From positions 28,137 to 92,136 of the forward strand of contig JBBRLJ010000023.1 of the NCBI GenBank assembly GCA_038231435.1: a stretch of DNA of 64,000 nucleotides, given 5' to 3'. Position numbers and translations under genes: made by a program. This DNA comes from Planctomycetota bacterium. Its GTDB lineage: Bacteria; Planctomycetota; UBA11346. Under the pieces are notes generated by a model. It saw only the letters and a list, made by a program, of their open reading frames with translations, ran no database searches and was not told where the DNA came from. Within the stretch, counting starts at the first letter, position 1. Each line of letters begins with the position of its first letter. Shown here in pieces: positions 1 to 64,000 of this stretch.

Positions 1-672
1 TTGCTCCAGGTCCTCGCCAGTCTGCACGGGGATGCGGTGGTGTATGTCGAGGACGGCGCGCCGTTCCCCTGGCTGACCATCGCCACCGGCATGGACGAGG
101 ACGTGGCGCGCGAGATCCTGCCCATCCTCGCCATCGGCGTGGGGATGGCGCCAGAGGGCGACGACGGCGTGCTCGGCGGATTCCTCGGGGTATCGGCCTT
201 CCAGGCGGGGTATCGCGATGGGCAGCTGATCCTGACCACCAATCCTGCGGGAGTGGACGGCTACCTGAAGCGCCAGGGAGGATTCACCGCCGATGCCCAG
301 GCCAAGGCCGCGCTCGCCGAGATCCCGCCCGAGGCGGCGTTCATCGGCATCAGCCGCAGCGGGCCCGCCACAGCGGCCATGGCCCGCCTGGCGCTCCAGC
401 CCGCGGCGCATCTCGGCGTGCCGCAGCTGGCGACCCTGCCGAACGATCTCGGCACGCGCGGTCGACACGGATTCTTCAGCGCGCGCGGCACGGCGGATGG
501 CGTGACGGTCGATGCCGGAGGCATCATCGGCGGGCCGCTGTGCTCATATGCGCTGATCAGCGGCACCGTGTACGCGACCTACATCGCCGGAGCCAGGCGG
601 ATGCAGCGCCAACTCCAGGATCTGCACCGGCGCCACGAAGCGGCCCAGGGCCGGAGCGAAAAATCGATGTGA
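1..672 (+). CDS. Hypothetical protein, 5'-truncated by the window edge
   Basis: Open frame from the window start with GC3-rich codons, followed by a bidirectional terminator; no recognisable motif. Confidence 0.7.
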   Translation: MLQVLASLHGDAVVYVEDGAPFPWLTIATGMDEDVAREILPILAIGVGMAPEGDDGVLGGFLGVSAFQAGYRDGQLILTTNPAGVDGYLKRQGGFTADAQAKAALAEIPPEAAFIGISRSGPATAAMARLALQPAAHLGVPQLATLPNDLGTRGRHGFFSARGTADGVTVDAGGIIGGPLCSYALISGTVYATYIAGARRMQRQLQDLHRRHEAAQGRSEKSM

Positions 673-754
673 CGGTACGGCGCCATCACGGAACGGGTCA
701 CCTGTCGTCATCCGTCCTTGGCGTCGTCGCTATCGACCGCTGATGCCGGCAAAC

Positions 755-784
755 GAAAAACCCCGGCGATCACCGGGGTTTTTC
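755..784. terminator. Bidirectional intrinsic terminator
   Basis: GAAAAACCCCGG-cgatca-CCGGGGTTTTTC perfect inverted repeat between convergent genes. Confidence 0.85.
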
Positions 785-817
785 TGTGCTGCGGCAGGAG
801 CCGCCCAGCGACGGCTC

Positions 818-973
818 TCAGTGCGAAGCGCTGCCCGCGCTCGTGGCGCCGCCATTGATGATGTTCTGATCCTTGAGATCGAGGATCTCGGCCCAGCCGA
901 AGCCCATCGCCATCAGCAAGGCGATGAAGGCGATGACGACCAGCCAGAGGTAGATCTTGTCTTGTTCTTCCAT
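818..973 (-). CDS. 51-aa single-TM small membrane protein (not in ORF track)
   Basis: MEEQDKIYLWLVVIAFIALLMAMGFGWAEILDLKDQNIINGGATSAGSASH*; GGAG 5 nt before ATG; host-like codon usage; last gene before the terminator. Confidence 0.8.
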   Translation of the reverse strand: MEEQDKIYLWLVVIAFIALLMAMGFGWAEILDLKDQNIINGGATSAGSASH

Positions 974-1018
974 GGATGCTCCGTCGTCGTTGGCGTGTGG
1001 GGCTTCAGGCGCTCGGGC

Positions 1019-1903
1019 CTAGAGCCGGTTCGAGGCCATGTCGCCCTGCTGGATCTGCAGGTTGTTGGTGTTCCAGGTCTCCGGAATCACGCGACACGCG
1101 ACCATGCCGTTCATCACGCGCTCGGCGCGGACCTTGACGATGTATTGATTGTTGCGGTAGACGATGAATTCGATGCCTTCCTCGACCTTGTCTTCCTTGC
1201 CGAGGGTCAGCATGACCAGGTCCTGCTGGCCCTGGGGGTTGGCGCGCACCGCGGCGACCACCGCCGAGAGGTAGCGGTCAGACGCGGTCTGGTCGTTCAG
1301 CTCGGTCCAGATCTTGGGATAGCGCTCGCGCAGGATACCCATCATGGCCTGATTCTTCTTCAGGTCCTTGCTGAGCTGATCGATGTCCTGGGCGCGCTGG
1401 CTGAGCTCGGTCTGGGCGTTGTTGAGGTCGTCCTCGACCTCGGCCAGCTTGACGTTGAGGTTGAAGGCGACGGCGCGCGCGACCTGCGCGATGTGGGTCA
1501 GCTCGGCGTTGCGCTGGCGCACCATCTCGAGCGACTTCGACTGCGCCATGAAGTCTTCCTTCAGGCTATTGTAGTCAGTCTCCTGCTTCTTGAGCTGCAG
1601 ATCCTTGTTCTGGATGGTCTGCTTGAGATCGGTGATGCCGTTCTCCTGCTCCTTCACCTTCGCCTGCAGGTCGGTGATCGCCGTATTCAGGCTCACCACC
1701 TGGTTGTCGGACTTCACCTTCTGCATCGACAGGTCAGCCCGGCTCTGGTTGGACGAGTCGAGCTCGGCCTTCAGCTCCTTCGTATCCTGGTCCCAGCGGC
1801 GCTTCCAGTTCTCGCGCGTGGCGTACTGGGTCATCGTCGTGAACGCGAAGAGCAACGACATGACGAGGATCAGGACGATGAAGACTTTGATAGTGGTGCT
1901 CAT
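1019..1903 (-). CDS. Membrane-anchored long coiled-coil protein with C-terminal beta domain
   Basis: N-terminal TM (KVFIVLILVMSLLFAF), ~170 aa heptad-rich region, C-terminal beta-rich domain (LVMLTLGKEDKVEEGIEFIVYR). Confidence 0.85.
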   Translation of the reverse strand: MSTTIKVFIVLILVMSLLFAFTTMTQYATRENWKRRWDQDTKELKAELDSSNQSRADLSMQKVKSDNQVVSLNTAITDLQAKVKEQENGITDLKQTIQNKDLQLKKQETDYNSLKEDFMAQSKSLEMVRQRNAELTHIAQVARAVAFNLNVKLAEVEDDLNNAQTELSQRAQDIDQLSKDLKKNQAMMGILRERYPKIWTELNDQTASDRYLSAVVAAVRANPQGQQDLVMLTLGKEDKVEEGIEFIVYRNNQYIVKVRAERVMNGMVACRVIPETWNTNNLQIQQGDMASNRL

Positions 1904-1952
1904 TTGGATTGGGCTCCAGGGGAAGATTGCAGGCGCAGCAGGCTAGGGTCTT

Positions 1953-4430
1953 TTAATTGCCGGCGGCGGGTTGGGCGGCAGGGGCGGCGGGCTTGGCCTC
2001 ACCGGAGGTGATGGCATCGAGCGGATCCTTGCCGGCGCCGGGGGCGCGCACGTCGAGGCGTTGCTGTACCAGATAGCGTGAGAGCAGGGCGTTCGCCGTT
2101 TCCGGCGCATGGCCGACGGCTTCGGCCGCGGCGGCGCGGACTCCGGCGTCCTCATTCTGAAGGGCCTTCAGGATGATGGCGACAGCGGCGTCGGTGGTCG
2201 GGTTCAGCTGGCCGATGGCGTAGAGGAACGCCGAGCGGACCTCGGGCTTGAGCTGTGCGTCCTGAGCTCCGTAGACGTCGGTCACGTGCGCCACGAGCGC
2301 ACGCACGCTCTCGCCGTTCTTGCCCTGGGCCGCCAATCCGAGGGCCTTGCAGGCCTGGATGCGCAGCGCGTCGTTGCGGGCGTCGAGCGTATTCGCCAGC
2401 GCCTGGGCCGCGAGCGCGGTATCGAACTGGGTGCGGGCGGGATCCGGAACCTGCAGGGCGATCGCCGCGCGCAGCGAGATGTCCTCGGCCACTTCGCGGT
2501 TCACGTTGGGCAGTTGCGCATCCTTGAGCGCCATCTCGATCTTGCCCTTGAGATCCTCGGCGGTGAACGGCTTCTTGATGAAGCCCGCGACCTTGCCATC
2601 GAAGGCGGCCTGGATCTTGTTCGAGATCTCGGGGTCCTCGGGGAGCGAGATGAAGATCGGGGTCTTCTCTGAGCGCCAGTCCTTGTGCAGCTTGTCGAGC
2701 AGCGTGTCGAGATGCTCCTCGGGATTCAGGACGATGTTGCCCTTCGAATCCTTCACCGGCGCATCGACGTTCTCGGGCAGCGTGGGCATGAGCTCGCCGG
2801 AGATGATGATCGCATCCTTGACCGGCGACTCCTCGAGGCGCTGCATGGCCTCGAAGCCGTCGATCGCGGTGTAGACCATGTAGCCGTCGTTGTGCAGCTG
2901 TTCGCGAGCGGTGTTGCGCTGGCGGTAATCCTGGTCGACGACCATGACCACGCGCATGCCCCATTCGCCGACCGCTTCGGCCAGCGTCGGAACGACCTTC
3001 TCGGCATTGAAGAACTCGAGCGACGGGTCGAGATGGGCGAGGGTGATGGCCGCCTGGTAGCGGACCTGCTTGTCGGGATGGTCGAGCCCGGCGCATAGCA
3101 CGGTGCCGGACTTGTCGGGGGTCAGCCCTTCGTCCTTGGTCGGCAGGGAGGTGTCGGCGTGGGCGATGTATTTGTCTTCGAGCACGCGCATCAGATAGGC
3201 GCCGACGTCGTAGCGCTCGGAGACCACGGCCTGCTGCACGGCGCGATACAAGTGATTGCCACCAAACAACTTGATGCGATTGCTCTGCTCCTCGAGGGCC
3301 TTGACGCGCTCCTCGATGGCGGTGACGCTCTCGTCCGGGAACTGAGCCGGGACGGTGCTTTCCTTGGCCAGGCGGAAGCGCTCGACGGCCTCGACCGCCT
3401 GGGCCGCGAGATCGGCGGCCAGCAGCGGGTGGTAGGCCGAGAATTCGGGGTAGTTGGAGATGCCGTCGAACAGCAGCTCCTCGGCCATCAGCTCGTTCCA
3501 CGCGTAACGCGGCACGCGCACGAAGCTGAGCTTCTTGTCCATCTCGCCAGCGGCGTTCTCATCCCAGCGCCACATCAGGCTCTCATTGGCGATCATCTCG
3601 TCATGGACCTGGTCGTTGTCGCGGAAATAGCGCAGCGCCTCGGTAAAATACGCGGCGTCGGCAGAAGCGGGCGAGGCGATCTTGGCGGCTTTCTCGATCG
3701 CGGCGATGGCGTTCGAGATGACGCGCTTCGACGTGTCGGAGGTGTCCTTGGCGTCGAGCAGGCTCCGGAGCTTGGGCAGCGAGCGGGCATCGCCGATGTC
3801 AGCGAGCACCATCGCGGCGCTCTCGACGACGCGCTGGTCCTTGGCCTTGAGGGCCTCGTCCAGTGCGATCACCGAGCGGTAGCCCATGCGGGTGAGGACG
3901 ATGCGGCAGTAGGTGCGCATCTCGTCCTGGCGGTTGTCGCTCATCCGCTGCAGCAGCCACGGGATCGCGACCGGTCCGACGGCGATCAGCTCGAGCGTCG
4001 AGACGACGCGTTCTTCCTCGCTGGCGTTGAGCTTTTCCAGCAGGATCTTGATGTAATCGGGGCTGTGGCGCATCTCGCGCTGATAGATGCGGGCGCGGCG
4101 CAGGATGTCGCGCAGAACGTCGGCGAGTTCGTCCTTCTCTTCCATGCGCACCAGCAGGCCATCGCCCGCCGCCTGCGAGAACTGGAACAGCAGGCTGTTG
4201 TCCGGGTCGAGCTTGAGCGCGCTGTGGAATGCGGCGGCGGCCTGCTTGTAGCGGCCGGCGCGGTATTCCTTGACGCCCTCGGCGAGCAGGTCCTTCGCTT
4301 GGTCGTTGCCCGAGAAGCGCGGATCCGGAGTGAACTCGGCGCCCATCAAGCGGCCGGACAATCCGGCGGACGAGCCCACCACCATTGAGGCGGCGAGCAG
4401 CACGGTGGCCAGCAGCTTCGGCTTCGGCAT
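1953..4430 (-). CDS. Exported TPR/HEAT-repeat protein with embedded receiver-like domain
   Basis: Start moved to MPKPKLLATVLLAAS (GGAGG RBS, signal peptide); TPR (YKQAAAAFHSALKLDPDN), HEAT repeats, REC-like segment ~2520-2957. Confidence 0.85.
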   Translation of the reverse strand: MPKPKLLATVLLAASMVVGSSAGLSGRLMGAEFTPDPRFSGNDQAKDLLAEGVKEYRAGRYKQAAAAFHSALKLDPDNSLLFQFSQAAGDGLLVRMEEKDELADVLRDILRRARIYQREMRHSPDYIKILLEKLNASEEERVVSTLELIAVGPVAIPWLLQRMSDNRQDEMRTYCRIVLTRMGYRSVIALDEALKAKDQRVVESAAMVLADIGDARSLPKLRSLLDAKDTSDTSKRVISNAIAAIEKAAKIASPASADAAYFTEALRYFRDNDQVHDEMIANESLMWRWDENAAGEMDKKLSFVRVPRYAWNELMAEELLFDGISNYPEFSAYHPLLAADLAAQAVEAVERFRLAKESTVPAQFPDESVTAIEERVKALEEQSNRIKLFGGNHLYRAVQQAVVSERYDVGAYLMRVLEDKYIAHADTSLPTKDEGLTPDKSGTVLCAGLDHPDKQVRYQAAITLAHLDPSLEFFNAEKVVPTLAEAVGEWGMRVVMVVDQDYRQRNTAREQLHNDGYMVYTAIDGFEAMQRLEESPVKDAIIISGELMPTLPENVDAPVKDSKGNIVLNPEEHLDTLLDKLHKDWRSEKTPIFISLPEDPEISNKIQAAFDGKVAGFIKKPFTAEDLKGKIEMALKDAQLPNVNREVAEDISLRAAIALQVPDPARTQFDTALAAQALANTLDARNDALRIQACKALGLAAQGKNGESVRALVAHVTDVYGAQDAQLKPEVRSAFLYAIGQLNPTTDAAVAIILKALQNEDAGVRAAAAEAVGHAPETANALLSRYLVQQRLDVRAPGAGKDPLDAITSGEAKPAAPAAQPAAGN

Positions 4431-4808
4431 CACTACCTCCAGGGGGCGGCACAGTAGTCGTCGCGGAGTCAAGACAAGTTGACTGCCGCCTTCCACCAGA
4501 ACGTCCCGTATCGAGTCGGCATCATTCATGGGCCGCCGTGATGCCTCAACCGCGTAGCCTTTTGCGATGGGGCCGGTGTATGATGGACCGGAGTACACAA
4601 GTCCAGGCGTGGAAATGGGGAACGAAGATCACGCCGAGGCCGGTAACCACCATCTGGAAGGGTCTGGAGAGCCCCTTCACCCGGACGGCGGATCGAGGTT
4701 CTGACCGGGGTCTCGGCGACTTTCGCGGACGATCCGGGCCAGCATGGGCCATCCCGGATGATGGCTTTCGCGGTCAATCGCACTAAACGCTGCTATCCGC
4801 TCGGACCC

Positions 4809-5654
4809 ATGCCAGCCATCTCTCTACCCGCTCCGGCGAAGATCAATCTCGTCCTCGAGGTGCTCGGGCGCCGCGCGGACGGGTTCCATGAACTCGAGAC
4901 GCTGTTCCAGACCCTCGAGCTGCACGACCTGGTCGAGGTCGCGCTCGATCCCGGCGCCGATGGCATCGCTCTGGAATGCTCGGATCCGCGCCTTCCCGCG
5001 GGATCTGGCAATCTCGCCTGGCGCGCCGCCAGCGCGGTCGCGGCGCGCCTGCCGGGCATCGGCCGCATCGGCATCCGCCTGCGCAAGGTGCTGCCGCACG
5101 GGGCCGGGCTGGGCGGCGGATCGAGCGATGCCGCGGCGGTCCTGCGCGCGCTCGCGAAGCTCGACGCGCGCGTCGCGCGGCTCGATCTGGCGGCGATTGC
5201 CGCGGAAATCGGCTCCGATGTGCCGTTCTTCCTCGTCGGAGGCACCGCCCACGCCACTGGGCGCGGCGAGGTCCTCACCGCCCTGCCCGATGCTCCTGCG
5301 AGCGAGGTGACGGTGTTGATGCCGGACGCGATCCTGTCGACTCCGGCGGTATTTTCCGCCCTCGACGACGCCGAGCGCGGCCCCCGCCCGGCGCGCGGAG
5401 CGGACTGGTGGAGTCGCCGCCTCGCTGCCGAGGGTCCCACGCGGATCGCCGAGAACCGCTTGTCGGGTGCCGCGCGGCGCCTGAGCCCGCGAGTTTCCCA
5501 GCTGCTCGACCACCTGTCTGGTACGGGAATTCCCCACCTGATGACCGGTTCGGGTGCGGCCTGCGTCGCCTTCGCGGCGATCGAGCCCCCGGCGGGGGTG
5601 CGTTCGTGGCGCACGCGCTTCAGGCCGCGGGCGCGCCTGGACGCACTCTCCTGA
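4809..5654 (+). CDS. ispE: 4-diphosphocytidyl-2-C-methyl-D-erythritol kinase
   Basis: APAKINLVLEVLGRRADGFHELET, PHGAGLGGGSSDAA, GSDVPFF and MTGSG motifs. Confidence 0.95.
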   Translation: MPAISLPAPAKINLVLEVLGRRADGFHELETLFQTLELHDLVEVALDPGADGIALECSDPRLPAGSGNLAWRAASAVAARLPGIGRIGIRLRKVLPHGAGLGGGSSDAAAVLRALAKLDARVARLDLAAIAAEIGSDVPFFLVGGTAHATGRGEVLTALPDAPASEVTVLMPDAILSTPAVFSALDDAERGPRPARGADWWSRRLAAEGPTRIAENRLSGAARRLSPRVSQLLDHLSGTGIPHLMTGSGAACVAFAAIEPPAGVRSWRTRFRPRARLDALS

Positions 5655-5905
5655 TGCAGAGCGTCCGGTGAGGAGCGGATGCCGAGCCTGTGGCGGATGG
5701 GTGTGCGCGGCGGGTATGGGCCGAATGGTTCGCTCGCCGCTCGCCGCTCTCCTCTCGCTGCAAGCCTTCTGCCCTTAGCCCCCATAGGAGCCCCCAGATG
5801 AACAGTAATTTGACATCGGCTCATCCCAGCGTGTGATACCGGGCCTCATTCCCGTACCGTCCCGCTTCTTAAACACGCGGACAGAGCCAGCGCCGAGGAT
5901 CGATA

Positions 5906-6931
5906 ATGGTCAAAGAGAAAGCCAGCCAGGAAGAGATCTACCGCGTCATGCGGTCGGACATCGAAGCCGGGGGCTATCCTGCCTCCAGCCGGCTGCCATC
6001 CGTCCGCACTCTGGCCAAGCGCTTCTCGGCGAGCCCGAACACCATCTCCAAGGTGGTGAGCCGCCTGATGGAATCGGGCCTGTGCACCGCGCGCCGCGGC
6101 GTCGGCCTGTTCGTGCGCAGCCTGCCCAACCGCAAGTTGACGCTGCTCGTCGGCACCACCTCCGACCAGCCGAAGGACGACTTCTACGGACATGTCGAGA
6201 AGCGCATCGCCGAGCGCTGCCAGGCGGACGGCATCGAGATCGAGCGCTACCACATCACCCCTGGCGATCCGGCCTACGGCCCCGACGTCGATCGCATCCG
6301 CCGCCCGGGCAGAGTGATCCTCTGCATCGGCCTCGCCCACGAGCCGCATCTGAAGCAGCTTGCCGATCTGCGCCGCCCGATGCTGGTGGTCGGCTGCGCG
6401 CCGAGCCGCTGCAACGCTTCCTCGATCGTGCCCAACAGCTTCCGCTCCGGCTACCTCGCCGCGCGGCACCTGATCCGCAAGGGCTGCCGCCGCATCGCCT
6501 TCATCGGCCGCGTGCGCGAAGTCCGCGGTGTGACCCTGCCCGAGGCCGAGAGCCTCAAGGAATTCGCGGGCATGCAGTGCGCCTTCATGGAGGACACGCT
6601 GCCGCTGCATTCGGAGCTGGTGTTCAACGACATCGCCCAGGTCGCCGCGCGCGCTGCGACGCTCAAAGAGATGCCCGACGCGGTGATCATGCCCGACATC
6701 GACGGCATCGAAGCGATCCAGACGATGAAGGCCCTCGGCAGCAAGCTCGAGCGCGTGGTGCTTGGCGACGACCGCATCCTCGAGCGCCCCAAGCGCCCCG
6801 CCGCGGTCGTGGTCAAGCGCGAGGACGTGGTCGAGCTCGCTCTCATGGAACTCCACCGCCTGCTCGACGAGCAGAGCAAGTCCCATCGCGCGATGAGCGT
6901 CGATGGTGAGCTGCACGACGCCGTCGGCTGA
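5906..6931 (+). CDS. GntR-family regulator with LacI-type sugar-binding domain
   Basis: RLPSVRTLAKRF..SPNT..RRGVGLFV winged HTH; C-terminal SGYLAARHLIRKGCRRIAFIG. Confidence 0.9.
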   Translation: MVKEKASQEEIYRVMRSDIEAGGYPASSRLPSVRTLAKRFSASPNTISKVVSRLMESGLCTARRGVGLFVRSLPNRKLTLLVGTTSDQPKDDFYGHVEKRIAERCQADGIEIERYHITPGDPAYGPDVDRIRRPGRVILCIGLAHEPHLKQLADLRRPMLVVGCAPSRCNASSIVPNSFRSGYLAARHLIRKGCRRIAFIGRVREVRGVTLPEAESLKEFAGMQCAFMEDTLPLHSELVFNDIAQVAARAATLKEMPDAVIMPDIDGIEAIQTMKALGSKLERVVLGDDRILERPKRPAAVVVKREDVVELALMELHRLLDEQSKSHRAMSVDGELHDAVG

Positions 6932-6956
6932 GCCCGAGGGCCGAACGGCTCACGGC

Positions 6957-7211
6957 ATGAGCCGTTCGCTGCTCATCGTCGTCTCGATCTGCATGGTGCT
7001 CTCCTCGTACGTCGGGGGCTACGCCTGGTGGCGAGTCCGTGATCCGAGGTATCCGGGCATCTACCACGGCGGGGTGTTGCGCTTCCAGAAACCCGCGACG
7101 GCGATGAACCGCTTCTGCTTCACCTTGTTCGCTCCACTGCGTTGGCTGGATGAGCGCTATCAGCATCGGCGCGTCCAATTGTACGATCCGAACCGGTATC
7201 CGGGACTGTGA
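6957..7211 (+). CDS. Small membrane protein
   Basis: 84 aa with N-terminal TM helix followed by YVGGY and FAPLRWLD; directly downstream of the GntR gene. Confidence 0.65.
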   Translation: MSRSLLIVVSICMVLSSYVGGYAWWRVRDPRYPGIYHGGVLRFQKPATAMNRFCFTLFAPLRWLDERYQHRRVQLYDPNRYPGL

Positions 7212-7413
7212 TCAGTGCAACGCGGGTGATGGAAAGAGAGCTGCGCGTCGAGGCGTGTCATCTCTCGTCTGATTCACGAAACCGAAGAACGCCCACCAAG
7301 ACGTGTCCTCTATCGAGCTTCTCAGATTCTCCCTCGTCCCTCGAATCCCGATTCGACATGAAGGGAAACAAGCTCGAAGCTCGGAAACGAGAAGCCGCCG
7401 GCCCCGCGCGGAA

Positions 7414-8823
7414 TCAGATGTCCCGCAGCGCCCGCTCCGCCTCGCCGAATTCCTTCGGCAACTGCGAGTCGATCTCGAGCGCCGGCCCGCCCGCAGGATG
7501 CGGCAACAGCACCTTCGACGCATGCAGCAGATGCCTCGGCACATGGATGGGATCCGCGCGGTCGCCGTAGAGGCGATCGCCGTAGAGCGGATGGCCCATC
7601 TCGCTGAAATGGATGCGGATCTGGTGGTATCGGCCGGTCTGCGGCTCGACGCGCACGCGGCTGCCGTAGGTGCCGAGGCGTTCCTCGACCGTCCAGGTGG
7701 TGATCGCCTCGCGCGCGTCCTGGCCGCGGCCGCTGCGCCAGCGCTCATAACCCACGCCGCTGTCGACCTTGACCAGGTAGCTCTTGCGGGTGCCGCTCTC
7801 GCGCGGATGGCCGCGCACGATGGCGTGGTAGGTCTTCTTCACCGCGTGGTCCTTGAACATCTCTTCGAGCCGGCGCGCGATCTTGGCCTCGCGCGCGAAC
7901 AGCACGATACCCGAGGTGTCGGCGTCGAGGCGGTGCACGGGGATGATGTCCTCGCCGACCTCGAGCTTGAGGATGTCGAGCAAGCTCCAGCTCTTCGGGC
8001 CTTCGGTCGGCGTCACCGGCAGCCATGCCGGCTTGTCATAGGCGAGGACGCCGCCGCCGTCGTGCAGCACGCGGTCGCCATCGAAATGGTGCTCGTGGCT
8101 CTCGGGCAGGAAGAATTCGACGATGTCGCCGACTTCGAGTTCGCGGCTGCCGAAGGTCTCGATGCGGCCGTTGAGGCGGCAGCAGCCGAGCTCGAGGTGG
8201 CGCCGCGCGGCGCGTCCCGAGAGGTGCTTGTGCATGTGCACCAGAAAAGCCGCGAGCTTCATTCCCGATTCGGCGCGGATGATGCGCGCGTTGGGGCCCG
8301 GACGCCACACGGCGCCGCGATCGGGACGCGCCGGGCGTCCGCGATGGCGGGCATCGCCGTCGATGCCGGCGTCCGCGTGACGCGCGTCTCCACGCGGGCC
8401 TTTGCCCGACGCGCGATCCGGACGCTGGCGGATGTCGGGGCGGGGACGACCACCAGTATCGCGGCGATCGCCTCGTGGGGTGCCACGCGCGTCGCTTCGC
8501 GATCCCCGGTCTCCACCGGTCGATCCGCGCCGTTCGTCGGGCCGTCGGCGGTCCTCAGGCCGCTGCCGTTGGGCGCGAGCGCCGCCTTCAGGGCGCGGCT
8601 TTCCTGGACGCGCGCCGTCGGCGCCGCGGCGCGGAGTTCCTCCGCTACGGGTGCGCGGGACATCGGATCCGCGCTCGGGACGCTCGTCCGAGGATCCGCG
8701 CTGATCGCGTGAGCCGCTGCGGTCTCCGCGTGGCGAGCGCTCGCCGTGGCCGTCGCGGCGCTTGCGGCGGTCGTCATCGGAGTGGTCGGAACGGCCGCGC
8801 ATGCGGCTGGGGGGTCGGGCCAT
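7414..8823 (-). CDS. RluA-family pseudouridine synthase with long Arg-rich N-terminal extension
   Basis: DKPAWL, HRLDADTSG, TGRYHQIRIH and GHPLYGDRLYG motifs; S4-like segment; start taken at MARPPSR. Confidence 0.9.
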   Translation of the reverse strand: MARPPSRMRGRSDHSDDDRRKRRDGHGERSPRGDRSGSRDQRGSSDERPERGSDVPRTRSGGTPRRGADGARPGKPRPEGGARAQRQRPEDRRRPDERRGSTGGDRGSRSDARGTPRGDRRDTGGRPRPDIRQRPDRASGKGPRGDARHADAGIDGDARHRGRPARPDRGAVWRPGPNARIIRAESGMKLAAFLVHMHKHLSGRAARRHLELGCCRLNGRIETFGSRELEVGDIVEFFLPESHEHHFDGDRVLHDGGGVLAYDKPAWLPVTPTEGPKSWSLLDILKLEVGEDIIPVHRLDADTSGIVLFAREAKIARRLEEMFKDHAVKKTYHAIVRGHPRESGTRKSYLVKVDSGVGYERWRSGRGQDAREAITTWTVEERLGTYGSRVRVEPQTGRYHQIRIHFSEMGHPLYGDRLYGDRADPIHVPRHLLHASKVLLPHPAGGPALEIDSQLPKEFGEAERALRDI

Positions 8824-8825
8824 GA

Positions 8826-9764
8826 TCAGTCGCCGAGGTGCTGGAGGAATTCGTCGAGCGGCACATCGCGCGCGTCCGAGGGTGGCTCGAGGCGCATGCG
8901 CTCGTCGCTGATCGCCGGGAGGCCGTCGAAGCGGCCGATGGTGAAGATGATCTCGCTGAGGTCGCCGGCCACGGCGACGCGCGCCTGGGTGGGCCGCCGC
9001 TGCTCGTCGAACTGCTTGTAGCGCGAGTAGGTGATCGACACGACCTGCTTGCCATCGGCTTGGAGCAGACGCTTGGCGTCCACCACGCGCTCGCTCGCAT
9101 CGATGTCGAGCTCGGCGACCAGACCGCCGCCCGCCGGGCAGGTGATGGTGTCCTTCTTCGCGCCTGCGTGGAACGGGCCCATCAGGGGCAGCGGTCCGGC
9201 GGTGAGCTCGCTGGCGATCATGGTCAGCTGCAGCAGCAACTGGGTTTCCGCCGCGGTCGGAGCCTGGTCTTTGCGTTCTTTCGTCTGAACGGACGGCTGT
9301 ACGGACGGCTGCTGATCCGCGCGTGGAGTCGTGTCGCCTCCGTGGATCCCTCCACGGAGATTGCCGTGCGCGCTGAGCTTCGCGCGCGGCAGCCAGGCCG
9401 TGTAGGTGCCGTCGGCGGCCACCAGCGCCGAGCAGAACTCGACGTCGACCTTGGTGGCGTTCACGCGCACGCGGCCGTCGGGGGCGCACCACAGGTAGAG
9501 CTGGAAGGTCTGGGCGTCCTGGTCTGGCTGCTTGATGCGGATGTTGGCGCGCGCCGCGGCGGCGGGAGTCTGGCCGAGCCGCTGCGCCACGCCGATCGCG
9601 GTGGCGGTAGCTTCGGCGTTCCGGTCGACCCCCGCCGCGTCCTCGGCACGCGGGACGTCGTCGCGCTTGGCCGGACGCACGTCGCCGCAGCCGATGGACG
9701 ACATGGCGGAGGCCAGGCCGGCGATCGCCAGTCCCGCGGTGATCGCGCCGCGCACGACGCGCAT
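8826..9764 (-). CDS. Putative lipoprotein (possible LolA/DUF4292-like fold)
   Basis: Lipobox-like SIGC after a hydrophobic leader; ATG overlaps the rimO stop (TGATG). Confidence 0.7.
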   Translation of the reverse strand: MRVVRGAITAGLAIAGLASAMSSIGCGDVRPAKRDDVPRAEDAAGVDRNAEATATAIGVAQRLGQTPAAAARANIRIKQPDQDAQTFQLYLWCAPDGRVRVNATKVDVEFCSALVAADGTYTAWLPRAKLSAHGNLRGGIHGGDTTPRADQQPSVQPSVQTKERKDQAPTAAETQLLLQLTMIASELTAGPLPLMGPFHAGAKKDTITCPAGGGLVAELDIDASERVVDAKRLLQADGKQVVSITYSRYKQFDEQRRPTQARVAVAGDLSEIIFTIGRFDGLPAISDERMRLEPPSDARDVPLDEFLQHLGD

Positions 9765-11059
9765 CACGCCACCGCTTCCGCGACCAGGTCGTAGCCGCGC
9801 ACGCCGGTGACTCGCGCGGTGGTCCATTCGCCGATCATTGCGGACTCGGCGTGGAGGATGGTCGCCCCATCGACCTCGGAGGCCTGGCCGTAGTGGCGGG
9901 TGGCATAGACGCCGAAATCCCGCTGCGCATCGACCAGCACGCGCAGCTCGCGACCCTTCCAGCGGGCGAGGCGGGCGCGGTGGAGGCGCTTCTGCTGAGT
10001 CATGAACGCATGGTGGCGGCGCTGGATGATCTCGGCGTCGACCTTGTGCTTCATCTTCTCGGCGGTGGTGCCGTCCTCGTCGCTGTAGGTGAAGCAGCCG
10101 ACCGAATCGAAGCGCTGCTCACGCGCGAATTCCATCAGCTGTTCGAAGTCCTCGTCGCGCTCGCCCGGGAAACCGACGATGAAGGTGGTGCGCAGCACCA
10201 CCTCGGGCATCGCCTGGCGGATACGGTCGAGGCGTTCGGTGATGCGCGCGCGGTCGGTGCGCCGCCCCATCGCCGCGAGGGTGCGGTCGGAGGCGTGCTG
10301 GATCGGCATGTCGACGTACTTGACGATGTTCTCGGTCTCGGCCATCGCGGCGATCAACTCGTCGCTGAAGTCGTTCGGGTAGCAGTAATGCAGGCGCACC
10401 CAGGCGCGGGGGGCGGCCGCGGCAATCGCCCGGACCAGCTCGGGCAGGCGCCGGCTCCCGTACAAGTCCTGCCCGTAATAATCGAGGTGCTGCGAGATCA
10501 GATTGATCTCCTTGACCCCGCGTTCGGAGAGGGTGCGCGCCTGGGCGACCAGATCGGCGAACGGCCGCGAGCGGTGCTTGCCGCGGAAGAGCGGGATGGC
10601 GCAGAAGTTGCAGGTGTTGTCGCAGCCTTCGGCGATCTTCAGGAAGGCGAAGTGCGGGGGGGTGAGCTGGCTGCGCTGGTCATGGGTCAGCCGATGCTCG
10701 GGAATGTCCGGGAAATGGCTGCGGACCACCGCGGGGAAGCGGTCGTAGTCCTTGAAAACCACCCACTGGTCGACCTCGGGCATGTCCCGCTCGAGCTCGC
10801 AGCGGTAGCGTTCCGTGAGACAGCCGGCCACGAACAGCTTGGCCCCCGGCTTGCGCCCGGCGGCGGCCTCGAGGATGTGCCCGATGGACTCCTGCTTGGC
10901 ACCCTCGATGAACGAGCAGGTGTTGACCAGCACCAGGTCCGCCTGGTCGAGGCGGTCAGTCAGAGCGAAGTCGACCGAGCGCAGGGCCGTCACCAGGTCT
11001 TCGCTGTCGGCCAGGTTCTTGGAGCAGCCGAGGCTGATGAGCGCTGCGTGGCGTGGCAT
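9764..11059 (-). CDS. rimO: Ribosomal protein S12 methylthiotransferase
   Basis: SLGCSKN, NTCSFI, radical-SAM CDNTCNFC, TRAM-like end with YGQASEVDG. Confidence 0.95.
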   Translation of the reverse strand: MPRHAALISLGCSKNLADSEDLVTALRSVDFALTDRLDQADLVLVNTCSFIEGAKQESIGHILEAAAGRKPGAKLFVAGCLTERYRCELERDMPEVDQWVVFKDYDRFPAVVRSHFPDIPEHRLTHDQRSQLTPPHFAFLKIAEGCDNTCNFCAIPLFRGKHRSRPFADLVAQARTLSERGVKEINLISQHLDYYGQDLYGSRRLPELVRAIAAAAPRAWVRLHYCYPNDFSDELIAAMAETENIVKYVDMPIQHASDRTLAAMGRRTDRARITERLDRIRQAMPEVVLRTTFIVGFPGERDEDFEQLMEFAREQRFDSVGCFTYSDEDGTTAEKMKHKVDAEIIQRRHHAFMTQQKRLHRARLARWKGRELRVLVDAQRDFGVYATRHYGQASEVDGATILHAESAMIGEWTTARVTGVRGYDLVAEAVA

Positions 11060-11308
11060 GAGCCCGTTACTGTCGCACTTTCTCGCAGATGTCCATCATT
11101 TGATGGCGCAAAACCCGCGCAAAGCCCCCACGCCCCTGCCCACATCCACGGGCTTGCCACTCGCGAGCTCCGGTCTCCAGGCCTCGAGCTCCACGCTTCG
11201 AGTTTCCCCGCTTCCGTCTCAATCCGCTTCCTTCATCCCATCTGCTGCACCATCAGACACCTTGACTGTTGCGTGCTGCCGCTTCGACTGCGGTCGCTGG
11301 AGCACGGT

Positions 11309-11809
11309 TTGTCCAAGAAGGATGTTCCAGGTCTGACACTGCGCATGGCGACCCCAGAGGACGCCGCGGTGCTCAACGACATGATCGGCGCTTTCGCCGC
11401 ATACGAGCGGCTACCGAACCAGTCGACGGCCGAGGCGCTGCGCGCCGAGTTCGCGCGCCCTGATCGGGTGGTCGAGGCGGTCCTGGCCTTCCTCGATGGG
11501 GTCCCCAGCGGCTTCGCGGTCTTCTTCCAGACCTACTCGACCTTCATCGCCAAGCGCGGCATCTATCTCGAGGACATCTACGTGAAGGAGGAGTACCGCA
11601 ATCGCGGCATCGCCACCTCGCTGCTGCGCTTCATCGCCCGCACCGCCATCGAACGCCAATACGGCCGCGTCGAGTTCACCGTGCTCCTGTGGAACACCAT
11701 CGCGATCGAGTTCTTCGAGACGCTCGGCGCTACCCCCACCAGCGCTTGGACGACCTACCGCCTCAGCGGCGAGTGGCTGCAGAAACTGGCGAGCGAATCA
11801 TCGCAATGA
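11309..11809 (+). CDS. GNAT N-acetyltransferase (diamine acetyltransferase-like)
   Basis: TTG start after GGAG; YSTF..RGIYLEDIYVKEEYRNRGIA and VLLWNTIAIEFF. Confidence 0.85.
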   Translation: MSKKDVPGLTLRMATPEDAAVLNDMIGAFAAYERLPNQSTAEALRAEFARPDRVVEAVLAFLDGVPSGFAVFFQTYSTFIAKRGIYLEDIYVKEEYRNRGIATSLLRFIARTAIERQYGRVEFTVLLWNTIAIEFFETLGATPTSAWTTYRLSGEWLQKLASESSQ

Positions 11810-11819
11810 CTGTTTGTTG

Positions 11820-11952
11820 AGGGGCTCCGCCCCTACGGCCCTGTCGGGCCTACCCCACGGGCTTTGTCGGGGCTCGATGTCTTCGCTGCGCTGCGACATC
11901 GTGGGCGGATGGGCTACGCCCATTCTATCCGCCCACCGCCCCTCGGCGCCCG
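11820..11952 (+). repeat. Structured dispersed repeat, copy A1
   Basis: GGGGCTCCGCCCCTAC...CCCCACGGGCTTTGTCG...CTCGGCGCCCG; also at 11965, 14731, 48765, 48935 (inverted), 49064 and 63827. Confidence 0.95.
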
Positions 11953-11964
11953 CGCTTGTATTTT

Positions 11965-12121
11965 CAGGGGCTTCGCCCCTACGGCCCGGTGTCCCCCTTC
12001 GGGGAGGCTTCGCGCGGCCTACCCCACGGGCTTTGTCGGGGCACGATGTCTTCGCTACGCTGCGACATCGTGGGCGGATGGGCTACGCCCATTCTATCCG
12101 CCCACCGCCCCTCGGCGCCCG
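11965..12121 (+). repeat. Structured dispersed repeat, copy A2 (tandem)
   Basis: Near-identical to A1 with an extra hairpin (CCCCCTTCGGGGAGG) in the linker. Confidence 0.95.
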
Positions 12122-12148
12122 CCCCATCGCTACGATGGGGCCCTTTTT
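12121..12148 (+). terminator. Intrinsic terminator
   Basis: GCCCCATCG-cta-CGATGGGGC followed by TTTTT. Confidence 0.7.
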
Positions 12149-12222
12149 GGCTGCTTGTCGCATTGAGGGCGTCGCTGGCGGGGGCCTGAGCCCGCGGCCT
12201 CGCGGTATCCACGGCTTGGCGA

Positions 12223-12780
12223 TCAGAGCGCGACCTTGTCTCCGGCCTTGGCATCCGCCGGCTTGGGCTTCTTCTCCTTCTCGTGCTTCGGCACCGGTTC
12301 GGATACCACGTCGCCGGGGATCTCGATGGTGATGTCGGAGAGCCGCTTCCCGGCCTGGAAGAGGTTGCCGACCACGATCGCGCAATCGTAATTGTCGGTA
12401 CCGACATCCGGGCGAATGCTCCAACGCAGATCGAGTTCGAGCGGAGTGAGGGGAGGTAGCTCGGCGATGCGCGCAGCGGTGACAGGGACGTCGTCGCGGC
12501 GATAGGCGTCGGCGCTGAAGGAGCGGCCTTCCACCTGGGCGCGGAATCCGGTCAAGGTGTCGCCGAGGTTCTTCAGCTCGACGGATGTCTCGCTGAGGTT
12601 CTCGAGGCGCAGGCGCACCGCCAAGTGGTCGTCGCGGCGATCGATCGCGACGATGCAGGCGCTGACCGCTCCGTTGCTGGCGGATGGCGGAGCGCTGACC
12701 GGCTCGGCTGGACGCTCGCGATCATGGTGGTGGCATGCGGCCGCGAGCATGATGGGGAGCAGCAGGGCGAGGATCCGCAT
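12223..12780 (-). CDS. Lipoprotein, Ig-like fold; paralogue of the adjacent gene
   Basis: MRILALLLPIMLAAAC lipobox; aligns by eye with 12849-13367. Confidence 0.8.
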   Translation of the reverse strand: MRILALLLPIMLAAACHHHDRERPAEPVSAPPSASNGAVSACIVAIDRRDDHLAVRLRLENLSETSVELKNLGDTLTGFRAQVEGRSFSADAYRRDDVPVTAARIAELPPLTPLELDLRWSIRPDVGTDNYDCAIVVGNLFQAGKRLSDITIEIPGDVVSEPVPKHEKEKKPKPADAKAGDKVAL

Positions 12781-12848
12781 GGAGTGTCCCGATCGTTTAT
12801 TGGGTCAGGCGAGCATCCGGCGGCCACCGTCATGACGGCGGTCGGGCG

Positions 12849-13367
12849 TCACTTGGTGGTGTCGGGGGCGTAGCTCAGGGTGAGGTCGGGGATCTTCTTG
12901 TCGTCGATGAACATGTTGGTGATGGTGAGCGTCCACGGGTAGGTGTTGTGGGCGAGCGCCGGCTCGAAGGTGTACTTCAGGTCAAGCTCGGCTTCGGCCC
13001 CTGGGGCGAGCTCGCGTAGGCGCGCTGCGCGCGCCTTGGTGGCCTGCATCTTGCCGGCATCGGCGCCGATCGCCTCGCGGCCATCGGCGGCCACCTTGAA
13101 CCCGCCCACGCGCAGCGATTCGGGGTTCTTGAACAGCACGGTCTGCTTGCCGGTGTTCTGCAAGGTGACGTTGATGTAGAGCGTCTTGTCGCGCTCCTTC
13201 ATGGAGGTGGCGGTGGCCTTGACGCCGGCGTCGTTGGCGTCGGAGCCGTTGAGCACGACGGTCTCCGGCCGCTTGCCACCTCCGCACGAGGCGAGGGTCA
13301 GGGCGATGGCGATGAACGGCAGGGCGATGATGACGCGGATGTCGTTACTGCTGCTGGGATGGCGCAT
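12849..13367 (-). CDS. Lipoprotein, Ig-like (DUF4352-like) fold
   Basis: AAGGAG RBS; LTLASC lipobox; INVTLQNTGKQTV motif. Confidence 0.8.
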   Translation of the reverse strand: MRHPSSSNDIRVIIALPFIAIALTLASCGGGKRPETVVLNGSDANDAGVKATATSMKERDKTLYINVTLQNTGKQTVLFKNPESLRVGGFKVAADGREAIGADAGKMQATKARAARLRELAPGAEAELDLKYTFEPALAHNTYPWTLTITNMFIDDKKIPDLTLSYAPDTTK

Positions 13368-13480
13368 GGGAGCTCCTTCGGGGGCTGCGAGGGTCGAGCC
13401 TGCGGCGGCGCGCGCAACCGGTTTTGCATCCCTGGCAATGCCGGGCACAGCGGTAGGATCAGGCCTTCCTGGAACCGACC

Positions 13481-14755
13481 ATGACTCCGCCACGCACACC
13501 CGCTCGCATCAAGCCCAGCTCCCACCTCGCGGACGTCCGCTATGAGATCCGCGGCCCATTGGCCCGGCGCGCCCTCGAGCTCGAGAAGGCCGGCTTCGAG
13601 ATCATCAAGCTCAACATCGGCAATCCCGGCGCGTTCGGCTTCGCGATGCCCGAGAGCATGCGTCGCGCGATGATCGACAACCTTCCCGCTTCCGAGCCCT
13701 ACTGCCATCAGAAGGGCATCTTCCCCGCCCGCGAGGCGGTGGCGATGCAGCAGCAGGCGCGCGGAGTGCGCGACGTGACTGCCGACGACGTGTTCATCGG
13801 CAATGGCGTGAGCGAGCTGATCATGATCGCGCTGCGCGGGCTGCTCGAGGATGGCGATGAGGTGCTGGTCCCCAGCCCCGACTATCCCCTGTGGACCGCG
13901 GCAGTGACCATCAACGGCGCGAAGGCCGTGCACTATCCGTGCCCACGCGAGACCGGCTTCATCCCCGACATCGAGGCGCTGCGCGCGCTGGTGACGCCGC
14001 GCACGCGCGCGCTGGTCATCATCACGCCCAACAATCCCACCGGCGCGGTGTATCCTCGCAAGCTACTCGAGCAGATGGTTGCGCTCGCCGAGGAGCATCA
14101 GCTGGTGGTGTTCTCGGACGAGATCTACGACCAGATCCTCTACGAGGGCGCCGAGCACGTGCCGGTGGCGACGCTGGTGAAGAACACCCTGTGCGGGACC
14201 TTTGGCGGGCTGTCCAAGGTCTACCGCGCCTGTGGCATCCGCGTGGGCTGGCTGGTGTTCAGCGGCGAGCGCAGCCAAGCGAACGACTACATGCTGGCGC
14301 TCGATCTGCTCGCGAGCCTGCGCTTGTGCGCGAACGTGCCCGGTCAATGGGCGGTACAGACCGCGCTCGGTGGCCATCAGAGCATCCTCGAGCTCACCGC
14401 TCCCGGTGGCCGGCTCTTCCAGACGCGCAAGGCGGTGATCGATGCCGCGAAGCGCAGCAAGTACCTCGAGGTGGCGATCCCGAAGGGAGCCATCTACGCC
14501 TTCCCGCGGGTCAAGCCGGGAACCATCCGCGATTTCGACGACAAGCGCTTCGCGCTCGACCTGCTCGAGCGCAAGCACGTTCTGGTCGCGCCGGGCACGA
14601 GCTTCAACGTCCCGTACCGCGATTCGTTCCGCATCACCCTGCTTCCCGACGAGCAGGTGATGGCCGACGTGTTCCGTCGCATCGAGGGACTGCTCGATGA
14701 GTACTGTTTGTCCGCTGCAGAGCAGCGGGCCAGGGGCTCCGCCCCTACGGCCTAG
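13481..14755 (+). CDS. alaA: Alanine aminotransferase (class I/II PLP enzyme)
   Basis: VRYEIRGP, LNIGNP, GNGVSELI, DYPLWTAA, PNNPTGAVY, DEIYD and GLSKVYRACGIRVGW. Confidence 0.92.
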   Translation: MTPPRTPARIKPSSHLADVRYEIRGPLARRALELEKAGFEIIKLNIGNPGAFGFAMPESMRRAMIDNLPASEPYCHQKGIFPAREAVAMQQQARGVRDVTADDVFIGNGVSELIMIALRGLLEDGDEVLVPSPDYPLWTAAVTINGAKAVHYPCPRETGFIPDIEALRALVTPRTRALVIITPNNPTGAVYPRKLLEQMVALAEEHQLVVFSDEIYDQILYEGAEHVPVATLVKNTLCGTFGGLSKVYRACGIRVGWLVFSGERSQANDYMLALDLLASLRLCANVPGQWAVQTALGGHQSILELTAPGGRLFQTRKAVIDAAKRSKYLEVAIPKGAIYAFPRVKPGTIRDFDDKRFALDLLERKHVLVAPGTSFNVPYRDSFRITLLPDEQVMADVFRRIEGLLDEYCLSAAEQRARGSAPTA

Positions 14756-14861
14756 CGGCCTACCCCACGGGCTTTGTCGTGGCTCGTTTTCACCGTTCCG
14801 GTGAAAACGAGGGCGGATGGGCTTCGCCCACCGCCACTCGGCGCCCGGTCGCTGCGCTCCG
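14731..14861 (+). repeat. Structured dispersed repeat, copy B (overlaps the alaA 3' end)
   Basis: Same invariant core; substituted hairpin CGTTTTCACCG-ttc-CGGTGAAAACG; TGGC/GCCA compensatory pair. Confidence 0.9.
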
Positions 14862-14921
14862 AGGGGCCGGGGCAGATCCCCCGCGCGATTGCGTCGGACG
14901 TCCGAGCGGTACACCAGCAGC

Positions 14922-16619
14922 ATGACCGGAACCAACACCGAGCGCATCTCCGATTCCCCAGCCTGGAAAGGCCTGGCCGGGCACGTCGGCGATATCCGCA
15001 AGACGCATCTGCGCGAGCTGATGCAGGATGGCAAGCGCTGTGCTGCGATGACCGCCGAGCACGACGGCATCCTGCTGGATTTCAGCCGGCAGAACGCCGA
15101 CGCGAAGACCGTGTCGCTGCTGCTCGCGCTCGCGCGCCAGGTCGACCTGCCGGGCAAGCTCGCGGCGATGGCGGCCGGGGCGAAGATCAACACCACCGAG
15201 AACCGCTCGGTGCTGCACATGGCGCTGCGCGCCGAAGCTCCGGCCAAGAAGGCCAAGGGCGCCGCCGACAAGCCGCTGATCGTCGACGGTGAGGACGTCG
15301 TTGCTCAGGTGCATGAGGTGCTCGCGCGGATCAAGACCTTCAGCGACCGCGTGCGCTCAGGGAAATGGAAGGGTGCCACCGGCAAGCCACTGACCGACGT
15401 CGTGGCGATCGGCATCGGCGGCAGCTACCTCGGTCCGGAATTCGTGTTCGAGGCGCTGCGCACCGATCCCGCGTGCGCGAAGGCCGCGGCTGGGCGCCGC
15501 CTGCGCTTCCTCGCCAACGTCGATCCGATCGACGTCGCTCGCTCGCTCGACGGGCTCGATCCGGCGCGCACCCTCGCGATCGTCGTCTCGAAGACCTTCA
15601 CCACCGCCGAGACCATGCTCAACGCGCGTACGGTGCGTGCGTGGCTGGTGAAGAAGCTCGGCAAGAGCGCGGTCGCCAAGCACATGGTCGCGGTATCGAC
15701 CAACCTGAAGGAGGTCGAGGCCTTCGGCATCGATCCGGCGAACGCCTTCGGTTTCTGGGACTGGGTCGGCGGTCGCTACTCGGTGTGCTCCGCCGTGGGC
15801 ATGCTGCCGCTGAGCCTGCAGTATTCGCACGCGCGGATGACCGAGTTCCTCTCTGGCGCTCGCTCGCTCGATCGGCACCTGCTCGAGGCGCCGCTCGAGC
15901 GCAACCTGCCGGTGCTGATGGGCCTGTTCGGGGTATGGAATTCGACCTTCCTCGGCCATCCCGCGCGCGCGTTGCTGCCGTACTGCCAGGCGCTGCTGCG
16001 CTTCGCGCCGCACATCCAGCAGGTGGACATGGAATCCAACGGCAAGCGCGTGGCGCTCGACGGCAGCGTGCTGCCATTCGCGGCGGGCGAGATCGACTTC
16101 GGCGAGCCGGGTACCAATGGCCAGCATTCGTTCTACCAGCTGGTCCACCAGGGGCGGGTGGTGCCGGCGGATTTCATCGGTTTCCGCGCCAGCCAGCAGC
16201 CGGTGCGGCTGAAGGGCAAAAACGAGCCAGTCTCGAATCACGACGAGCTGATGGCGAACTTCTTCGCCCAGCCGGATGCGCTGGCGATAGGCAAGAGCGC
16301 TGAGGAATGCCGCGCCGAGGGCGTGCCCGAGGAGCTGATTCCCCACAAGGTGTTCCCGGGGAACCGGCCCTCGAACGTGCTGCTGTTGGAACGGCTGACC
16401 GCGTACACCTGCGGACAACTGCTCGCGCTCTACGAGCATCGCACCGCCGTGCAGGGATTCGTGTGGGGCCTGAACAGCTTCGACCAGTGGGGCGTCGAGC
16501 TCGGCAAGGTGCTGGCCAAGCAGGTGCGCAGCCAGCTCGCCCGCAGCCGGGAGGGCAAGGCGCCGGTGACCGGTTTCAATCCCGCTACAAAGCTGTTACT
16601 CGAGCGCTACCTGCGCTGA
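14922..16619 (+). CDS. pgi: Glucose-6-phosphate isomerase (plant-cytosolic-like sequence type)
   Basis: [43 protein letters not shown] and [10 protein letters not shown]. Confidence 0.97.
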
Positions 16620-16645
16620 CATGATCCCGGGACAGGGGGTCGGCC

Positions 16646-17431
16646 ATGGATTCAGCGCGAGCGAGCTGGGGCTTCCGCATCATTATCGTCGTCGCGTGCG
16701 GGGCCTTGGCGCTTTCGGTCTCGTCGGCTATCGGCTGCGGCCATCGTGATCCGGGGAGCTCCGGGTCGACCACCCACGCGCCAGCGTCGAGCATCCCGGA
16801 GCCGAGCACTGAGCGCGTTGGACCCGCCGAGGCGCGGAGACTGGTGCAGGCGCGCATCCAGGCCGCGCATCCCACCGCCGATCCGACGCGCGTCTCAGCG
16901 GTGGCGGTCAGCGAGGTCGCGGTTCCCGAACTGTGGGAACGCATGCGCATGCAGGTGTTCGCGGCGGAGGACGACCTGTGGAACGGCTATTACGTGATGC
17001 GCGGTTCCGAAGCGGTCGAGCTGGGGCGCAGCTTTGGTGGATATGGGCTGCTATCGATCTGCGTGTGCGATCTCGATGGCGATGGCGTTCCCGAGCTTGC
17101 GTACAGCTGCTCCTGGGGATCGGGAATGCATCGTACCGAGCTCGCGATCCTCGACGGCAGGGGGTTCCCGCGCCAGGACCAGCCGGTTATGAGCTTCCCA
17201 AACGTCGACCTGTTCCTGCGCAAGCAGGATGACCGCACGGTGCTCGTCGAGCAGGGGAGGTTCGAGTCGGTGAACCGCTGGAGAACGCTGGCGCGTCTCG
17301 GAATGCTGCGCAGCGAGCCCGCGAACGCTTTGGGAGGCGCTCCGGGAGGCAATGCCATCACGCCCAGCATCGAATTCGCCCCGGACGCGCCAGCTTCCGT
17401 TCGCCCGTGGCCCGAGCCGCCCGCCAGATAG
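16646..17431 (+). CDS. Putative lipoprotein with a Ca-binding FG-GAP-like motif
   Basis: SAIGC lipobox-like; DLDGDGVPEL motif. Confidence 0.65.
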   Translation: MDSARASWGFRIIIVVACGALALSVSSAIGCGHRDPGSSGSTTHAPASSIPEPSTERVGPAEARRLVQARIQAAHPTADPTRVSAVAVSEVAVPELWERMRMQVFAAEDDLWNGYYVMRGSEAVELGRSFGGYGLLSICVCDLDGDGVPELAYSCSWGSGMHRTELAILDGRGFPRQDQPVMSFPNVDLFLRKQDDRTVLVEQGRFESVNRWRTLARLGMLRSEPANALGGAPGGNAITPSIEFAPDAPASVRPWPEPPAR

Positions 17432-17492
17432 GCCGGGTATTCCAGGGTTTTGCCCCAGCCCCAGCGCTCTCCGCTTTCTGCTTACCGCGTTC

Positions 17493-20042
17493 TCAGCGTA
17501 TGCGCCGCCGCGCGAAGCTCGCGGCGAACGCCAGCAGCACGATCGCCAATCCGCCCATGCCGCATTTGCCGCTTCCGTCGCTTGAGGTGAAAGCTGCCGA
17601 GGGCGCGTAATCCACCGAGGTCGACTGGGCGGTGTTGCCATTGTTCGCGGCATCGAAGGTCGTGTTCGGGGGCAGCGAGAAGGTCACGGCTCCAGGGCTG
17701 ATCGGCGTCACGGTGATGATGAAGGTGTTGCCCGGCCCGGCGGTGATCGAATCGATGACGCCGTTGCCGACGATGAACGACGATGCGCTGACCGCCGACA
17801 CCGGCTCTGAAAAGCCGAGCGTGACGGTGAATGGCGAGGTGGTCACGGTGGCGGCGCTGACGGTGATGATCGGCGGCACGGTATCGTAGATCATCACGCC
17901 ATGCGCGGTGATGTTGGGATGGCCGTTCGGGCCGACGGCATCGCCTCCCGCCAGATCGACGGTGACCGGACCGTTGGCGCTAGGGGTCACGTCCAGGCTG
18001 TAGACCGCTCCAGAGCCGCTGAAGGCACTCGCGACGCCGTTGCCGACCACGATGTCGCTCGCGTCGAAGCCGATCATGGCGGCGGCGAAGGTGAAGGTGA
18101 AGGTGATCGGCGATTGGTTGGTGGCGGTCCCGGTGGGCGTCACCGCCACGGAGTAGGCCAGGCTGTCCATCGTGGCGCCCACGCTGGCGGCTGGCGACAG
18201 GTTGCCCGCCAGGTCGGTCGACGTGCCAGCGGACATGCCCACGCTGACTGCGCCGTTGGCGGTGGGCGTGATGTCGATGGTGTAGACGCTGCCGCTGCCC
18301 GCGAGGGGGCCCTTGGTGCCGTTGGTGACGTTCACGTCCGCCGCGGTGAATCCGGTCACCGGCTCGGAAAAGGTGAAGGTATAGGTGTATGGGCTGCCAT
18401 TGAGGATGGCGTTTACCGGGGTGATTGCGACCGTGGGCGGGGTGCGATCGCTGATGATCGAGACGCCGGTCGCGAGCACGCCATTGCCGACCAGATCGGT
18501 AGTCGAATCGGCTCCGACCGTGACCGTGACCGGCCCGTCGGCGGTCGGCGCCACGGCCAGGGTATAGGTGGTGCCACTGCCGGCGAATACTCCAGCGGTG
18601 CCATTCGCGACCGTCACGCCCGACGCGGCGAAGCTGGTGATCGGCTCGGCGAAGGTGAATGTGAAGGTCACCGTGTTGGCGTTGGTGGAGATGCCGGCCG
18701 GCGTGATGGTGACCACCGGCGGAGTGCGGTCGCTGGTCACCGATGCAGATGCGCCGGCCGCGAGCGCATTGCCGGCGAGATCGGTGCACGCGGCCGCGGC
18801 CGTGCTGACGCTGACCACGCCGTCGGCGGCCGGAACCACCTGCAGGGTGTACGACGCTCCGCTGCCGGTGAGCGCGCCCGTGGTGCCATTGGTCACGGTG
18901 ACATCGCTGGCGGTGAAGCCGGTGACCGCTTCGTTGAAGGTGAAGACGAAGGGGATCGGGCTGAGGTTGTTAGCGCCGGAATTGGGCGAGATGGCCACGG
19001 TTGGTGGCGTGCGATCGCTGATCACCGAGGCCGAGCCCGCGAGATTGCCGTTTCCGAAGGAGTTCAGGGCGGCGTTCGCGGCCACCGAGACCGACACCGT
19101 CCCATCCGCGGCCGGGGCCACGTCCAGCGAATAGATCGAGCCGGTGACGCTGGCGAACGCCCCGGCGGTGCCGCCGCTGACCGCGATGTCGGCGAGCGTG
19201 AAGCCGGTGACATCTTCGCCGAAATTGAAGAGGAAGGAGATGGGCGATGCGTTGGTGCGCAGTCCGCTCGGGGTGATGGTCAGGTGCGGCGTGCGCACGG
19301 GAAAGATGAAGACGCCCGGTTGCCCGATGTTGCTCTGATTGACCAGATCGAGCATCTGCGCCTGGTTGCCGGACTGGGGAAACTCGTAGAAATTCACACC
19401 GTTACCCGATGAATACCCGGCTCGCGCGTGCACGCCGCCGCTCGCGTCGCCGGTGGTCCACTGCAAGGCCTCGTAACGGAATTCGATGTCGAAGTCCCCA
19501 TTGCCGCGATCGAGCAGGCGGATCTGGAAGGCGTCCTGCAGATCGTCGTGCATGCTGTAGTAGCCGACGTCATCCCAGGTGAAGGTGATGACGCGATTGG
19601 CCGCATCGAAATCGTAGTAGACGAGATTGGTGCCCATCGATGTGCCGCCAGGGGTCTGGATGAACGGAGGACCGTTGCCGCCAGCCCGGGTATCCACATC
19701 GGCGTAGAATGCGGCGATGATCGGCAGCGAGGTGGCGCCATCGATGGCGTCGGGAACGAAACTGCCTGAACCAGCACCGAAGGTCAGGTTGCCGTTGTTG
19801 TTCACGAACACGTCGGTGTAGGTCGTGCCGAAGAACCTGATGCCGGATGGGAACACCGAGGTCAGCGACACCGCCTGGAAGCTGTCGTCGTTGCGCAGCA
19901 GCTGGCCCTCGCCGAAGCCAGCCGGACCGCCCAACCCAGTGACCAGCGCCGAGGCTGCCGAGGCCGTGCTCCCGCAGCAGCAGACGAGTGCTAGGCACAT
20001 GCCGACGATGAAACGGGATAGGGGCGAGCGCACGTGAGCCAT
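17493..20042 (-). CDS. Surface protein: nidogen-like (NIDO) domain, six bacterial Ig-like repeats and a C-terminal CGxG/TM/basic anchor
   Basis: Signal peptide; FVNNNGNLTF, IAAFYADVDTR, FDIEFRY; six ~95-aa repeats (FSEPVTGF...DRTPP); ends GKCGMGGLAIVLLAFAASFARRRIR; start uncertain. Confidence 0.88.
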   Translation of the reverse strand: MAHVRSPLSRFIVGMCLALVCCCGSTASAASALVTGLGGPAGFGEGQLLRNDDSFQAVSLTSVFPSGIRFFGTTYTDVFVNNNGNLTFGAGSGSFVPDAIDGATSLPIIAAFYADVDTRAGGNGPPFIQTPGGTSMGTNLVYYDFDAANRVITFTWDDVGYYSMHDDLQDAFQIRLLDRGNGDFDIEFRYEALQWTTGDASGGVHARAGYSSGNGVNFYEFPQSGNQAQMLDLVNQSNIGQPGVFIFPVRTPHLTITPSGLRTNASPISFLFNFGEDVTGFTLADIAVSGGTAGAFASVTGSIYSLDVAPAADGTVSVSVAANAALNSFGNGNLAGSASVISDRTPPTVAISPNSGANNLSPIPFVFTFNEAVTGFTASDVTVTNGTTGALTGSGASYTLQVVPAADGVVSVSTAAAACTDLAGNALAAGASASVTSDRTPPVVTITPAGISTNANTVTFTFTFAEPITSFAASGVTVANGTAGVFAGSGTTYTLAVAPTADGPVTVTVGADSTTDLVGNGVLATGVSIISDRTPPTVAITPVNAILNGSPYTYTFTFSEPVTGFTAADVNVTNGTKGPLAGSGSVYTIDITPTANGAVSVGMSAGTSTDLAGNLSPAASVGATMDSLAYSVAVTPTGTATNQSPITFTFTFAAAMIGFDASDIVVGNGVASAFSGSGAVYSLDVTPSANGPVTVDLAGGDAVGPNGHPNITAHGVMIYDTVPPIITVSAATVTTSPFTVTLGFSEPVSAVSASSFIVGNGVIDSITAGPGNTFIITVTPISPGAVTFSLPPNTTFDAANNGNTAQSTSVDYAPSAAFTSSDGSGKCGMGGLAIVLLAFAASFARRRIR

Positions 20043-20256
20043 AAGATAAGTACCCGGAATAGAGGGATTTATACGATTAAGGACGGGCATGGTATCGACT
20101 TTCGCGAGCGAGTCACCTGCGTGATTCCTACCACATGTGTACCCCATAATCGACGTCCCCGCAGGTGCCTCGTGATAGACGGGCCCGCGCGACATTGGAC
20201 GGCGGCTTCCACCGGAAGTTCACCACGGTGTGTGGCGGAGCGAGCGGCGAGCGGCT

Positions 20257-21723
20257 TTACAGGGCGTGAAAATAGCCCGCAAGGGCTGGATACAGCCCAC
20301 GGAAGGCCACCGCCGACTCACGGTAGGCGGCGACCGCCTGGCGCCGTGGTGTGAAGGTGCGTTCGATCGGCCCAGGGGCGCAGGCGCGGTCACGAGGAAT
20401 CCCGCAGCAGCCGATGAGCGCGAGCCGCGCTCCGCCGAGCGCGGGCCCGGCATCGGCGCCGGCGCGCAGCATCACTCGGGCGTCGCAGACGTCGGCGAGG
20501 ATCTGCATCCACTCGGGCGAGCGCGTGCCGCCGCCGGTGACGGTGGCTTCCCTGACGGTGGTGCCGGCCGCGCGGATCAGGCGCAGGCTTTCGGCGAGGC
20601 CCAGGCTGATGCCTTCGAGCACCGCGCGCGTCAGGTGCGCGCGGGTGTGCCTGCGCGTCAGGCCGATGAATCCACCGCGCGCGCGCGGGTCGCACAGCGG
20701 CGTGCGTTCGCCAGTCAGGTAGGGGAGGAACATCAAGCCCTCGGCGCCGATGGGGGCCGAGGCCGCCTCGGCGCACAGCGCGCCGAACTCGGCGCCAGGA
20801 GCGCAGGTATCGCGGTACCACTGCAGGCTGCCGGCTGCCGACAGCATCACCCCCATCTGATGCCAAGTCTTGGGCAGTGCATGACAGAAGGTGTGGAGAC
20901 GCCCGTCCTTCTCGGGGCTATAGCCCTTGGTGGTGGTGAAGACCACGCCCGAGGTGCCGAGAGCGATGGTGGTCTGACCCGGCTTCACGCAGCCGGCTCC
21001 AACCGCACCCGCCGCTTGGTCGCCGGCGCCGCCGACCACCGGCGTGCCCACGGGCACGCCCAGTTCCTCCGCAGCCGCGGCGGTGACCTCACCCGAGACT
21101 TCGCTGCCTTCGATCAGCCGACCGAGGTACGACTCGTCGATGCCGCAGGCAGCGAGCATGGCCTGACTCCAGCGCCGCTTGGCGACGTCCATCAGCAGCA
21201 TGCCGGCGCCATCGGACATCTCGGCGACCTTCGCGCCGGTGAGCTTCAAGCGCAGCCAATCCTTTGGCAGCAGCACAGTGCGCACCTGCTTCCAGACCTT
21301 CGGTTCATGGCGTTGGACCCACAGCAGCTTCGGCGCCGTGAAGCCGACGAGGGCGCGATTGCCGGTCTCGCGGATCAGTTTCGGCACGCGCTTGTGCAGC
21401 AGGTCGCATTCGGCCTGGCAGCGGCCATCGTTCCACAAGATCGCGGGCCGGACCACGCGCTCCTGGGAATCGAGCAGCACCGCGCCGTGCATCTGGCCGC
21501 CGATGCCGATGCCCTCGATGATCTCGCCGGGCTTCTTCGCCAAGGTGGCACGCACCGCCGCGACCAGGCCCCTCCACCAATCGGCGGGGGCCTGCTCGCT
21601 CCACAGCGGCTTCGGCGTGGACAGCGGATACTCCGCGGTCGCTGACGCGAGGATGGCGCCGTCTCGCGAGACCAGCACGCATTTGCAGCCCGAGGTGCCG
21701 AGATCGATTCCGAGGACAGACAT
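20257..21723 (-). CDS. xylB: Xylulokinase
   Basis: LGIDLGTSGCK, GQMHG, AILWNDGR, FTAPKLLW, GAGDQAAGA and FLPYLTGERTP. Confidence 0.95.
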   Translation of the reverse strand: MSVLGIDLGTSGCKCVLVSRDGAILASATAEYPLSTPKPLWSEQAPADWWRGLVAAVRATLAKKPGEIIEGIGIGGQMHGAVLLDSQERVVRPAILWNDGRCQAECDLLHKRVPKLIRETGNRALVGFTAPKLLWVQRHEPKVWKQVRTVLLPKDWLRLKLTGAKVAEMSDGAGMLLMDVAKRRWSQAMLAACGIDESYLGRLIEGSEVSGEVTAAAAEELGVPVGTPVVGGAGDQAAGAVGAGCVKPGQTTIALGTSGVVFTTTKGYSPEKDGRLHTFCHALPKTWHQMGVMLSAAGSLQWYRDTCAPGAEFGALCAEAASAPIGAEGLMFLPYLTGERTPLCDPRARGGFIGLTRRHTRAHLTRAVLEGISLGLAESLRLIRAAGTTVREATVTGGGTRSPEWMQILADVCDARVMLRAGADAGPALGGARLALIGCCGIPRDRACAPGPIERTFTPRRQAVAAYRESAVAFRGLYPALAGYFHAL

Positions 21724-21777
21724 GCGGCCCTTCCCTGCGCCGGCGGATGACCGGCGAGGCGCGGAGTTGAGACCTGT

Positions 21778-21791
21778 TGGAAGCGCTTTCA
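21778..21791. promoter_or_regulatory. Putative LacI-family operator upstream of xylB
   Basis: TGGAAGCGCTTTCA near-palindrome; matches the site at 22841. Confidence 0.6.
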
Positions 21792-21850
21792 AGCGGCAAG
21801 CCGCCGTACCGCGTTCGTGGTGACGCTAGCGAGGCGTCAGAGCCCGCGCG

Positions 21851-22729
21851 TCACTTGCCGTCGCGGCGTTCGAGGGCCGCCGACTGCTGATCGGACTCCT
21901 GCCCCAGCTTCGCCTTGCCCTTGGCCTTGCCTTTGCCCGCGACCCGGTTCCCGGCGAGCTTCTTGCCAACGATCTTCGGGTTGGTCTTGATCTTGATGCG
22001 GCCTTTACCGTCGGCCGGGATGGTGATCGCGCTCGCTCCTCCGCCATTGGCGCTGGGGATGATCGCCGAGGATTTCTTCCATTCCTGGGTGCCGGCTACC
22101 GAGGTGGCGCCGAGCGTTCCGCCGCGCGTGCCGGTGCCGCGCTTGACCGCGACCTTGGCCTTGCGGCCCTTGGGCGTGATGTTGTTCCAGCGGTCGATGA
22201 GGCCCTTCTTCAAGTCCTGATAGCGCTGGACGCACTCCTGGATGACCTTGTAGGCGACCAGGCGGTCTTCCCAGCCGTAGGTGTCGGACTTTTTGCCTTC
22301 GAGGTCCTTGTAGATGTTGAAGAAGTAGTCGACCTCGGCGAGGTAGTGGCTGGGCAGGTGCTGCAGGCCGTGGACATCGCGGATGCGCGGATCGTTCACC
22401 GGCACGGCGAGGATCTTGTGGTCGAGGCCGGCGTCGTCGCGCATCACCAGCACGCCGAGCGGGCGGACCTCGATGAGGCAGCCGGGAAAGGTGTCGTGCG
22501 CGACGATCACCACCACGTCGAGCGGATCGCCGTCCTCGGAATGCGTCTGCGGGATGAATCCATAGGCGCCAGGATAATGCACCGGGCTGTAGAGCGTGCG
22601 GTCGAGGCGAAAGACGTTCAGCTCCTTGTCGTACTCGTACTTGTTCGACGAGCCCTTGGGGATCTCGATCACCGCGTTGATGGTGTGGGGAACGTCGCGC
22701 CCCGCAGGGAGCTCCATGTAATTGGTCAT
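21851..22729 (-). CDS. ppa: Family I inorganic pyrophosphatase with basic C-terminal extension
   Basis: EIPKGSSNKYEYDK, YPGAYGFIPQT, DGDPLD, FFNIYKDLEGK; then ~120 aa K/G/A-rich tail. Confidence 0.93.
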   Translation of the reverse strand: MTNYMELPAGRDVPHTINAVIEIPKGSSNKYEYDKELNVFRLDRTLYSPVHYPGAYGFIPQTHSEDGDPLDVVVIVAHDTFPGCLIEVRPLGVLVMRDDAGLDHKILAVPVNDPRIRDVHGLQHLPSHYLAEVDYFFNIYKDLEGKKSDTYGWEDRLVAYKVIQECVQRYQDLKKGLIDRWNNITPKGRKAKVAVKRGTGTRGGTLGATSVAGTQEWKKSSAIIPSANGGGASAITIPADGKGRIKIKTNPKIVGKKLAGNRVAGKGKAKGKAKLGQESDQQSAALERRDGK

Positions 22730-22840
22730 CGTGACAGCCCTTGTGCGCTTGGACGCGTTCACGCTAGCCGATGGGGGGCGACCCCGCAATGCTGTGGGGG
22801 GCCGACGGTGGACACGCCGGAAACCGCGTTTTTCGCGCAT

Positions 22841-22854
22841 TGGTAGCGCTTCCA
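22841..22854. promoter_or_regulatory. Putative LacI-family operator in the ppa/xylA divergent region
   Basis: TGGTAGCGCTTCCA near-palindrome. Confidence 0.6.
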
Positions 22855-22971
22855 TGCTGCCACTTGGAAAACCGGGTCGGTCCTTAGGATGCCGCTCCCG
22901 CTCGACCTCCCTCCGACAGACATCCCGAAAACTTCCATACCGACGAGCCACGATCGTCGCCGAGGACCCAC

Positions 22972-24309
22972 ATGAAGCCAGCCGCCCGCCAGTCCCTCAC
23001 CCCGTATTTCGACAAGATCCCGCGCATCGCCTACGAGGGGCCGGACAGCGACAATCCCCTGTCGTACCGCTGGTACAACCCGGACGAGAACGTCGGCGGC
23101 AAGAAGATGAAAGACCACCTGCGCATGGCGGTCTGCTACTGGCACACCTTCCGCGGCACCGCGCTCGACATCTTCGGGCCAGGTACCCTGGTGCGCCCGT
23201 GGGAGGACGGCACCAACTCGGTCGACATGGCGGTCAAGCGCACCGAGGTGGTGATGGACTTCATCACCCGCCTCGGCCTCGACTTCTACTGCTTCCATGA
23301 TCGCGACGTCGCTCCTGAGGGCGCCAACGTCGCCGAGACCAACAAGAACCTGTGGACGGTCGCCAAGCGTCTCAAGGAGCTGCAGAAGGCCACCGGCGTG
23401 AAGCTGCTGTGGGGCACCGCCAACATGTTCAGCCATCCGCGCTTCAGCCAGGGCGCGGCAACCTCGCCCAACGCCGACGTCTTCGCGTACTGCGCGAATT
23501 CGGTGAAGGAGATGCTCGACGTCAGCAAGTTCCTCGCCGGCGAGAACTACGTGTTCTGGGGCGGCCGCGAGGGCTACAACACGCTCTTCAACACCGACAT
23601 GGGCCGCGAGGCAGACCACGCCGGCAAGTTCTTCCACATGGCAGCGGATTACGCGAAGAAGATCGGCTTCAAGGGCCAGTTCCTGATCGAGCCCAAGGCC
23701 ATGGAGCCGACCAAGCACCAGTACGACTTCGATGCCGCCACCTGCCTTGCCTTCCTGCGCAAGTACGGCCTCGAGAAGACCATCAAGCTCAACATCGAAC
23801 AGAACCACGCTCTGCTCGCCGGCAAGGATTTCTGCCACGAGCTCGAGGTCTGCCGCATCAACGGCGTGCTCGGCTCGGTCGACGCCAATCGCGGCGATGC
23901 CATGAACGGCTGGGACACCGACCAGTTCCCGAACGACTACCGGGAATGCGCCCAGGCCATGACCATCATCCTCAAGAGCGGCGGCTTCGGCTCCGGTGGC
24001 CTGAACTTCGACGCCAAGGTCCGCCGCGACAGCTACGACATCGAGGACATGTTCCACGGCCACATCTGCGGCGTCGATGCCTGGGCGCGCGGACTGCGCA
24101 TGGCCGTCGCCATCCAGAAGGACGGCAAGATGGACAAGTTCGTGAAGACGCGCTACAGCTCGTACGACAAGGGCATCGGCAAGGAGATCGAGTCGGGCAA
24201 GGCGACGTTGGAAAGCCTGCAGGAATACATCGTCAAGAAGGGCGAGGCTGCGCCGAACGCGAGCGCGAGGCAGGAGTACCTGGAAAATCTGTTCAATACG
24301 TATGGTTGA
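22972..24309 (+). CDS. xylA: Xylose isomerase (class II)
   Basis: [48 protein letters not shown] and NFDAKVRR. Confidence 0.97.
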
Positions 24310-24332
24310 GTGAATTGGTGTGAAGAGTGAGG

Positions 24333-24358
24333 AGCCCATGGCCGTTTGGCCATGGGCT
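24333..24358 (+). terminator. Hairpin after xylA (possible terminator)
   Basis: AGCCCATGGCC-gttt-GGCCATGGGCT; weak U tract. Confidence 0.5.
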
Positions 24359-24383
24359 TCGTCGTTTGGTGGTGTCTGTATTT

Positions 24384-24497
24384 CCCAGCCTTCTAGCTCT
24401 CGCGCCATCTGGCCTTCGTGCCTTCTCCGCAGTCTGCTTTATGTCGATCGAGAAACGGCAAGGGGAGGGCTGGAGGGCACGAGGGTGCGAGGGCTGG
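24384..24497. repeat. Complementary octamer arrays
   Basis: Pyrimidine-rich 8-mers (24384-24423) face AGGGCTGG/AGGGCACG/AGGGTGCG/AGGGCTGG (24466-24497). Confidence 0.7.
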
Positions 24498-24551
24498 AAG
24501 GACAGCGGACGGCACGTGTTGTTGTGGCGTTCTCCCCTGTCGCGCGATTTT

Positions 24552-24635
24552 CGCGATCGGCATCGGCGTCAAGGCCAGGCCGCGGAGGAACCGCGGTGGC
24601 CGGGGCGGCCAGCCTTGACTCCGATGCCGATCGCG
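24552..24635. repeat. 24-bp inverted repeat just before the four-helix-bundle gene RBS
   Basis: CGCGATCGGCATCGGCGTCAAGGC ... GCCTTGACTCCGATGCCGATCGCG, one mismatch. Confidence 0.9.
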
Positions 24636-24659
24636 GGTCGGGGCGCAAGGAGAACGGAC

Positions 24660-25010
24660 ATGAAGAGATTCGAGGATTTGAGCGTGTGGCAGAGAGCGAT
24701 GGGGCTGGCTGGAGCGATTCGGGAGGAGCGGGGGCTGCGTCGGAGCGGCGAGGGTCTGCGTGGTCAGATCCGCAATGCTGCGGCATCGATCTCCTACAAC
24801 ATTGCTGAAGGACATGGCCGCGCGGGCGATGGGGAATTCCATCGTTTCCTGGGGATCGCGGGCGGATCCTGCGCTGAGGTGCAGGCGCAGTTGCGCATGG
24901 CGTTCCGAGGAGGGTTCATCCTGCGGGAGCGTTTCATCGTGATGCTCGATGAGGCGATCACGATCGAGTTCATGATCCGCAATCTGCAGCGGAGGCTGAG
25001 GCCGCCGTAG
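24660..25010 (+). CDS. Four-helix-bundle protein (23S rRNA IVP / bAvd-like family)
   Basis: FEDLSVWQRAM, QIRNAAASISYNIAEGHGR, EFHRFLGIAGGSCAEV; AAGGAG RBS. Confidence 0.92.
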   Translation: MKRFEDLSVWQRAMGLAGAIREERGLRRSGEGLRGQIRNAAASISYNIAEGHGRAGDGEFHRFLGIAGGSCAEVQAQLRMAFRGGFILRERFIVMLDEAITIEFMIRNLQRRLRPP

Positions 25011-25079
25011 TCACCCGGCGGATGAGTTTCCCGCTTTCCGCCTTCTCACGTCCTCGGTGCGCGCGATGATGGCAGCGGT

Positions 25080-25745
25080 ATGCCACCCCCCGTCCTCTTC
25101 ATCGATATGTGGCCGGATGTCCTACCGCCCGGCGTCATCCGTGATCGGTTCCATGATGTGCCGGGGTGCGCCAAGGATGATGGGCTCGAGCTGGTCGTCG
25201 CGCATCATTCCGCCGTTTATCCGGCAGAGTGGATCTCGCGACCGCCCGTCGCGATCATGCTGTCGGGCAGCAAGCTCAATCTGGTTGACGACCCATCCGA
25301 GGATCCCGTCGACGGCACTCCGCTGTCGCGGTTCCAGGCGGTGACGAACCTGCTCGCGGCGCTGCCGAAGGTGCCGACGCTCGGCATCTGCTTCGGCCAC
25401 CAGTATCTCGCCAAGCAGGCCGGTGGTCGGCTGGCGAAAATGGCGAAGACGCGCGTCGACAACGACTTCACCATCGAGCAGGGAGAGCCGCACGCGCTGA
25501 TGGCCGGTCTGCCGGAACGGCCGAGCTTCGTCGAGAGCCATGGCTGGCGCGTGGTCGAGCCCGGATTCGGATACCGTGTGGTGGCCACGTCGATGGACGG
25601 CATCGAGATGGTGCAGCACGCGGATCTGCCGCGGGTCGGCGTTCAGTTCCATCCGGAATACTACCGGCGCCAGGACCCCACGCGCCAGCACGGACGCGCA
25701 TTCCTGAGCAACTGGTTCCGCTCCCTAGGCGACCGCCGCGCATGA
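25080..25745 (+). CDS. Class I glutamine amidotransferase-like protein
   Basis: PTLGICFGHQ nucleophile elbow and GVQFHPE. Confidence 0.85.
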   Translation: MPPPVLFIDMWPDVLPPGVIRDRFHDVPGCAKDDGLELVVAHHSAVYPAEWISRPPVAIMLSGSKLNLVDDPSEDPVDGTPLSRFQAVTNLLAALPKVPTLGICFGHQYLAKQAGGRLAKMAKTRVDNDFTIEQGEPHALMAGLPERPSFVESHGWRVVEPGFGYRVVATSMDGIEMVQHADLPRVGVQFHPEYYRRQDPTRQHGRAFLSNWFRSLGDRRA

Positions 25746-26311
25746 GCCTGTTCACGCCCATCGTCTCCGCGCGTCGTGAGATCGCCAAGAACCGCTTTCT
25801 CACCTACGCTGAGGAGGACCTCACCGACCGGCTGGGCCATCCCTACACCTACTACCAAGTCGAGGCGAAGTGGGACGCGGTGGTGATCGTGCCGGTGCTC
25901 GATGATGGACGGCTGGTGCTCGAGCGTATCTACCGCCACCCTTACCGCGGATTCATGCTCGAATGCCCGGCGGGCGGCATCGAGACCGGCGAGGATCCGC
26001 TCGCCGCCGCGAAGCGCGAGCTGGCCGAGGAGACGGGATACCAGGCCGGTCGCGTCGCCAGCCTGGGAACTTACGAGGCGATGCCCGGCCTCCTGCGCAT
26101 GCGCATGCATATCGTGCTCGCGTTGGATCTGGTCGCGTCGGACGTGCGCAAGCTCGAGGCGATGGAGATCATGGAGATCGAGCTGATGACTGTCGAGCAG
26201 GCCTGGAAGGAGGCCGAGCGTCAGCCGGCCAGCTCGTTCCTGACCATGGGCTTGCTGTATTACGGCAGGTGGATGGCGGGTAGGGGGATCGAGCGACCCG
26301 GAGCCGAGTAG
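25742..26311 (+). CDS. NUDIX hydrolase (ADP-ribose pyrophosphatase-like)
   Basis: Nudix box PAGGIETGEDPLAAAKRELAEETGY; overlaps the upstream stop. Confidence 0.9.
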   Translation: MSLFTPIVSARREIAKNRFLTYAEEDLTDRLGHPYTYYQVEAKWDAVVIVPVLDDGRLVLERIYRHPYRGFMLECPAGGIETGEDPLAAAKRELAEETGYQAGRVASLGTYEAMPGLLRMRMHIVLALDLVASDVRKLEAMEIMEIELMTVEQAWKEAERQPASSFLTMGLLYYGRWMAGRGIERPGAE

Positions 26312-26373
26312 GAGTCCGCACGTTACGGTTGGGCACAGGAGGGTGCGCCTGGCGGCAGTGGATCCGGCTACGG

Positions 26374-26775
26374 CTACGGCAGCGGCAGGAACGGCGTCTG
26401 GTCGAAGCGGTCGTCGAGATCCTCGTAGACGGCGGTGATGTCGTCGATCGGGATGTAGACGCGGTAGCGGTGGGCCTCGGCGCCGAACTGCTCGATGGCG
26501 TCGGCAAGCAGGATGTCCCGTTTGCCTTCGTTGAACTTGTTGTCGGGATTGTAACTCTTCCAGATCTTGCGACTCATCTCCGGAGACCAGTGCAGGCAGC
26601 GCACCTCGCCGACCACCACTTCCTTGCGCACCTCGGTGATCTTGAGCAGGAAGCGCTCGCCGCGCCGGACGATGACGGTGGCGACGCGCTGCTCGTTGAC
26701 GAAGGCCTCGAGGACCTTGCTGATCGATCCCGGGTTGTCCGTCCCGGGTACGATGATCTTCTTGTCTCCACTCAT
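26374..26775 (-). CDS. Hypothetical 133-aa protein (possible Sm-like fold)
   Basis: Start MSGDKKIIVP overlaps the upstream stop (ATGA); host-like codon usage. Confidence 0.75.
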   Translation of the reverse strand: MSGDKKIIVPGTDNPGSISKVLEAFVNEQRVATVIVRRGERFLLKITEVRKEVVVGEVRCLHWSPEMSRKIWKSYNPDNKFNEGKRDILLADAIEQFGAEAHRYRVYIPIDDITAVYEDLDDRFDQTPFLPLP

Positions 26776-27956
26776 ACGAGGCGATCGCCGAGCTTGGCGG
26801 CCAGCTTGGTGCGCCACGCGGCGGCATGATCGGCCTGGGTCGGCGCCAGGCTCTCGACCAGCTTGCCGATGTTGCGGTTGTGGTCGAGGCGCTCCTGGTT
26901 GACCGCGACGATGGTCTCCGAGGTGATCAGCTCCTCGCCGACCACGCACAGGCCCGGGGTCAGCGCCACCGTCGAGCCGCTGCGCACGATGTAGATCGCG
27001 ACGCGGTCTTGGGTCGCGCAGGTCGATTCGATGTCCTTGGGGCCGCTCTCGAAGCGGATGCCGTGATCGGGTGCGTCGAGGATCAGACCGTAGATCTCCT
27101 CGTATTGCGGGTCGATGAGCACGCTCACGCCGCGCAGCATCTCGAGCTTCGGGTCCTTGCCGTGGTCGGCCCAGCGGCGCGAGCCGCCGAGGGCCTTGGT
27201 GCGGTTCGCCATCGGCTGGCTCATCAGCACGCAGTGACCGAGATAGTCGTCGAGCCCGAGGCTGCCGAGGATGCGCACGTCGGTGTTGGCCTTGATCAGG
27301 TGCGCGGTCAGCTCCTTCCAATTGTGGATCTTGCCGGTGTCGAGCGCGTCGAGCAGGGTGGCGTGGAAGGCGTCGTAGCAGGTCAGGGACAGGTCGCGCT
27401 TGTGCTTGCGCAGGTAGGACGGGGTCACCTCGTGCTCGGTGCCCATCAGCAGGGCGCGCACCGGCGCGACGTTCTTGGCGTTGGCGGGGACGAAGTCGAA
27501 CTCGATGTGGTTGAACACCATCCGGCTCGGCTTGCCGGGACGGGTGAGATCGAGCTGCAAGTGCAGGCTCAGCGCGGCTTCACGGATCTCGGGGTCGGTG
27601 TCGTGGCGCAGCGCGTCGAGCATCATCTCGACGCCGCTCTTGCCGGTGTAATCGAGCTGCACGTTCCCCTGCTCGTCGTGATAGCGGCGCATGCGTGCGA
27701 GCGCGTTCTCAACGTCGCCCAGGTCGTGGCCGAATCTATCGGCGGCGCGCAGCGTCGCGTCCATCTCGAAGCCGCTGTTCTGCCAGAGCGCGATCAGGCC
27801 CTCTTCAAGCTTGACGCGGCGCTTGTCCTCCTTGATCAGCCGACGGATCGCCGTGACCACCTCGGGCTTGATCCAGCCGATGGTCACGAGCTTCTTCAGG
27901 ACATCATCGAGGCTGCCGCCTTTGGGGGGCACTGCTACCAAGACGGGTTCGGGCAT
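26772..27956 (-). CDS. Divergent ATP phosphoribosyltransferase (HisG)-like protein
   Basis: VAVPPKGG start, DLSLTCYD, ILGSLGL and AIYIVRSGSTV...LITSETIVAVN resemble HisG motifs in order; large insertion. Confidence 0.55.
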   Translation of the reverse strand: MPEPVLVAVPPKGGSLDDVLKKLVTIGWIKPEVVTAIRRLIKEDKRRVKLEEGLIALWQNSGFEMDATLRAADRFGHDLGDVENALARMRRYHDEQGNVQLDYTGKSGVEMMLDALRHDTDPEIREAALSLHLQLDLTRPGKPSRMVFNHIEFDFVPANAKNVAPVRALLMGTEHEVTPSYLRKHKRDLSLTCYDAFHATLLDALDTGKIHNWKELTAHLIKANTDVRILGSLGLDDYLGHCVLMSQPMANRTKALGGSRRWADHGKDPKLEMLRGVSVLIDPQYEEIYGLILDAPDHGIRFESGPKDIESTCATQDRVAIYIVRSGSTVALTPGLCVVGEELITSETIVAVNQERLDHNRNIGKLVESLAPTQADHAAAWRTKLAAKLGDRLV

Positions 27957-28172
27957 GCGAGGCGCCTATACGGACGAGTGTAGCGATGCGAGAGCGACAG
28001 CTTGGGCCTCAGGGCCAGGTCGCAAGGGACGGCGGAGTACCTGTGATCCGACGGTTGGTCGTTTGTCGTCGGATAGCCGGGGAGTTCGTCGGACAGGCGG
28101 ACAGCGGTCGCCGTCAGGGAGGTCGAGCCGTCTGGTATCGACGACGGATCACGCATCAAAAACGATCGACGT

Positions 28173-29615
28173 TCACCTCTTCCACGGCCTGTCGGCGTCG
28201 ATCGGCTCGCCCGCCGCTCGATGCCGCTCGAGCGCTACTTTGAGTGCCAGCAGTTCGGGGCCATGATCGGGCGGCACGCGGTTCCCTTCCTTCGCCGAGG
28301 CCAGTTCGACGGCCATGCGCGCGTCGAGATCCTTGGCGATCGCGCGTAGCGTCTCCTCGCTGCCGCCACCGCCGAGCTGATCGATGAAGATGATCAGCGC
28401 CAGGCGCTCGGTGACGTCGATGGTGGCGCGCGCGCGCGCGGCGAGCTCGGCATTCCAGCGAGCGTGATCGTCCGATTCCAGGATCCTGAACGCCCGCGCG
28501 GGCCACCATGGCGCTCCGAGGCCGAGCGCGCCATCGAGCACCGGCGCCAGTTCCGTCACGCTGAAGCGCTCGAGCTGGGCGGCATCGATCGGATGCGCGG
28601 GATCATGCAGATCGGCGAGCATCGCGTCGCGCTCCATCATGCGCGGCGCCTCAGCCGCGTGATCGCGCCACCACAACGTCCAGGCCTGGCCGGCGCCGGC
28701 CTTGCCGGTGAGCGCGTGCAGGGATGCGGCGGCGGCGTCGCGCAGTTCGGGCTGCGGCGCTTCGGCGGCGACGCGGCAGAGCACCTGCCACGCGCGGCTG
28801 TCGCCATTCGCGCCCAACGCCTTGATCGCCAGCCAGCTCGTCCACGCCTGGCTCTTCGCGGGCGCCAGTTCGACCAGCGAGACCAGGGCCGGGCACAGCC
28901 GCGGATCCTGCAAGGTGGCGCTGGCGTCGAGCAGGGTGTTGCGCTGTGCGCCACGGGTCGCCGCGAGCAGGCGCGCGAGTTCGGGCACCGCCTCGGGCCT
29001 GCGCGTGACCATGCCGAGGCTGTCGGTCATCGCGCGCTTGGCGAGATCGTCGCCGTCGTCCTCGAGCTTGGCGAGCGGACCGAGCGCCCGCACGTCGCCG
29101 AGCGATCCGAGCGCCTTGGCGGCGGCCGCGCGGATCTCGGCCTCGGCGGCACCCAGGCATTCGACCAGGCGTTCGAACACACCGGGCCCCGTGCAACGGC
29201 CGAGCCCGAGCACCGCGGCCTCGCGCACGCGCGCCTCGCCATCGCGACTGAGCGAGAGCAGCAGGGGAGCCGAGTCGGCGCCGCCGATGCCGCCGGCGAC
29301 CTCGACCACGCGCGAGCGCAGCAGCCAGTCGCGGTCCTTGGCGAGGACGGTCAGATCGGGCAGCACCACCACGCCGCGCCGGATCAGGTTCGAGATCGCC
29401 GAGCGCTGCGCGCGGCTGTCCGAGCCGGTGAGCGCGGCGATGTCGTCCGACCACGGCTTGTCCCCGTGCGAGGGTGGCGCGACCCAATCCTTCACCGCGC
29501 CGGCGGCCTTGATCACATCCACGCCCTCGGCATGCGGAGCCTGGTCCTCGGCGGCGAGTGGGATGAGCGGGCAGCACAGGGCCACGGCGAGGATGGCGGC
29601 GGTCGGTCTGATCAT
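28173..29615 (-). CDS. Exported HEAT-repeat protein
   Basis: Signal peptide; repeats such as RVREAAVLGLG and IRAAAAKALGSLGDVRALGPL. Confidence 0.85.
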   Translation of the reverse strand: MIRPTAAILAVALCCPLIPLAAEDQAPHAEGVDVIKAAGAVKDWVAPPSHGDKPWSDDIAALTGSDSRAQRSAISNLIRRGVVVLPDLTVLAKDRDWLLRSRVVEVAGGIGGADSAPLLLSLSRDGEARVREAAVLGLGRCTGPGVFERLVECLGAAEAEIRAAAAKALGSLGDVRALGPLAKLEDDGDDLAKRAMTDSLGMVTRRPEAVPELARLLAATRGAQRNTLLDASATLQDPRLCPALVSLVELAPAKSQAWTSWLAIKALGANGDSRAWQVLCRVAAEAPQPELRDAAAASLHALTGKAGAGQAWTLWWRDHAAEAPRMMERDAMLADLHDPAHPIDAAQLERFSVTELAPVLDGALGLGAPWWPARAFRILESDDHARWNAELAARARATIDVTERLALIIFIDQLGGGGSEETLRAIAKDLDARMAVELASAKEGNRVPPDHGPELLALKVALERHRAAGEPIDADRPWKR

Positions 29616-29788
29616 GGCGCGCCATCCTGGGGCGGTGGACGGACGGCGGAAGGGCGATCATTGAGGCCCCGCGCGCGGGCGTTGCCGCGCGACGACACGG
29701 AGCCGTTTCGAGGCCGTTCCTTGAGGATGGCGCCCACGCGCGCTTGAAGCACCCGCGCCGTCAGGTATCAACCCGCCCCGGGGGCCAC

Positions 29789-30697
29789 ATGAGCGCACAA
29801 TTCGGCAGCTGGATCGGTTCTGGAGCCGCGGGCACCTGGAAACCCCGCATCGACGCGCGGCTGGTCGACGACCCGCGCTTCCCGGCGCTGCTGGCGACCG
29901 CGGCGGCGGGTGTGTCCTTCGCCGGCGCCTGCGCGCTGGTCACCGGCGCATCGGACGCGAACTCCATCGGCTACGCCATCGCCCGCAACCTCGCCCAGGG
30001 CGGAGCCAAGGTGATCATCACCGGCTCGCGCGACCTCGCGCGCATCGCCGCCACCGCCGAGCAGCTGGTGCGCGAGGCCGGTGCAGGCTCGGTGCTGCCC
30101 GCGCAGGTGAACCAGGGCGATCTCGCGCAGCTGGATCAGCTGCTCGATGTCGTCAAGGCACAGAACCTGGCCCTGACCCACGTCTACCCGTTCGCCGCGG
30201 TCAACCACCCGGCGCTGTTCGTCGGCATCAAGGCCGAGGACTACCAGCGCGTGTTCTCGGTGAACGTGTTCGGCGTCTACCACCTGCTCGCCAAGCACGC
30301 GCGCCAGGCGCCGCGCAAGGACCCCTGGTACGCGGTGGTGCCGCTGTCGCCGAACGATGGGCGCCTGCAGGGATCCGGGCTGTATCCCGCGACCAAGCAG
30401 GCGCTCATCCCCATCGTCGTGCAGGGTCAGAACGAGGTCGGCGACCGCCGCAACGGCCATTACATCGGCGTGTCGATCGCCTGGACGCGCAGTGCGCTGA
30501 TGAGCTCGCTGGACTCGGGCGTCGAGCAGGTGAAGGCCGCGGGCCTGAAGGTGTTCGAGACGTCCGACACCGCGGATGTCTGCACCTTGTGCGGGACACC
30601 CGGCGCCCAGGTGCTCAAGGGCACGGTCGTCGACGCGGCCGGCGGCTTCGGCCGCATGGACGCCAAGGCCATGGCCGCGGCGTTCGCACCGCATTGA
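29789..30697 (+). CDS. SDR-fold ketoreductase resembling the fungal/mycobacterial FAS-I KR domain
   Basis: ALVTGAS..SIG, GGAKVIITGSR, NQGD, PFAA, PLSPN, YPATK and IAWTR. Confidence 0.8.
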   Translation: MSAQFGSWIGSGAAGTWKPRIDARLVDDPRFPALLATAAAGVSFAGACALVTGASDANSIGYAIARNLAQGGAKVIITGSRDLARIAATAEQLVREAGAGSVLPAQVNQGDLAQLDQLLDVVKAQNLALTHVYPFAAVNHPALFVGIKAEDYQRVFSVNVFGVYHLLAKHARQAPRKDPWYAVVPLSPNDGRLQGSGLYPATKQALIPIVVQGQNEVGDRRNGHYIGVSIAWTRSALMSSLDSGVEQVKAAGLKVFETSDTADVCTLCGTPGAQVLKGTVVDAAGGFGRMDAKAMAAAFAPH

Positions 30698-30834
30698 ACC
30701 GCGTGCCGTCATGGGGCCCGGCATTCCCACCAGGGCCGCCAGGCGTTTGAAACCTCGACACATCCCGGGGTTTCACGGCGTCGCCAGCGACGCCGCTGCT
30801 TGCGCACCAGCCACGGCGACGGTCTGATCCCGGC

Positions 30835-31899
30835 ATGTTCGTCGCGCTGCTCGTATCCATTGGCGCGGCATTCGTGCTCAGCCTCGCCGGCACGCGCCTG
30901 GCGATGGCGCTCGCCGGGCGCATGGCGTTCGTCGACCAGCCCGGACTCGAAGCCCACAAGCAGCAGGCGCATGCGGTGCCCTACGGCGGCGGTCTGGCGA
31001 TGGGCGTCGCGCTCGCCGTCGGCCTGGTGACCTGCCATTATCTCGAGCTGTTCCTGCCCGCCGGTCTGCCCGGCATGGACGAGATCCTCGACCACGCCCA
31101 CATCATGCCCATCTATGTGGGCGCCGTCGTGCTGCTCTTCACCGGCCTGTACGACGACCACCGCCCGATGCGTGCCTGGATGAAGCTCGGGATCCAGGCC
31201 GCGGTCGCGGCGGCGGTGATCCCGGCCGCGGATCTGCAGATCGACTCGCTGCAGCACCATCCCTGGCTGGCCTACGGCCTGTCGTGGCTGTGGATGGTGC
31301 TCATCACCAACGCCTTCAACCTGCTCGACCACGCCGATGGCCTGTCCGCCAGCGTCGCGCTGGTGAGCATCACCGTGCTGCTCAGCGGCAGCCTGATGGA
31401 CGGCGACCTGCAGCTCGCGGCGCTGTGGATGGTGCTGATCGCGGTGCTGCTCGGATTCCTGGTTTGGAACCTGCCGCCCGCGCGGGTGTACATGGGCGAT
31501 GCCGGTTCGCTGCCGCTCGGGTTCCTGGTCGCCGCCGGGACCTTGTCGGTGACCTTCTGGCCCAGCGGCGCAGGCGGCAGCCCGCTGGCGGTGTTCTCGC
31601 CGCTGATCATCACCGCCATCCCGCTCTTCGACGCGACCGCGGTGGTGATCAAGCGCATCGCCAATCGCCGTCCGATCATGGTCGGGGATCGCAACCACAT
31701 CAGCCATCGCCTGACCCGTCTCGGCTATTCGGCCGGGACCTCGCTGGCGGTGGTGGTGGCGCTGCAGGTGTCGCTGTCCGCCAGCGCGCTGCTCCTGCGC
31801 CTCGGGGATCCGGTGGTGGGCATCGTGGTGCTCGCGCAGGTGGCCGGCATCCTCATCGCCGTGGTGCTCCTGGAAACGGTACGCGACAAGCATGCGTGA
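30835..31899 (+). CDS. WecA/TagO-family undecaprenyl-phosphate sugar-1-phosphate transferase
   Basis: PYGGGLA, GLYDD, NAFNLLDHADGL, YMGDAGS and DRNHISHRL; polytopic membrane protein. Confidence 0.9.
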   Translation: MFVALLVSIGAAFVLSLAGTRLAMALAGRMAFVDQPGLEAHKQQAHAVPYGGGLAMGVALAVGLVTCHYLELFLPAGLPGMDEILDHAHIMPIYVGAVVLLFTGLYDDHRPMRAWMKLGIQAAVAAAVIPAADLQIDSLQHHPWLAYGLSWLWMVLITNAFNLLDHADGLSASVALVSITVLLSGSLMDGDLQLAALWMVLIAVLLGFLVWNLPPARVYMGDAGSLPLGFLVAAGTLSVTFWPSGAGGSPLAVFSPLIITAIPLFDATAVVIKRIANRRPIMVGDRNHISHRLTRLGYSAGTSLAVVVALQVSLSASALLLRLGDPVVGIVVLAQVAGILIAVVLLETVRDKHA

Positions 31900-34075
31900 G
31901 CTCGATAGCGCGGTCGCGCGGGAGCGTCTGCCGCTGATCGCCGGCCCGGTACACGCTACGCTGCTCGCACTGCTGATCGTACTGCGTCCGCTGGTGTGGG
32001 ACGGCAACGCCGCATGGCTGCCGAACCTCGCCTACCTGCTGCTGGTGGTGCTGGCGCTCGCCACGCTGCTGGTCGAGGGCTGGGTGGACACGCGCCGCGC
32101 CTGGCGCTGGAGCGTCAATGGAGCGCTGTTCGCCGCTCTGCTGCTGGTGCTGCTGCCCGCCGCCCTGCGCTCGCCGTTGCCGGTCGAGGGCTGGTCGCTG
32201 TGGGGCATGGCGTTCATCCATCTCGGCCTCGCCGCGTACCTGATGCAGGTGGTGCCGGGCCGTGAGCGCCTGGCCCTGGCGGCGCTCGGAGCTGGCCTGG
32301 CTGGAGAGACCATCATCTGCCTCGGCCAATACGCCTTCGTGCTGCCGGGCATGGCGGCGGCGCAGGCGCGCGGCGAATTCGCCGGCGCGATCGGCCCGGG
32401 CCAACAGGGCATCCTGGCCGAGCGCATCGCCAACGGCGGCCTGTTCGGGACCTTCACCTTGTCGAACACGTTGGCGGCGTTCCTGCTGCTCGCGGTGCCG
32501 CCGCTGATCGGCTCGGCGTTCGATGCGCGCGGCTCGCGACCAGCACGAACCCTGGCCTGGATGGTCGCCGGGTTCTCGGTGCTGGTGTTCGCGCTCACCG
32601 GCAGCAAGGGCGCGGTCATCGCCTTGGGCGCGGCCATCGCCCTGCAGTGGTGGTGGCGCCACCAGGGCGTGAGGCGCTGGGTGCCGGTGGCGTTCGCCGT
32701 GGTGGTTGCGGTCGCCGCTCTGAATCATCCGGGGCTGCGCCACGGCCTGCACGACAGCGCCGAGGTGCGCGTGGGCTACTGGCGCGGCGCGATCGAGCTG
32801 GTGCGCGAAGCGCCGGTGTCCGGACACGGACTGGAATCGTTCCGCGAGCATGCGCCGCGCGTGCTGCAGCCGTGGGCCGAGTACAGCGTGCATGTCCATG
32901 ACGAACCACTCGAGGCCGCGGTGGACGGAGGCGTCATCGCCGGAGGCCTGCTGCTGATCCTGCTCGCGCGACTGGCCTGGGTGCCGCGCGCGCGCGCGCG
33001 CGCGGGAGTCGAGCTCGAGCTGTCGCCGACGACCACGGGCATCCCCATCGATGGTCCGTATCCGTCAACCGCCATCGGCGCGGTCGCGCTCGCCGTGGGC
33101 GTGGCGTACTGGAGCATGCTCGGGACACTTCATGACAACCTCTCATGGTGGCCGGGCGGCGCGGGCATGCTGGGTGAATGGGGTCTCGGCGCGGTGCTCG
33201 GCGCCGTTCTCGGCGGCGTCTTCATGGTGCTGTCGCGGCTCGAGGCGCCGCCGGCATGGAGCGTCAGCCTGGGACTGATGGCGTTGGCACTGCACGCACT
33301 GCTCGATTTCGATCTGCACAGCTCGGCGGTCTGGGGAACCGTCATGGTACTCGCCGTGCTCTCGCCGAGCGCATCACGCATTGTGTCGCCCGCTGGCCGA
33401 GCGCGCGTCGCGCTGCTGTGCGTCTGCACGCTCGCGGTAGCGGCAGCGCTGGCGCTGTGGCTCGGCGGGGTGGTCCGCGCGGCAACTCTGCGAGACGCGC
33501 GTCAGATCGAGGAGTACGCGCGCATGCTCAGGACACAGGGGGCCTTGACCGGTGACGAATCCGAGCGCGTGCTCACGGCCTTGACCGAGACCGCCGGCGA
33601 ACCGCTTCCGCTCCCTGGCGATGCGCAGCGCAAGGCCGACCGCAACCGTATCATCGCTGCGTGCTTGGCGGATGGCGTCCGCCTGGCTGGCGATGACCAC
33701 CAGCTGGCCACCCAGCTGCTCGCTCTGCTGCCCGCGGGCGCCGCTCGCGAACCCGCCACCCGCGCGCTCCGCGCGCGCCGCCCGAACAGCTCGCTGGCCG
33801 AGGCGATGCTGGCGCAGGACTGTCAGGCGCTGGCGCTAGAGAGCAGCGGAGACCGATCGCGGGCGCACTGGCACGACGCCCTCGACCAGGCCCGCATCGC
33901 GCTGGCGCTCGCACCATCGAACCTGCGTCCGCGCAAGGCGCTGGCCGATCTCTGCGCCGACGCCGCGAACCATCTCCCGGACGAAGCCGAGGCGCTCCGC
34001 CGCGAGGAGAAGAAGCAGCGGGATCTCATCGAAGCCATGACGCCGATCGTGCACTTCGGCAATCGCCTCGAATGA
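31892..34075 (+). CDS. O-antigen ligase (Wzy_C)-family membrane protein with C-terminal helical/TPR region
   Basis: GTFTLSNTLAAFL, TGSKG, RVGYWRGA..GHG, HVHDEPLE and HALLDFD. Confidence 0.85.
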   Translation: MRELDSAVARERLPLIAGPVHATLLALLIVLRPLVWDGNAAWLPNLAYLLLVVLALATLLVEGWVDTRRAWRWSVNGALFAALLLVLLPAALRSPLPVEGWSLWGMAFIHLGLAAYLMQVVPGRERLALAALGAGLAGETIICLGQYAFVLPGMAAAQARGEFAGAIGPGQQGILAERIANGGLFGTFTLSNTLAAFLLLAVPPLIGSAFDARGSRPARTLAWMVAGFSVLVFALTGSKGAVIALGAAIALQWWWRHQGVRRWVPVAFAVVVAVAALNHPGLRHGLHDSAEVRVGYWRGAIELVREAPVSGHGLESFREHAPRVLQPWAEYSVHVHDEPLEAAVDGGVIAGGLLLILLARLAWVPRARARAGVELELSPTTTGIPIDGPYPSTAIGAVALAVGVAYWSMLGTLHDNLSWWPGGAGMLGEWGLGAVLGAVLGGVFMVLSRLEAPPAWSVSLGLMALALHALLDFDLHSSAVWGTVMVLAVLSPSASRIVSPAGRARVALLCVCTLAVAAALALWLGGVVRAATLRDARQIEEYARMLRTQGALTGDESERVLTALTETAGEPLPLPGDAQRKADRNRIIAACLADGVRLAGDDHQLATQLLALLPAGAAREPATRALRARRPNSSLAEAMLAQDCQALALESSGDRSRAHWHDALDQARIALALAPSNLRPRKALADLCADAANHLPDEAEALRREEKKQRDLIEAMTPIVHFGNRLE

Positions 34076-34178
34076 CCTAGGCATGCGGCTTGCGGCGAAA
34101 CGACCGCCTCCGACCGCGATCCGCTCCGTGCTATCTGCTATCTGCTTTCTGCTCTCTCACGCCATCCCCGCCGCACGC

Positions 34179-35318
34179 CTATTTGACGTACTGCTCCCAC
34201 TCCCACGCCTGCAGCCGCGCGCGATGTCCGGCGAGCGTCGTCCACGGGCTGCTCGGTCCTCCGGCTCCCGCGGCGGCCGCGGGATTCATGCGCAGCAGCA
34301 GGTTCAGGAGCGCATGGCGCACCACCGGATCCTGATCCTTCGCGGCGCGCGCGGCCAGCGAGGCGGTGGGCACGGTCGCCTGCCACGAGACGTTCACCGC
34401 CAGTGCGGTGGCGGCGGCGGCGGCGATCTCGCGCGTGCCGTCGACGGCGATCTCGACCAGGGCCTTGGCCAGTTCCGGATCGATGTCGGCGCCAAGTCGG
34501 GAGCTGGCCAGCACCAGGCCTTCGCGGCCTTCGTCGTCGAGCTCGCCGCGCCGGCGTTCGTCGACCAGGCGCAGGATGGCGGGCTTGAGCAGATCTGGCG
34601 AGGAGCCGTGCGGCATGCTGGTGATGCCGTGGTTGCGCTCGGCGCGGGTGGCGCGCAGCAGCGCCCATTCGAGCACCTGGCGCGCCGGCGGCGAATCCGC
34701 GCCGCAGGTATCGATCAGGAATGACAGCGCGTTCTGACGGATGCTGGGCGTGTCGGCGCCGGGCAGGTGGTCGGGCATGCGCGGATCACCCAGGCGCAAG
34801 GCGATCGCCGGAGTGGACTCCGGCTTGATCAGCCACAGGTCGATGAGCGCCGACTTGATCAGGCCGGGTTCGCTCTCGGTGGCGATGAAATGCATCAGCA
34901 CATCGACCAGGGCGGGATCACGCGTCCAACGGATCTCGCGCAGGATCGCCGAGCGGGTTTCACTATCAGCGACCTTCCAGCGACGTTCGTTGGTGGTGTC
35001 GGTGACGCGGCGCGTCCAGGGTTCGCCGGTGTAGAGCAGCCGCGCGGCGAGTAGCGTGGGGGCCTTCTCGGGGACGCGCCAGGTCAGGTAGGTGATCTGG
35101 CGCGAGATCCACGACGGGTACGGCTCGAACAGCGCCTGCCAGCGTGATTTCGCGCCGCTGTCGGCGAGCAGCAGCGAGTGCGGATTCTCGACTGCTGGAT
35201 AGTCGATGGTCGCGGCCGTGGCCACGCCCGACGGCGACCAAACCGCTGCTGACAGCAGCACGGCCGGCAGCGCGCGCACTGCTCTGATCCGCTTCCCGAA
35301 GCAAGCGCGCCGCGTCAT
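34179..35318 (-). CDS. Exported helical-repeat hypothetical protein
   Basis: Start MTRRACF overlaps the upstream stop; signal-like segment; HEAT-like C-terminus (DQDPVVRHALLNLL). Confidence 0.7.
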   Translation of the reverse strand: MTRRACFGKRIRAVRALPAVLLSAAVWSPSGVATAATIDYPAVENPHSLLLADSGAKSRWQALFEPYPSWISRQITYLTWRVPEKAPTLLAARLLYTGEPWTRRVTDTTNERRWKVADSETRSAILREIRWTRDPALVDVLMHFIATESEPGLIKSALIDLWLIKPESTPAIALRLGDPRMPDHLPGADTPSIRQNALSFLIDTCGADSPPARQVLEWALLRATRAERNHGITSMPHGSSPDLLKPAILRLVDERRRGELDDEGREGLVLASSRLGADIDPELAKALVEIAVDGTREIAAAAATALAVNVSWQATVPTASLAARAAKDQDPVVRHALLNLLLRMNPAAAAGAGGPSSPWTTLAGHRARLQAWEWEQYVK

Positions 35319-36475
35319 TTCGGCGCCTCGATCCACGCCGGCGAGAATCCGGGGTAGGCCTTGGCGAGACCAGAGAGCACCATCGGATCGGGGGTCTGGT
35401 AGGGGCCGACCAGCACCCCGAGCCGGTTCTCGGCGAGATCCTTGAGGTAGGCGGGGTAGCCGGCGGCGATCACCTGGCGCTTGAGCGACTCGGCCTGCGC
35501 GCGCTCGCGCGGCGAGCCGCTCGCGAGGCGCACGCACCACGCTCGTTCGACCGCGGGCGCGGGGCGGAGGATGGCGTCGGAGAGGCGATCGGCGAGCGCG
35601 CGCAGCTGCGGCAGCCCGATGGCCGCCGTGCGCAGGCGCTCGGCCACCGCGGCCGAGCGGTCGTGGTTGTCGCTGCGCAGCAGCTCCTGCGCGTCCGCGC
35701 TGGCGAGCACCGCTTCGCGCAGGTGGCGGGGATCCTCGTCGGTGTGGCCGATGGCGCCATCGAGCTTGAGGGACATCTCGATCAGGTAGCGGTGGGCGCC
35801 GTCGTCGCGCTCGACTCCGGCGATCAGCTTGATCGTCGCGTCGTCGACCACGCCCTTCGCGGTATTGAACCGGTAGGTCGAGACCAGGTCGCGGATCTGG
35901 TGGTAGCGGTTGTCGGCGCTGAGCCATTCGACGCTCGACTGCAGCTTGAGCTGGAAGACCGGCTTGGTGCCGCTCTTGGTGCGCCGCACCCGTCCCTGCA
36001 CCGGATTGCGTCCGGCCGGCAGCACCGCGTAGTTGACCGTGACCTCGCGTGGCTGCTCGGATCCCTCGGGCAACGGCATGAGATTGAAATCGAAGAAGCC
36101 GATCGCGGCCCCGGCATCCGAGGGACGCGCCGCGGCATCGAGCTTGAAGGAGGCGCCATCGGGCGAGAACTCGAGCAGCGTGACCTGATCGTTTCGCGCG
36201 CTGCCATCGGCCGCCGCGCAGATCAGCGCCATCTCGTTGTCGGCGCCGGTGCACACCAGGTCGATGCCGCGCACTTCCGTGCGGCCCGGGCCGGGCTTGC
36301 CGTCCGCCATGTACTCGCTTGAGGTGGTGGTGAGCTTGTAGGCGATGACCTGACCTGGCTGGAACGCGAGGTGGCACGGGCGCAGCGCGAGCGCGAAGGC
36401 CAGCACGCCGAGGACGAACACGAACAGCACGCTGATCGACAGCGCGACCGAGGCCTGCTTCTTGAGCCAGCCCAT
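35315..36475 (-). CDS. Membrane-anchored protein with C-terminal SPOR domain
   Basis: N-terminal TM; C-terminal WCVRLASG...RAQAESL...GYPAY...VLVGPY. Confidence 0.75.
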   Translation of the reverse strand: MGWLKKQASVALSISVLFVFVLGVLAFALALRPCHLAFQPGQVIAYKLTTTSSEYMADGKPGPGRTEVRGIDLVCTGADNEMALICAAADGSARNDQVTLLEFSPDGASFKLDAAARPSDAGAAIGFFDFNLMPLPEGSEQPREVTVNYAVLPAGRNPVQGRVRRTKSGTKPVFQLKLQSSVEWLSADNRYHQIRDLVSTYRFNTAKGVVDDATIKLIAGVERDDGAHRYLIEMSLKLDGAIGHTDEDPRHLREAVLASADAQELLRSDNHDRSAAVAERLRTAAIGLPQLRALADRLSDAILRPAPAVERAWCVRLASGSPRERAQAESLKRQVIAAGYPAYLKDLAENRLGVLVGPYQTPDPMVLSGLAKAYPGFSPAWIEAPK

Positions 36476-36669
36476 GTTCACGCGCATGGGCACTCGATGC
36501 GCGCGCGGACAGGCGATCGGGCGTCGCCGCGGGCGGGTCTCATGGTGATCGAGTGACCGTTGGGCATGTCGCTGACCTACTCTGCCCAGCGCGCCTCACG
36601 GGCAAGCGAATGCGCTCGTCCAGGCGGGCGGAAGTCCTGGCCTCGCCCAGGGTAAGGATTACCGTGCCG

Positions 36670-37569
36670 ATGATGTCCTCGACCCGTCCAGCGGCCCGCA
36701 CGGGCATCCGTCCGGTGACCATCGCGACCGGCGTCGTGGTCGGTGGCCGGCTGCCGGTCATGATCATGGGCCCGTGCGTGATCGAGAGCGAGGCCCACGC
36801 GCTGAAGATGGCGCGCATCGTGAAGCGCGAGGCGCGCCGCGTCGGGCTGCCGGTGATCTTCAAGGCGAGCTTCGACAAGGCCAATCGCACCAGTCACGCG
36901 AGCTTCCGCGGCCATGGGCTCGACGAGGGCCTGCGCATCCTGGCGCTGGTGCGCGAGGAGACCGGCATGCCGGTCACCACCGACGTGCACGAGTCCGGCC
37001 AGGTGGCCGGGGTCGCCGAGGTCGTGGATCTGCTGCAGGTGCCAGCGCTGCTCTGCCGCCAGACCGACCTGATCGAGGCCTGTGCGCGCTCGGGGCGGCC
37101 GACCAGCATCAAGAAGGGCCAGTTCCTGGCGCCATGGGATTGCGGCAACATCGTCGATAAGTTCCGCGCGGTGCCGGTCGCGCGCGGAACCGCCAAGGAC
37201 CGCCTGATCCTCATCGAACGCGGCACCTCCTTCGGCTACAACACCCTGGTCAGCGATTTCCGTGCACTGCCGATCATGCGCGGCTTCGGCGTTCCGGTGA
37301 TCTTCGACGGCACGCATTCGGTGCAGGCGCCGGGCGGCATGGGCAGCCGGAGTGGTGGCGCTGGTCATCTGGCCCCGCCGCTCATGCGCGCCGCCCTGGC
37401 CGTGGGTTGCGAAGGGGTCTTCATGGAGACCCACGACGATCCGCCCAAGGCCTTCAGCGATGGCCCGAACGTGGTGCCAACGCGCGAGTTGCACGGACTG
37501 CTCAAGGATCTGCGCGCGATCCATGACACCCTGGGTCGTCGCGACCCCCCGGCCCCACGCGCATATTGA
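36670..37569 (+). CDS. kdsA: KDO-8-phosphate synthase
   Basis: GPCVIES, KASFDKANRTS, TDVHE, LCRQTDL, KKGQF, ERGTSFGYN and SDGPN. Confidence 0.95.
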   Translation: MMSSTRPAARTGIRPVTIATGVVVGGRLPVMIMGPCVIESEAHALKMARIVKREARRVGLPVIFKASFDKANRTSHASFRGHGLDEGLRILALVREETGMPVTTDVHESGQVAGVAEVVDLLQVPALLCRQTDLIEACARSGRPTSIKKGQFLAPWDCGNIVDKFRAVPVARGTAKDRLILIERGTSFGYNTLVSDFRALPIMRGFGVPVIFDGTHSVQAPGGMGSRSGGAGHLAPPLMRAALAVGCEGVFMETHDDPPKAFSDGPNVVPTRELHGLLKDLRAIHDTLGRRDPPAPRAY

Positions 37570-37631
37570 CAACGACCCGCTTCACGAGTCAGTACTACTG
37601 CAAGGGTCCGGTCCTGCCCATGGAGACGCGC

Positions 37632-39785
37632 ATGCGCGGCATCAGCTTCCTCGTTCTGCTGGCGCTCGTGGCTTCGCCAGCGGCGCGCTGCGCCGGCGCG
37701 GCGGCAGCCGCCGAGACCGCGCCGGATCCCAAGGCGCAGGCCAAGGCGCTCTACACCGAAGTCACGCGGGGAACGGACACACGCTCGGGGGATCTGTGGA
37801 CGGCGATCCAGCTCGAGGCCTGGGCGGCGCCGCAGAAGCTGAGCTTGCGCGGAGCGCCGATCCTCGGCACCTCGGAGATCCTCGGCGACCCGCTGCTCGC
37901 GTGTCCAGACGACGTCCGCTGCGTCTTCGACCGCGGCGACGCGCTGGATGTCCTCACCTATCGCCGCTACCACCAGTTGGCTCCTGACGGCCGACCGCTG
38001 TCTCCGTCCATCGCGTTCGGTCTCCGTTGCGACCGCGGCGATGTCGCCTTCGATCGCGGGTATGTCGCGGCGATCTATTTCGAAGGCCGGGAGGAAGGCC
38101 CCCAGCACTGGCTCACGCGGGTACTCTCGCTGCCGGACGGCAAGCAGGTCATGGATGCCGATATCGAGGAGCCCGCCGCCACCGAGTTGGGCGATGGCGA
38201 CGCCAAGGTGGCGAACGACGGCACCGCCGTCGCGGTGTGCCTGCACAAGATCGACTCGGAACAATCCCGGGTCGTGGTCGCCGTCGGCAAGCAGCGCAAG
38301 GCCTATGACGACATGATCGCGCCGATCGGTGTCGCCTCGGGTGGCGCCTGGCTGCTCGCGAACGTCGTCGATGGCGAGAACTCGATTCCTGCGCTCGTGG
38401 TCGGCGCCGATCGCACCAGACTGAAATCCGCCGCGGTCGGCCCTGGCATCGCCGCGATCATCACCCTCGACAACGCCATCCAGATCCTCGACAAGGACGC
38501 GAAGCGCCTGCCGCTGGTGGTGCCCATGTCCATCGGAGTCGAGCCGCGGGTGATGACCGTCGGCCGCTGGCTGGTGGTATGTTCGGGCCGGGGCGCCAAG
38601 TCGGAAGACAACACCGATATGCTCGGCGGCGTCCTGCCGGACTCGCCGCAGCAGCCGGAAACCATCGCGCTCTTCCGCTGGGACGACTTGGCCGAGAAGA
38701 AGCAGATCGCGGTGCAGTGCTACCAGGCCCCGCTCGAGGTCGCCCGCCATCAGGCCGCGGGCCTGTACGTGTGGCACGACAAGCAGGTCGACATCATCGA
38801 TCTGCTCGGTCGGCAGCCGGTCGCCAAACCGTTCTGGACCGGCCCAAAGGACATCGGCTACGCATATTCCACCCGCTTCTGGAGCGTGGTCAGCTACCGC
38901 GGCGGCACCACGGTCTCGATCATCGACGACCAGGGACGCGAGCAGTGGAACGGGGAAGGCGACATCAATGTCTGGTACCGCGACGTCGCTGTCATCACCC
39001 ATAAAGGCGACAGTCCCAGCTACGACCTCGTCCATCTCGCGCCCGAGGCGAAGGACCGCAAGTCCGTCAGGCTGAAGCTCGAAGCCGGGGCGTGGACGTT
39101 CAACTGCGATCCGTACCACAATCGCCTGCTCGCGCGCCAGAATCGCCAGTGGGTGCTGATCGACCTGACCACGGGAGCGGTGCTATCGCAGGGCCAGGGC
39201 CGGAAGACCAGGCCGGACGTGGGATACAATTCACCGCCGCTGGGCCGCTTCTATTTCCGCTTCGGCCGGCTCTACGCGAAGTCGACTGGCGAGGAATCCG
39301 CCGAAGCCGAGCGCCTGTATCCGCAGGATGGATGGATGCTGGGCCGCGTCGCCCTGGTGCTCACGCGCGAAGACCGCGTGCTGATGACCGGCCACGCCAA
39401 GAAGGGCGAGTACAAGGACGTGGGCACGTGTCCCGGCTCGGCGCACTTCGGAGTGGTGAAGGAGGAACTGGTGATCACCAATTGGGATCTGAGGGTCCTC
39501 GGTTCGATCATCCCCAGTCCGACTCCCTTCCGGGCCGAACCGCCGCCTGGGCGCGACGGGGACATGCCGCCCGAGGGTCCATGGCGGGTGAACAACAACG
39601 CGACGCCGCTCGAGTTCGCTCCGCCGCATGGCGGTGTGATGACCTGGTCGGATGAGCGCGCGGGCTTCACGCCGAAATGGCTGCGCAGCCCGAAGCTCTC
39701 CGAATCGCAGGGACTGCTGCTGGTGACATCATCGCTGATCATCAACCTCGATCCCTCGGTCGCCAAGCTGGTTTCGAGACGGTGA
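37632..39785 (+). CDS. Large secreted beta-rich (propeller-like) hypothetical protein
   Basis: GGAG RBS; signal peptide MRGISFLVLLALVA; Trp- and beta-strand-rich. Confidence 0.75.
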   Translation: MRGISFLVLLALVASPAARCAGAAAAAETAPDPKAQAKALYTEVTRGTDTRSGDLWTAIQLEAWAAPQKLSLRGAPILGTSEILGDPLLACPDDVRCVFDRGDALDVLTYRRYHQLAPDGRPLSPSIAFGLRCDRGDVAFDRGYVAAIYFEGREEGPQHWLTRVLSLPDGKQVMDADIEEPAATELGDGDAKVANDGTAVAVCLHKIDSEQSRVVVAVGKQRKAYDDMIAPIGVASGGAWLLANVVDGENSIPALVVGADRTRLKSAAVGPGIAAIITLDNAIQILDKDAKRLPLVVPMSIGVEPRVMTVGRWLVVCSGRGAKSEDNTDMLGGVLPDSPQQPETIALFRWDDLAEKKQIAVQCYQAPLEVARHQAAGLYVWHDKQVDIIDLLGRQPVAKPFWTGPKDIGYAYSTRFWSVVSYRGGTTVSIIDDQGREQWNGEGDINVWYRDVAVITHKGDSPSYDLVHLAPEAKDRKSVRLKLEAGAWTFNCDPYHNRLLARQNRQWVLIDLTTGAVLSQGQGRKTRPDVGYNSPPLGRFYFRFGRLYAKSTGEESAEAERLYPQDGWMLGRVALVLTREDRVLMTGHAKKGEYKDVGTCPGSAHFGVVKEELVITNWDLRVLGSIIPSPTPFRAEPPPGRDGDMPPEGPWRVNNNATPLEFAPPHGGVMTWSDERAGFTPKWLRSPKLSESQGLLLVTSSLIINLDPSVAKLVSRR

Positions 39786-40354
39786 GCGAGCGGCGCAAGC
39801 CGCGCGACGTGTCGCGCATGCGCGGCTATCGCAAGCCGGGGCTCTCTCCCGCCGATGAAGCCGCGCGTTACGATCTCCCCGAGTCCATGTCGCTCGCGGC
39901 GAAGCCGATCGGCGTGGTGCGCTCGCCCTATGTCTGGCGCGACGAGGCGCCGCGTCAGGCGTCGGTCGGCGAGGCGCAGACCGGAGTGATCGTGCTGCGT
40001 CCGGGCATGCAGAACACGCTCGCGTCGCTACTCGGCTTCGACTACCTGTGGGTGCTCTTCTGGTTCCACCATTCGAATGGCTGGAAGCACCAGGTGGTGC
40101 CGCCGCGCGACACGGTGAAGCGCGGAGTCTTCGCCACGCGTAGTCCCGATCGCCCCAATCCCATCGGCATGTCGGCGGTGCGCCTGCTCGCGGTGGTTGG
40201 CACCAAGCTGCGTATCCGCGGCCTCGATCTGCTCGACGGCACGCCGGTGCTCGATCTCAAGCCGTACATCCCCGCCTACGACGCCTTCCCGGATGCGAAG
40301 GCGGGCTGGGTCGACGCGATGAAGGAACCCGGGCCGGATCACCGGTATTCGTAG
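39782..40354 (+). CDS. tsaA: tRNA m6t6A37 methyltransferase TrmO
   Basis: PIGVVRSPY, APRQ, GVFATRSPDRPNPIGMS and DLLDGTPVLDLKPY. Confidence 0.92.
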   Translation: MSERRKPRDVSRMRGYRKPGLSPADEAARYDLPESMSLAAKPIGVVRSPYVWRDEAPRQASVGEAQTGVIVLRPGMQNTLASLLGFDYLWVLFWFHHSNGWKHQVVPPRDTVKRGVFATRSPDRPNPIGMSAVRLLAVVGTKLRIRGLDLLDGTPVLDLKPYIPAYDAFPDAKAGWVDAMKEPGPDHRYS

Positions 40355-40402
40355 GGACGACGGTTGTGATGAAAGGCTGTCCGTCTCTACGTCTCTATCC
40401 CT

Positions 40403-40804
40403 CTAGGCGAAGCGCTTCTTGAAGATCTCCATCTTCTGCTTCGCGATCGCGTTGTGCGCGATGAAGGTTTCGGCCTCGGCCATGGTGCGGTTCCATGCGT
40501 CTGGAAACTTCTGCTTGAGGTGCTGACACTTCACCGCGAACAGGACGCCCTCGCCGCAGTTCTTCGCGAACAGCTCCTCGTGGATGGCTCCGGTATTGGC
40601 GATCGAGAAGGCCATCTCCCAGTAGCTGGTCGCCTGGCGCACGAAGGCGTTCTCGGGGCGCGCGAAATTGGTCGCGAGGTCCTTCGCGTCCGCCGGGGAT
40701 TCGGGATTGAACGACACGAAGAACTTGCGCGCCTCGCGGCACACGCCCTCGCGGCGCAGATCGTAGAGTTTCAGGATCAGTTCGGCATCGGCGGTGGTGG
40801 CCAT
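40403..40804 (-). CDS. Hypothetical helical protein (DUF4760-like)
   Basis: DAELILKLYDLRRE...REAR.FF...SYWEMA. Confidence 0.75.
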   Translation of the reverse strand: MATTADAELILKLYDLRREGVCREARKFFVSFNPESPADAKDLATNFARPENAFVRQATSYWEMAFSIANTGAIHEELFAKNCGEGVLFAVKCQHLKQKFPDAWNRTMAEAETFIAHNAIAKQKMEIFKKRFA

Positions 40805-40943
40805 GATGGAGTCCTCGGGTCGGTGTCCGGGGGATGATGCGCCCGCGTCCGCGCCAGCAAGCGTGTGCCGGCCGCCGTAGGTTGTCCGCTCTCCGCTCTC
40901 CGCTTCCTGCTTCCTGCTCTATCCCTCTTCCCCTTCCCCAGCC

Positions 40944-41936
40944 CTATCCGACCTCCACCGCCGGCTTCGCCATCCCCGGCAGCCACACGATGCGCTCGGG
41001 CCGGATGGTTTCGCCCCTCGCGAATGCGATGGCGTTCTCGGCCGACTGCATCTCCATCGCGTAGCGGCCGTCGTGGCTGCAGCTGCCTTGGTGGCAGCAC
41101 AGGAAGACGTTGGGAAGCTTGGCGAGCGGACCGACGTACGGTTCGTGCCGGTAGACGTCCAGGGCCGCGCCGGCCAGTTTGCCGCTCGTCAAGGCGTCGT
41201 GGAGGGCGTCCTCGTCGAGCACCTCGCCTCGGCAGGTGTTGAGCAGGTAGGCGTCCGGGCGCATGCGTGCGAGACGCTCGCGAGACAGGATGTTCTCGGT
41301 CGCGCGGGTGTAAGGCAGGTGCACGGTGATCGCCAGGCTGCGCGCGAGCAGCTCGTCGAGTGAGACATACGAGACGCCGTGGTGCGCGGCCCACGCGCGG
41401 TCCTCGACGAGGTCGTGGGCGATGACCTCCATGCCGAAGGCGCGGGCCAGCACGGCCACCTGCTTCCCGATGCGCCCGCAGCCCAGGATGCCGAAGGTCT
41501 TGCCCTGCCAGAGCACGCCGGTGAAGCGCTGCCACACGCCGCGGCGCAGGCCTTCGTGGGCCTCGACCAGCCGGCGGCTGAGCGAAAAGAGCAGCCCGAA
41601 GACCTGCTCGACGACGCTGCGCGCCGGAGCTTCCGGGGTGTAGGTGACGGCGATGCCGTTGGCGACGCAGAACGCGACGTCCAATCCATCGAGCCCGACG
41701 CCGACGCGCGCCACGTGCTTCAGGCGCGGCAGGCCGCGCGCCAGTACCGAGGCGGGCAGGGGCTCGGTGCCCGCCAGCAGCACGTCGACGTCGGCGATCA
41801 GCGCACCGGTCTCGTCGGGCGTGTGCTTCCGACGGTGCGGAGATAGCCGCACCGTGAAACCGGCGCTTTCGAGCAGTCGCACCGGATCTGGGCTCGAGAT
41901 GCCATAGGGGTAGCTGGATGATTGTGCGACGGGCAT
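40944..41936 (-). CDS. D-2-hydroxyacid dehydrogenase (phosphoglycerate dehydrogenase-like)
   Basis: RVGVGLDGLD, GILGCGRIG, LLNTCRG and GAALDVYRHEP. Confidence 0.9.
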   Translation of the reverse strand: MPVAQSSSYPYGISSPDPVRLLESAGFTVRLSPHRRKHTPDETGALIADVDVLLAGTEPLPASVLARGLPRLKHVARVGVGLDGLDVAFCVANGIAVTYTPEAPARSVVEQVFGLLFSLSRRLVEAHEGLRRGVWQRFTGVLWQGKTFGILGCGRIGKQVAVLARAFGMEVIAHDLVEDRAWAAHHGVSYVSLDELLARSLAITVHLPYTRATENILSRERLARMRPDAYLLNTCRGEVLDEDALHDALTSGKLAGAALDVYRHEPYVGPLAKLPNVFLCCHQGSCSHDGRYAMEMQSAENAIAFARGETIRPERIVWLPGMAKPAVEVG

Positions 41937-41978
41937 GGGCCCATCCTCGCGCCGTGGAGCGCGAGACAAGACGCCGAC

Positions 41979-42013
41979 AAAAAAAACCGCGCGGGACCAG
42001 CGGTCCCGCGCGG
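41979..42013 (-). terminator. Intrinsic terminator of the AT-hook gene
   Basis: CCGCGCGGGACC-3 nt-GGTCCCGCGCGG with an 8-nt U tract on the minus strand. Confidence 0.85.
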
Positions 42014-42057
42014 CGAGTGCTCACGGTTGTTGAAGCGCGTACTTCAGCGATCGGGCA

Positions 42058-42633
42058 TCACTTCAGCGATTTCAGCACCTTGGCGAGGAACTTCTCGGCC
42101 TTGCGCAGCGAGGCGCTCGCGCGCTTGATCGTTGCGTTCACGCGCTTGCTGATGCTCGCGCCGGCGGACTTCCCCGGCGGGCGGCCGCGCTTGCCGGAGC
42201 CCGGCGGACGGCCACGACGCTTACCGCTGCCCGGAGGACGTCCGCGGCGCTTGCCTGAGCCCGGCGGGCGACCGCGCTTGCCCGGAGGGCGGCCCGGCCC
42301 GCGCTTGCCTGGCGGGCGACCCCGCTTCGCCTTGCCGGCCTTGGCCTTCGCCTTGCCCGGAGGACGCCCACGCTTGCCTGGCTTCTTTTTCCCGGCCTTT
42401 TTTCCCGCGCTCTTGCCGCCGCGCTTCTGCCCTGCGGTCAGCGCGATGGCTTCGGTCTCGCTCATGCCGAGGAACGCCGCGTACTTCCCGATCGAGCGGG
42501 CATTCGGCTTCGCGCTGCCGGCGAGGGCGCTGCGCATCGACGGCAGGCTGACGCCTACCGCGTCCGCGGCTTTGGCCAGCGAGAGGCCCTTGGCGGCGAC
42601 CTTCTGCTTGAGGAGTTCTGAAATGGAAGACAT
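42058..42633 (-). CDS. XRE-like HTH protein with tandem AT-hook-like (RGRPPG) repeats
   Basis: GGAG RBS; KGLSLAKAADAVGVSLPSMRSALAGSAKP HTH; seven GRPPG cores; very Lys/Arg-rich. Confidence 0.88.
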   Translation of the reverse strand: MSSISELLKQKVAAKGLSLAKAADAVGVSLPSMRSALAGSAKPNARSIGKYAAFLGMSETEAIALTAGQKRGGKSAGKKAGKKKPGKRGRPPGKAKAKAGKAKRGRPPGKRGPGRPPGKRGRPPGSGKRRGRPPGSGKRRGRPPGSGKRGRPPGKSAGASISKRVNATIKRASASLRKAEKFLAKVLKSLK

Positions 42634-42880
42634 GGATGCTCCTAGGTGACGGCGCCGCGTCGGCGGTTCACGCAGAGCGCGGAGCGCGGGCACGGCTGGT
42701 TCGCCGGACCGCGGGTGGTGGTGCTGCGGAAATAGTCATTGGGCGACAGTCGCGCCCGCGATGCGCGCCCGGACGCACCCACGCGGATGCGTCCGCGTCG
42801 CTGCTCGATCTGAAAATAGTTTCGCGATGCAGGCGCGAAAAGTGTCATGCGTGGGAAAAATCCGGGATTCATCCGTCCGC

Positions 42881-42909
42881 ACGATATGAAAATACTATAT
42901 TTCGATCAA
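42881..42909 (-). promoter_or_regulatory. Putative sigma70 promoter for the AT-hook gene
   Basis: TTGATC-17 bp-TATCGT on the minus strand within an AT-rich island, with an AT-rich UP-like tract upstream. Confidence 0.5.
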
Positions 42910-43072
42910 GTATAAAATATGTAAGTTCTTTCAGGTCGCGACCACTCACGCGCGGCGGCGGCGTTTGAAACCGCATTCACGGCGCTGCGCGGTCGCCTTC
43001 GGCTCCACGGCGAGCAGGATCGGCGACCAGAAACGCCAATTGCCCGGTCCCGGGCGGCGCTACACCGGACCC

Positions 43073-44938
43073 ATGCCCGGATTCCTCGGCGAAGAACAGG
43101 TGCGCAGGGTCAAGGAGCGGATCGATCTCGTCCAGCTGATGGGGGAATACACCCCGCTGCGGAAATCCGGTTCGCAGTTCACCGGCTGTTGCGCCTTCCA
43201 TCAGGAGCGCACCCCGAGCATGTATGTCTACCCAGAGCAGCAGACCTACCATTGCTTCGGCTGCGGCGCGCATGGGGATGCGATCACCCTGGTGCGTGAG
43301 AAGGAGCGTCTCGAGTTCAGCGACGCCATCGAACTGCTCGCGAAGCGAGCGGGCGTCACCTTGGCCTACGAGAACGAGGACACCTCGAAGCGCAGCGAGC
43401 GCGACCGTCTGCTGCCGCTGATGGAATTGGCCACCGCCTTCTGCGAGCGCACCTTGTGGGAGTCCGACGGTGCGGCCGCGGCGCGCGAATACCTGGCTTC
43501 GCGCAAGCTCACCATCGACACCTGCAAACGATTCCGCCTCGGCTGGGCACCAGGCCGCGGCGCATTCGTCGCCGAGGCGAAGCGCAAGGGCTTCACCAAC
43601 GAATTGCTGCTCAAGGCCGATCTCGCCATCGACCGCAATGGCCAGATCGCTGACCGCTTCTACGAGCGCATCACCTTCCCGATCTGCGACCGTTTCGGCA
43701 ATCCGATCGCGTTCTCCGCCCGTCTGTTGCCAGCAGCTGAGCGCGCGGCGAAGGAGGCCGGCAGGGGGGTGGGCAAGTACGTCAACAGCACCGACACGCC
43801 GCTCTACCACAAGGGATCGGTGGTCTTCAACCTCCACCGCGCACGCACCGCCACCAAGGAGCGTGCGCGGGTCATCATCATGGAAGGGCCCACCGATGTG
43901 ATGGCCGCCGACCAGGCCGGATATGGCGAATGCGTTGCGGTCATGGGCACCGCGCTGACCCCCGAGCACGCCAAGCAGCTCGGCAATCTGGTGGGTGGCG
44001 AGGGCCGCGTGCTGCTGCTACTCGACGGCGACAGCGCCGGGCAGAAGAACAGCATCAAGGCGGTGCGCACCTGCCTGTCGGTGGGCGTGCCGGTCCGGGT
44101 GGCGATGCTGCCCGAGAGCCTCGATCCGGCCGAGCTATTGGCCGAGGAAGGCCGCAGCGACGGCAAGGCGGTGTTCGAGCGCGTGCTCTCGGAGAGCCGC
44201 GCGGACCTCGATCATCTGTTGCGCATGCTGGCGCCGCGGCCCTACGAGATCGACCACCAGCAGCGCCTGGCCGTCGCCGACGAGGTGATCGCGGCCCTGC
44301 GTCCGATGCCTGACGCGGCGCTGCGCTCGCTGCATCTGCGCGACGTGGCCGAGTACTTCCACCTCGAACGCGACTGGCTCGACGCCCGCCTCTCCAGCGC
44401 GCGTCCCGCGGTGGCCGCGGCGCCGGTGTCCGTGGCGGGCGGGCCGGTGCCGGTGGAGATCCCCAGGCTCTCGGCGTCGGAGGACACGCTGCTGCACATC
44501 CTGATGCAGGATAAATCCCTCCGTTCCCACGCGGCGGACGACCTGCTGCTGGAACCCAGCCATTTCCCAGGGCCATGGGCGGCCGTCGCATTCGCGCTGC
44601 TGGCCGAGGGCACCGATGTGACCGCGGCGCTGGAGCTGCCGGAAGTGCATGCGCACGCGGCAATCCGCGACGCCGTATATCGCTGGGTGAACACGCCGCT
44701 CACCGAGCGCCGCCCGGCGATCGGCGACGCCAGGGAGTGCCTGGTCCAGCACATCGCCCGCCTGCGCCTGCGCCTGGCCCAGGACCAACTCCTGCGCGTG
44801 TCGCGCGAGATCGCCGAAGCCACGAAGGCGGGAAGTTCCGAGAAACTCACGGGATTGCGCGGCGAGCAGATGTCGCTCTCGCGTCAGATCCAGGACTTGC
44901 GCGGTCTTTCGGGGGGCGAACTCGCGGATAATCCTTGA
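43073..44938 (+). CDS. dnaG: DNA primase
   Basis: CAFHQERTPS...CFGCG zinc finger, DRFYERITFPI, KYVNS, EGPTD, GTALT and DGDSAG. Confidence 0.97.
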   Translation: MPGFLGEEQVRRVKERIDLVQLMGEYTPLRKSGSQFTGCCAFHQERTPSMYVYPEQQTYHCFGCGAHGDAITLVREKERLEFSDAIELLAKRAGVTLAYENEDTSKRSERDRLLPLMELATAFCERTLWESDGAAAAREYLASRKLTIDTCKRFRLGWAPGRGAFVAEAKRKGFTNELLLKADLAIDRNGQIADRFYERITFPICDRFGNPIAFSARLLPAAERAAKEAGRGVGKYVNSTDTPLYHKGSVVFNLHRARTATKERARVIIMEGPTDVMAADQAGYGECVAVMGTALTPEHAKQLGNLVGGEGRVLLLLDGDSAGQKNSIKAVRTCLSVGVPVRVAMLPESLDPAELLAEEGRSDGKAVFERVLSESRADLDHLLRMLAPRPYEIDHQQRLAVADEVIAALRPMPDAALRSLHLRDVAEYFHLERDWLDARLSSARPAVAAAPVSVAGGPVPVEIPRLSASEDTLLHILMQDKSLRSHAADDLLLEPSHFPGPWAAVAFALLAEGTDVTAALELPEVHAHAAIRDAVYRWVNTPLTERRPAIGDARECLVQHIARLRLRLAQDQLLRVSREIAEATKAGSSEKLTGLRGEQMSLSRQIQDLRGLSGGELADNP

Positions 44939-45157
44939 AGGGAGCCTGTGTGACAGGGAAGATCCAGGATTCACGACGGCTCCCTTAAGGGCTTGCCAGG
45001 ATTTCCCGGACCATAAAATAAAGCCCACTTGACAGCCGCTGGAAAAGCAGTCACCGCGGTGGTGGCGCATCGGTTGGTCGCTCGCGTTTGTGAAACCGGC
45101 CGCCGTCATCCCGCTTTCAGCGCGAGCACGGCGGCCCTTGTGTGAAAAGTCTCCTCG

Positions 45158-46945
<1,788 letters not shown>

Positions 46946-46977
46946 GCACGACGCTCGGTACATCTCGGTAGCCAGCG

Positions 46978-47013
46978 AAAGAGCGGCGCCATCCGGCGCC
47001 GCTCTTTTCTTTT
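46978..47013 (+). terminator. Intrinsic terminator after rpoD
   Basis: AAAGAGCGGCGCC-atcc-GGCGCCGCTCTTT then TCTTTT. Confidence 0.9.
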
Positions 47014-47088
47014 CCACGCCGAGATGGACACATCATCGGGCCGTGTCGACTCAGGCGATTCTCAGGCGAAGCTTCATCGAGTGATGAT

Positions 47089-47883
47089 TCAGGTGATGAG
47101 TGTGAAGGGATCGCCGGTCGGCAGATGGACCACCGGAACCTCGGGGAACCACGCGCGGACGTGGTCCGCGACGTGGACCATCCCGGCCTCTTCGCTCAGC
47201 GCGTGGCCGCATACGATCAGGGCCTTCGGCTTGCCGCCGTCGACCGCGTCGCGGACGTATTCGCAGGTCTCCCACTCGGCGCTCTCACCGCAGAAGACCG
47301 CATCGACGTCGGCGATCGCAAGGTGCTCGATCTGCCGTTGTCCACCGCACGCCCCCGGAAGGAACGCGACCCGGCGGATGGCGGCGTCGAGATCGCCGGC
47401 CACGCGCACTGCGCTCGCGCCGAGGCGCTCGCGGACGTGCGCCGCGACGGCCCGCAGCGTCTTGGCGGGGAACTCGATGATATGCGGGCGATCTGGAAGG
47501 ACGAACGCCCGCCAGTCCAGGGCTTCGAGCATGCCCACCGCGATGGTGTCGGGCCAACCCTGGTGCACGTGGTCGTGCAGGCGCCACACCACCAGGCCCG
47601 CCCGGTCGATGATGCGCTGCTTGTCGGCAAGCACCATGTCATCTCCCAGCCACTCGGTGTGGTCGTGGTGGTTGTAGTACGTCGGCTCATGGGTGATGAC
47701 GAAGTTCGCTCCCACCGCGGCCGCCCGCGTGAGCACCGACCTGCTGGCCAGGAAGGTGACCGCGATGCCGTGCACCTCGCTCGCTGGATCGCCACGGATG
47801 ATGCGATCGCAACCGCCAGGTGGCAACCTGACTGGCAGGCGGGAGACGATGCGCTCGATGGCGTCGAGAACGGTCACGGACAT
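47089..47883 (-). CDS. Nif3-like dinuclear metal-centre protein
   Basis: FVITHEPTYY, RLHDH, GESAEWE and GHALSEEAGM. Confidence 0.88.
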   Translation of the reverse strand: MSVTVLDAIERIVSRLPVRLPPGGCDRIIRGDPASEVHGIAVTFLASRSVLTRAAAVGANFVITHEPTYYNHHDHTEWLGDDMVLADKQRIIDRAGLVVWRLHDHVHQGWPDTIAVGMLEALDWRAFVLPDRPHIIEFPAKTLRAVAAHVRERLGASAVRVAGDLDAAIRRVAFLPGACGGQRQIEHLAIADVDAVFCGESAEWETCEYVRDAVDGGKPKALIVCGHALSEEAGMVHVADHVRAWFPEVPVVHLPTGDPFTLIT

Positions 47884-48033
47884 GGGAGGCCCACCGGGTG
47901 CCCTGGAACGGAGCCCGACACTCTGGGGCTGTGGGAGAACGAGCAAGCCGGCCTGCCCGCTCAACCTTCACTCCTCTCGGGCTAACGCCCACGGAGGGTG
48001 CCGCTATCCTGGATTCCCGCTCGGAGTCACCTG

Positions 48034-48609
48034 ATGGCAAATTTCACGCTCGACGCATCCAGCCTCTCGAACCTGCTCACGGCGCTCGGGCCGCCCGCCT
48101 TTCGCGGCGCCGAGTGCACGGTTACCGACAGCCTGGTGGTGCGTCTCACCGGCATTCGCACCGGCATCACCTTCCTCGGCCGCGCTCTCGGTCATGTCGA
48201 CGCCGAACTCGCGGTGCGCGCGCGCAGGCTCGGTCCGCACGCGATCGAACTCACCTGGGAGCTGGGCGACGTCGCCGGCCTGCCCGGCTCGCTGGTGCGC
48301 ACCATGGCGCGGACCGGTTTCGTCCAACCGCTCCTGCGCAAGCTTCTCGCGAAATTGCGGCTCGCCGCCGCCACCGATGTCGACGACCATGCGATCACCA
48401 TCCACCTCGACCGCCTGCCCTCGGGCCGCGGCGCGGTGATGCCGCTGCTCAGGTGCACGTCCTTCGCCATCCCCGGCCGCCGCGGCCAGGCCGTCACCGG
48501 GGCCTTCGTGGTCGAGGCCTCGGCCCCGAGCCGCCTCGCCGCGCCATCGGCTCCGCCGTCGGCCCCAGCGCCAAAGGCGGCGAAGGCCGCACGGCCACGG
48601 CGCGCCTGA
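48034..48609 (+). CDS. Hypothetical protein
   Basis: GGAG RBS before MANFTLD; fills the gap before the tRNA. Confidence 0.65.
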   Translation: MANFTLDASSLSNLLTALGPPAFRGAECTVTDSLVVRLTGIRTGITFLGRALGHVDAELAVRARRLGPHAIELTWELGDVAGLPGSLVRTMARTGFVQPLLRKLLAKLRLAAATDVDDHAITIHLDRLPSGRGAVMPLLRCTSFAIPGRRGQAVTGAFVVEASAPSRLAAPSAPPSAPAPKAAKAARPRRA

Positions 48610-48666
48610 ACCGTGGCCGGAGCGCCCTGGACGCGTGTCCCTGGGCGATCACGATGGGTGGATCAT

Positions 48667-48753
48667 GGAGGGGTGGCAGAGCGGCTGATTGCGGCGGTTT
48701 TGAAAACCGCTGGACCTGAAAGGGTCCCGGGGGTTCGAATCCCTCCTCCTCCG
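48667..48753 (+). tRNA. tRNA-Ser(TGA), CCA not encoded
   Basis: GGAGGGG/CTCCTCC acceptor, GCGGT-TT-TGA-AA-ACCGC anticodon arm, long variable arm, GGTTCGAATCC, G discriminator. Confidence 0.97.
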
Positions 48754-48764
48754 TACTTTTTTTT

Positions 48765-48925
48765 CAGGGGCTTCGCCCCTACGGCCCGGTGGGCCTACCC
48801 CACGGGCTTTGTCGGGGCTCGATGTCTTCGCTGCGCTGCGACATCGTCGGCGGATCGGCTCCGCCGATTGTATCCGCCGACCGCCCCTCGGCGCCCGGTC
48901 GCTGCGCTCCGGGTTTGAGGCGGCC
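48765..48925 (+). repeat. Structured dispersed repeat, copy C1
   Basis: Full core plus GTCGCTGCGCTCCGGGTTTGAGGCGGCC tail. Confidence 0.95.
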
Positions 48926-48934
48926 GTGTCGCTG

Positions 48935-49055
48935 CGGCCGCCGAGTCCTGGTTTGCGTGAACAATGGGCGTAGCCCATCACGCAAACTTTCTGGCCGCCC
49001 GGCGGACAGAAAGAAGGACGACAAAGGCCGTGGGGGCTCGGGGGCGAAGCCCCCG
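48935..49055 (-). repeat. Structured dispersed repeat, inverted and highly diverged copy
   Basis: Reverse strand reads GGGGCTTCGCCCC..CCCCA-CGGCC-TTTGTCG-TCCT...AGGA-CTCGGC-GGCCG. Confidence 0.85.
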
Positions 49056-49063
49056 CACAAAAA

Positions 49064-49197
49064 GGCCTACCCCACGGGCTTTGTCGGGGCTCGATGTCTT
49101 CGCTGCACTGCGACATCGTCGGCGGATCGGCTCCGCCGATTGTATCCGCCGACCGCCCCTCGGCGCCCGGTCGCTGCGCTCCGGGTTTGAGGCGGCC
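49064..49197 (+). repeat. Structured dispersed repeat, copy C2
   Basis: Near-identical to C1 but lacks the first hairpin. Confidence 0.95.
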
Positions 49198-49244
49198 AAG
49201 CAGCCCCCCGGGGGGGGGGCTTGCACAACAGTCCGAACCGTCGG

Positions 49245-50906
49245 TCATTTCTTGGCGCCAATCGCCCGCGGTTCCTCACGCATCAGCGAAGCCGGTAGGC
49301 GGGGATCGATCGCGATCCCTGGCACGCCGAACCAGCCCGCGTAGGCCTGGTTCATCCAGGCCCCGGGCGCGGGGCCGATGTCGGCGTACGCGATGGTGCT
49401 GGGGAAATCGCGCGGATCCGGCAGCGGCACCTGCACGACGCCGCCGCGGCTGGTGAGCACGGCGGCGTAGCGCAGCAGCCACGATTCGCGCGCCGAGAGC
49501 TCGCGGTCACGCGCGGGTGCGCGTATGGCGAGATCGTAGGCAGCGGTGGGCAGGTTGCCGCAGGCGAGCATGGTCACGGCGACGCCTATGGCCGCGGTCC
49601 CATGCATCCATGGCCGCCCCAGAGCGAGCGCGCGACCCTCGCCCGGGCGTCGCCAGCGCATTGCGGCAAGCACCAGCGCGACGGTGGCGCCGCCTCCGGC
49701 GAGGCGCTCCTCGTCAGAGCTCGACGGAGCCAGCAGCAACCAGACCGACCACGCTGCGCCGGCCGCCAAACCCCAGGGCGCTCGCTCGCGCAGCTCTGTG
49801 ACCAGTTCCGGCCGCCCGGCGAGCCATCTGCCGAGACCGAGCGAGAGGCCGAGCCACGCGGCGGAGATGGCCATGGAGACCGCATCGAGCGCGCGCGGGG
49901 GCACGAATCCCACGACCCACAGAGCCGGGGCGAGCGCCAGCCCGATCGCTCCCCAGGCTGCGACCGCCACGGTCGTCGCCCGCAGCCTGGGACCGGGATG
50001 GGCGAATCCCCAGCACGCCCCCGCCCCCGCCGCGAACCATGGCAGCGGAGCGCAAAGGAAGGCGCCCATGGCGGCGCACGGGGCCCACGCCAGCGTGGCG
50101 AGGGTGCTCCAAGCGTCATGCGGGTGGACGCCGATCTGGCGCAGGCGCACCGCGTTTCCCGGCGCCAACGCCATGATCGCGGCGCCGCACGCCACCGCCG
50201 CGAGTAGACCCAGCCACGGCCATGGCGTGGAGCGCGTCGCGCGCCAGCGCGTCACCCCGCCGAGCAGCACCGCTGCCCCGGTCAGCGCGGTGCAGGTTTC
50301 GGAGCAACTCGCGGCGACGAAACCCGTCGGCATCGCGATGGCGGCGAACCAGACGGCGTGCGGTGCCTCCTGGGCGCGCAGCGCCAGGGCGATCGCGACC
50401 AGGCCCAGCACCCATCCCAGCTGGTAGCACAGCGCGCCGGACAGCCAGTAGACGCCTTCTACCGGGCTCGGCATGGTCGCGAGGGACAGGCAGGCGAAGG
50501 CGGCTCCGGCCGCCAAGGCGCCGCGCCAGGCCAGGTGCCGAGGGAAGAGCGCGCGCACGAGCGCGGCGGCCGCCAGCGCCGACGCGACCAGCAGGGCGAG
50601 GCCCGTGAGACGGTACACGGCATTTCCCGGCGCCGACATGATCGCCGTGATCAGGGCGATCGGTACCGTTCGTCCGGTCCAATCGCGGTAGGAATCCACC
50701 TGGGCCCGCAGCCAGCCGTGAGCGCGGGCGTCGCGCGCGCAGGCGAAGTCGTCGGCGGCTGGGTGCACGAACGCGAACAGGCTCGCGAAGACCAGCGCCA
50801 GCGCCACGCAGGCGCAGGCTGGAGCCCAGCGCGCGCGGGGGTGGGTGGCGATCCGAGGGAACGCCACCGCCAACCCGAGGATGCCGATCACGATCGCTGC
50901 GCCCAT
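49245..50906 (-). CDS. Polytopic membrane protein (DUF6056 / GT-C-like)
   Basis: HPAADDF, YRDWTGR, YWLSGALCY and LAPGNAVR; many TM helices; start uncertain. Confidence 0.75.
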   Translation of the reverse strand: MGAAIVIGILGLAVAFPRIATHPRARWAPACACVALALVFASLFAFVHPAADDFACARDARAHGWLRAQVDSYRDWTGRTVPIALITAIMSAPGNAVYRLTGLALLVASALAAAALVRALFPRHLAWRGALAAGAAFACLSLATMPSPVEGVYWLSGALCYQLGWVLGLVAIALALRAQEAPHAVWFAAIAMPTGFVAASCSETCTALTGAAVLLGGVTRWRATRSTPWPWLGLLAAVACGAAIMALAPGNAVRLRQIGVHPHDAWSTLATLAWAPCAAMGAFLCAPLPWFAAGAGACWGFAHPGPRLRATTVAVAAWGAIGLALAPALWVVGFVPPRALDAVSMAISAAWLGLSLGLGRWLAGRPELVTELRERAPWGLAAGAAWSVWLLLAPSSSDEERLAGGGATVALVLAAMRWRRPGEGRALALGRPWMHGTAAIGVAVTMLACGNLPTAAYDLAIRAPARDRELSARESWLLRYAAVLTSRGGVVQVPLPDPRDFPSTIAYADIGPAPGAWMNQAYAGWFGVPGIAIDPRLPASLMREEPRAIGAKK

Positions 50907-50958
50907 GCCCGCGAGGGTGTCCACGGGTCCGGGTCGACAAGGATGGGCCGAGCGTCTT

Positions 50959-50994
50959 GTCGTCTCCAGCGTCGTCTCCAGCGTCGTCTCCAAC
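50959..50994. repeat. 3 x 12-bp tandem repeat
   Basis: GTCGTCTCCAGC twice plus GTCGTCTCCAAC. Confidence 0.85.
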
Positions 50995-51219
50995 GGAGAG
51001 GGGCTCCATCGCCGAAGCCAGGCGGGTGTGGATCCAGGGCGACCGTCGGCGCTCGCGCCTGGCCGGGCACGCCCCGCCAGCTTCACGCACGGCCACGGGC
51101 AAGCGAACCGCTTGCATCAGCATCAGTCGGATGAGCGGTATGGATGGCTTTGATCATGCGCGCCCATTTCCATGTATCTGGTTGTCACACACCGACCTGC
51201 TGCCGACTCCCTGGCACCT

Positions 51220-51248
51220 TTGACCACCCCCGTCGCCACTACTAGAGT
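51220..51248 (+). promoter_or_regulatory. Putative sigma70 promoter of the pilM-secretin operon
   Basis: TTGACC-17 bp-TAGAGT about 50 bp upstream of the pilM ATG. Confidence 0.6.
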
Positions 51249-51299
51249 GCCCGACGGGCCCTCGATCCGTTCCTCGTAGTCACAGCCGGGACAGAGCTT

Positions 51300-53117
51300 A
51301 TGGATAAATATCCAGTCGCATGGGGTCTTGATATCGGTCACTCGAGCATCAAGGCGGTCAAACTCTCGCGCGTGGGCAACACCGTGACCGTGCTCGGCTA
51401 TACCATCGAGCCGATCATCGTCGCCGAGAACGGCGATCGCGATGACGCCGTGGTCAAGGCCATGCAGTCGATGGCGCTGCGCGAGGACTTCGGCCAGGCT
51501 CCGGTGCTCGCCGCGCTGTCCGGACGCCAGGTGCTGACGCGCACCGTGAACATCCCGACCCTCAACGCCAAGAAGGTCGACCGCATGGTCGAGCTTGAGG
51601 CGCGCCAGCAGATCCCCGGCAACTTCGACGAGATCGAATGGGGATACCACCTCTCGCCCGCCGCCGACGGCGCGTCGAACGACGTCGCACTGTTCGCGGT
51701 GAAGCGCGACCTGGTGCAGGAAGTCATCCAGAAATCCAAGCTCGCCGGCATCAATCTCATCGGCGTGTCGGTGTCGTCGCTCGCGGTCTACAACTTCGTG
51801 CGCTACGATCAGGTGTTCCCCGACGACGAATCGGTGATCATCCTCGACGTCGGCGCCGAGAACACCGACCTGGTGTGCTACCAGGGCGAATCGCTATGGA
51901 TGCGCACCCTGGCGGTGTCGGGCAACGACATCACCAAGGCCTTCATGAAGAAGTTCCGCGTCTCCTTCGAAGAGGCCGAGACGCTCAAGCGCCAGACCGG
52001 CGACAGCCGCCAGGCCGACAAGATCATCAAGGTCATCGAGGGCAGCCTCAACGAGCTGACCGCCGAGGTCCAGCGCAGCCTCGGATTCTATAAATCGCAG
52101 AATCCCAGCGCGAAACTCGAGAATCTCGTCATCAGCGGCAGCACCTTCCGGCTCCCCGGCCTGCCCGAGTACTTCGCCGAACGCCTGCGCTACACGGTGA
52201 ACATCCTCGAGGACCTCGACAAGATCAAGGTCGCCTCGGGCCTCGAGCGCGACCATTTCCTGCACGACCTGCCCTCGCTTGGCGTCGCCGTCGGCCTGGC
52301 TCTGCAGGCGACCGGTGTCGCCAAGGCCAACGTCAACCTCATGCCGGGAACCATGCAGGTGCAGAACCTGCTGGCATCGAAGCGCTGGGCTCCGATTGCG
52401 ATCATGGTGCTACTCGCCATCACCTTCGCCGTCAGCTACATGGTCGTCGGCAACCTGATCAAGGAGAACGAGGGCCTGAGCGCCAAGATCAAGGAGGCGA
52501 ACAAGAAGAATACCGATCTCGTCGACGCCTCGCAGAAGCAGCTCGATCTGGTCGGCCCCGAGGCCAACAAGCTCAAGATCTACAATCCCTACGGCACCCA
52601 GGCCGGAGTCGTGCAGGCGGTGCTCTCCGGCGTCACCTCGGTGGTCGCGACACTGGTCAAGGAGAAGGGCTCGCTCGGCGATACCGCCACCAAGCCCGAG
52701 GACGGCGGCGACCCCTATCTGCAGGCCCTGTACCTCAAGTCGGTGAGCATCGAGGCCAACGAGCTCACCGGCCCCGCCGGCCCGTACCGTCCGCTCGCCG
52801 AGCCGCGCACGGTGACGGTCGAAGTGACGATCCCCAGGCATCCGAAGGTGAATTCGAGCGAGATGATCGACATGGTGAAGAAGCGGCTCGAGGCCGAGAA
52901 GGCGCCGTACGACTTCGCCGGCATCAAGAAGGATTCGCCGCTGTTCGCCACCGTCAAGGCGACCAAGGAAACTGCGGACAAGGACGACTTCTGGTACGTG
53001 AACAAGGAGCACGAGGACGCCAAGGGCGACCTCGACCCGATCAGCCTGAACCGCAAGTTCGACGTGACGGTGGCCTCCTATGTCTGCACCCTCGCGGCGC
53101 CGGAGGCCAAGAAGTGA
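51300..53117 (+). CDS. pilM: Type IV pilus assembly protein PilM fused to a PilN-like TM/periplasmic domain
   Basis: WGLDIGHSSIKAV, EARQQIP, ILDVGAENTD, EVQRSLGFY, then VNLMP (PilN-like) + TM + coiled coil. Confidence 0.92.
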   Translation: MDKYPVAWGLDIGHSSIKAVKLSRVGNTVTVLGYTIEPIIVAENGDRDDAVVKAMQSMALREDFGQAPVLAALSGRQVLTRTVNIPTLNAKKVDRMVELEARQQIPGNFDEIEWGYHLSPAADGASNDVALFAVKRDLVQEVIQKSKLAGINLIGVSVSSLAVYNFVRYDQVFPDDESVIILDVGAENTDLVCYQGESLWMRTLAVSGNDITKAFMKKFRVSFEEAETLKRQTGDSRQADKIIKVIEGSLNELTAEVQRSLGFYKSQNPSAKLENLVISGSTFRLPGLPEYFAERLRYTVNILEDLDKIKVASGLERDHFLHDLPSLGVAVGLALQATGVAKANVNLMPGTMQVQNLLASKRWAPIAIMVLLAITFAVSYMVVGNLIKENEGLSAKIKEANKKNTDLVDASQKQLDLVGPEANKLKIYNPYGTQAGVVQAVLSGVTSVVATLVKEKGSLGDTATKPEDGGDPYLQALYLKSVSIEANELTGPAGPYRPLAEPRTVTVEVTIPRHPKVNSSEMIDMVKKRLEAEKAPYDFAGIKKDSPLFATVKATKETADKDDFWYVNKEHEDAKGDLDPISLNRKFDVTVASYVCTLAAPEAKK

Positions 53118-54259
53118 ACAAGGTCAAACCGTATCTGTTCTGGATCGTCTGCGGCATCATCCTGCTGGTCGAGATCGTCGTGGTGCTGGTCATCTCTCCG
53201 AACGGAAAGGGCGACAAGTCCGCCGAGGATGTGAAGAAGGAGCTCGACGCTGACAACAAGAAGCTGACCCTGCTCTTCGACCGCGCATCTCAAGGCTCGC
53301 CGAGCGGCGAATTCGATGCCGAGAACAAGGATCACATCGCCCAGCTCACCACCAAGTGGCTGCCGGCGCCGAGCTGGAAGAGCGTGCTCGAGAGCCACGT
53401 GCAGAAATACCGCGTCCAGACCGGGACCATCCAGGGATACCTCGCCCACCGCAGCGAATTCCTGCACCGCACGATCTCGAGCGAGCGCGATCCGCATGCC
53501 TGGTACACCCAGTACCAGACCGTCACCGCCGATCTGCTGCAGAAGCTCTACGATGACCAGTGCCTGGTCCTACCGGTGATCACCGGCGCTGGCGCCGCGG
53601 CGGCCACGGCCGAGCAGGGCGATGCTCCCGACTTCGCGAAGAAGCGCGAGCTGCGCCAGATCGCCGGATTCGTGACCACGACCAACTATCCCGAGCAGGG
53701 CGAATGGCCCAAGCTGACCGTGCGCTTCCACGTGATGGAGATGATCGCCGATGCGCTGCATCGCAGCAAGGGCACCAACGAAGTCTCGGCGGCCGTGCCA
53801 CTGAAGACCCCGTTCGAGGCGCATGCCCAGCTGGTCGGCATCACCTGGAAGGAGGACAGCGAGGACATCGTCGGATACCAGCTGACCCTGCAGGGCCCGA
53901 TCTCGTCGATCCTGTCCGCGGAAGCGGCGCTCGAGGAGAACGTCGACGACGGTAAGCCGATCTCGGTGGTCAGCGGCGCGACCCTCGGCCGCAAGACCTT
54001 CGCCGCGGGCGAGCGTCGCGACATCACCTCCGAGCCGGTGGTGCTCAAGCTCACCGCGGGCGTGCTCGACTACTCGAATCTGAACGCCAGCGGAAACGCG
54101 AACGGAACGGGCGGCAATGCCGGCGCCCAGGGCACTCAACCGCTCGCCCAACCGCAAGCCCAGCCGCAGACGCTGCCACAGGGCGCTCCGCCCGCGCCGC
54201 GCTCGCCGCCCGCCGGGCCGCCCGCGAACCGTCAGGCAGAAGCCCTGGGAGAACAGTGA
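53114..54259 (+). CDS. Bitopic membrane protein in the PilO position
   Basis: GTG overlaps the pilM stop; N-terminal TM + coiled coil; YQLTLQGPISSIL resembles PilO ferredoxin-like strands; Pro/Gln tail. Confidence 0.75.
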   Translation: MNKVKPYLFWIVCGIILLVEIVVVLVISPNGKGDKSAEDVKKELDADNKKLTLLFDRASQGSPSGEFDAENKDHIAQLTTKWLPAPSWKSVLESHVQKYRVQTGTIQGYLAHRSEFLHRTISSERDPHAWYTQYQTVTADLLQKLYDDQCLVLPVITGAGAAAATAEQGDAPDFAKKRELRQIAGFVTTTNYPEQGEWPKLTVRFHVMEMIADALHRSKGTNEVSAAVPLKTPFEAHAQLVGITWKEDSEDIVGYQLTLQGPISSILSAEAALEENVDDGKPISVVSGATLGRKTFAAGERRDITSEPVVLKLTAGVLDYSNLNASGNANGTGGNAGAQGTQPLAQPQAQPQTLPQGAPPAPRSPPAGPPANRQAEALGEQ

Positions 54260-56115
54260 TGGATCCCAAGCATCTCATGCTCGCTCACGGCGAGAAAGCC
54301 GTCGTGCTGATCGTTGCCGGGCTCTGTGCCTGGAAGCTGATCGCGGTGTTCACCAACGACGAGATCCGCCCCGGCACCACCCAGCAGGCCACCTCGGATC
54401 GCATCGCGGTGATCGCGAAGGTCATGGACTCGAAGGACGTGCCGAGCCTGAAGGCTCCCCCGACCTATCTCGAGGACATGAAGGCGCGCTTCAACCGCGA
54501 GCTGCCCCGGGCCGTGCGTCCGTCATGGATCTTCAGCCATACCGACATCGGCGGCGGCGCGAGCGGCACGTTCTACTACATCTACGAGTTGAACGCGCCC
54601 GCGGTGGTGCCGAAGGACAACATCGGCACCATCGAGGTGGTCGTCTCGCCGCCCAAGGTGGGCACCGGCTCCGAGCGCCGGTCGTCGGAGTGGGAGAAGC
54701 AGTGGACGCGCACCACCGAGAAGACCATCCTGAACTCGGCCAAGGTCGCCGGTGTCCAGGTCGAGATGAAGGTCGGCGAGGGCCAGTGGCGCCCGCTGAA
54801 GGCGCCCGGCGTGCTCGCCGAGGGCTTCATCCCGCTCGAAACCCTGAAGAAGAGCGAGAAATTCACCTTCCCGACCCAGGCGGTCTGGGAACGGCACTAC
54901 TTCCGCGCCCGCACCATCCTCAAGGCCACGGGCTACACCGGCGAGGACAAGGATGCCGACGAGACCGTGCTGGTGCACAACGGGCAGATCGACGAGCCCG
55001 ACTGGAAGATCTTCGGCGAGCAGATGAAGGCCAGCCCCGAGATGTTGACGAACGAATTCATGGCTGGCGCCAAGCAGGCCGTCCCGGGCGTCGACCTGAA
55101 GAAGGGCGAGCTGCTCTACTACAGCAACGACTGCGACATCGCCTGGATCAACGCCACCTCCGACATCCGCTTCGCCTTCGAGAAGTCGCTGACCGATCCG
55201 TCGGACCCGAGCAAGGAGAGCGCCAGCGTCCTGCTCTCGAAGCAGTTCAAGCGTCCGACCGGTAACGTGTGGCTCGACAAGCCCGAGGTGTTCAAGGTCG
55301 AGAAGGACGACGTCATCGGCGGCAAGCGCAACCTCAAGCCCCCTGGCGAGGACAAGCTCAAGGAAGTCGACCTCACGACTCCGTTCCAGCTCGTCGACAT
55401 CAAGCACGGCATCGAGCGCATCTGGTACTACGAAGTGAAGGCCAAGGCGCGCACCGACGGCGCCAAGGGCAAGGAGCTGTACTTCGAACCGGTCAAGAAG
55501 CAGACCGACGTGGCGGTGCTCAAGAACAGCAAGACCGGCGTGGTGGTCGAGATGACCAAGCTGGCGAAGATCACCAAGCCGAACCGCTCGCTCACCGGCA
55601 AGACCTTCCCGGTGTTCTATCCCATGTTCCCTGGCGACTTCTACGACGAGGAAGACGAGTTCCGCAAGAGCCCCAGCGAATTCCAGCAGTGGGGGCTGAT
55701 CCCGCCGACCCCGATCATGCACGACAAGGACACCGGTCCGCTCGAGGACCTGCGCCTGAATCCTCCCGGCAACGGCGTGTACAAGACCGACACCGCCTAC
55801 ATCGAGCTGCCTGACGGCAGGCTGATCTGGTGGGAGCCGATCAACAAGGAGATCGCGATCTACCCCGAGCCGAAGGCCGACGCCAAGGGTCCGGCCCTGC
55901 CGCCGCCGCGCCTGAACGGTCCCAAGAACGGCCCCAAGGCGGTGACCCCGCCGAAGACGCCGAAGGCAGTCGCGCCTCCGCGCCAGCCGCCTCCGGGCGC
56001 CTACCCGCCCGGCGCCGGCGGACCGCCTCCGGGCGCTGGCGGACCGCCTCCTGGCGCCGGCGGCTATCCGCAGGGTGGGCCCAACGGCGGCGGCGCCGCA
56101 CCGCGTCACCCATGA
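54259..56115 (+). CDS. Large bitopic periplasmic beta-rich protein in the PilP position, Pro/Gly-rich tail
   Basis: HGEK + TM N-terminus; FN3-like segment (RHYFRARTIL); PPPGAGG repeats; coupled to the previous gene. Confidence 0.8.
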   Translation: MDPKHLMLAHGEKAVVLIVAGLCAWKLIAVFTNDEIRPGTTQQATSDRIAVIAKVMDSKDVPSLKAPPTYLEDMKARFNRELPRAVRPSWIFSHTDIGGGASGTFYYIYELNAPAVVPKDNIGTIEVVVSPPKVGTGSERRSSEWEKQWTRTTEKTILNSAKVAGVQVEMKVGEGQWRPLKAPGVLAEGFIPLETLKKSEKFTFPTQAVWERHYFRARTILKATGYTGEDKDADETVLVHNGQIDEPDWKIFGEQMKASPEMLTNEFMAGAKQAVPGVDLKKGELLYYSNDCDIAWINATSDIRFAFEKSLTDPSDPSKESASVLLSKQFKRPTGNVWLDKPEVFKVEKDDVIGGKRNLKPPGEDKLKEVDLTTPFQLVDIKHGIERIWYYEVKAKARTDGAKGKELYFEPVKKQTDVAVLKNSKTGVVVEMTKLAKITKPNRSLTGKTFPVFYPMFPGDFYDEEDEFRKSPSEFQQWGLIPPTPIMHDKDTGPLEDLRLNPPGNGVYKTDTAYIELPDGRLIWWEPINKEIAIYPEPKADAKGPALPPPRLNGPKNGPKAVTPPKTPKAVAPPRQPPPGAYPPGAGGPPPGAGGPPPGAGGYPQGGPNGGGAAPRHP

Positions 56116-56298
56116 GGCGTGAGTGACACGAAGAGGTCCTCCCGCAGTCCTGCGGTTTCTATCCCTGGGAACCTCATAGGGTGCCCGGAATCCCTTTCGA
56201 ACCGGGCAATAGGTACGACGTGGCCGATGGACGCATGTTCCTGTGGCACCGCAAGTACCAGCTGTCGCCGAGTGACATGAGCTTCGAGGAGTTTGGCA

Positions 56299-58839
56299 AT
56301 GCGTAGTGCGAAAACCCGCTCCCTCACCCCCATGATGGTCGCCATCCTGGCCTTGCCCGTCGTCGGCCTGTCGGCCGCCGAGCAGGGCGCCGGAGATCAA
56401 GGCGCTGGAGGTCAGGGCGGAGGAGAAGCCAAGGGCGCGGCCCAGGCGCTGAACGACTACGCCGCGCAAGGCGGCGGAGGCGCCGCCACCAATGAGCAGA
56501 TGCAGGCCGAGGCGCGCTACCGCGAGGCCTACTCCGAATACCGCAAGGCCCACTTCGCCGAGGCGAAGAAGCTGGTCGAAGCGGCGTTGCGCGCGAACCC
56601 CGCCCACCAGGGCGCCCAGCGCCTGCGCGACGACATCCTCGCCGTGCTCGGCGAGCGCGGCAATTCGCTGCAGATGGCTGCCACCTGGTTCAAGTCGCTG
56701 CAGGACGTGCGCACCCAGGAGTTGGCGGTCAGGCTCGACGCGCTGATGACCAGCGGCGACCAGAAGATGGCCGCCGGCGACTACGATGGCGCCGAGCTCG
56801 ACTACGATCGCGTCGAGGTTGGTCTGCGCAGCTTCCCGTACGAATTCGACTGGGGCAACCTGCCCGAGCAGGTCGCCGGCAAGCGCCTCGAGGCGCGAGC
56901 GGAATCCCGCCAGGCGCGCGAGCAGCACGCCGAGCAGGCTCGCGATCTCGCGAAGGTCCGCGCCCACGAGCAGGCCGATCTCCAGGAAGAGGCGCTGCGC
57001 TCCAAGGTCGATGAGCTGGTCCGCCGCGCGAAGGTCTCGTACGACCGCAAGGACTACAAGCGCGCCGAGGTCGACGCGTGGAACGCCTACGAGCTCGACC
57101 GCCGCCGCGAGGACGCGCGCAAGCTCTACCTGGCCGCCCGCCGTGAAGGCCACATCGAGTTCGACGACCGCTATCGCGAGGAGCGCCTCGAGCGCCTCGC
57201 GCGGGTGAACGAGGAGATCCACAAGTCGCTGATCCCGCAGTCCGAAATCCTGGTCTATCCCGAGGACTGGCAGCGCCGCGCGCTGCGCCGTCCGCGCGAG
57301 ATCGGCAACCAGAAGGTCGAGAGCTGGATGGCCGACCTGACCAAGCGCATGGACCAGCGCGTGACCTTCGAATTCTCCGATCAGGGGTTCGAGGACGTCG
57401 TCACCTTCCTGCGCCAGGTCACCGGCGTGAACATCATCGTCGCTCCCGAAGTGACGGCCGCCGGCGGCGGCGGCACGGTAACGCTCAAGGTCAAGGACAT
57501 GCGCTTCGGCGACGCGCTGAAGTGGATCCTCGAGCTGACCAACCTGCACATGGCGATGCAGGAGCAGGCCATCTACATCTCCAACAAGGCGGTCACCGGT
57601 TCGATCGTGCTGCGCATGTACGACGTCACCGACCTGATCTCGCCGGTGAAGGATTTCCCGGGCCGCGAGCTGGCATACAACGCTGGCGGCGGCGGCGGCG
57701 GCAGTGGCATCCAGATGTTCCAGGCTGCGGCCACCGAGGACAGCAAGTCCACCGATCCGCAGGAGCTGGTCGACTTCATCCGCAAGAACGTCGATCCGAA
57801 GAGCTGGGACGCTGAAGGCGCCGGCATCGATCAGCGCTCGGGCTCGACCTTGTTCGTCAGCCAGACGCCCGAGGTCCACAACCAGCTCGAGCAGCTGCTG
57901 TCGAACCTGCGCAACCAGCAGTCCCTGCAGGTCAGCGTCAACGTCCGGCTGCTCGATGTGCGCAAGAATTTCTTTGAGGAGATCGGCGTCTCGTACATCG
58001 ATCCCATGGTTCCCGCGAACATGGACCTGCTCAACAGCACCTCGAAGCTGGCCCCCGGGCCCGGCCGCGGCTACCTGCGTGAGAACAACACCATCAGCTA
58101 CCAGGGCGACGTCCACAACGAGCAGCTGCCCGCGAACTCGACGCAGGCGGCCTACAACGCCTTCGGCGGCATCATCCCGCGCGGCCTCTATGTCGAATCC
58201 TCGCACAGCCCCTTCAACTTCCTGAACGCCGACCAGATCAACGCGGTGTTCTCGGCGGTCGAGGAAGAGAACGATCTGCAGGTCCTGCAGCATCCGGTGA
58301 TCACCTGCTTCAACGGCAAGCGCGCGAACGCCGCGTTCATGAACCAGTACGCCTACATCGCGGACTACGACGTGGTCAGCTCCACCCTGGATCCCAAGAT
58401 CCAGGTGCTGACCTTCGGCAACATCCTCGACGTGCTGCCGGTGGTGAGCTCGGACCACAAGTACATCACCATGGAGATCAGGCCCGCGTCCGTGCTGCTG
58501 CAGGGCGTGTTCACTGAGATCCTGGCGGCTCCGCGCATCGTCGCGACCGGCAATGGCGCGTTCCTGCTCGGTACCTTCCAGTATCCGCTCGAGCTGCCGA
58601 ACGTCCTGGTGCGGACCATGCGCTCCTCGGTCATGCTGCCCGACAAGGGCTCGCTCCTGATCGGCGGTTTCCAGCACAGCCTGCGCCAGCGCACCCACAT
58701 CGGGGTGCCGTTCCTGAGCCACATCCCGTTCCTGGGCCGCCTGTTCAGCCGCAACGGCGTGTACGACGAGAACCATCGCCTGTTCATGCTGCTCAACGCC
58801 GAGGTCATCGACCTCAAAGAGAAAGAATCCCAGCAGTGA
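56299..58839 (+). CDS. Secretin paralogue 1 (TPR/helical N-terminus, N0/N3 domains, secretin domain)
   Basis: GAGGAG RBS; signal peptide; RVTFEFSDQGFEDVV, LFVSQTPEVHNQLEQLL and GVPFLSHIPFLGRLFS. Confidence 0.9.
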   Translation: MRSAKTRSLTPMMVAILALPVVGLSAAEQGAGDQGAGGQGGGEAKGAAQALNDYAAQGGGGAATNEQMQAEARYREAYSEYRKAHFAEAKKLVEAALRANPAHQGAQRLRDDILAVLGERGNSLQMAATWFKSLQDVRTQELAVRLDALMTSGDQKMAAGDYDGAELDYDRVEVGLRSFPYEFDWGNLPEQVAGKRLEARAESRQAREQHAEQARDLAKVRAHEQADLQEEALRSKVDELVRRAKVSYDRKDYKRAEVDAWNAYELDRRREDARKLYLAARREGHIEFDDRYREERLERLARVNEEIHKSLIPQSEILVYPEDWQRRALRRPREIGNQKVESWMADLTKRMDQRVTFEFSDQGFEDVVTFLRQVTGVNIIVAPEVTAAGGGGTVTLKVKDMRFGDALKWILELTNLHMAMQEQAIYISNKAVTGSIVLRMYDVTDLISPVKDFPGRELAYNAGGGGGGSGIQMFQAAATEDSKSTDPQELVDFIRKNVDPKSWDAEGAGIDQRSGSTLFVSQTPEVHNQLEQLLSNLRNQQSLQVSVNVRLLDVRKNFFEEIGVSYIDPMVPANMDLLNSTSKLAPGPGRGYLRENNTISYQGDVHNEQLPANSTQAAYNAFGGIIPRGLYVESSHSPFNFLNADQINAVFSAVEEENDLQVLQHPVITCFNGKRANAAFMNQYAYIADYDVVSSTLDPKIQVLTFGNILDVLPVVSSDHKYITMEIRPASVLLQGVFTEILAAPRIVATGNGAFLLGTFQYPLELPNVLVRTMRSSVMLPDKGSLLIGGFQHSLRQRTHIGVPFLSHIPFLGRLFSRNGVYDENHRLFMLLNAEVIDLKEKESQQ

Positions 58840-61268
58840 CCGGACGCCGGAACGTCGGCCGCGGCCAGGGCGCCGCGCGAAATGCCGGGCGGTGCGTAAG
58901 CACCCGCCGCGGCATCTTCGCGCGCTCCGCCGTGCTCGCGCTGTGCGCTTCCGCGGCGTTCTCAGAAACCGCGCCGGAATCCCTCCCCGACGCGTCGATC
59001 CAGGCCTCGGCCCTGGTCGCCCAGGCCCGCCATGAACGCGAGGCCGGCCGGCTCGAGAAGGCGCGCGAATTGTGCCGGCGCGCCATCGATCTGGCCCCTG
59101 GCGACGCCTCCGCGCGCGGAGAGTTGGCGCGCATCGATTCCACCGCCGCCGGCAAGGATGCCGGAGCGACGCCTTCCCAGGTCAAGCCCGACGCCGCGCT
59201 CAAGGTGCAGCTGGTGCTCTCGGAAGCGCGCGTCGCCGCCGATCGCGCCGAACTGCTCGCCGCCGACGGCCGCAATGCCGAGGCCCGGACCCAGCTCGAG
59301 CCGGCGATCGCGGCGCTCGTCCAGCTCGATGCCGAGCTGCCGCCCGAAGCGCGCCAAGAGCTCGCGCGGCTGCGCGGACTCGAGGATGCCTACCATCAGG
59401 CCGCCGACGCCGCCCGCGTCGAGAGCGTCCGCGCCGACCGCGACCAGTCCCTCGCACAGGCGCACGAACATTCCGATCGCGACCAGGCGATGCATCGCAG
59501 CGTCTACCAGGAGCGCCTGGCCCGCGTCATCGCGATCAAGAATCGCGGCCACCTCGAAGTGGCCCTCTCCACCTGCCGCGCGCTGGTGGTCGAGTACCCG
59601 AGCGAGCCTGAAGCCGAGAAGCTGTTCCAGGAAATCCTCGAGGCGGTGCACAAACAGCGTCGGCTGACGCTCGACGAGCGCGGCCGCGAGCTCAAGAAGG
59701 AAGTCCTCGAGCGCATCGAGAAGTCGCTGATCCCCGATGGCTTCGACGGCATGCCGGTGTTCCCGGACGATTTTCTCACGCGCCACTCCCATGCCTACGG
59801 GCTCGAGTTCGTGCCCGACATCCCGCCGTGGCGCGAGGCCATCCTCGACCGCCTATCGAAGCGCGTCAGCGTGGATTTCGACGCGCAGAACGGCGTCGAG
59901 GCGCTGAATGCGCTCGCCCGCCAGGCCGGCCTCAACCTGGTGATCGACCCGCAGCTCCAGGCTGGCGCCGAACGCACGGTGACGCTCAAGGCCAGCAACA
60001 TCCAGCTCGATCACGCGCTCAATTGGCTGACCAAGCTGATGGATACCACCTGGTCGATCACCAAGGGAGCCGTGTACATCGGCGGCACCGAGGAGGTCGA
60101 GCCCGTGCTCGCCATCCACGACGTATCGGTGATGGTGTTCCAGGGCCAGGATCATCCAGGCAAGATCATCGCCTTCTCGTCCGCCGGCGCGGCCGGCGGC
60201 GCCGGGCTCTTCCAGGACGCCGCGACCGACGAGAAGAAGATCACGCCCGAGGACGTCGTCGATCTGATGCAGAAGGCCGTCAGCCCGCTGACCTGGAAGA
60301 ATCCCGCCTACGGGATCACCATCCGCGGCACCACGCTCTTCGTCACCGCTCCAGCGAACGTCCACAAGCTCATCGACGAATTCATCCGCGCCCAGGAGCA
60401 CATGCAGAATGTGCTGGTCAAGGTGGATGCGCGCTGGCTCGAGATCGACGACGGCTTCATCGAGGAGATCGGCGTCAACTGGGGCAACCTCGCCAGCATC
60501 AGCCAACTGGTCACCCCGCACCAGCCCGCCGGGCTGTTCCGCGAGAACACCGACATCCAGTACAACGGCACCAACACCAACCAGCTGCCGGCCACGCAGG
60601 TGTTCATCCAGCCGGCGACTCTCAATAGCGGCCTGACCCTGTCGGGAGCGATGCTGCGCAATACCGAGCTGTCGTCGGTCATCACCGCGGTCGAGCGCAA
60701 CAGCCGCGGCCGCGTGCTCGCCTCGCCGTCGATCACCACGCTCAACGGCGTCCGCTCGGGCTGCTTCTTCGGCTCGCAGATGGCCTACATCGCCGACTAC
60801 GACGTCGTCTCGTCGACCCTCGACCCGAAGATCCAGGTCCTGACCGTTGGCGCCAGCCTGACCATCAAGCCGATGGTGAGCGCAGACCGCAAGTACGTGA
60901 CCATGGATTTCCGTCCCGGCCTCGCGTCGGTCCGCCTGTTCACCGAGATCCTCTCGGCGCCGCGCTTCATCACCGCAGGCAACGCCACCGGCTTCATCGG
61001 CATCTTCCAATATCCGATCGAACTGCCGAACATCGAGATCAAGGAATCGTCCACCACCATCCAGGTGCCCGACCAGGGCTCGCTGCTGGTGGGCGGCTTC
61101 GGCAAGAACATCGATCAGGAAATGGCCGAACGCGTGCCCTTCCTCGGCAACATCCCTTTCATCGGCAGGCTCTTCGGCAAGCGCGGACGCTATTCAGACC
61201 GCGCGAAGCTGTACCTGCTGGCCACCGTGAACATCATCAATTACGACGAACTGGAGACCACGCTGTGA
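58836..61268 (+). CDS. Secretin paralogue 2
   Basis: Same architecture; VLASPSITTLNG and RVPFLGNIPFIGRLFG; GTGA overlap with paralogue 1. Confidence 0.9.
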   Translation: MTGRRNVGRGQGAARNAGRCVSTRRGIFARSAVLALCASAAFSETAPESLPDASIQASALVAQARHEREAGRLEKARELCRRAIDLAPGDASARGELARIDSTAAGKDAGATPSQVKPDAALKVQLVLSEARVAADRAELLAADGRNAEARTQLEPAIAALVQLDAELPPEARQELARLRGLEDAYHQAADAARVESVRADRDQSLAQAHEHSDRDQAMHRSVYQERLARVIAIKNRGHLEVALSTCRALVVEYPSEPEAEKLFQEILEAVHKQRRLTLDERGRELKKEVLERIEKSLIPDGFDGMPVFPDDFLTRHSHAYGLEFVPDIPPWREAILDRLSKRVSVDFDAQNGVEALNALARQAGLNLVIDPQLQAGAERTVTLKASNIQLDHALNWLTKLMDTTWSITKGAVYIGGTEEVEPVLAIHDVSVMVFQGQDHPGKIIAFSSAGAAGGAGLFQDAATDEKKITPEDVVDLMQKAVSPLTWKNPAYGITIRGTTLFVTAPANVHKLIDEFIRAQEHMQNVLVKVDARWLEIDDGFIEEIGVNWGNLASISQLVTPHQPAGLFRENTDIQYNGTNTNQLPATQVFIQPATLNSGLTLSGAMLRNTELSSVITAVERNSRGRVLASPSITTLNGVRSGCFFGSQMAYIADYDVVSSTLDPKIQVLTVGASLTIKPMVSADRKYVTMDFRPGLASVRLFTEILSAPRFITAGNATGFIGIFQYPIELPNIEIKESSTTIQVPDQGSLLVGGFGKNIDQEMAERVPFLGNIPFIGRLFGKRGRYSDRAKLYLLATVNIINYDELETTL

Positions 61269-63823
61269 ATTCCCACCGAGGGTCCGCCTGCCGCCTGACC
61301 ACCATGACCCTGGCCATGATGGCCGCCTGCTCCTTCGCTTACGGCGAAGACGGCGGAGGCAAGCCGGCTCCCGCCGGAGGCGAGCTCGACAGCTCCGCCG
61401 ACCACCGCGGCAAGAACGAGCAGAAGGCCGAAGGCCTGTACGTCCAGGCGATGCGCGCCAAGGATGAGGGCCGCGTTGACGACGCGGTGAGCCTGATGGA
61501 TCAAGCCGTCGCGCTCCAGCCCAATAGCCAGCGCTACCGCAAGGCCTCGGAAGACATCCGCGCCATGGCGGGCGTCAACAAGGACGCTCGCAGCGTCACC
61601 ATCGACAGAGCCGCCGACGTCCTCTTCGTCAAGCAGCAGCAGCTGTGGGTCGAGGCCGAGGCCAAGGCCGACGAAGGCCAGAAGCACATGGAGGCCGGCC
61701 AGTACGACGAGGCCGAGCGCGATTTCCAGATGGCGGCCACCCGCCTCGAGACCCTGCCCTTCGCCGATGACCGCAAGGAGCCGGAGCTGCGCCGCGTCCA
61801 GGGCCTGCGTAACGAGGCGCAGACCCGCCGCGAAGCCGCCGAGCAGCAGACCGCCGCCGACCGCAACCAGGCAGCTTCCAGCCGCCAGCAGGAGCTGCGG
61901 GACATGAGCCTGCAGATCGAGCGCGACCGCATCGACGCGATGCTCAATCGTGCCGAGCGCGCGCGCGAACGCCGCGATTTCGACGAGGCGATCCTGCTCT
62001 GCGAGCAGGTGCTCAAGATCAACCGCGCCGAGGACCGTGCCAGCAGCCTGCTGGTCAAGTGCCGCCGCGAGCGCCACGTCTACCTGCGCCAGATGACCGC
62101 CGACCGCTGGGACGAGGAGCACAAGCTGCTCAGCGAGCAGATCCGCACCGCGATGCTGCCGCAGATGGAGATCCTCCGCTATACCGCCGATTGGGCCGAA
62201 CTCGACGCGCGGCGCACCGCGCCCACGCGCGGCCTCGAGGAGGAGAACGAGACCTGGCGCAAGACCGTCAACGACCAGCTCGAGCAGGAGGTCACGCTCG
62301 ACTTCCAGGACAGCGATCTCGCCGATGTCGTGCAGTTCCTGCAGCGCATCACCAGCGTCAACATCGTGCTCGATCCTCAGGTCATCGCCACGAGCCCGCC
62401 GCCGGTGACGCTCAAGGTCGACCGCATGAAGTTGCGCTACGTGCTCGACTTCATCATGCGCCTGAGCGGCCTCAACTACGTACTGCGCGACGAGGCCATC
62501 TTCATCTCGAACAACGAGGGCGTGCGCGGCGACGTGTACATGAAGCTGTACGACGTGCGCGATCTCACGCACGCCATGCAGAGCTTCCCCGGACCGGATC
62601 TCGACATTCCCGAACCGGGCGGCCAGGGCGCCAAGTTGCTGCCCCCGGTCGAGCCAGAGAGCAAGCCCGAGACCGGCGAGTTCATCGACATCATCAAGAA
62701 GGTCGTGACTCCGAACCTGTGGACCCGCGAGGGCACCGGCATCGAGGAGTACAACGGTGCGATGGTCATCACCCAGACTGGCGACGTGCACAAGCAGGTC
62801 GAAGAACTGCTACGCGCGCTGCGCAACCAGAAGGGCACGCAGATCCATGTGAAGGTGCGGTTCCTCGAGGTCGAGAACGCAGCGCTCGAGGAGATCGGCG
62901 TCGACTGGAACAACTACACCGGCCCGCGCGCGGCTGGAGCGCTCGGCCGTCCGCCGCTACCGCAGCAGAACCCGGCCTCGACCAGCACCCTGGGTGCGTA
63001 CTACGGCGACCGTCCGAACAACGTGATCACCGCCGCCGCGCTGAACAACCAGTTGCAGCCGTACCAGACGGCGAATTCGCTGACGTACCTGAACAACGGC
63101 ACGCAGGGGATGAACTTCCAGACCCAGACCTGGCAGGTGAATTCGAACTGGTACGCCTCGGCGGTGCTGCACGCCGTCGAGCAGGAGCGCCGCGGCAACG
63201 TGGTGTTCGAGCCCGATCTGACGATGTTCAATGGCCAGCAGGGCCACATCGTGCATATGAACCAGCAGTCCTACATCGCCGACTACGACGTCGTCCAGGG
63301 CCAGTACGATCCGATCATCACGGTGCTGTCGTACGGCACCGTGCTCGACGTGCAGGCCATTGCCTCGGCGGACAAGAAGTACATCACGCTCACCCTGCGG
63401 CCGACCAATGCCCAGGTGGTGCGCTGGCGCCGCTTCGGTCCGCTGAACACCGGCAGCTTTCCAGGCGGCCCGGTGGTGGCCGGCGGCAATCCGCCGGTCG
63501 GCGCGAACAACCAGCCCGGCGTGCAGCAGCCGCCCAACCAGGCTGCCCCGGCCGTGGCGAACAACAACCCGCTGCTGATCCCCGAGCTGAAGTACGAATC
63601 CGTGCGCACCTCGGTGACCATCCCCGACGGCGGATCGCTGGTGATCGCCGGCATGACCAACGGCGAAAGCGCGCGCTCGCACTCGGGCATCCCGTTCCTG
63701 AGCCACATCCCGTTCCTCGGGCGGTTGTTCAGCACCAACGGCCGCCAGGAGACAGAAAAGCGCACGCTCATCATCGTCGAAGCCGACGTGGTGCTGTTCG
63801 AGGAGATCGAGAAGAACTTGTAG
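61265..63823 (+). CDS. Secretin paralogue 3
   Basis: Same architecture; SVTIPDGGSLVIAG and GIPFLSHIPFLGRLFS; GTGA overlap with paralogue 2. Confidence 0.9.
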   Translation: MNSHRGSACRLTTMTLAMMAACSFAYGEDGGGKPAPAGGELDSSADHRGKNEQKAEGLYVQAMRAKDEGRVDDAVSLMDQAVALQPNSQRYRKASEDIRAMAGVNKDARSVTIDRAADVLFVKQQQLWVEAEAKADEGQKHMEAGQYDEAERDFQMAATRLETLPFADDRKEPELRRVQGLRNEAQTRREAAEQQTAADRNQAASSRQQELRDMSLQIERDRIDAMLNRAERARERRDFDEAILLCEQVLKINRAEDRASSLLVKCRRERHVYLRQMTADRWDEEHKLLSEQIRTAMLPQMEILRYTADWAELDARRTAPTRGLEEENETWRKTVNDQLEQEVTLDFQDSDLADVVQFLQRITSVNIVLDPQVIATSPPPVTLKVDRMKLRYVLDFIMRLSGLNYVLRDEAIFISNNEGVRGDVYMKLYDVRDLTHAMQSFPGPDLDIPEPGGQGAKLLPPVEPESKPETGEFIDIIKKVVTPNLWTREGTGIEEYNGAMVITQTGDVHKQVEELLRALRNQKGTQIHVKVRFLEVENAALEEIGVDWNNYTGPRAAGALGRPPLPQQNPASTSTLGAYYGDRPNNVITAAALNNQLQPYQTANSLTYLNNGTQGMNFQTQTWQVNSNWYASAVLHAVEQERRGNVVFEPDLTMFNGQQGHIVHMNQQSYIADYDVVQGQYDPIITVLSYGTVLDVQAIASADKKYITLTLRPTNAQVVRWRRFGPLNTGSFPGGPVVAGGNPPVGANNQPGVQQPPNQAAPAVANNNPLLIPELKYESVRTSVTIPDGGSLVIAGMTNGESARSHSGIPFLSHIPFLGRLFSTNGRQETEKRTLIIVEADVVLFEEIEKNL

Positions 63824-63826
63824 TTT

Positions 63827-64000
63827 CAGGGGCTCTGCCCCTACGGTCCGGTGGGCCTACCCCCCGGGCTTTGTCGGAGCTCGATGTGGCCGGCGGCGAC
63901 GCCGGCCACATCGTCGGCGGATCGGCTCCGCCGATTGTATCCGCCGACCGCCCCTCGGCGCCCGGCTGTTTTCATTCAGGGGCTGTGCCCCTACGGCCCG
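63827..64000 (+). repeat. Structured dispersed repeat, copy D1 (63827-63964) and start of D2 (63977 to window end)
   Basis: Core with variant hairpin CGATGTGGCCGGC...GCCGGCCACATCG, 3 bp after the secretin 3 stop. Confidence 0.93.

What the first reader, a model, noticed from the sequence alone, without database searches (positions are those of the whole stretch)
11820..64000. Dispersed multi-stem repeat with strong covariation: candidate new structured RNA or ssDNA element
Seen: seven full or near-full copies plus one fragment share the layout hairpin GGGGC-3 nt-GCCCC, then CCCCA-[P1]-TTTGTCG-[P2]-T-[variable hairpin P3]-[P4 enclosing hairpin P5]-CC-[P2']-CTCGGC-[P1']. Stems change while pairing is kept. 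P1 is CGGGC/GCCCG or CGGCC/GGCCG. P2 is GGGC/GCCC, TGGC/GCCA or TCCT/AGGA. P3 has four different sequences. P4 is TGGGCGGA/TCCGCCCA, TCGGCGGA/TCCGCCGA or TTTGCGTGA/TCACGCAAA. P5 is TGGGCTACGCCCA or TCGGCTCCGCCGA. TTTGTCG, CC and CTCGGC are invariant (D1 has CCCCC and one P2 mismatch; B lost the P4 3' arm). Clusters sit directly 3' of plus-strand genes (GNAT, alaA, tRNA-Ser, secretin 3). The first hairpin reads GTAGGGGC... on the reverse strand, like GTAG-type REPs mobilised by HUH/RAYT transposases, but the branched core is more complex than a simple REP. Inference: a non-autonomous mobile element or ncRNA under selection for a specific fold.
Basis: partly seen in the sequence, partly recalled or inferred. 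Interest (0 to 1): 0.85.

Follow-up and report, generated by a model that had tools for sequence, protein, structure and literature searches.

The report
Folded single-stranded DNA repeat at gene-ends
A roughly 150-base repeat sits in hundreds of copies right behind stop codons and tRNA genes in one family of uncultured Planctomycetota; its stems change sequence while keeping their pairing, and its loops and mismatches mark it as likely a folded single strand of DNA, not an RNA, that likely spreads as a small selfish element whose moving enzyme was not found.

Summary
Observation confirmed: seven copies plus a fragment in the window, 262 anchors at 165 loci in the genome, matches in 36 of 48 genomes of the family and 0 of 143 other Planctomycetota searched. 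Covariation is overwhelming (28 of 32 pairs; 461 double-sided changes). The fold belongs to the strand antisense to the upstream gene and looks like DNA: C(GNA)G triloops, tandem G-A mismatches, almost no wobble, and a mirror-covarying G-box that would form a purine-motif triplex like BoxC/PIT. The same hairpin-plus-G-box module is common in small circular ssDNA viruses, on the packaged strand. The element is mobile: 10 of 10 orthologous sites lack it; it has a sharp C|T left end, a ragged right end, head-to-tail arrays, no target duplication. 125 of 170 outer copies lie within 20 nt of a same-sense stop codon. No cognate RAYT, IS91, TnpB, reverse transcriptase or Rep was found. Best reading: a non-autonomous ssDNA-intermediate repeat (REP/BoxC kind) with an unusually elaborate fold. 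The scan met this family before in another genome (e1-1517914); the DNA-strand, triplex, virus-module and targeting results are added here.

The parts
11811..11952 (+). Copy A1 (type A), 1 nt after the GNAT stop codon: T-rich linker 11811-11820, leading hairpin H0 11821-11833, hairpin H1 11837-11850, C-box 11853-11856, branched core 11858-11952. The folding strand is inferred to be the minus strand.
11953..12141 (+). Copy A2, head-to-tail with A1: linker and H0 11953-11979, altered H1, C-box 12022-12025, core 12027-12121, terminal hairpin P6 12121-12141
14705..14861 (+). Copy B: joined at C14704|T14705 inside the last codons of the aminotransferase gene, whose stop now lies in H1 (14753-14755); H0 14733-14745, core 14768-14847 with the P4 3' arm deleted, P6 14845-14861. 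Site empty in two congeners.
48757..48911 (+). Copy C1 (type A), 2 nt after tRNA-Ser (48666-48754): linker 48757-48766, H0 48767-48779, H1, C-box 48798-48801, core 48803-48897, P6 48895-48911
48935..49062 (-). Copy C2 (type B, no H1), inverted: core 48935-49030, C-box 49031-49035, H0 49040-49054, linker 49055-49062
49064..49183 (+). Copy C3 (type A, own H0 lost): C-box 49070-49073, core 49075-49169, P6 49167-49183; 99% identical to C1 over 134 nt
63824..63964 (+). Copy D1, directly after the stop codon of the third secretin gene: H0 63829-63841, C-box 63860-63864, core 63865-63964
63965..64000 (+). Fragment D2: linker, H0 63979-63991 and start of H1; the contig ends here
48808..48892 (-). Invariant internal loop (example copy C1): 48808-48814 opposite 48887-48892; on the minus strand GCCGAG faces CGACAAA, with one covarying G-C pair next to P2 followed by a predicted tandem G-A pair
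49031..49054 (+). Predicted intrastrand triplex cap (example copy C2, read on the window's plus strand): G-box, 3-nt spacer, G-run, C(GAA)G triloop, C-run

Best explanation
The repeat is a mobile, gene-less element of about 150 bases whose antisense strand likely folds as single-stranded DNA (a predicted triplex cap, an invariant internal loop and a three-way junction) and which is likely copied to new sites through that folded strand by an unidentified nicking-joining (HUH-type) enzyme acting in trans. Shown: the fold's pairings, their strand-specific DNA-type loops, lineage-specific presence, a sharp left junction at C|T, a ragged right end, head-to-tail arrays, no target duplication. Inferred: (1) the folded strand is the substrate that a protein reads by shape plus the invariant loop; (2) rolling-circle-like copying makes the arrays and the ragged end; (3) the sharp end comes to rest against stop codons and tRNA ends because it joins to, or deletes up to, C|T sites and only products that spare the gene survive; T-starting linkers that restore a synonymous last codon and a stop are the tolerated products.
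For: Covariation: 93.5% of 2540 cells paired, 28 of 32 pairs with double-sided changes, 0 of 500 shuffles reach it, slid controls 37-52%; P2, P3 and P4 were not in the search patterns and have 33, 42 and 20 distinct arms. DNA-type fold: 504 of 961 triloop hairpins read GNA on the minus strand, 494 closed by C-G, against 58 on the plus strand and 5.8% background; only GNA of all 64 triloops forms the stable DNA mini-hairpin and an RNA counterpart is far weaker (PMC13037366, passages); 203 of 269 internal P3 mismatches are G-A on the minus strand, 53 of 55 tandems are 5'-GA/GA; wobble 12 (plus) and 25 (minus) of 2318 pairs against 98 of 1204 in tRNAs (rough count). Triplex: C-box length follows the H0 arm (rho 0.59 and 0.36), mirror T changes in 2 of 2 against 0 of 46 type-B variants and 9 of 17 against 2 of 53 in the longer class; purine-motif triplexes do not form in RNA (PMC4666352, passage). 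The module has 89 hits in viral contigs against 13 with the loop flipped and 0 reversed; 40 of the 80 listed are under 6 kb. Mobility: 10 of 10 sites with an orthologue (22 rows) lack the core; copy number runs from 0 to the 83 scored within genera; about 15 head-to-tail copies at one locus of G006; C precedes the linker in 135 of 178; flanks share no duplicated word (4.27 against 4.35 shuffled); no copy inside a called gene.
Against: No cognate enzyme found. G000's only Y1 is a subclass 2.3 protein with its own terminal repeats, found in 46 of 48 family genomes including element-free ones and missing from G019, which has a variant; 1 of 45 Y1 loci holds a copy; no Y2, Rep_trans or TnpB hit; one HUH Rep only in G000. 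No lagging-strand bias (98:97 by a GC-skew proxy), unlike IS200/IS605. The C|T junction is on the strand opposite the folded one. The C before the linker is also 56% (87 of 155) in control tracts, so part of it is method bias. Few copies are very young (4 of 210 have an identical distant partner). Triplex stems are only 4-6 triads and the mirror changes come from few lineages. Counts are of related sequences; no phylogenetic correction. In an anellovirus the conserved hairpins were not needed for replication initiation (PMC12772153, passage).
Confidence: 0.5

Rival explanations
1. Same folded ssDNA element, but inserted directly at transcript ends by host machinery: past a stop codon or a tRNA end the naked transcript would form an R-loop, the displaced sense strand (or the RNA 3' end) would pair with the element's A-rich tail and prime copying; no dedicated transposase.
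For: Orientation follows transcription (26 sense against 7 antisense in codirectional spacers, p 0.001), not replication; 125 of 170 outer copies within 20 nt of a same-sense stop although only 672 of about 7,900 free intergenic or stop-side T-rich tracts lie there; in 25 convergent spacers the left gap has median -4 nt, the right 31 nt; 4 of 57 ARAGORN tRNA calls have a copy 0-2 nt behind them; no enzyme found.
Against: Leftward deletion plus selection predicts the same pattern; native tails were lost, not displaced, at the sites inspected; no direct evidence of R-loops or priming.
Confidence: 0.2
2. A structured RNA in the 3' untranslated region (stabiliser, terminator or translation modulator) kept by host selection and spread by gene conversion.
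For: Sense orientation and stop-codon adjacency put the plus strand in transcripts; E. coli REPs within 15 nt of a stop are reported to affect translation (PMC12306157, passages).
Against: Plus-strand loops are pyrimidine TNC and mismatches C-T; no wobble excess; sites are not conserved between congeners; neighbours are unrelated genes; no Rfam match. A secondary effect on the mRNA stays possible.
Confidence: 0.1
3. A canonical GTAG REP/BIME family mobilised by a RAYT that is missing from these incomplete assemblies.
For: Type A reads GTAG plus hairpin twice on the minus strand; extragenic, clustered, near stops, targeted by IS elements, as REPs are (PMC3733652, PMC6006769, passages); G000 is 88% complete and the repeat breaks contigs.
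Against: GTAG is absent from type B and from 103 of 125 copies in other genomes; no REPtron among 45 Y1 loci, including a 40-contig genome; the unit is a 150-nt branched fold, not a 20-40-nt palindrome.
Confidence: 0.12
4. A retro-element: the plus-strand RNA is reverse transcribed into the folded minus-strand DNA, which template-jumps onto transcript ends.
For: Polarity, A-rich tail of the minus strand and ragged other end fit.
Against: No RVT_1 hit in the copy-rich G000, G002, G020, G079 and G080; hits in copy-free G022, G008, G023, G067 and G071; 0 of 20 RT loci carry a copy.
Confidence: 0.05

Closest known systems
GTAG REP / BIME / REPIN elements with RAYT (TnpA-REP) (PMC3733652, PMC6006769, PMC3116915; passages read)
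   Same: Extragenic, hundreds of copies, clusters and tandem arrays, close to stop codons, lineage-specific, hairpins, no target duplication, targeted by IS elements.
   Different: No conserved GTAG guide, no flanked RAYT found, unit about 150 nt with a three-way junction and an invariant internal loop, stems free in sequence, mainly head-to-tail rather than inverted doublets, strict polarity to the upstream gene.
BoxC / PIT / TMECO intrastrand triplex repeats (PMC4666352; abstract and passages read)
   Same: G/C-rich hairpin plus mirror box across a 3-nt spacer, intergenic, multi-copy, purine-motif triplex, linked to local rearrangement.
   Different: TMECO is class II with 9-nt stems and no strand bias; here class I order (box first), 4-6-nt stems, a GNA triloop, strong orientation bias, and a large folded core attached. 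TMECO consensus absent from G000.
GC-rich hairpins in non-coding regions of small circular ssDNA viruses (anellovirus palindrome in PMC3819664; CRESS, microvirus and inovirus-type contigs)
   Same: Same G-box, spacer, G-run, C(GNA)G, C-run module; it lies on the packaged strand in 10 of 10 anellovirus contigs (negative sense, PMC12772153) and on the gene-sense strand in 3 microvirus and 3 inovirus-type records (packaged strand recalled).
   Different: The viruses lack the branched core (0 hits; 2 chance hits); likeness may be convergence; its role in the viruses is unsettled.
IS200/IS605 ends, TnpA-Y1 class 3 atypical REPs, IS91/Helitron-type rolling-circle elements (PMC6006769; rolling-circle features recalled)
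   Same: ssDNA substrate read by shape; one sharp and one ragged end; concatemers; class 3 occurs in Planctomycetes with atypical structures.
   Different: No TnpA, TnpB or Y2 gene tied to it; no lagging-strand bias; the class 3 structure table in the supplement was not seen (a search for taxon names gave 0 hits).
Bacterial MITEs (Correia, ERIC, RUP, BOX; recalled)
   Same: Non-autonomous, about 100-200 nt, folded, beside coding ends.
   Different: No terminal inverted repeats, no target duplication.

Membership tests
GTAG REP / RAYT system | GT(A/G)G tetranucleotide at the hairpin foot in all members | tested here: not met
   143 of 245 copies in G000, 22 of 125 elsewhere
GTAG REP / RAYT system | RAYT gene flanked by the repeat (REPtron) | tested here: not met
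   1 of 45 Y1 loci carries one copy, 330 nt upstream of a subclass 2.3 gene at the end of the neighbouring gene; assemblies incomplete
GTAG REP / RAYT system | Extragenic, high copy, clustered | tested here: met
   262 anchors, 165 loci, 0 inside called genes
GTAG REP / RAYT system | Cleavage and joining by the enzyme on ssDNA | not testable with these tools
   needs biochemistry
BoxC/PIT/TMECO triplex repeats | Mirror third strand with compensatory change | tested here: met
   few independent lineages
BoxC/PIT/TMECO triplex repeats | TMECO consensus, class II, 9-nt stems | tested here: not met
   0 matches in G000; class I order, 4-6 triads
BoxC/PIT/TMECO triplex repeats | Triplex forms in vitro | not testable with these tools
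   needs CD, NMR or DMS footprinting
MITE | Target-site duplication | tested here: not met
   48 single loci, 4.27 against 4.35 shuffled
MITE | Terminal inverted repeats | tested here: not met
   ends are unlike: T-rich linker left, variable P6 right
Described structured RNA (Rfam 15) | Match to a covariance model | tested here: not met
   only tRNA at gathering; best chance hits under 20 bits
Structured RNA in general | G-U wobble tolerated, RNA tetraloops | tested here: not met
Structured RNA in general | Expressed as a stable RNA | tested here: inconclusive
   no RNA run to test
IS200/IS605 or IS91 derivative | Parent element with TnpA/TnpB or Y2 transposase sharing the ends | tested here: not met
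   the Y2 control rang nowhere, so that blank is weak
Retron/RT-linked repeat | Reverse transcriptase linked to or tracking the repeat | tested here: not met

The most novel reading that the evidence does not exclude
A natural, protein-free DNA device: a selfish single-stranded DNA mini-element with a conserved tertiary fold (triplex cap shared with ssDNA virus genomes, G-A zippers, invariant loop as binding or catalytic site) that amplifies by rolling circle and homes to the ends of transcription units using only host proteins, or its own chemistry.
Probability: 0.15. Interest if true: 0.9.

Novelty: new variant of a known kind. Interest (0 to 1): 0.62.

Why it matters
Natural DNA folds with this depth of covariation are rare: several helices, an invariant loop and a likely triplex are all constrained on one strand. 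The family gives hundreds of natural variants for testing how ssDNA structure is selected in cells, links a bacterial repeat to a module used by unrelated ssDNA viruses, and poses a clear question: how a repeat reaches stop codons and tRNA ends with fixed polarity without a known RAYT. It rewrites C-termini of host proteins and serves as a landing site for two insertion sequences.

Tried and rejected
Rfam. Y1 transposases: one in G000; 23 handles searched (several are the same genome reached twice); 45 loci scanned, one chance-level copy. Y2/IS91, TnpB domain, Rep_trans, REP_ORF2-G2P (115, 121: G000 only), reverse transcriptase. Recurrent neighbour genes around 115 element-like loci: none mobile; genes flanked on both sides in G000 and around low-copy or arrayed loci in relatives are ordinary (output partly cut). 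Replication-strand bias: none. Stop codons built into linkers: not enriched in internal linkers (17 of 60 against 15.2), enriched in outer ones (85 of 172 against 49). Folding energy does not separate DNA from RNA: the minus strand is lower in 72 of 80 (RNA) and 73 of 80 (DNA). Plasmid and phage BLAST: only short hits. Sequencing runs: no RNA holder listed; contigs of four DNA runs showed no informative joint across a copy among the rows displayed. Ribozyme cores (hammerhead, hairpin) compared from memory only; no likeness seen. Literature searches found no description of this family; subscription journals are largely not covered.
Full report
Observation. A covariance model built here finds exactly these seven in the window at 69-110 bits; the next hit is 12 bits. 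The upstream features are a GNAT gene, a class I/II aminotransferase, tRNA-Ser and a secretin. Rfam has nothing for the repeat.

Extent. The window ends contig C23 of a 5.2-Mb, 88% complete genome. A strict anchor finds 262 copies at 165 loci, none inside genes called by my own codon model; looser variants exist. Type A (165) has an extra hairpin H1, type B (97) does not. A metagenome scan gave 99 loci, 68 with the right-hand anchor. The model matches 36 of 48 genomes of the family (at most 83 candidates scored each; single-copy hits may be misbinned contigs, as one in G064 that repeats a G000 locus) and 0 of 143 genomes of other families (26 candidates scored each). An AT-rich relative, G019, has a shorter variant without P5.

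Fold. From 148 distinct copies, 96 remained after removing near-duplicates and I aligned 80, leaving out 16 with indels or shifted P1. On the named structure 93.5% of 2540 cells pair, 28 of 32 pairs show double-sided changes, no shuffle reaches this and slid controls pair 37-52%. The loop motifs, part of P1 and P5 were in the search patterns, so their conservation is partly built in; P2, P3 and P4 were not and have 33, 42 and 20 distinct arms, 21, 35 and 15 with a perfect partner. The core is P1, internal loop, P2, then a three-way junction with P3 and a bulged P4/P5 arm. The loop's G-C pair next to P2 covaries in five copies. No phylogenetic correction was possible.

Strand and molecule. Of 961 triloop hairpins in G000 copies, 504 read GNA on the element's minus strand (494 closed by C-G), 58 on the plus strand; background is 5.8%. 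A review reports that of 64 triloops only GNA forms the very stable DNA mini-hairpin, that an RNA counterpart is far weaker, and that such hairpins occur at ssDNA phage origins (PMC13037366, passages). Internal P3 mismatches are G-A on the minus strand in 203 of 269 cases, and 53 of 55 tandems are 5'-GA/GA. Wobble is no commoner than other mismatches on either strand: 12 and 25 of 2318 pairs, against about 98 of 1204 in tRNA drawings of this genome. Computed energies favour the minus strand under both RNA and DNA parameters and do not decide. I infer a DNA fold on the strand antisense to the upstream gene.

Triplex cap. The C-box behind the leading hairpin mirrors the hairpin's C-run. Its length follows the arm (rho 0.59 for 196 longer, 0.36 for 97 shorter variants). 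Where the stem has an A-T pair the box has the mirror T (2 of 2 against 0 of 46; 9 of 17 against 2 of 53; not significant in the shorter class, 3 of 9 against 11 of 86; the common CCCCTA form does not mirror its T). Mirror compensation is the classic test for triplexes (PMC11667243, passages). On the minus strand this is a class I purine-motif intrastrand triplex, a type said not to form in RNA; the known repeats of this kind are BoxC/PIT/TMECO (PMC4666352, abstract and passages). Stems here are only 4-6 triads, so stability is unproven.

Virus link. The module alone has 89 exact hits in viral contigs, 13 with the loop flipped and 0 reversed (that control was typed one G short, so it is laxer). 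Forty of the 80 listed contigs are under 6 kb. Pfam on 58 ORFs chosen from the small contigs names CRESS Rep in 9 loci (one below cut-off), anellovirus ORF1 in 10, inovirus-type Rep in 3 and microvirus capsid in 2; a further microvirus came from BLAST. The GNA form is antisense to ORF1 in 10 of 10 anelloviruses, which package the negative strand (PMC12772153, passage), and gene-sense in the microvirus and inovirus-type records (their packaged strand is recalled). The same palindrome is printed for a TTMV genome (PMC3819664, passage). Against an origin role, the conserved hairpins of one anellovirus were dispensable for initiation. The branched core is not in viruses or plasmids.

Mobility and ends. 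Of 30 outer copies tested, 10 had an orthologous gene end in congeners; all 22 rows lack the core, though one G001 spacer keeps half a leading hairpin and one G002 spacer has a different hairpin-plus-box repeat. The left end is sharp: C, then an 8-9-nt T-rich, C-poor linker, then CAG or CGG and H0; C precedes the linker in 135 of 178 copies, against 87 of 155 control tracts. The right end is ragged and often runs into a new linker and H0. G006 has about 15 head-to-tail units at one locus. There is no target duplication. Nearest distant partners are at least 95% alike for 58 of 210 copies and identical for 4: spread is old and continuing slowly.

Position. 125 of 170 outer copies with an upstream gene lie within 20 nt of a same-sense stop; codirectional spacers hold 26 sense, 7 antisense and 9 mixed loci; there is no leading/lagging bias by a GC-skew proxy (98:97). 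T-richness does not explain it: 672 of about 7,900 free intergenic or stop-side T-rich tracts are at sense stops. Where the linker overlaps the gene end, the last codon ends in T in 59% of 85 genes against 8% of 3650, and TAG rises from 20% to 48%; orthologues show the same residues with C- or G-ending codons. Internal linkers are not stop-rich, outer ones are. This fits an element-derived, T-starting linker whose junctions survive only when they leave a synonymous codon and a stop. Four of 57 ARAGORN tRNA calls (some spurious) have a copy 0-2 nt behind them, as do tRNAs in G016, G013 and G024. Direct targeting of transcript ends and leftward deletion plus selection both fit; I could not separate them.

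Enzyme. Not found. G000's only Y1 has the features of subclass 2.3, described without REPs (PMC6006769, passages and Background); it has its own terminal repeats and occurs in 46 of 48 family genomes regardless of copy number. The model finds 1 copy in 45 Y1 loci and 0 in 20 RT loci. RT does not track copy number. Y2, TnpB and Rep_trans give nothing; an inovirus-type Rep exists only in G000. All these genomes are incomplete and the repeat breaks contigs, so a flanked gene could be missing. The supplement of PMC6006769 was only searched for taxon names (0 hits); its class 3 structures may bear on novelty.

Verdict. A real, family-wide, non-autonomous repeat that works like REP/BIME and BoxC elements but fails their membership tests (no conserved GTAG, no REPtron, not TMECO, no MITE ends). 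I commit at 0.5 to spread through a folded ssDNA intermediate by an unidentified HUH-type enzyme; that it is mobile (about 0.9) and that the constrained fold is DNA on the antisense strand (about 0.8) are firmer. Six literature searches found no description. New variant of a known kind; interest 0.62.

Noticed in passing
G000 contig ends C6, C7, C8, C11, C18, C20, C60, C64, C70, C85: Ten ends of one IS (terminal GGTTCTTCACG; ISL3-like by a recalled C-terminal motif, not scanned) all sit at the P3/P4 junction of type-B copies with an apparent 8-bp duplication; the other 5 of 15 motif hits are unrelated.
   Followed up: partly
G079 loci L412-L420; L145, L166, L172: A second IS-like end is joined exactly before CTTTGTCG of the invariant loop in 9 of 9 copies in G079 and in three metagenome loci; transposase not assembled, family unknown (IS110-like is a guess).
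   Followed up: partly
G000:C43:18360-23820 (L524, L525:9360-14820): An island bounded by dif-like direct repeats (label recalled) holds an inovirus-type HUH Rep, an HTH regulator and a row of AT-rich small genes separated by attC-like GCCTAAC...GTTAGGC sites, with no integrase seen: a Xer-integrated element carrying integron-like cassettes.
   Followed up: partly
L001 (G000:C28:21759-24935): Subclass 2.3 Y1 gene, a class described without flanking structures, here lies between short terminal inverted repeats, next to a phage integrase and two tRNAs.
   Followed up: partly
G000 C4:85152, C9:94750, C17, C1, C11: Other repeat families share the hairpin-plus-C-box cap with different bodies; one also starts at C|T inside the end of tRNA-Leu.
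   Followed up: no
window 14705-14755: The insertion replaced the aminotransferase's native tail with 16 new codons read through the element.
   Followed up: yes
window 56332-63823: Three secretin genes in tandem behind a PilM-type cluster (51300-56115).
   Followed up: no
window 62890-62972: ARAGORN's tRNA-Trp lies antisense inside the secretin gene and has no Rfam support; probably spurious.
   Followed up: partly
window 18292-19057: Three ~285-nt repeats inside a long minus-strand ORF (17493-19934), probably repeated surface-protein domains.
   Followed up: no
L476, L433, L451 (viral contigs): The hairpin-plus-G-box module lies beside reverse transcriptase genes (Pfam hit for L476 and L451), possibly diversity-generating retroelements.
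   Followed up: no
G000 C81, C101: Two MobA/MobL-like relaxase fragments on small contigs (motif recognised from memory).
   Followed up: no
alignment A1 columns 65-66, 80-81, 85-86: A conserved AT can pair with either of two downstream ATs, so the P4/P5 boundary may slide between two states.
   Followed up: no
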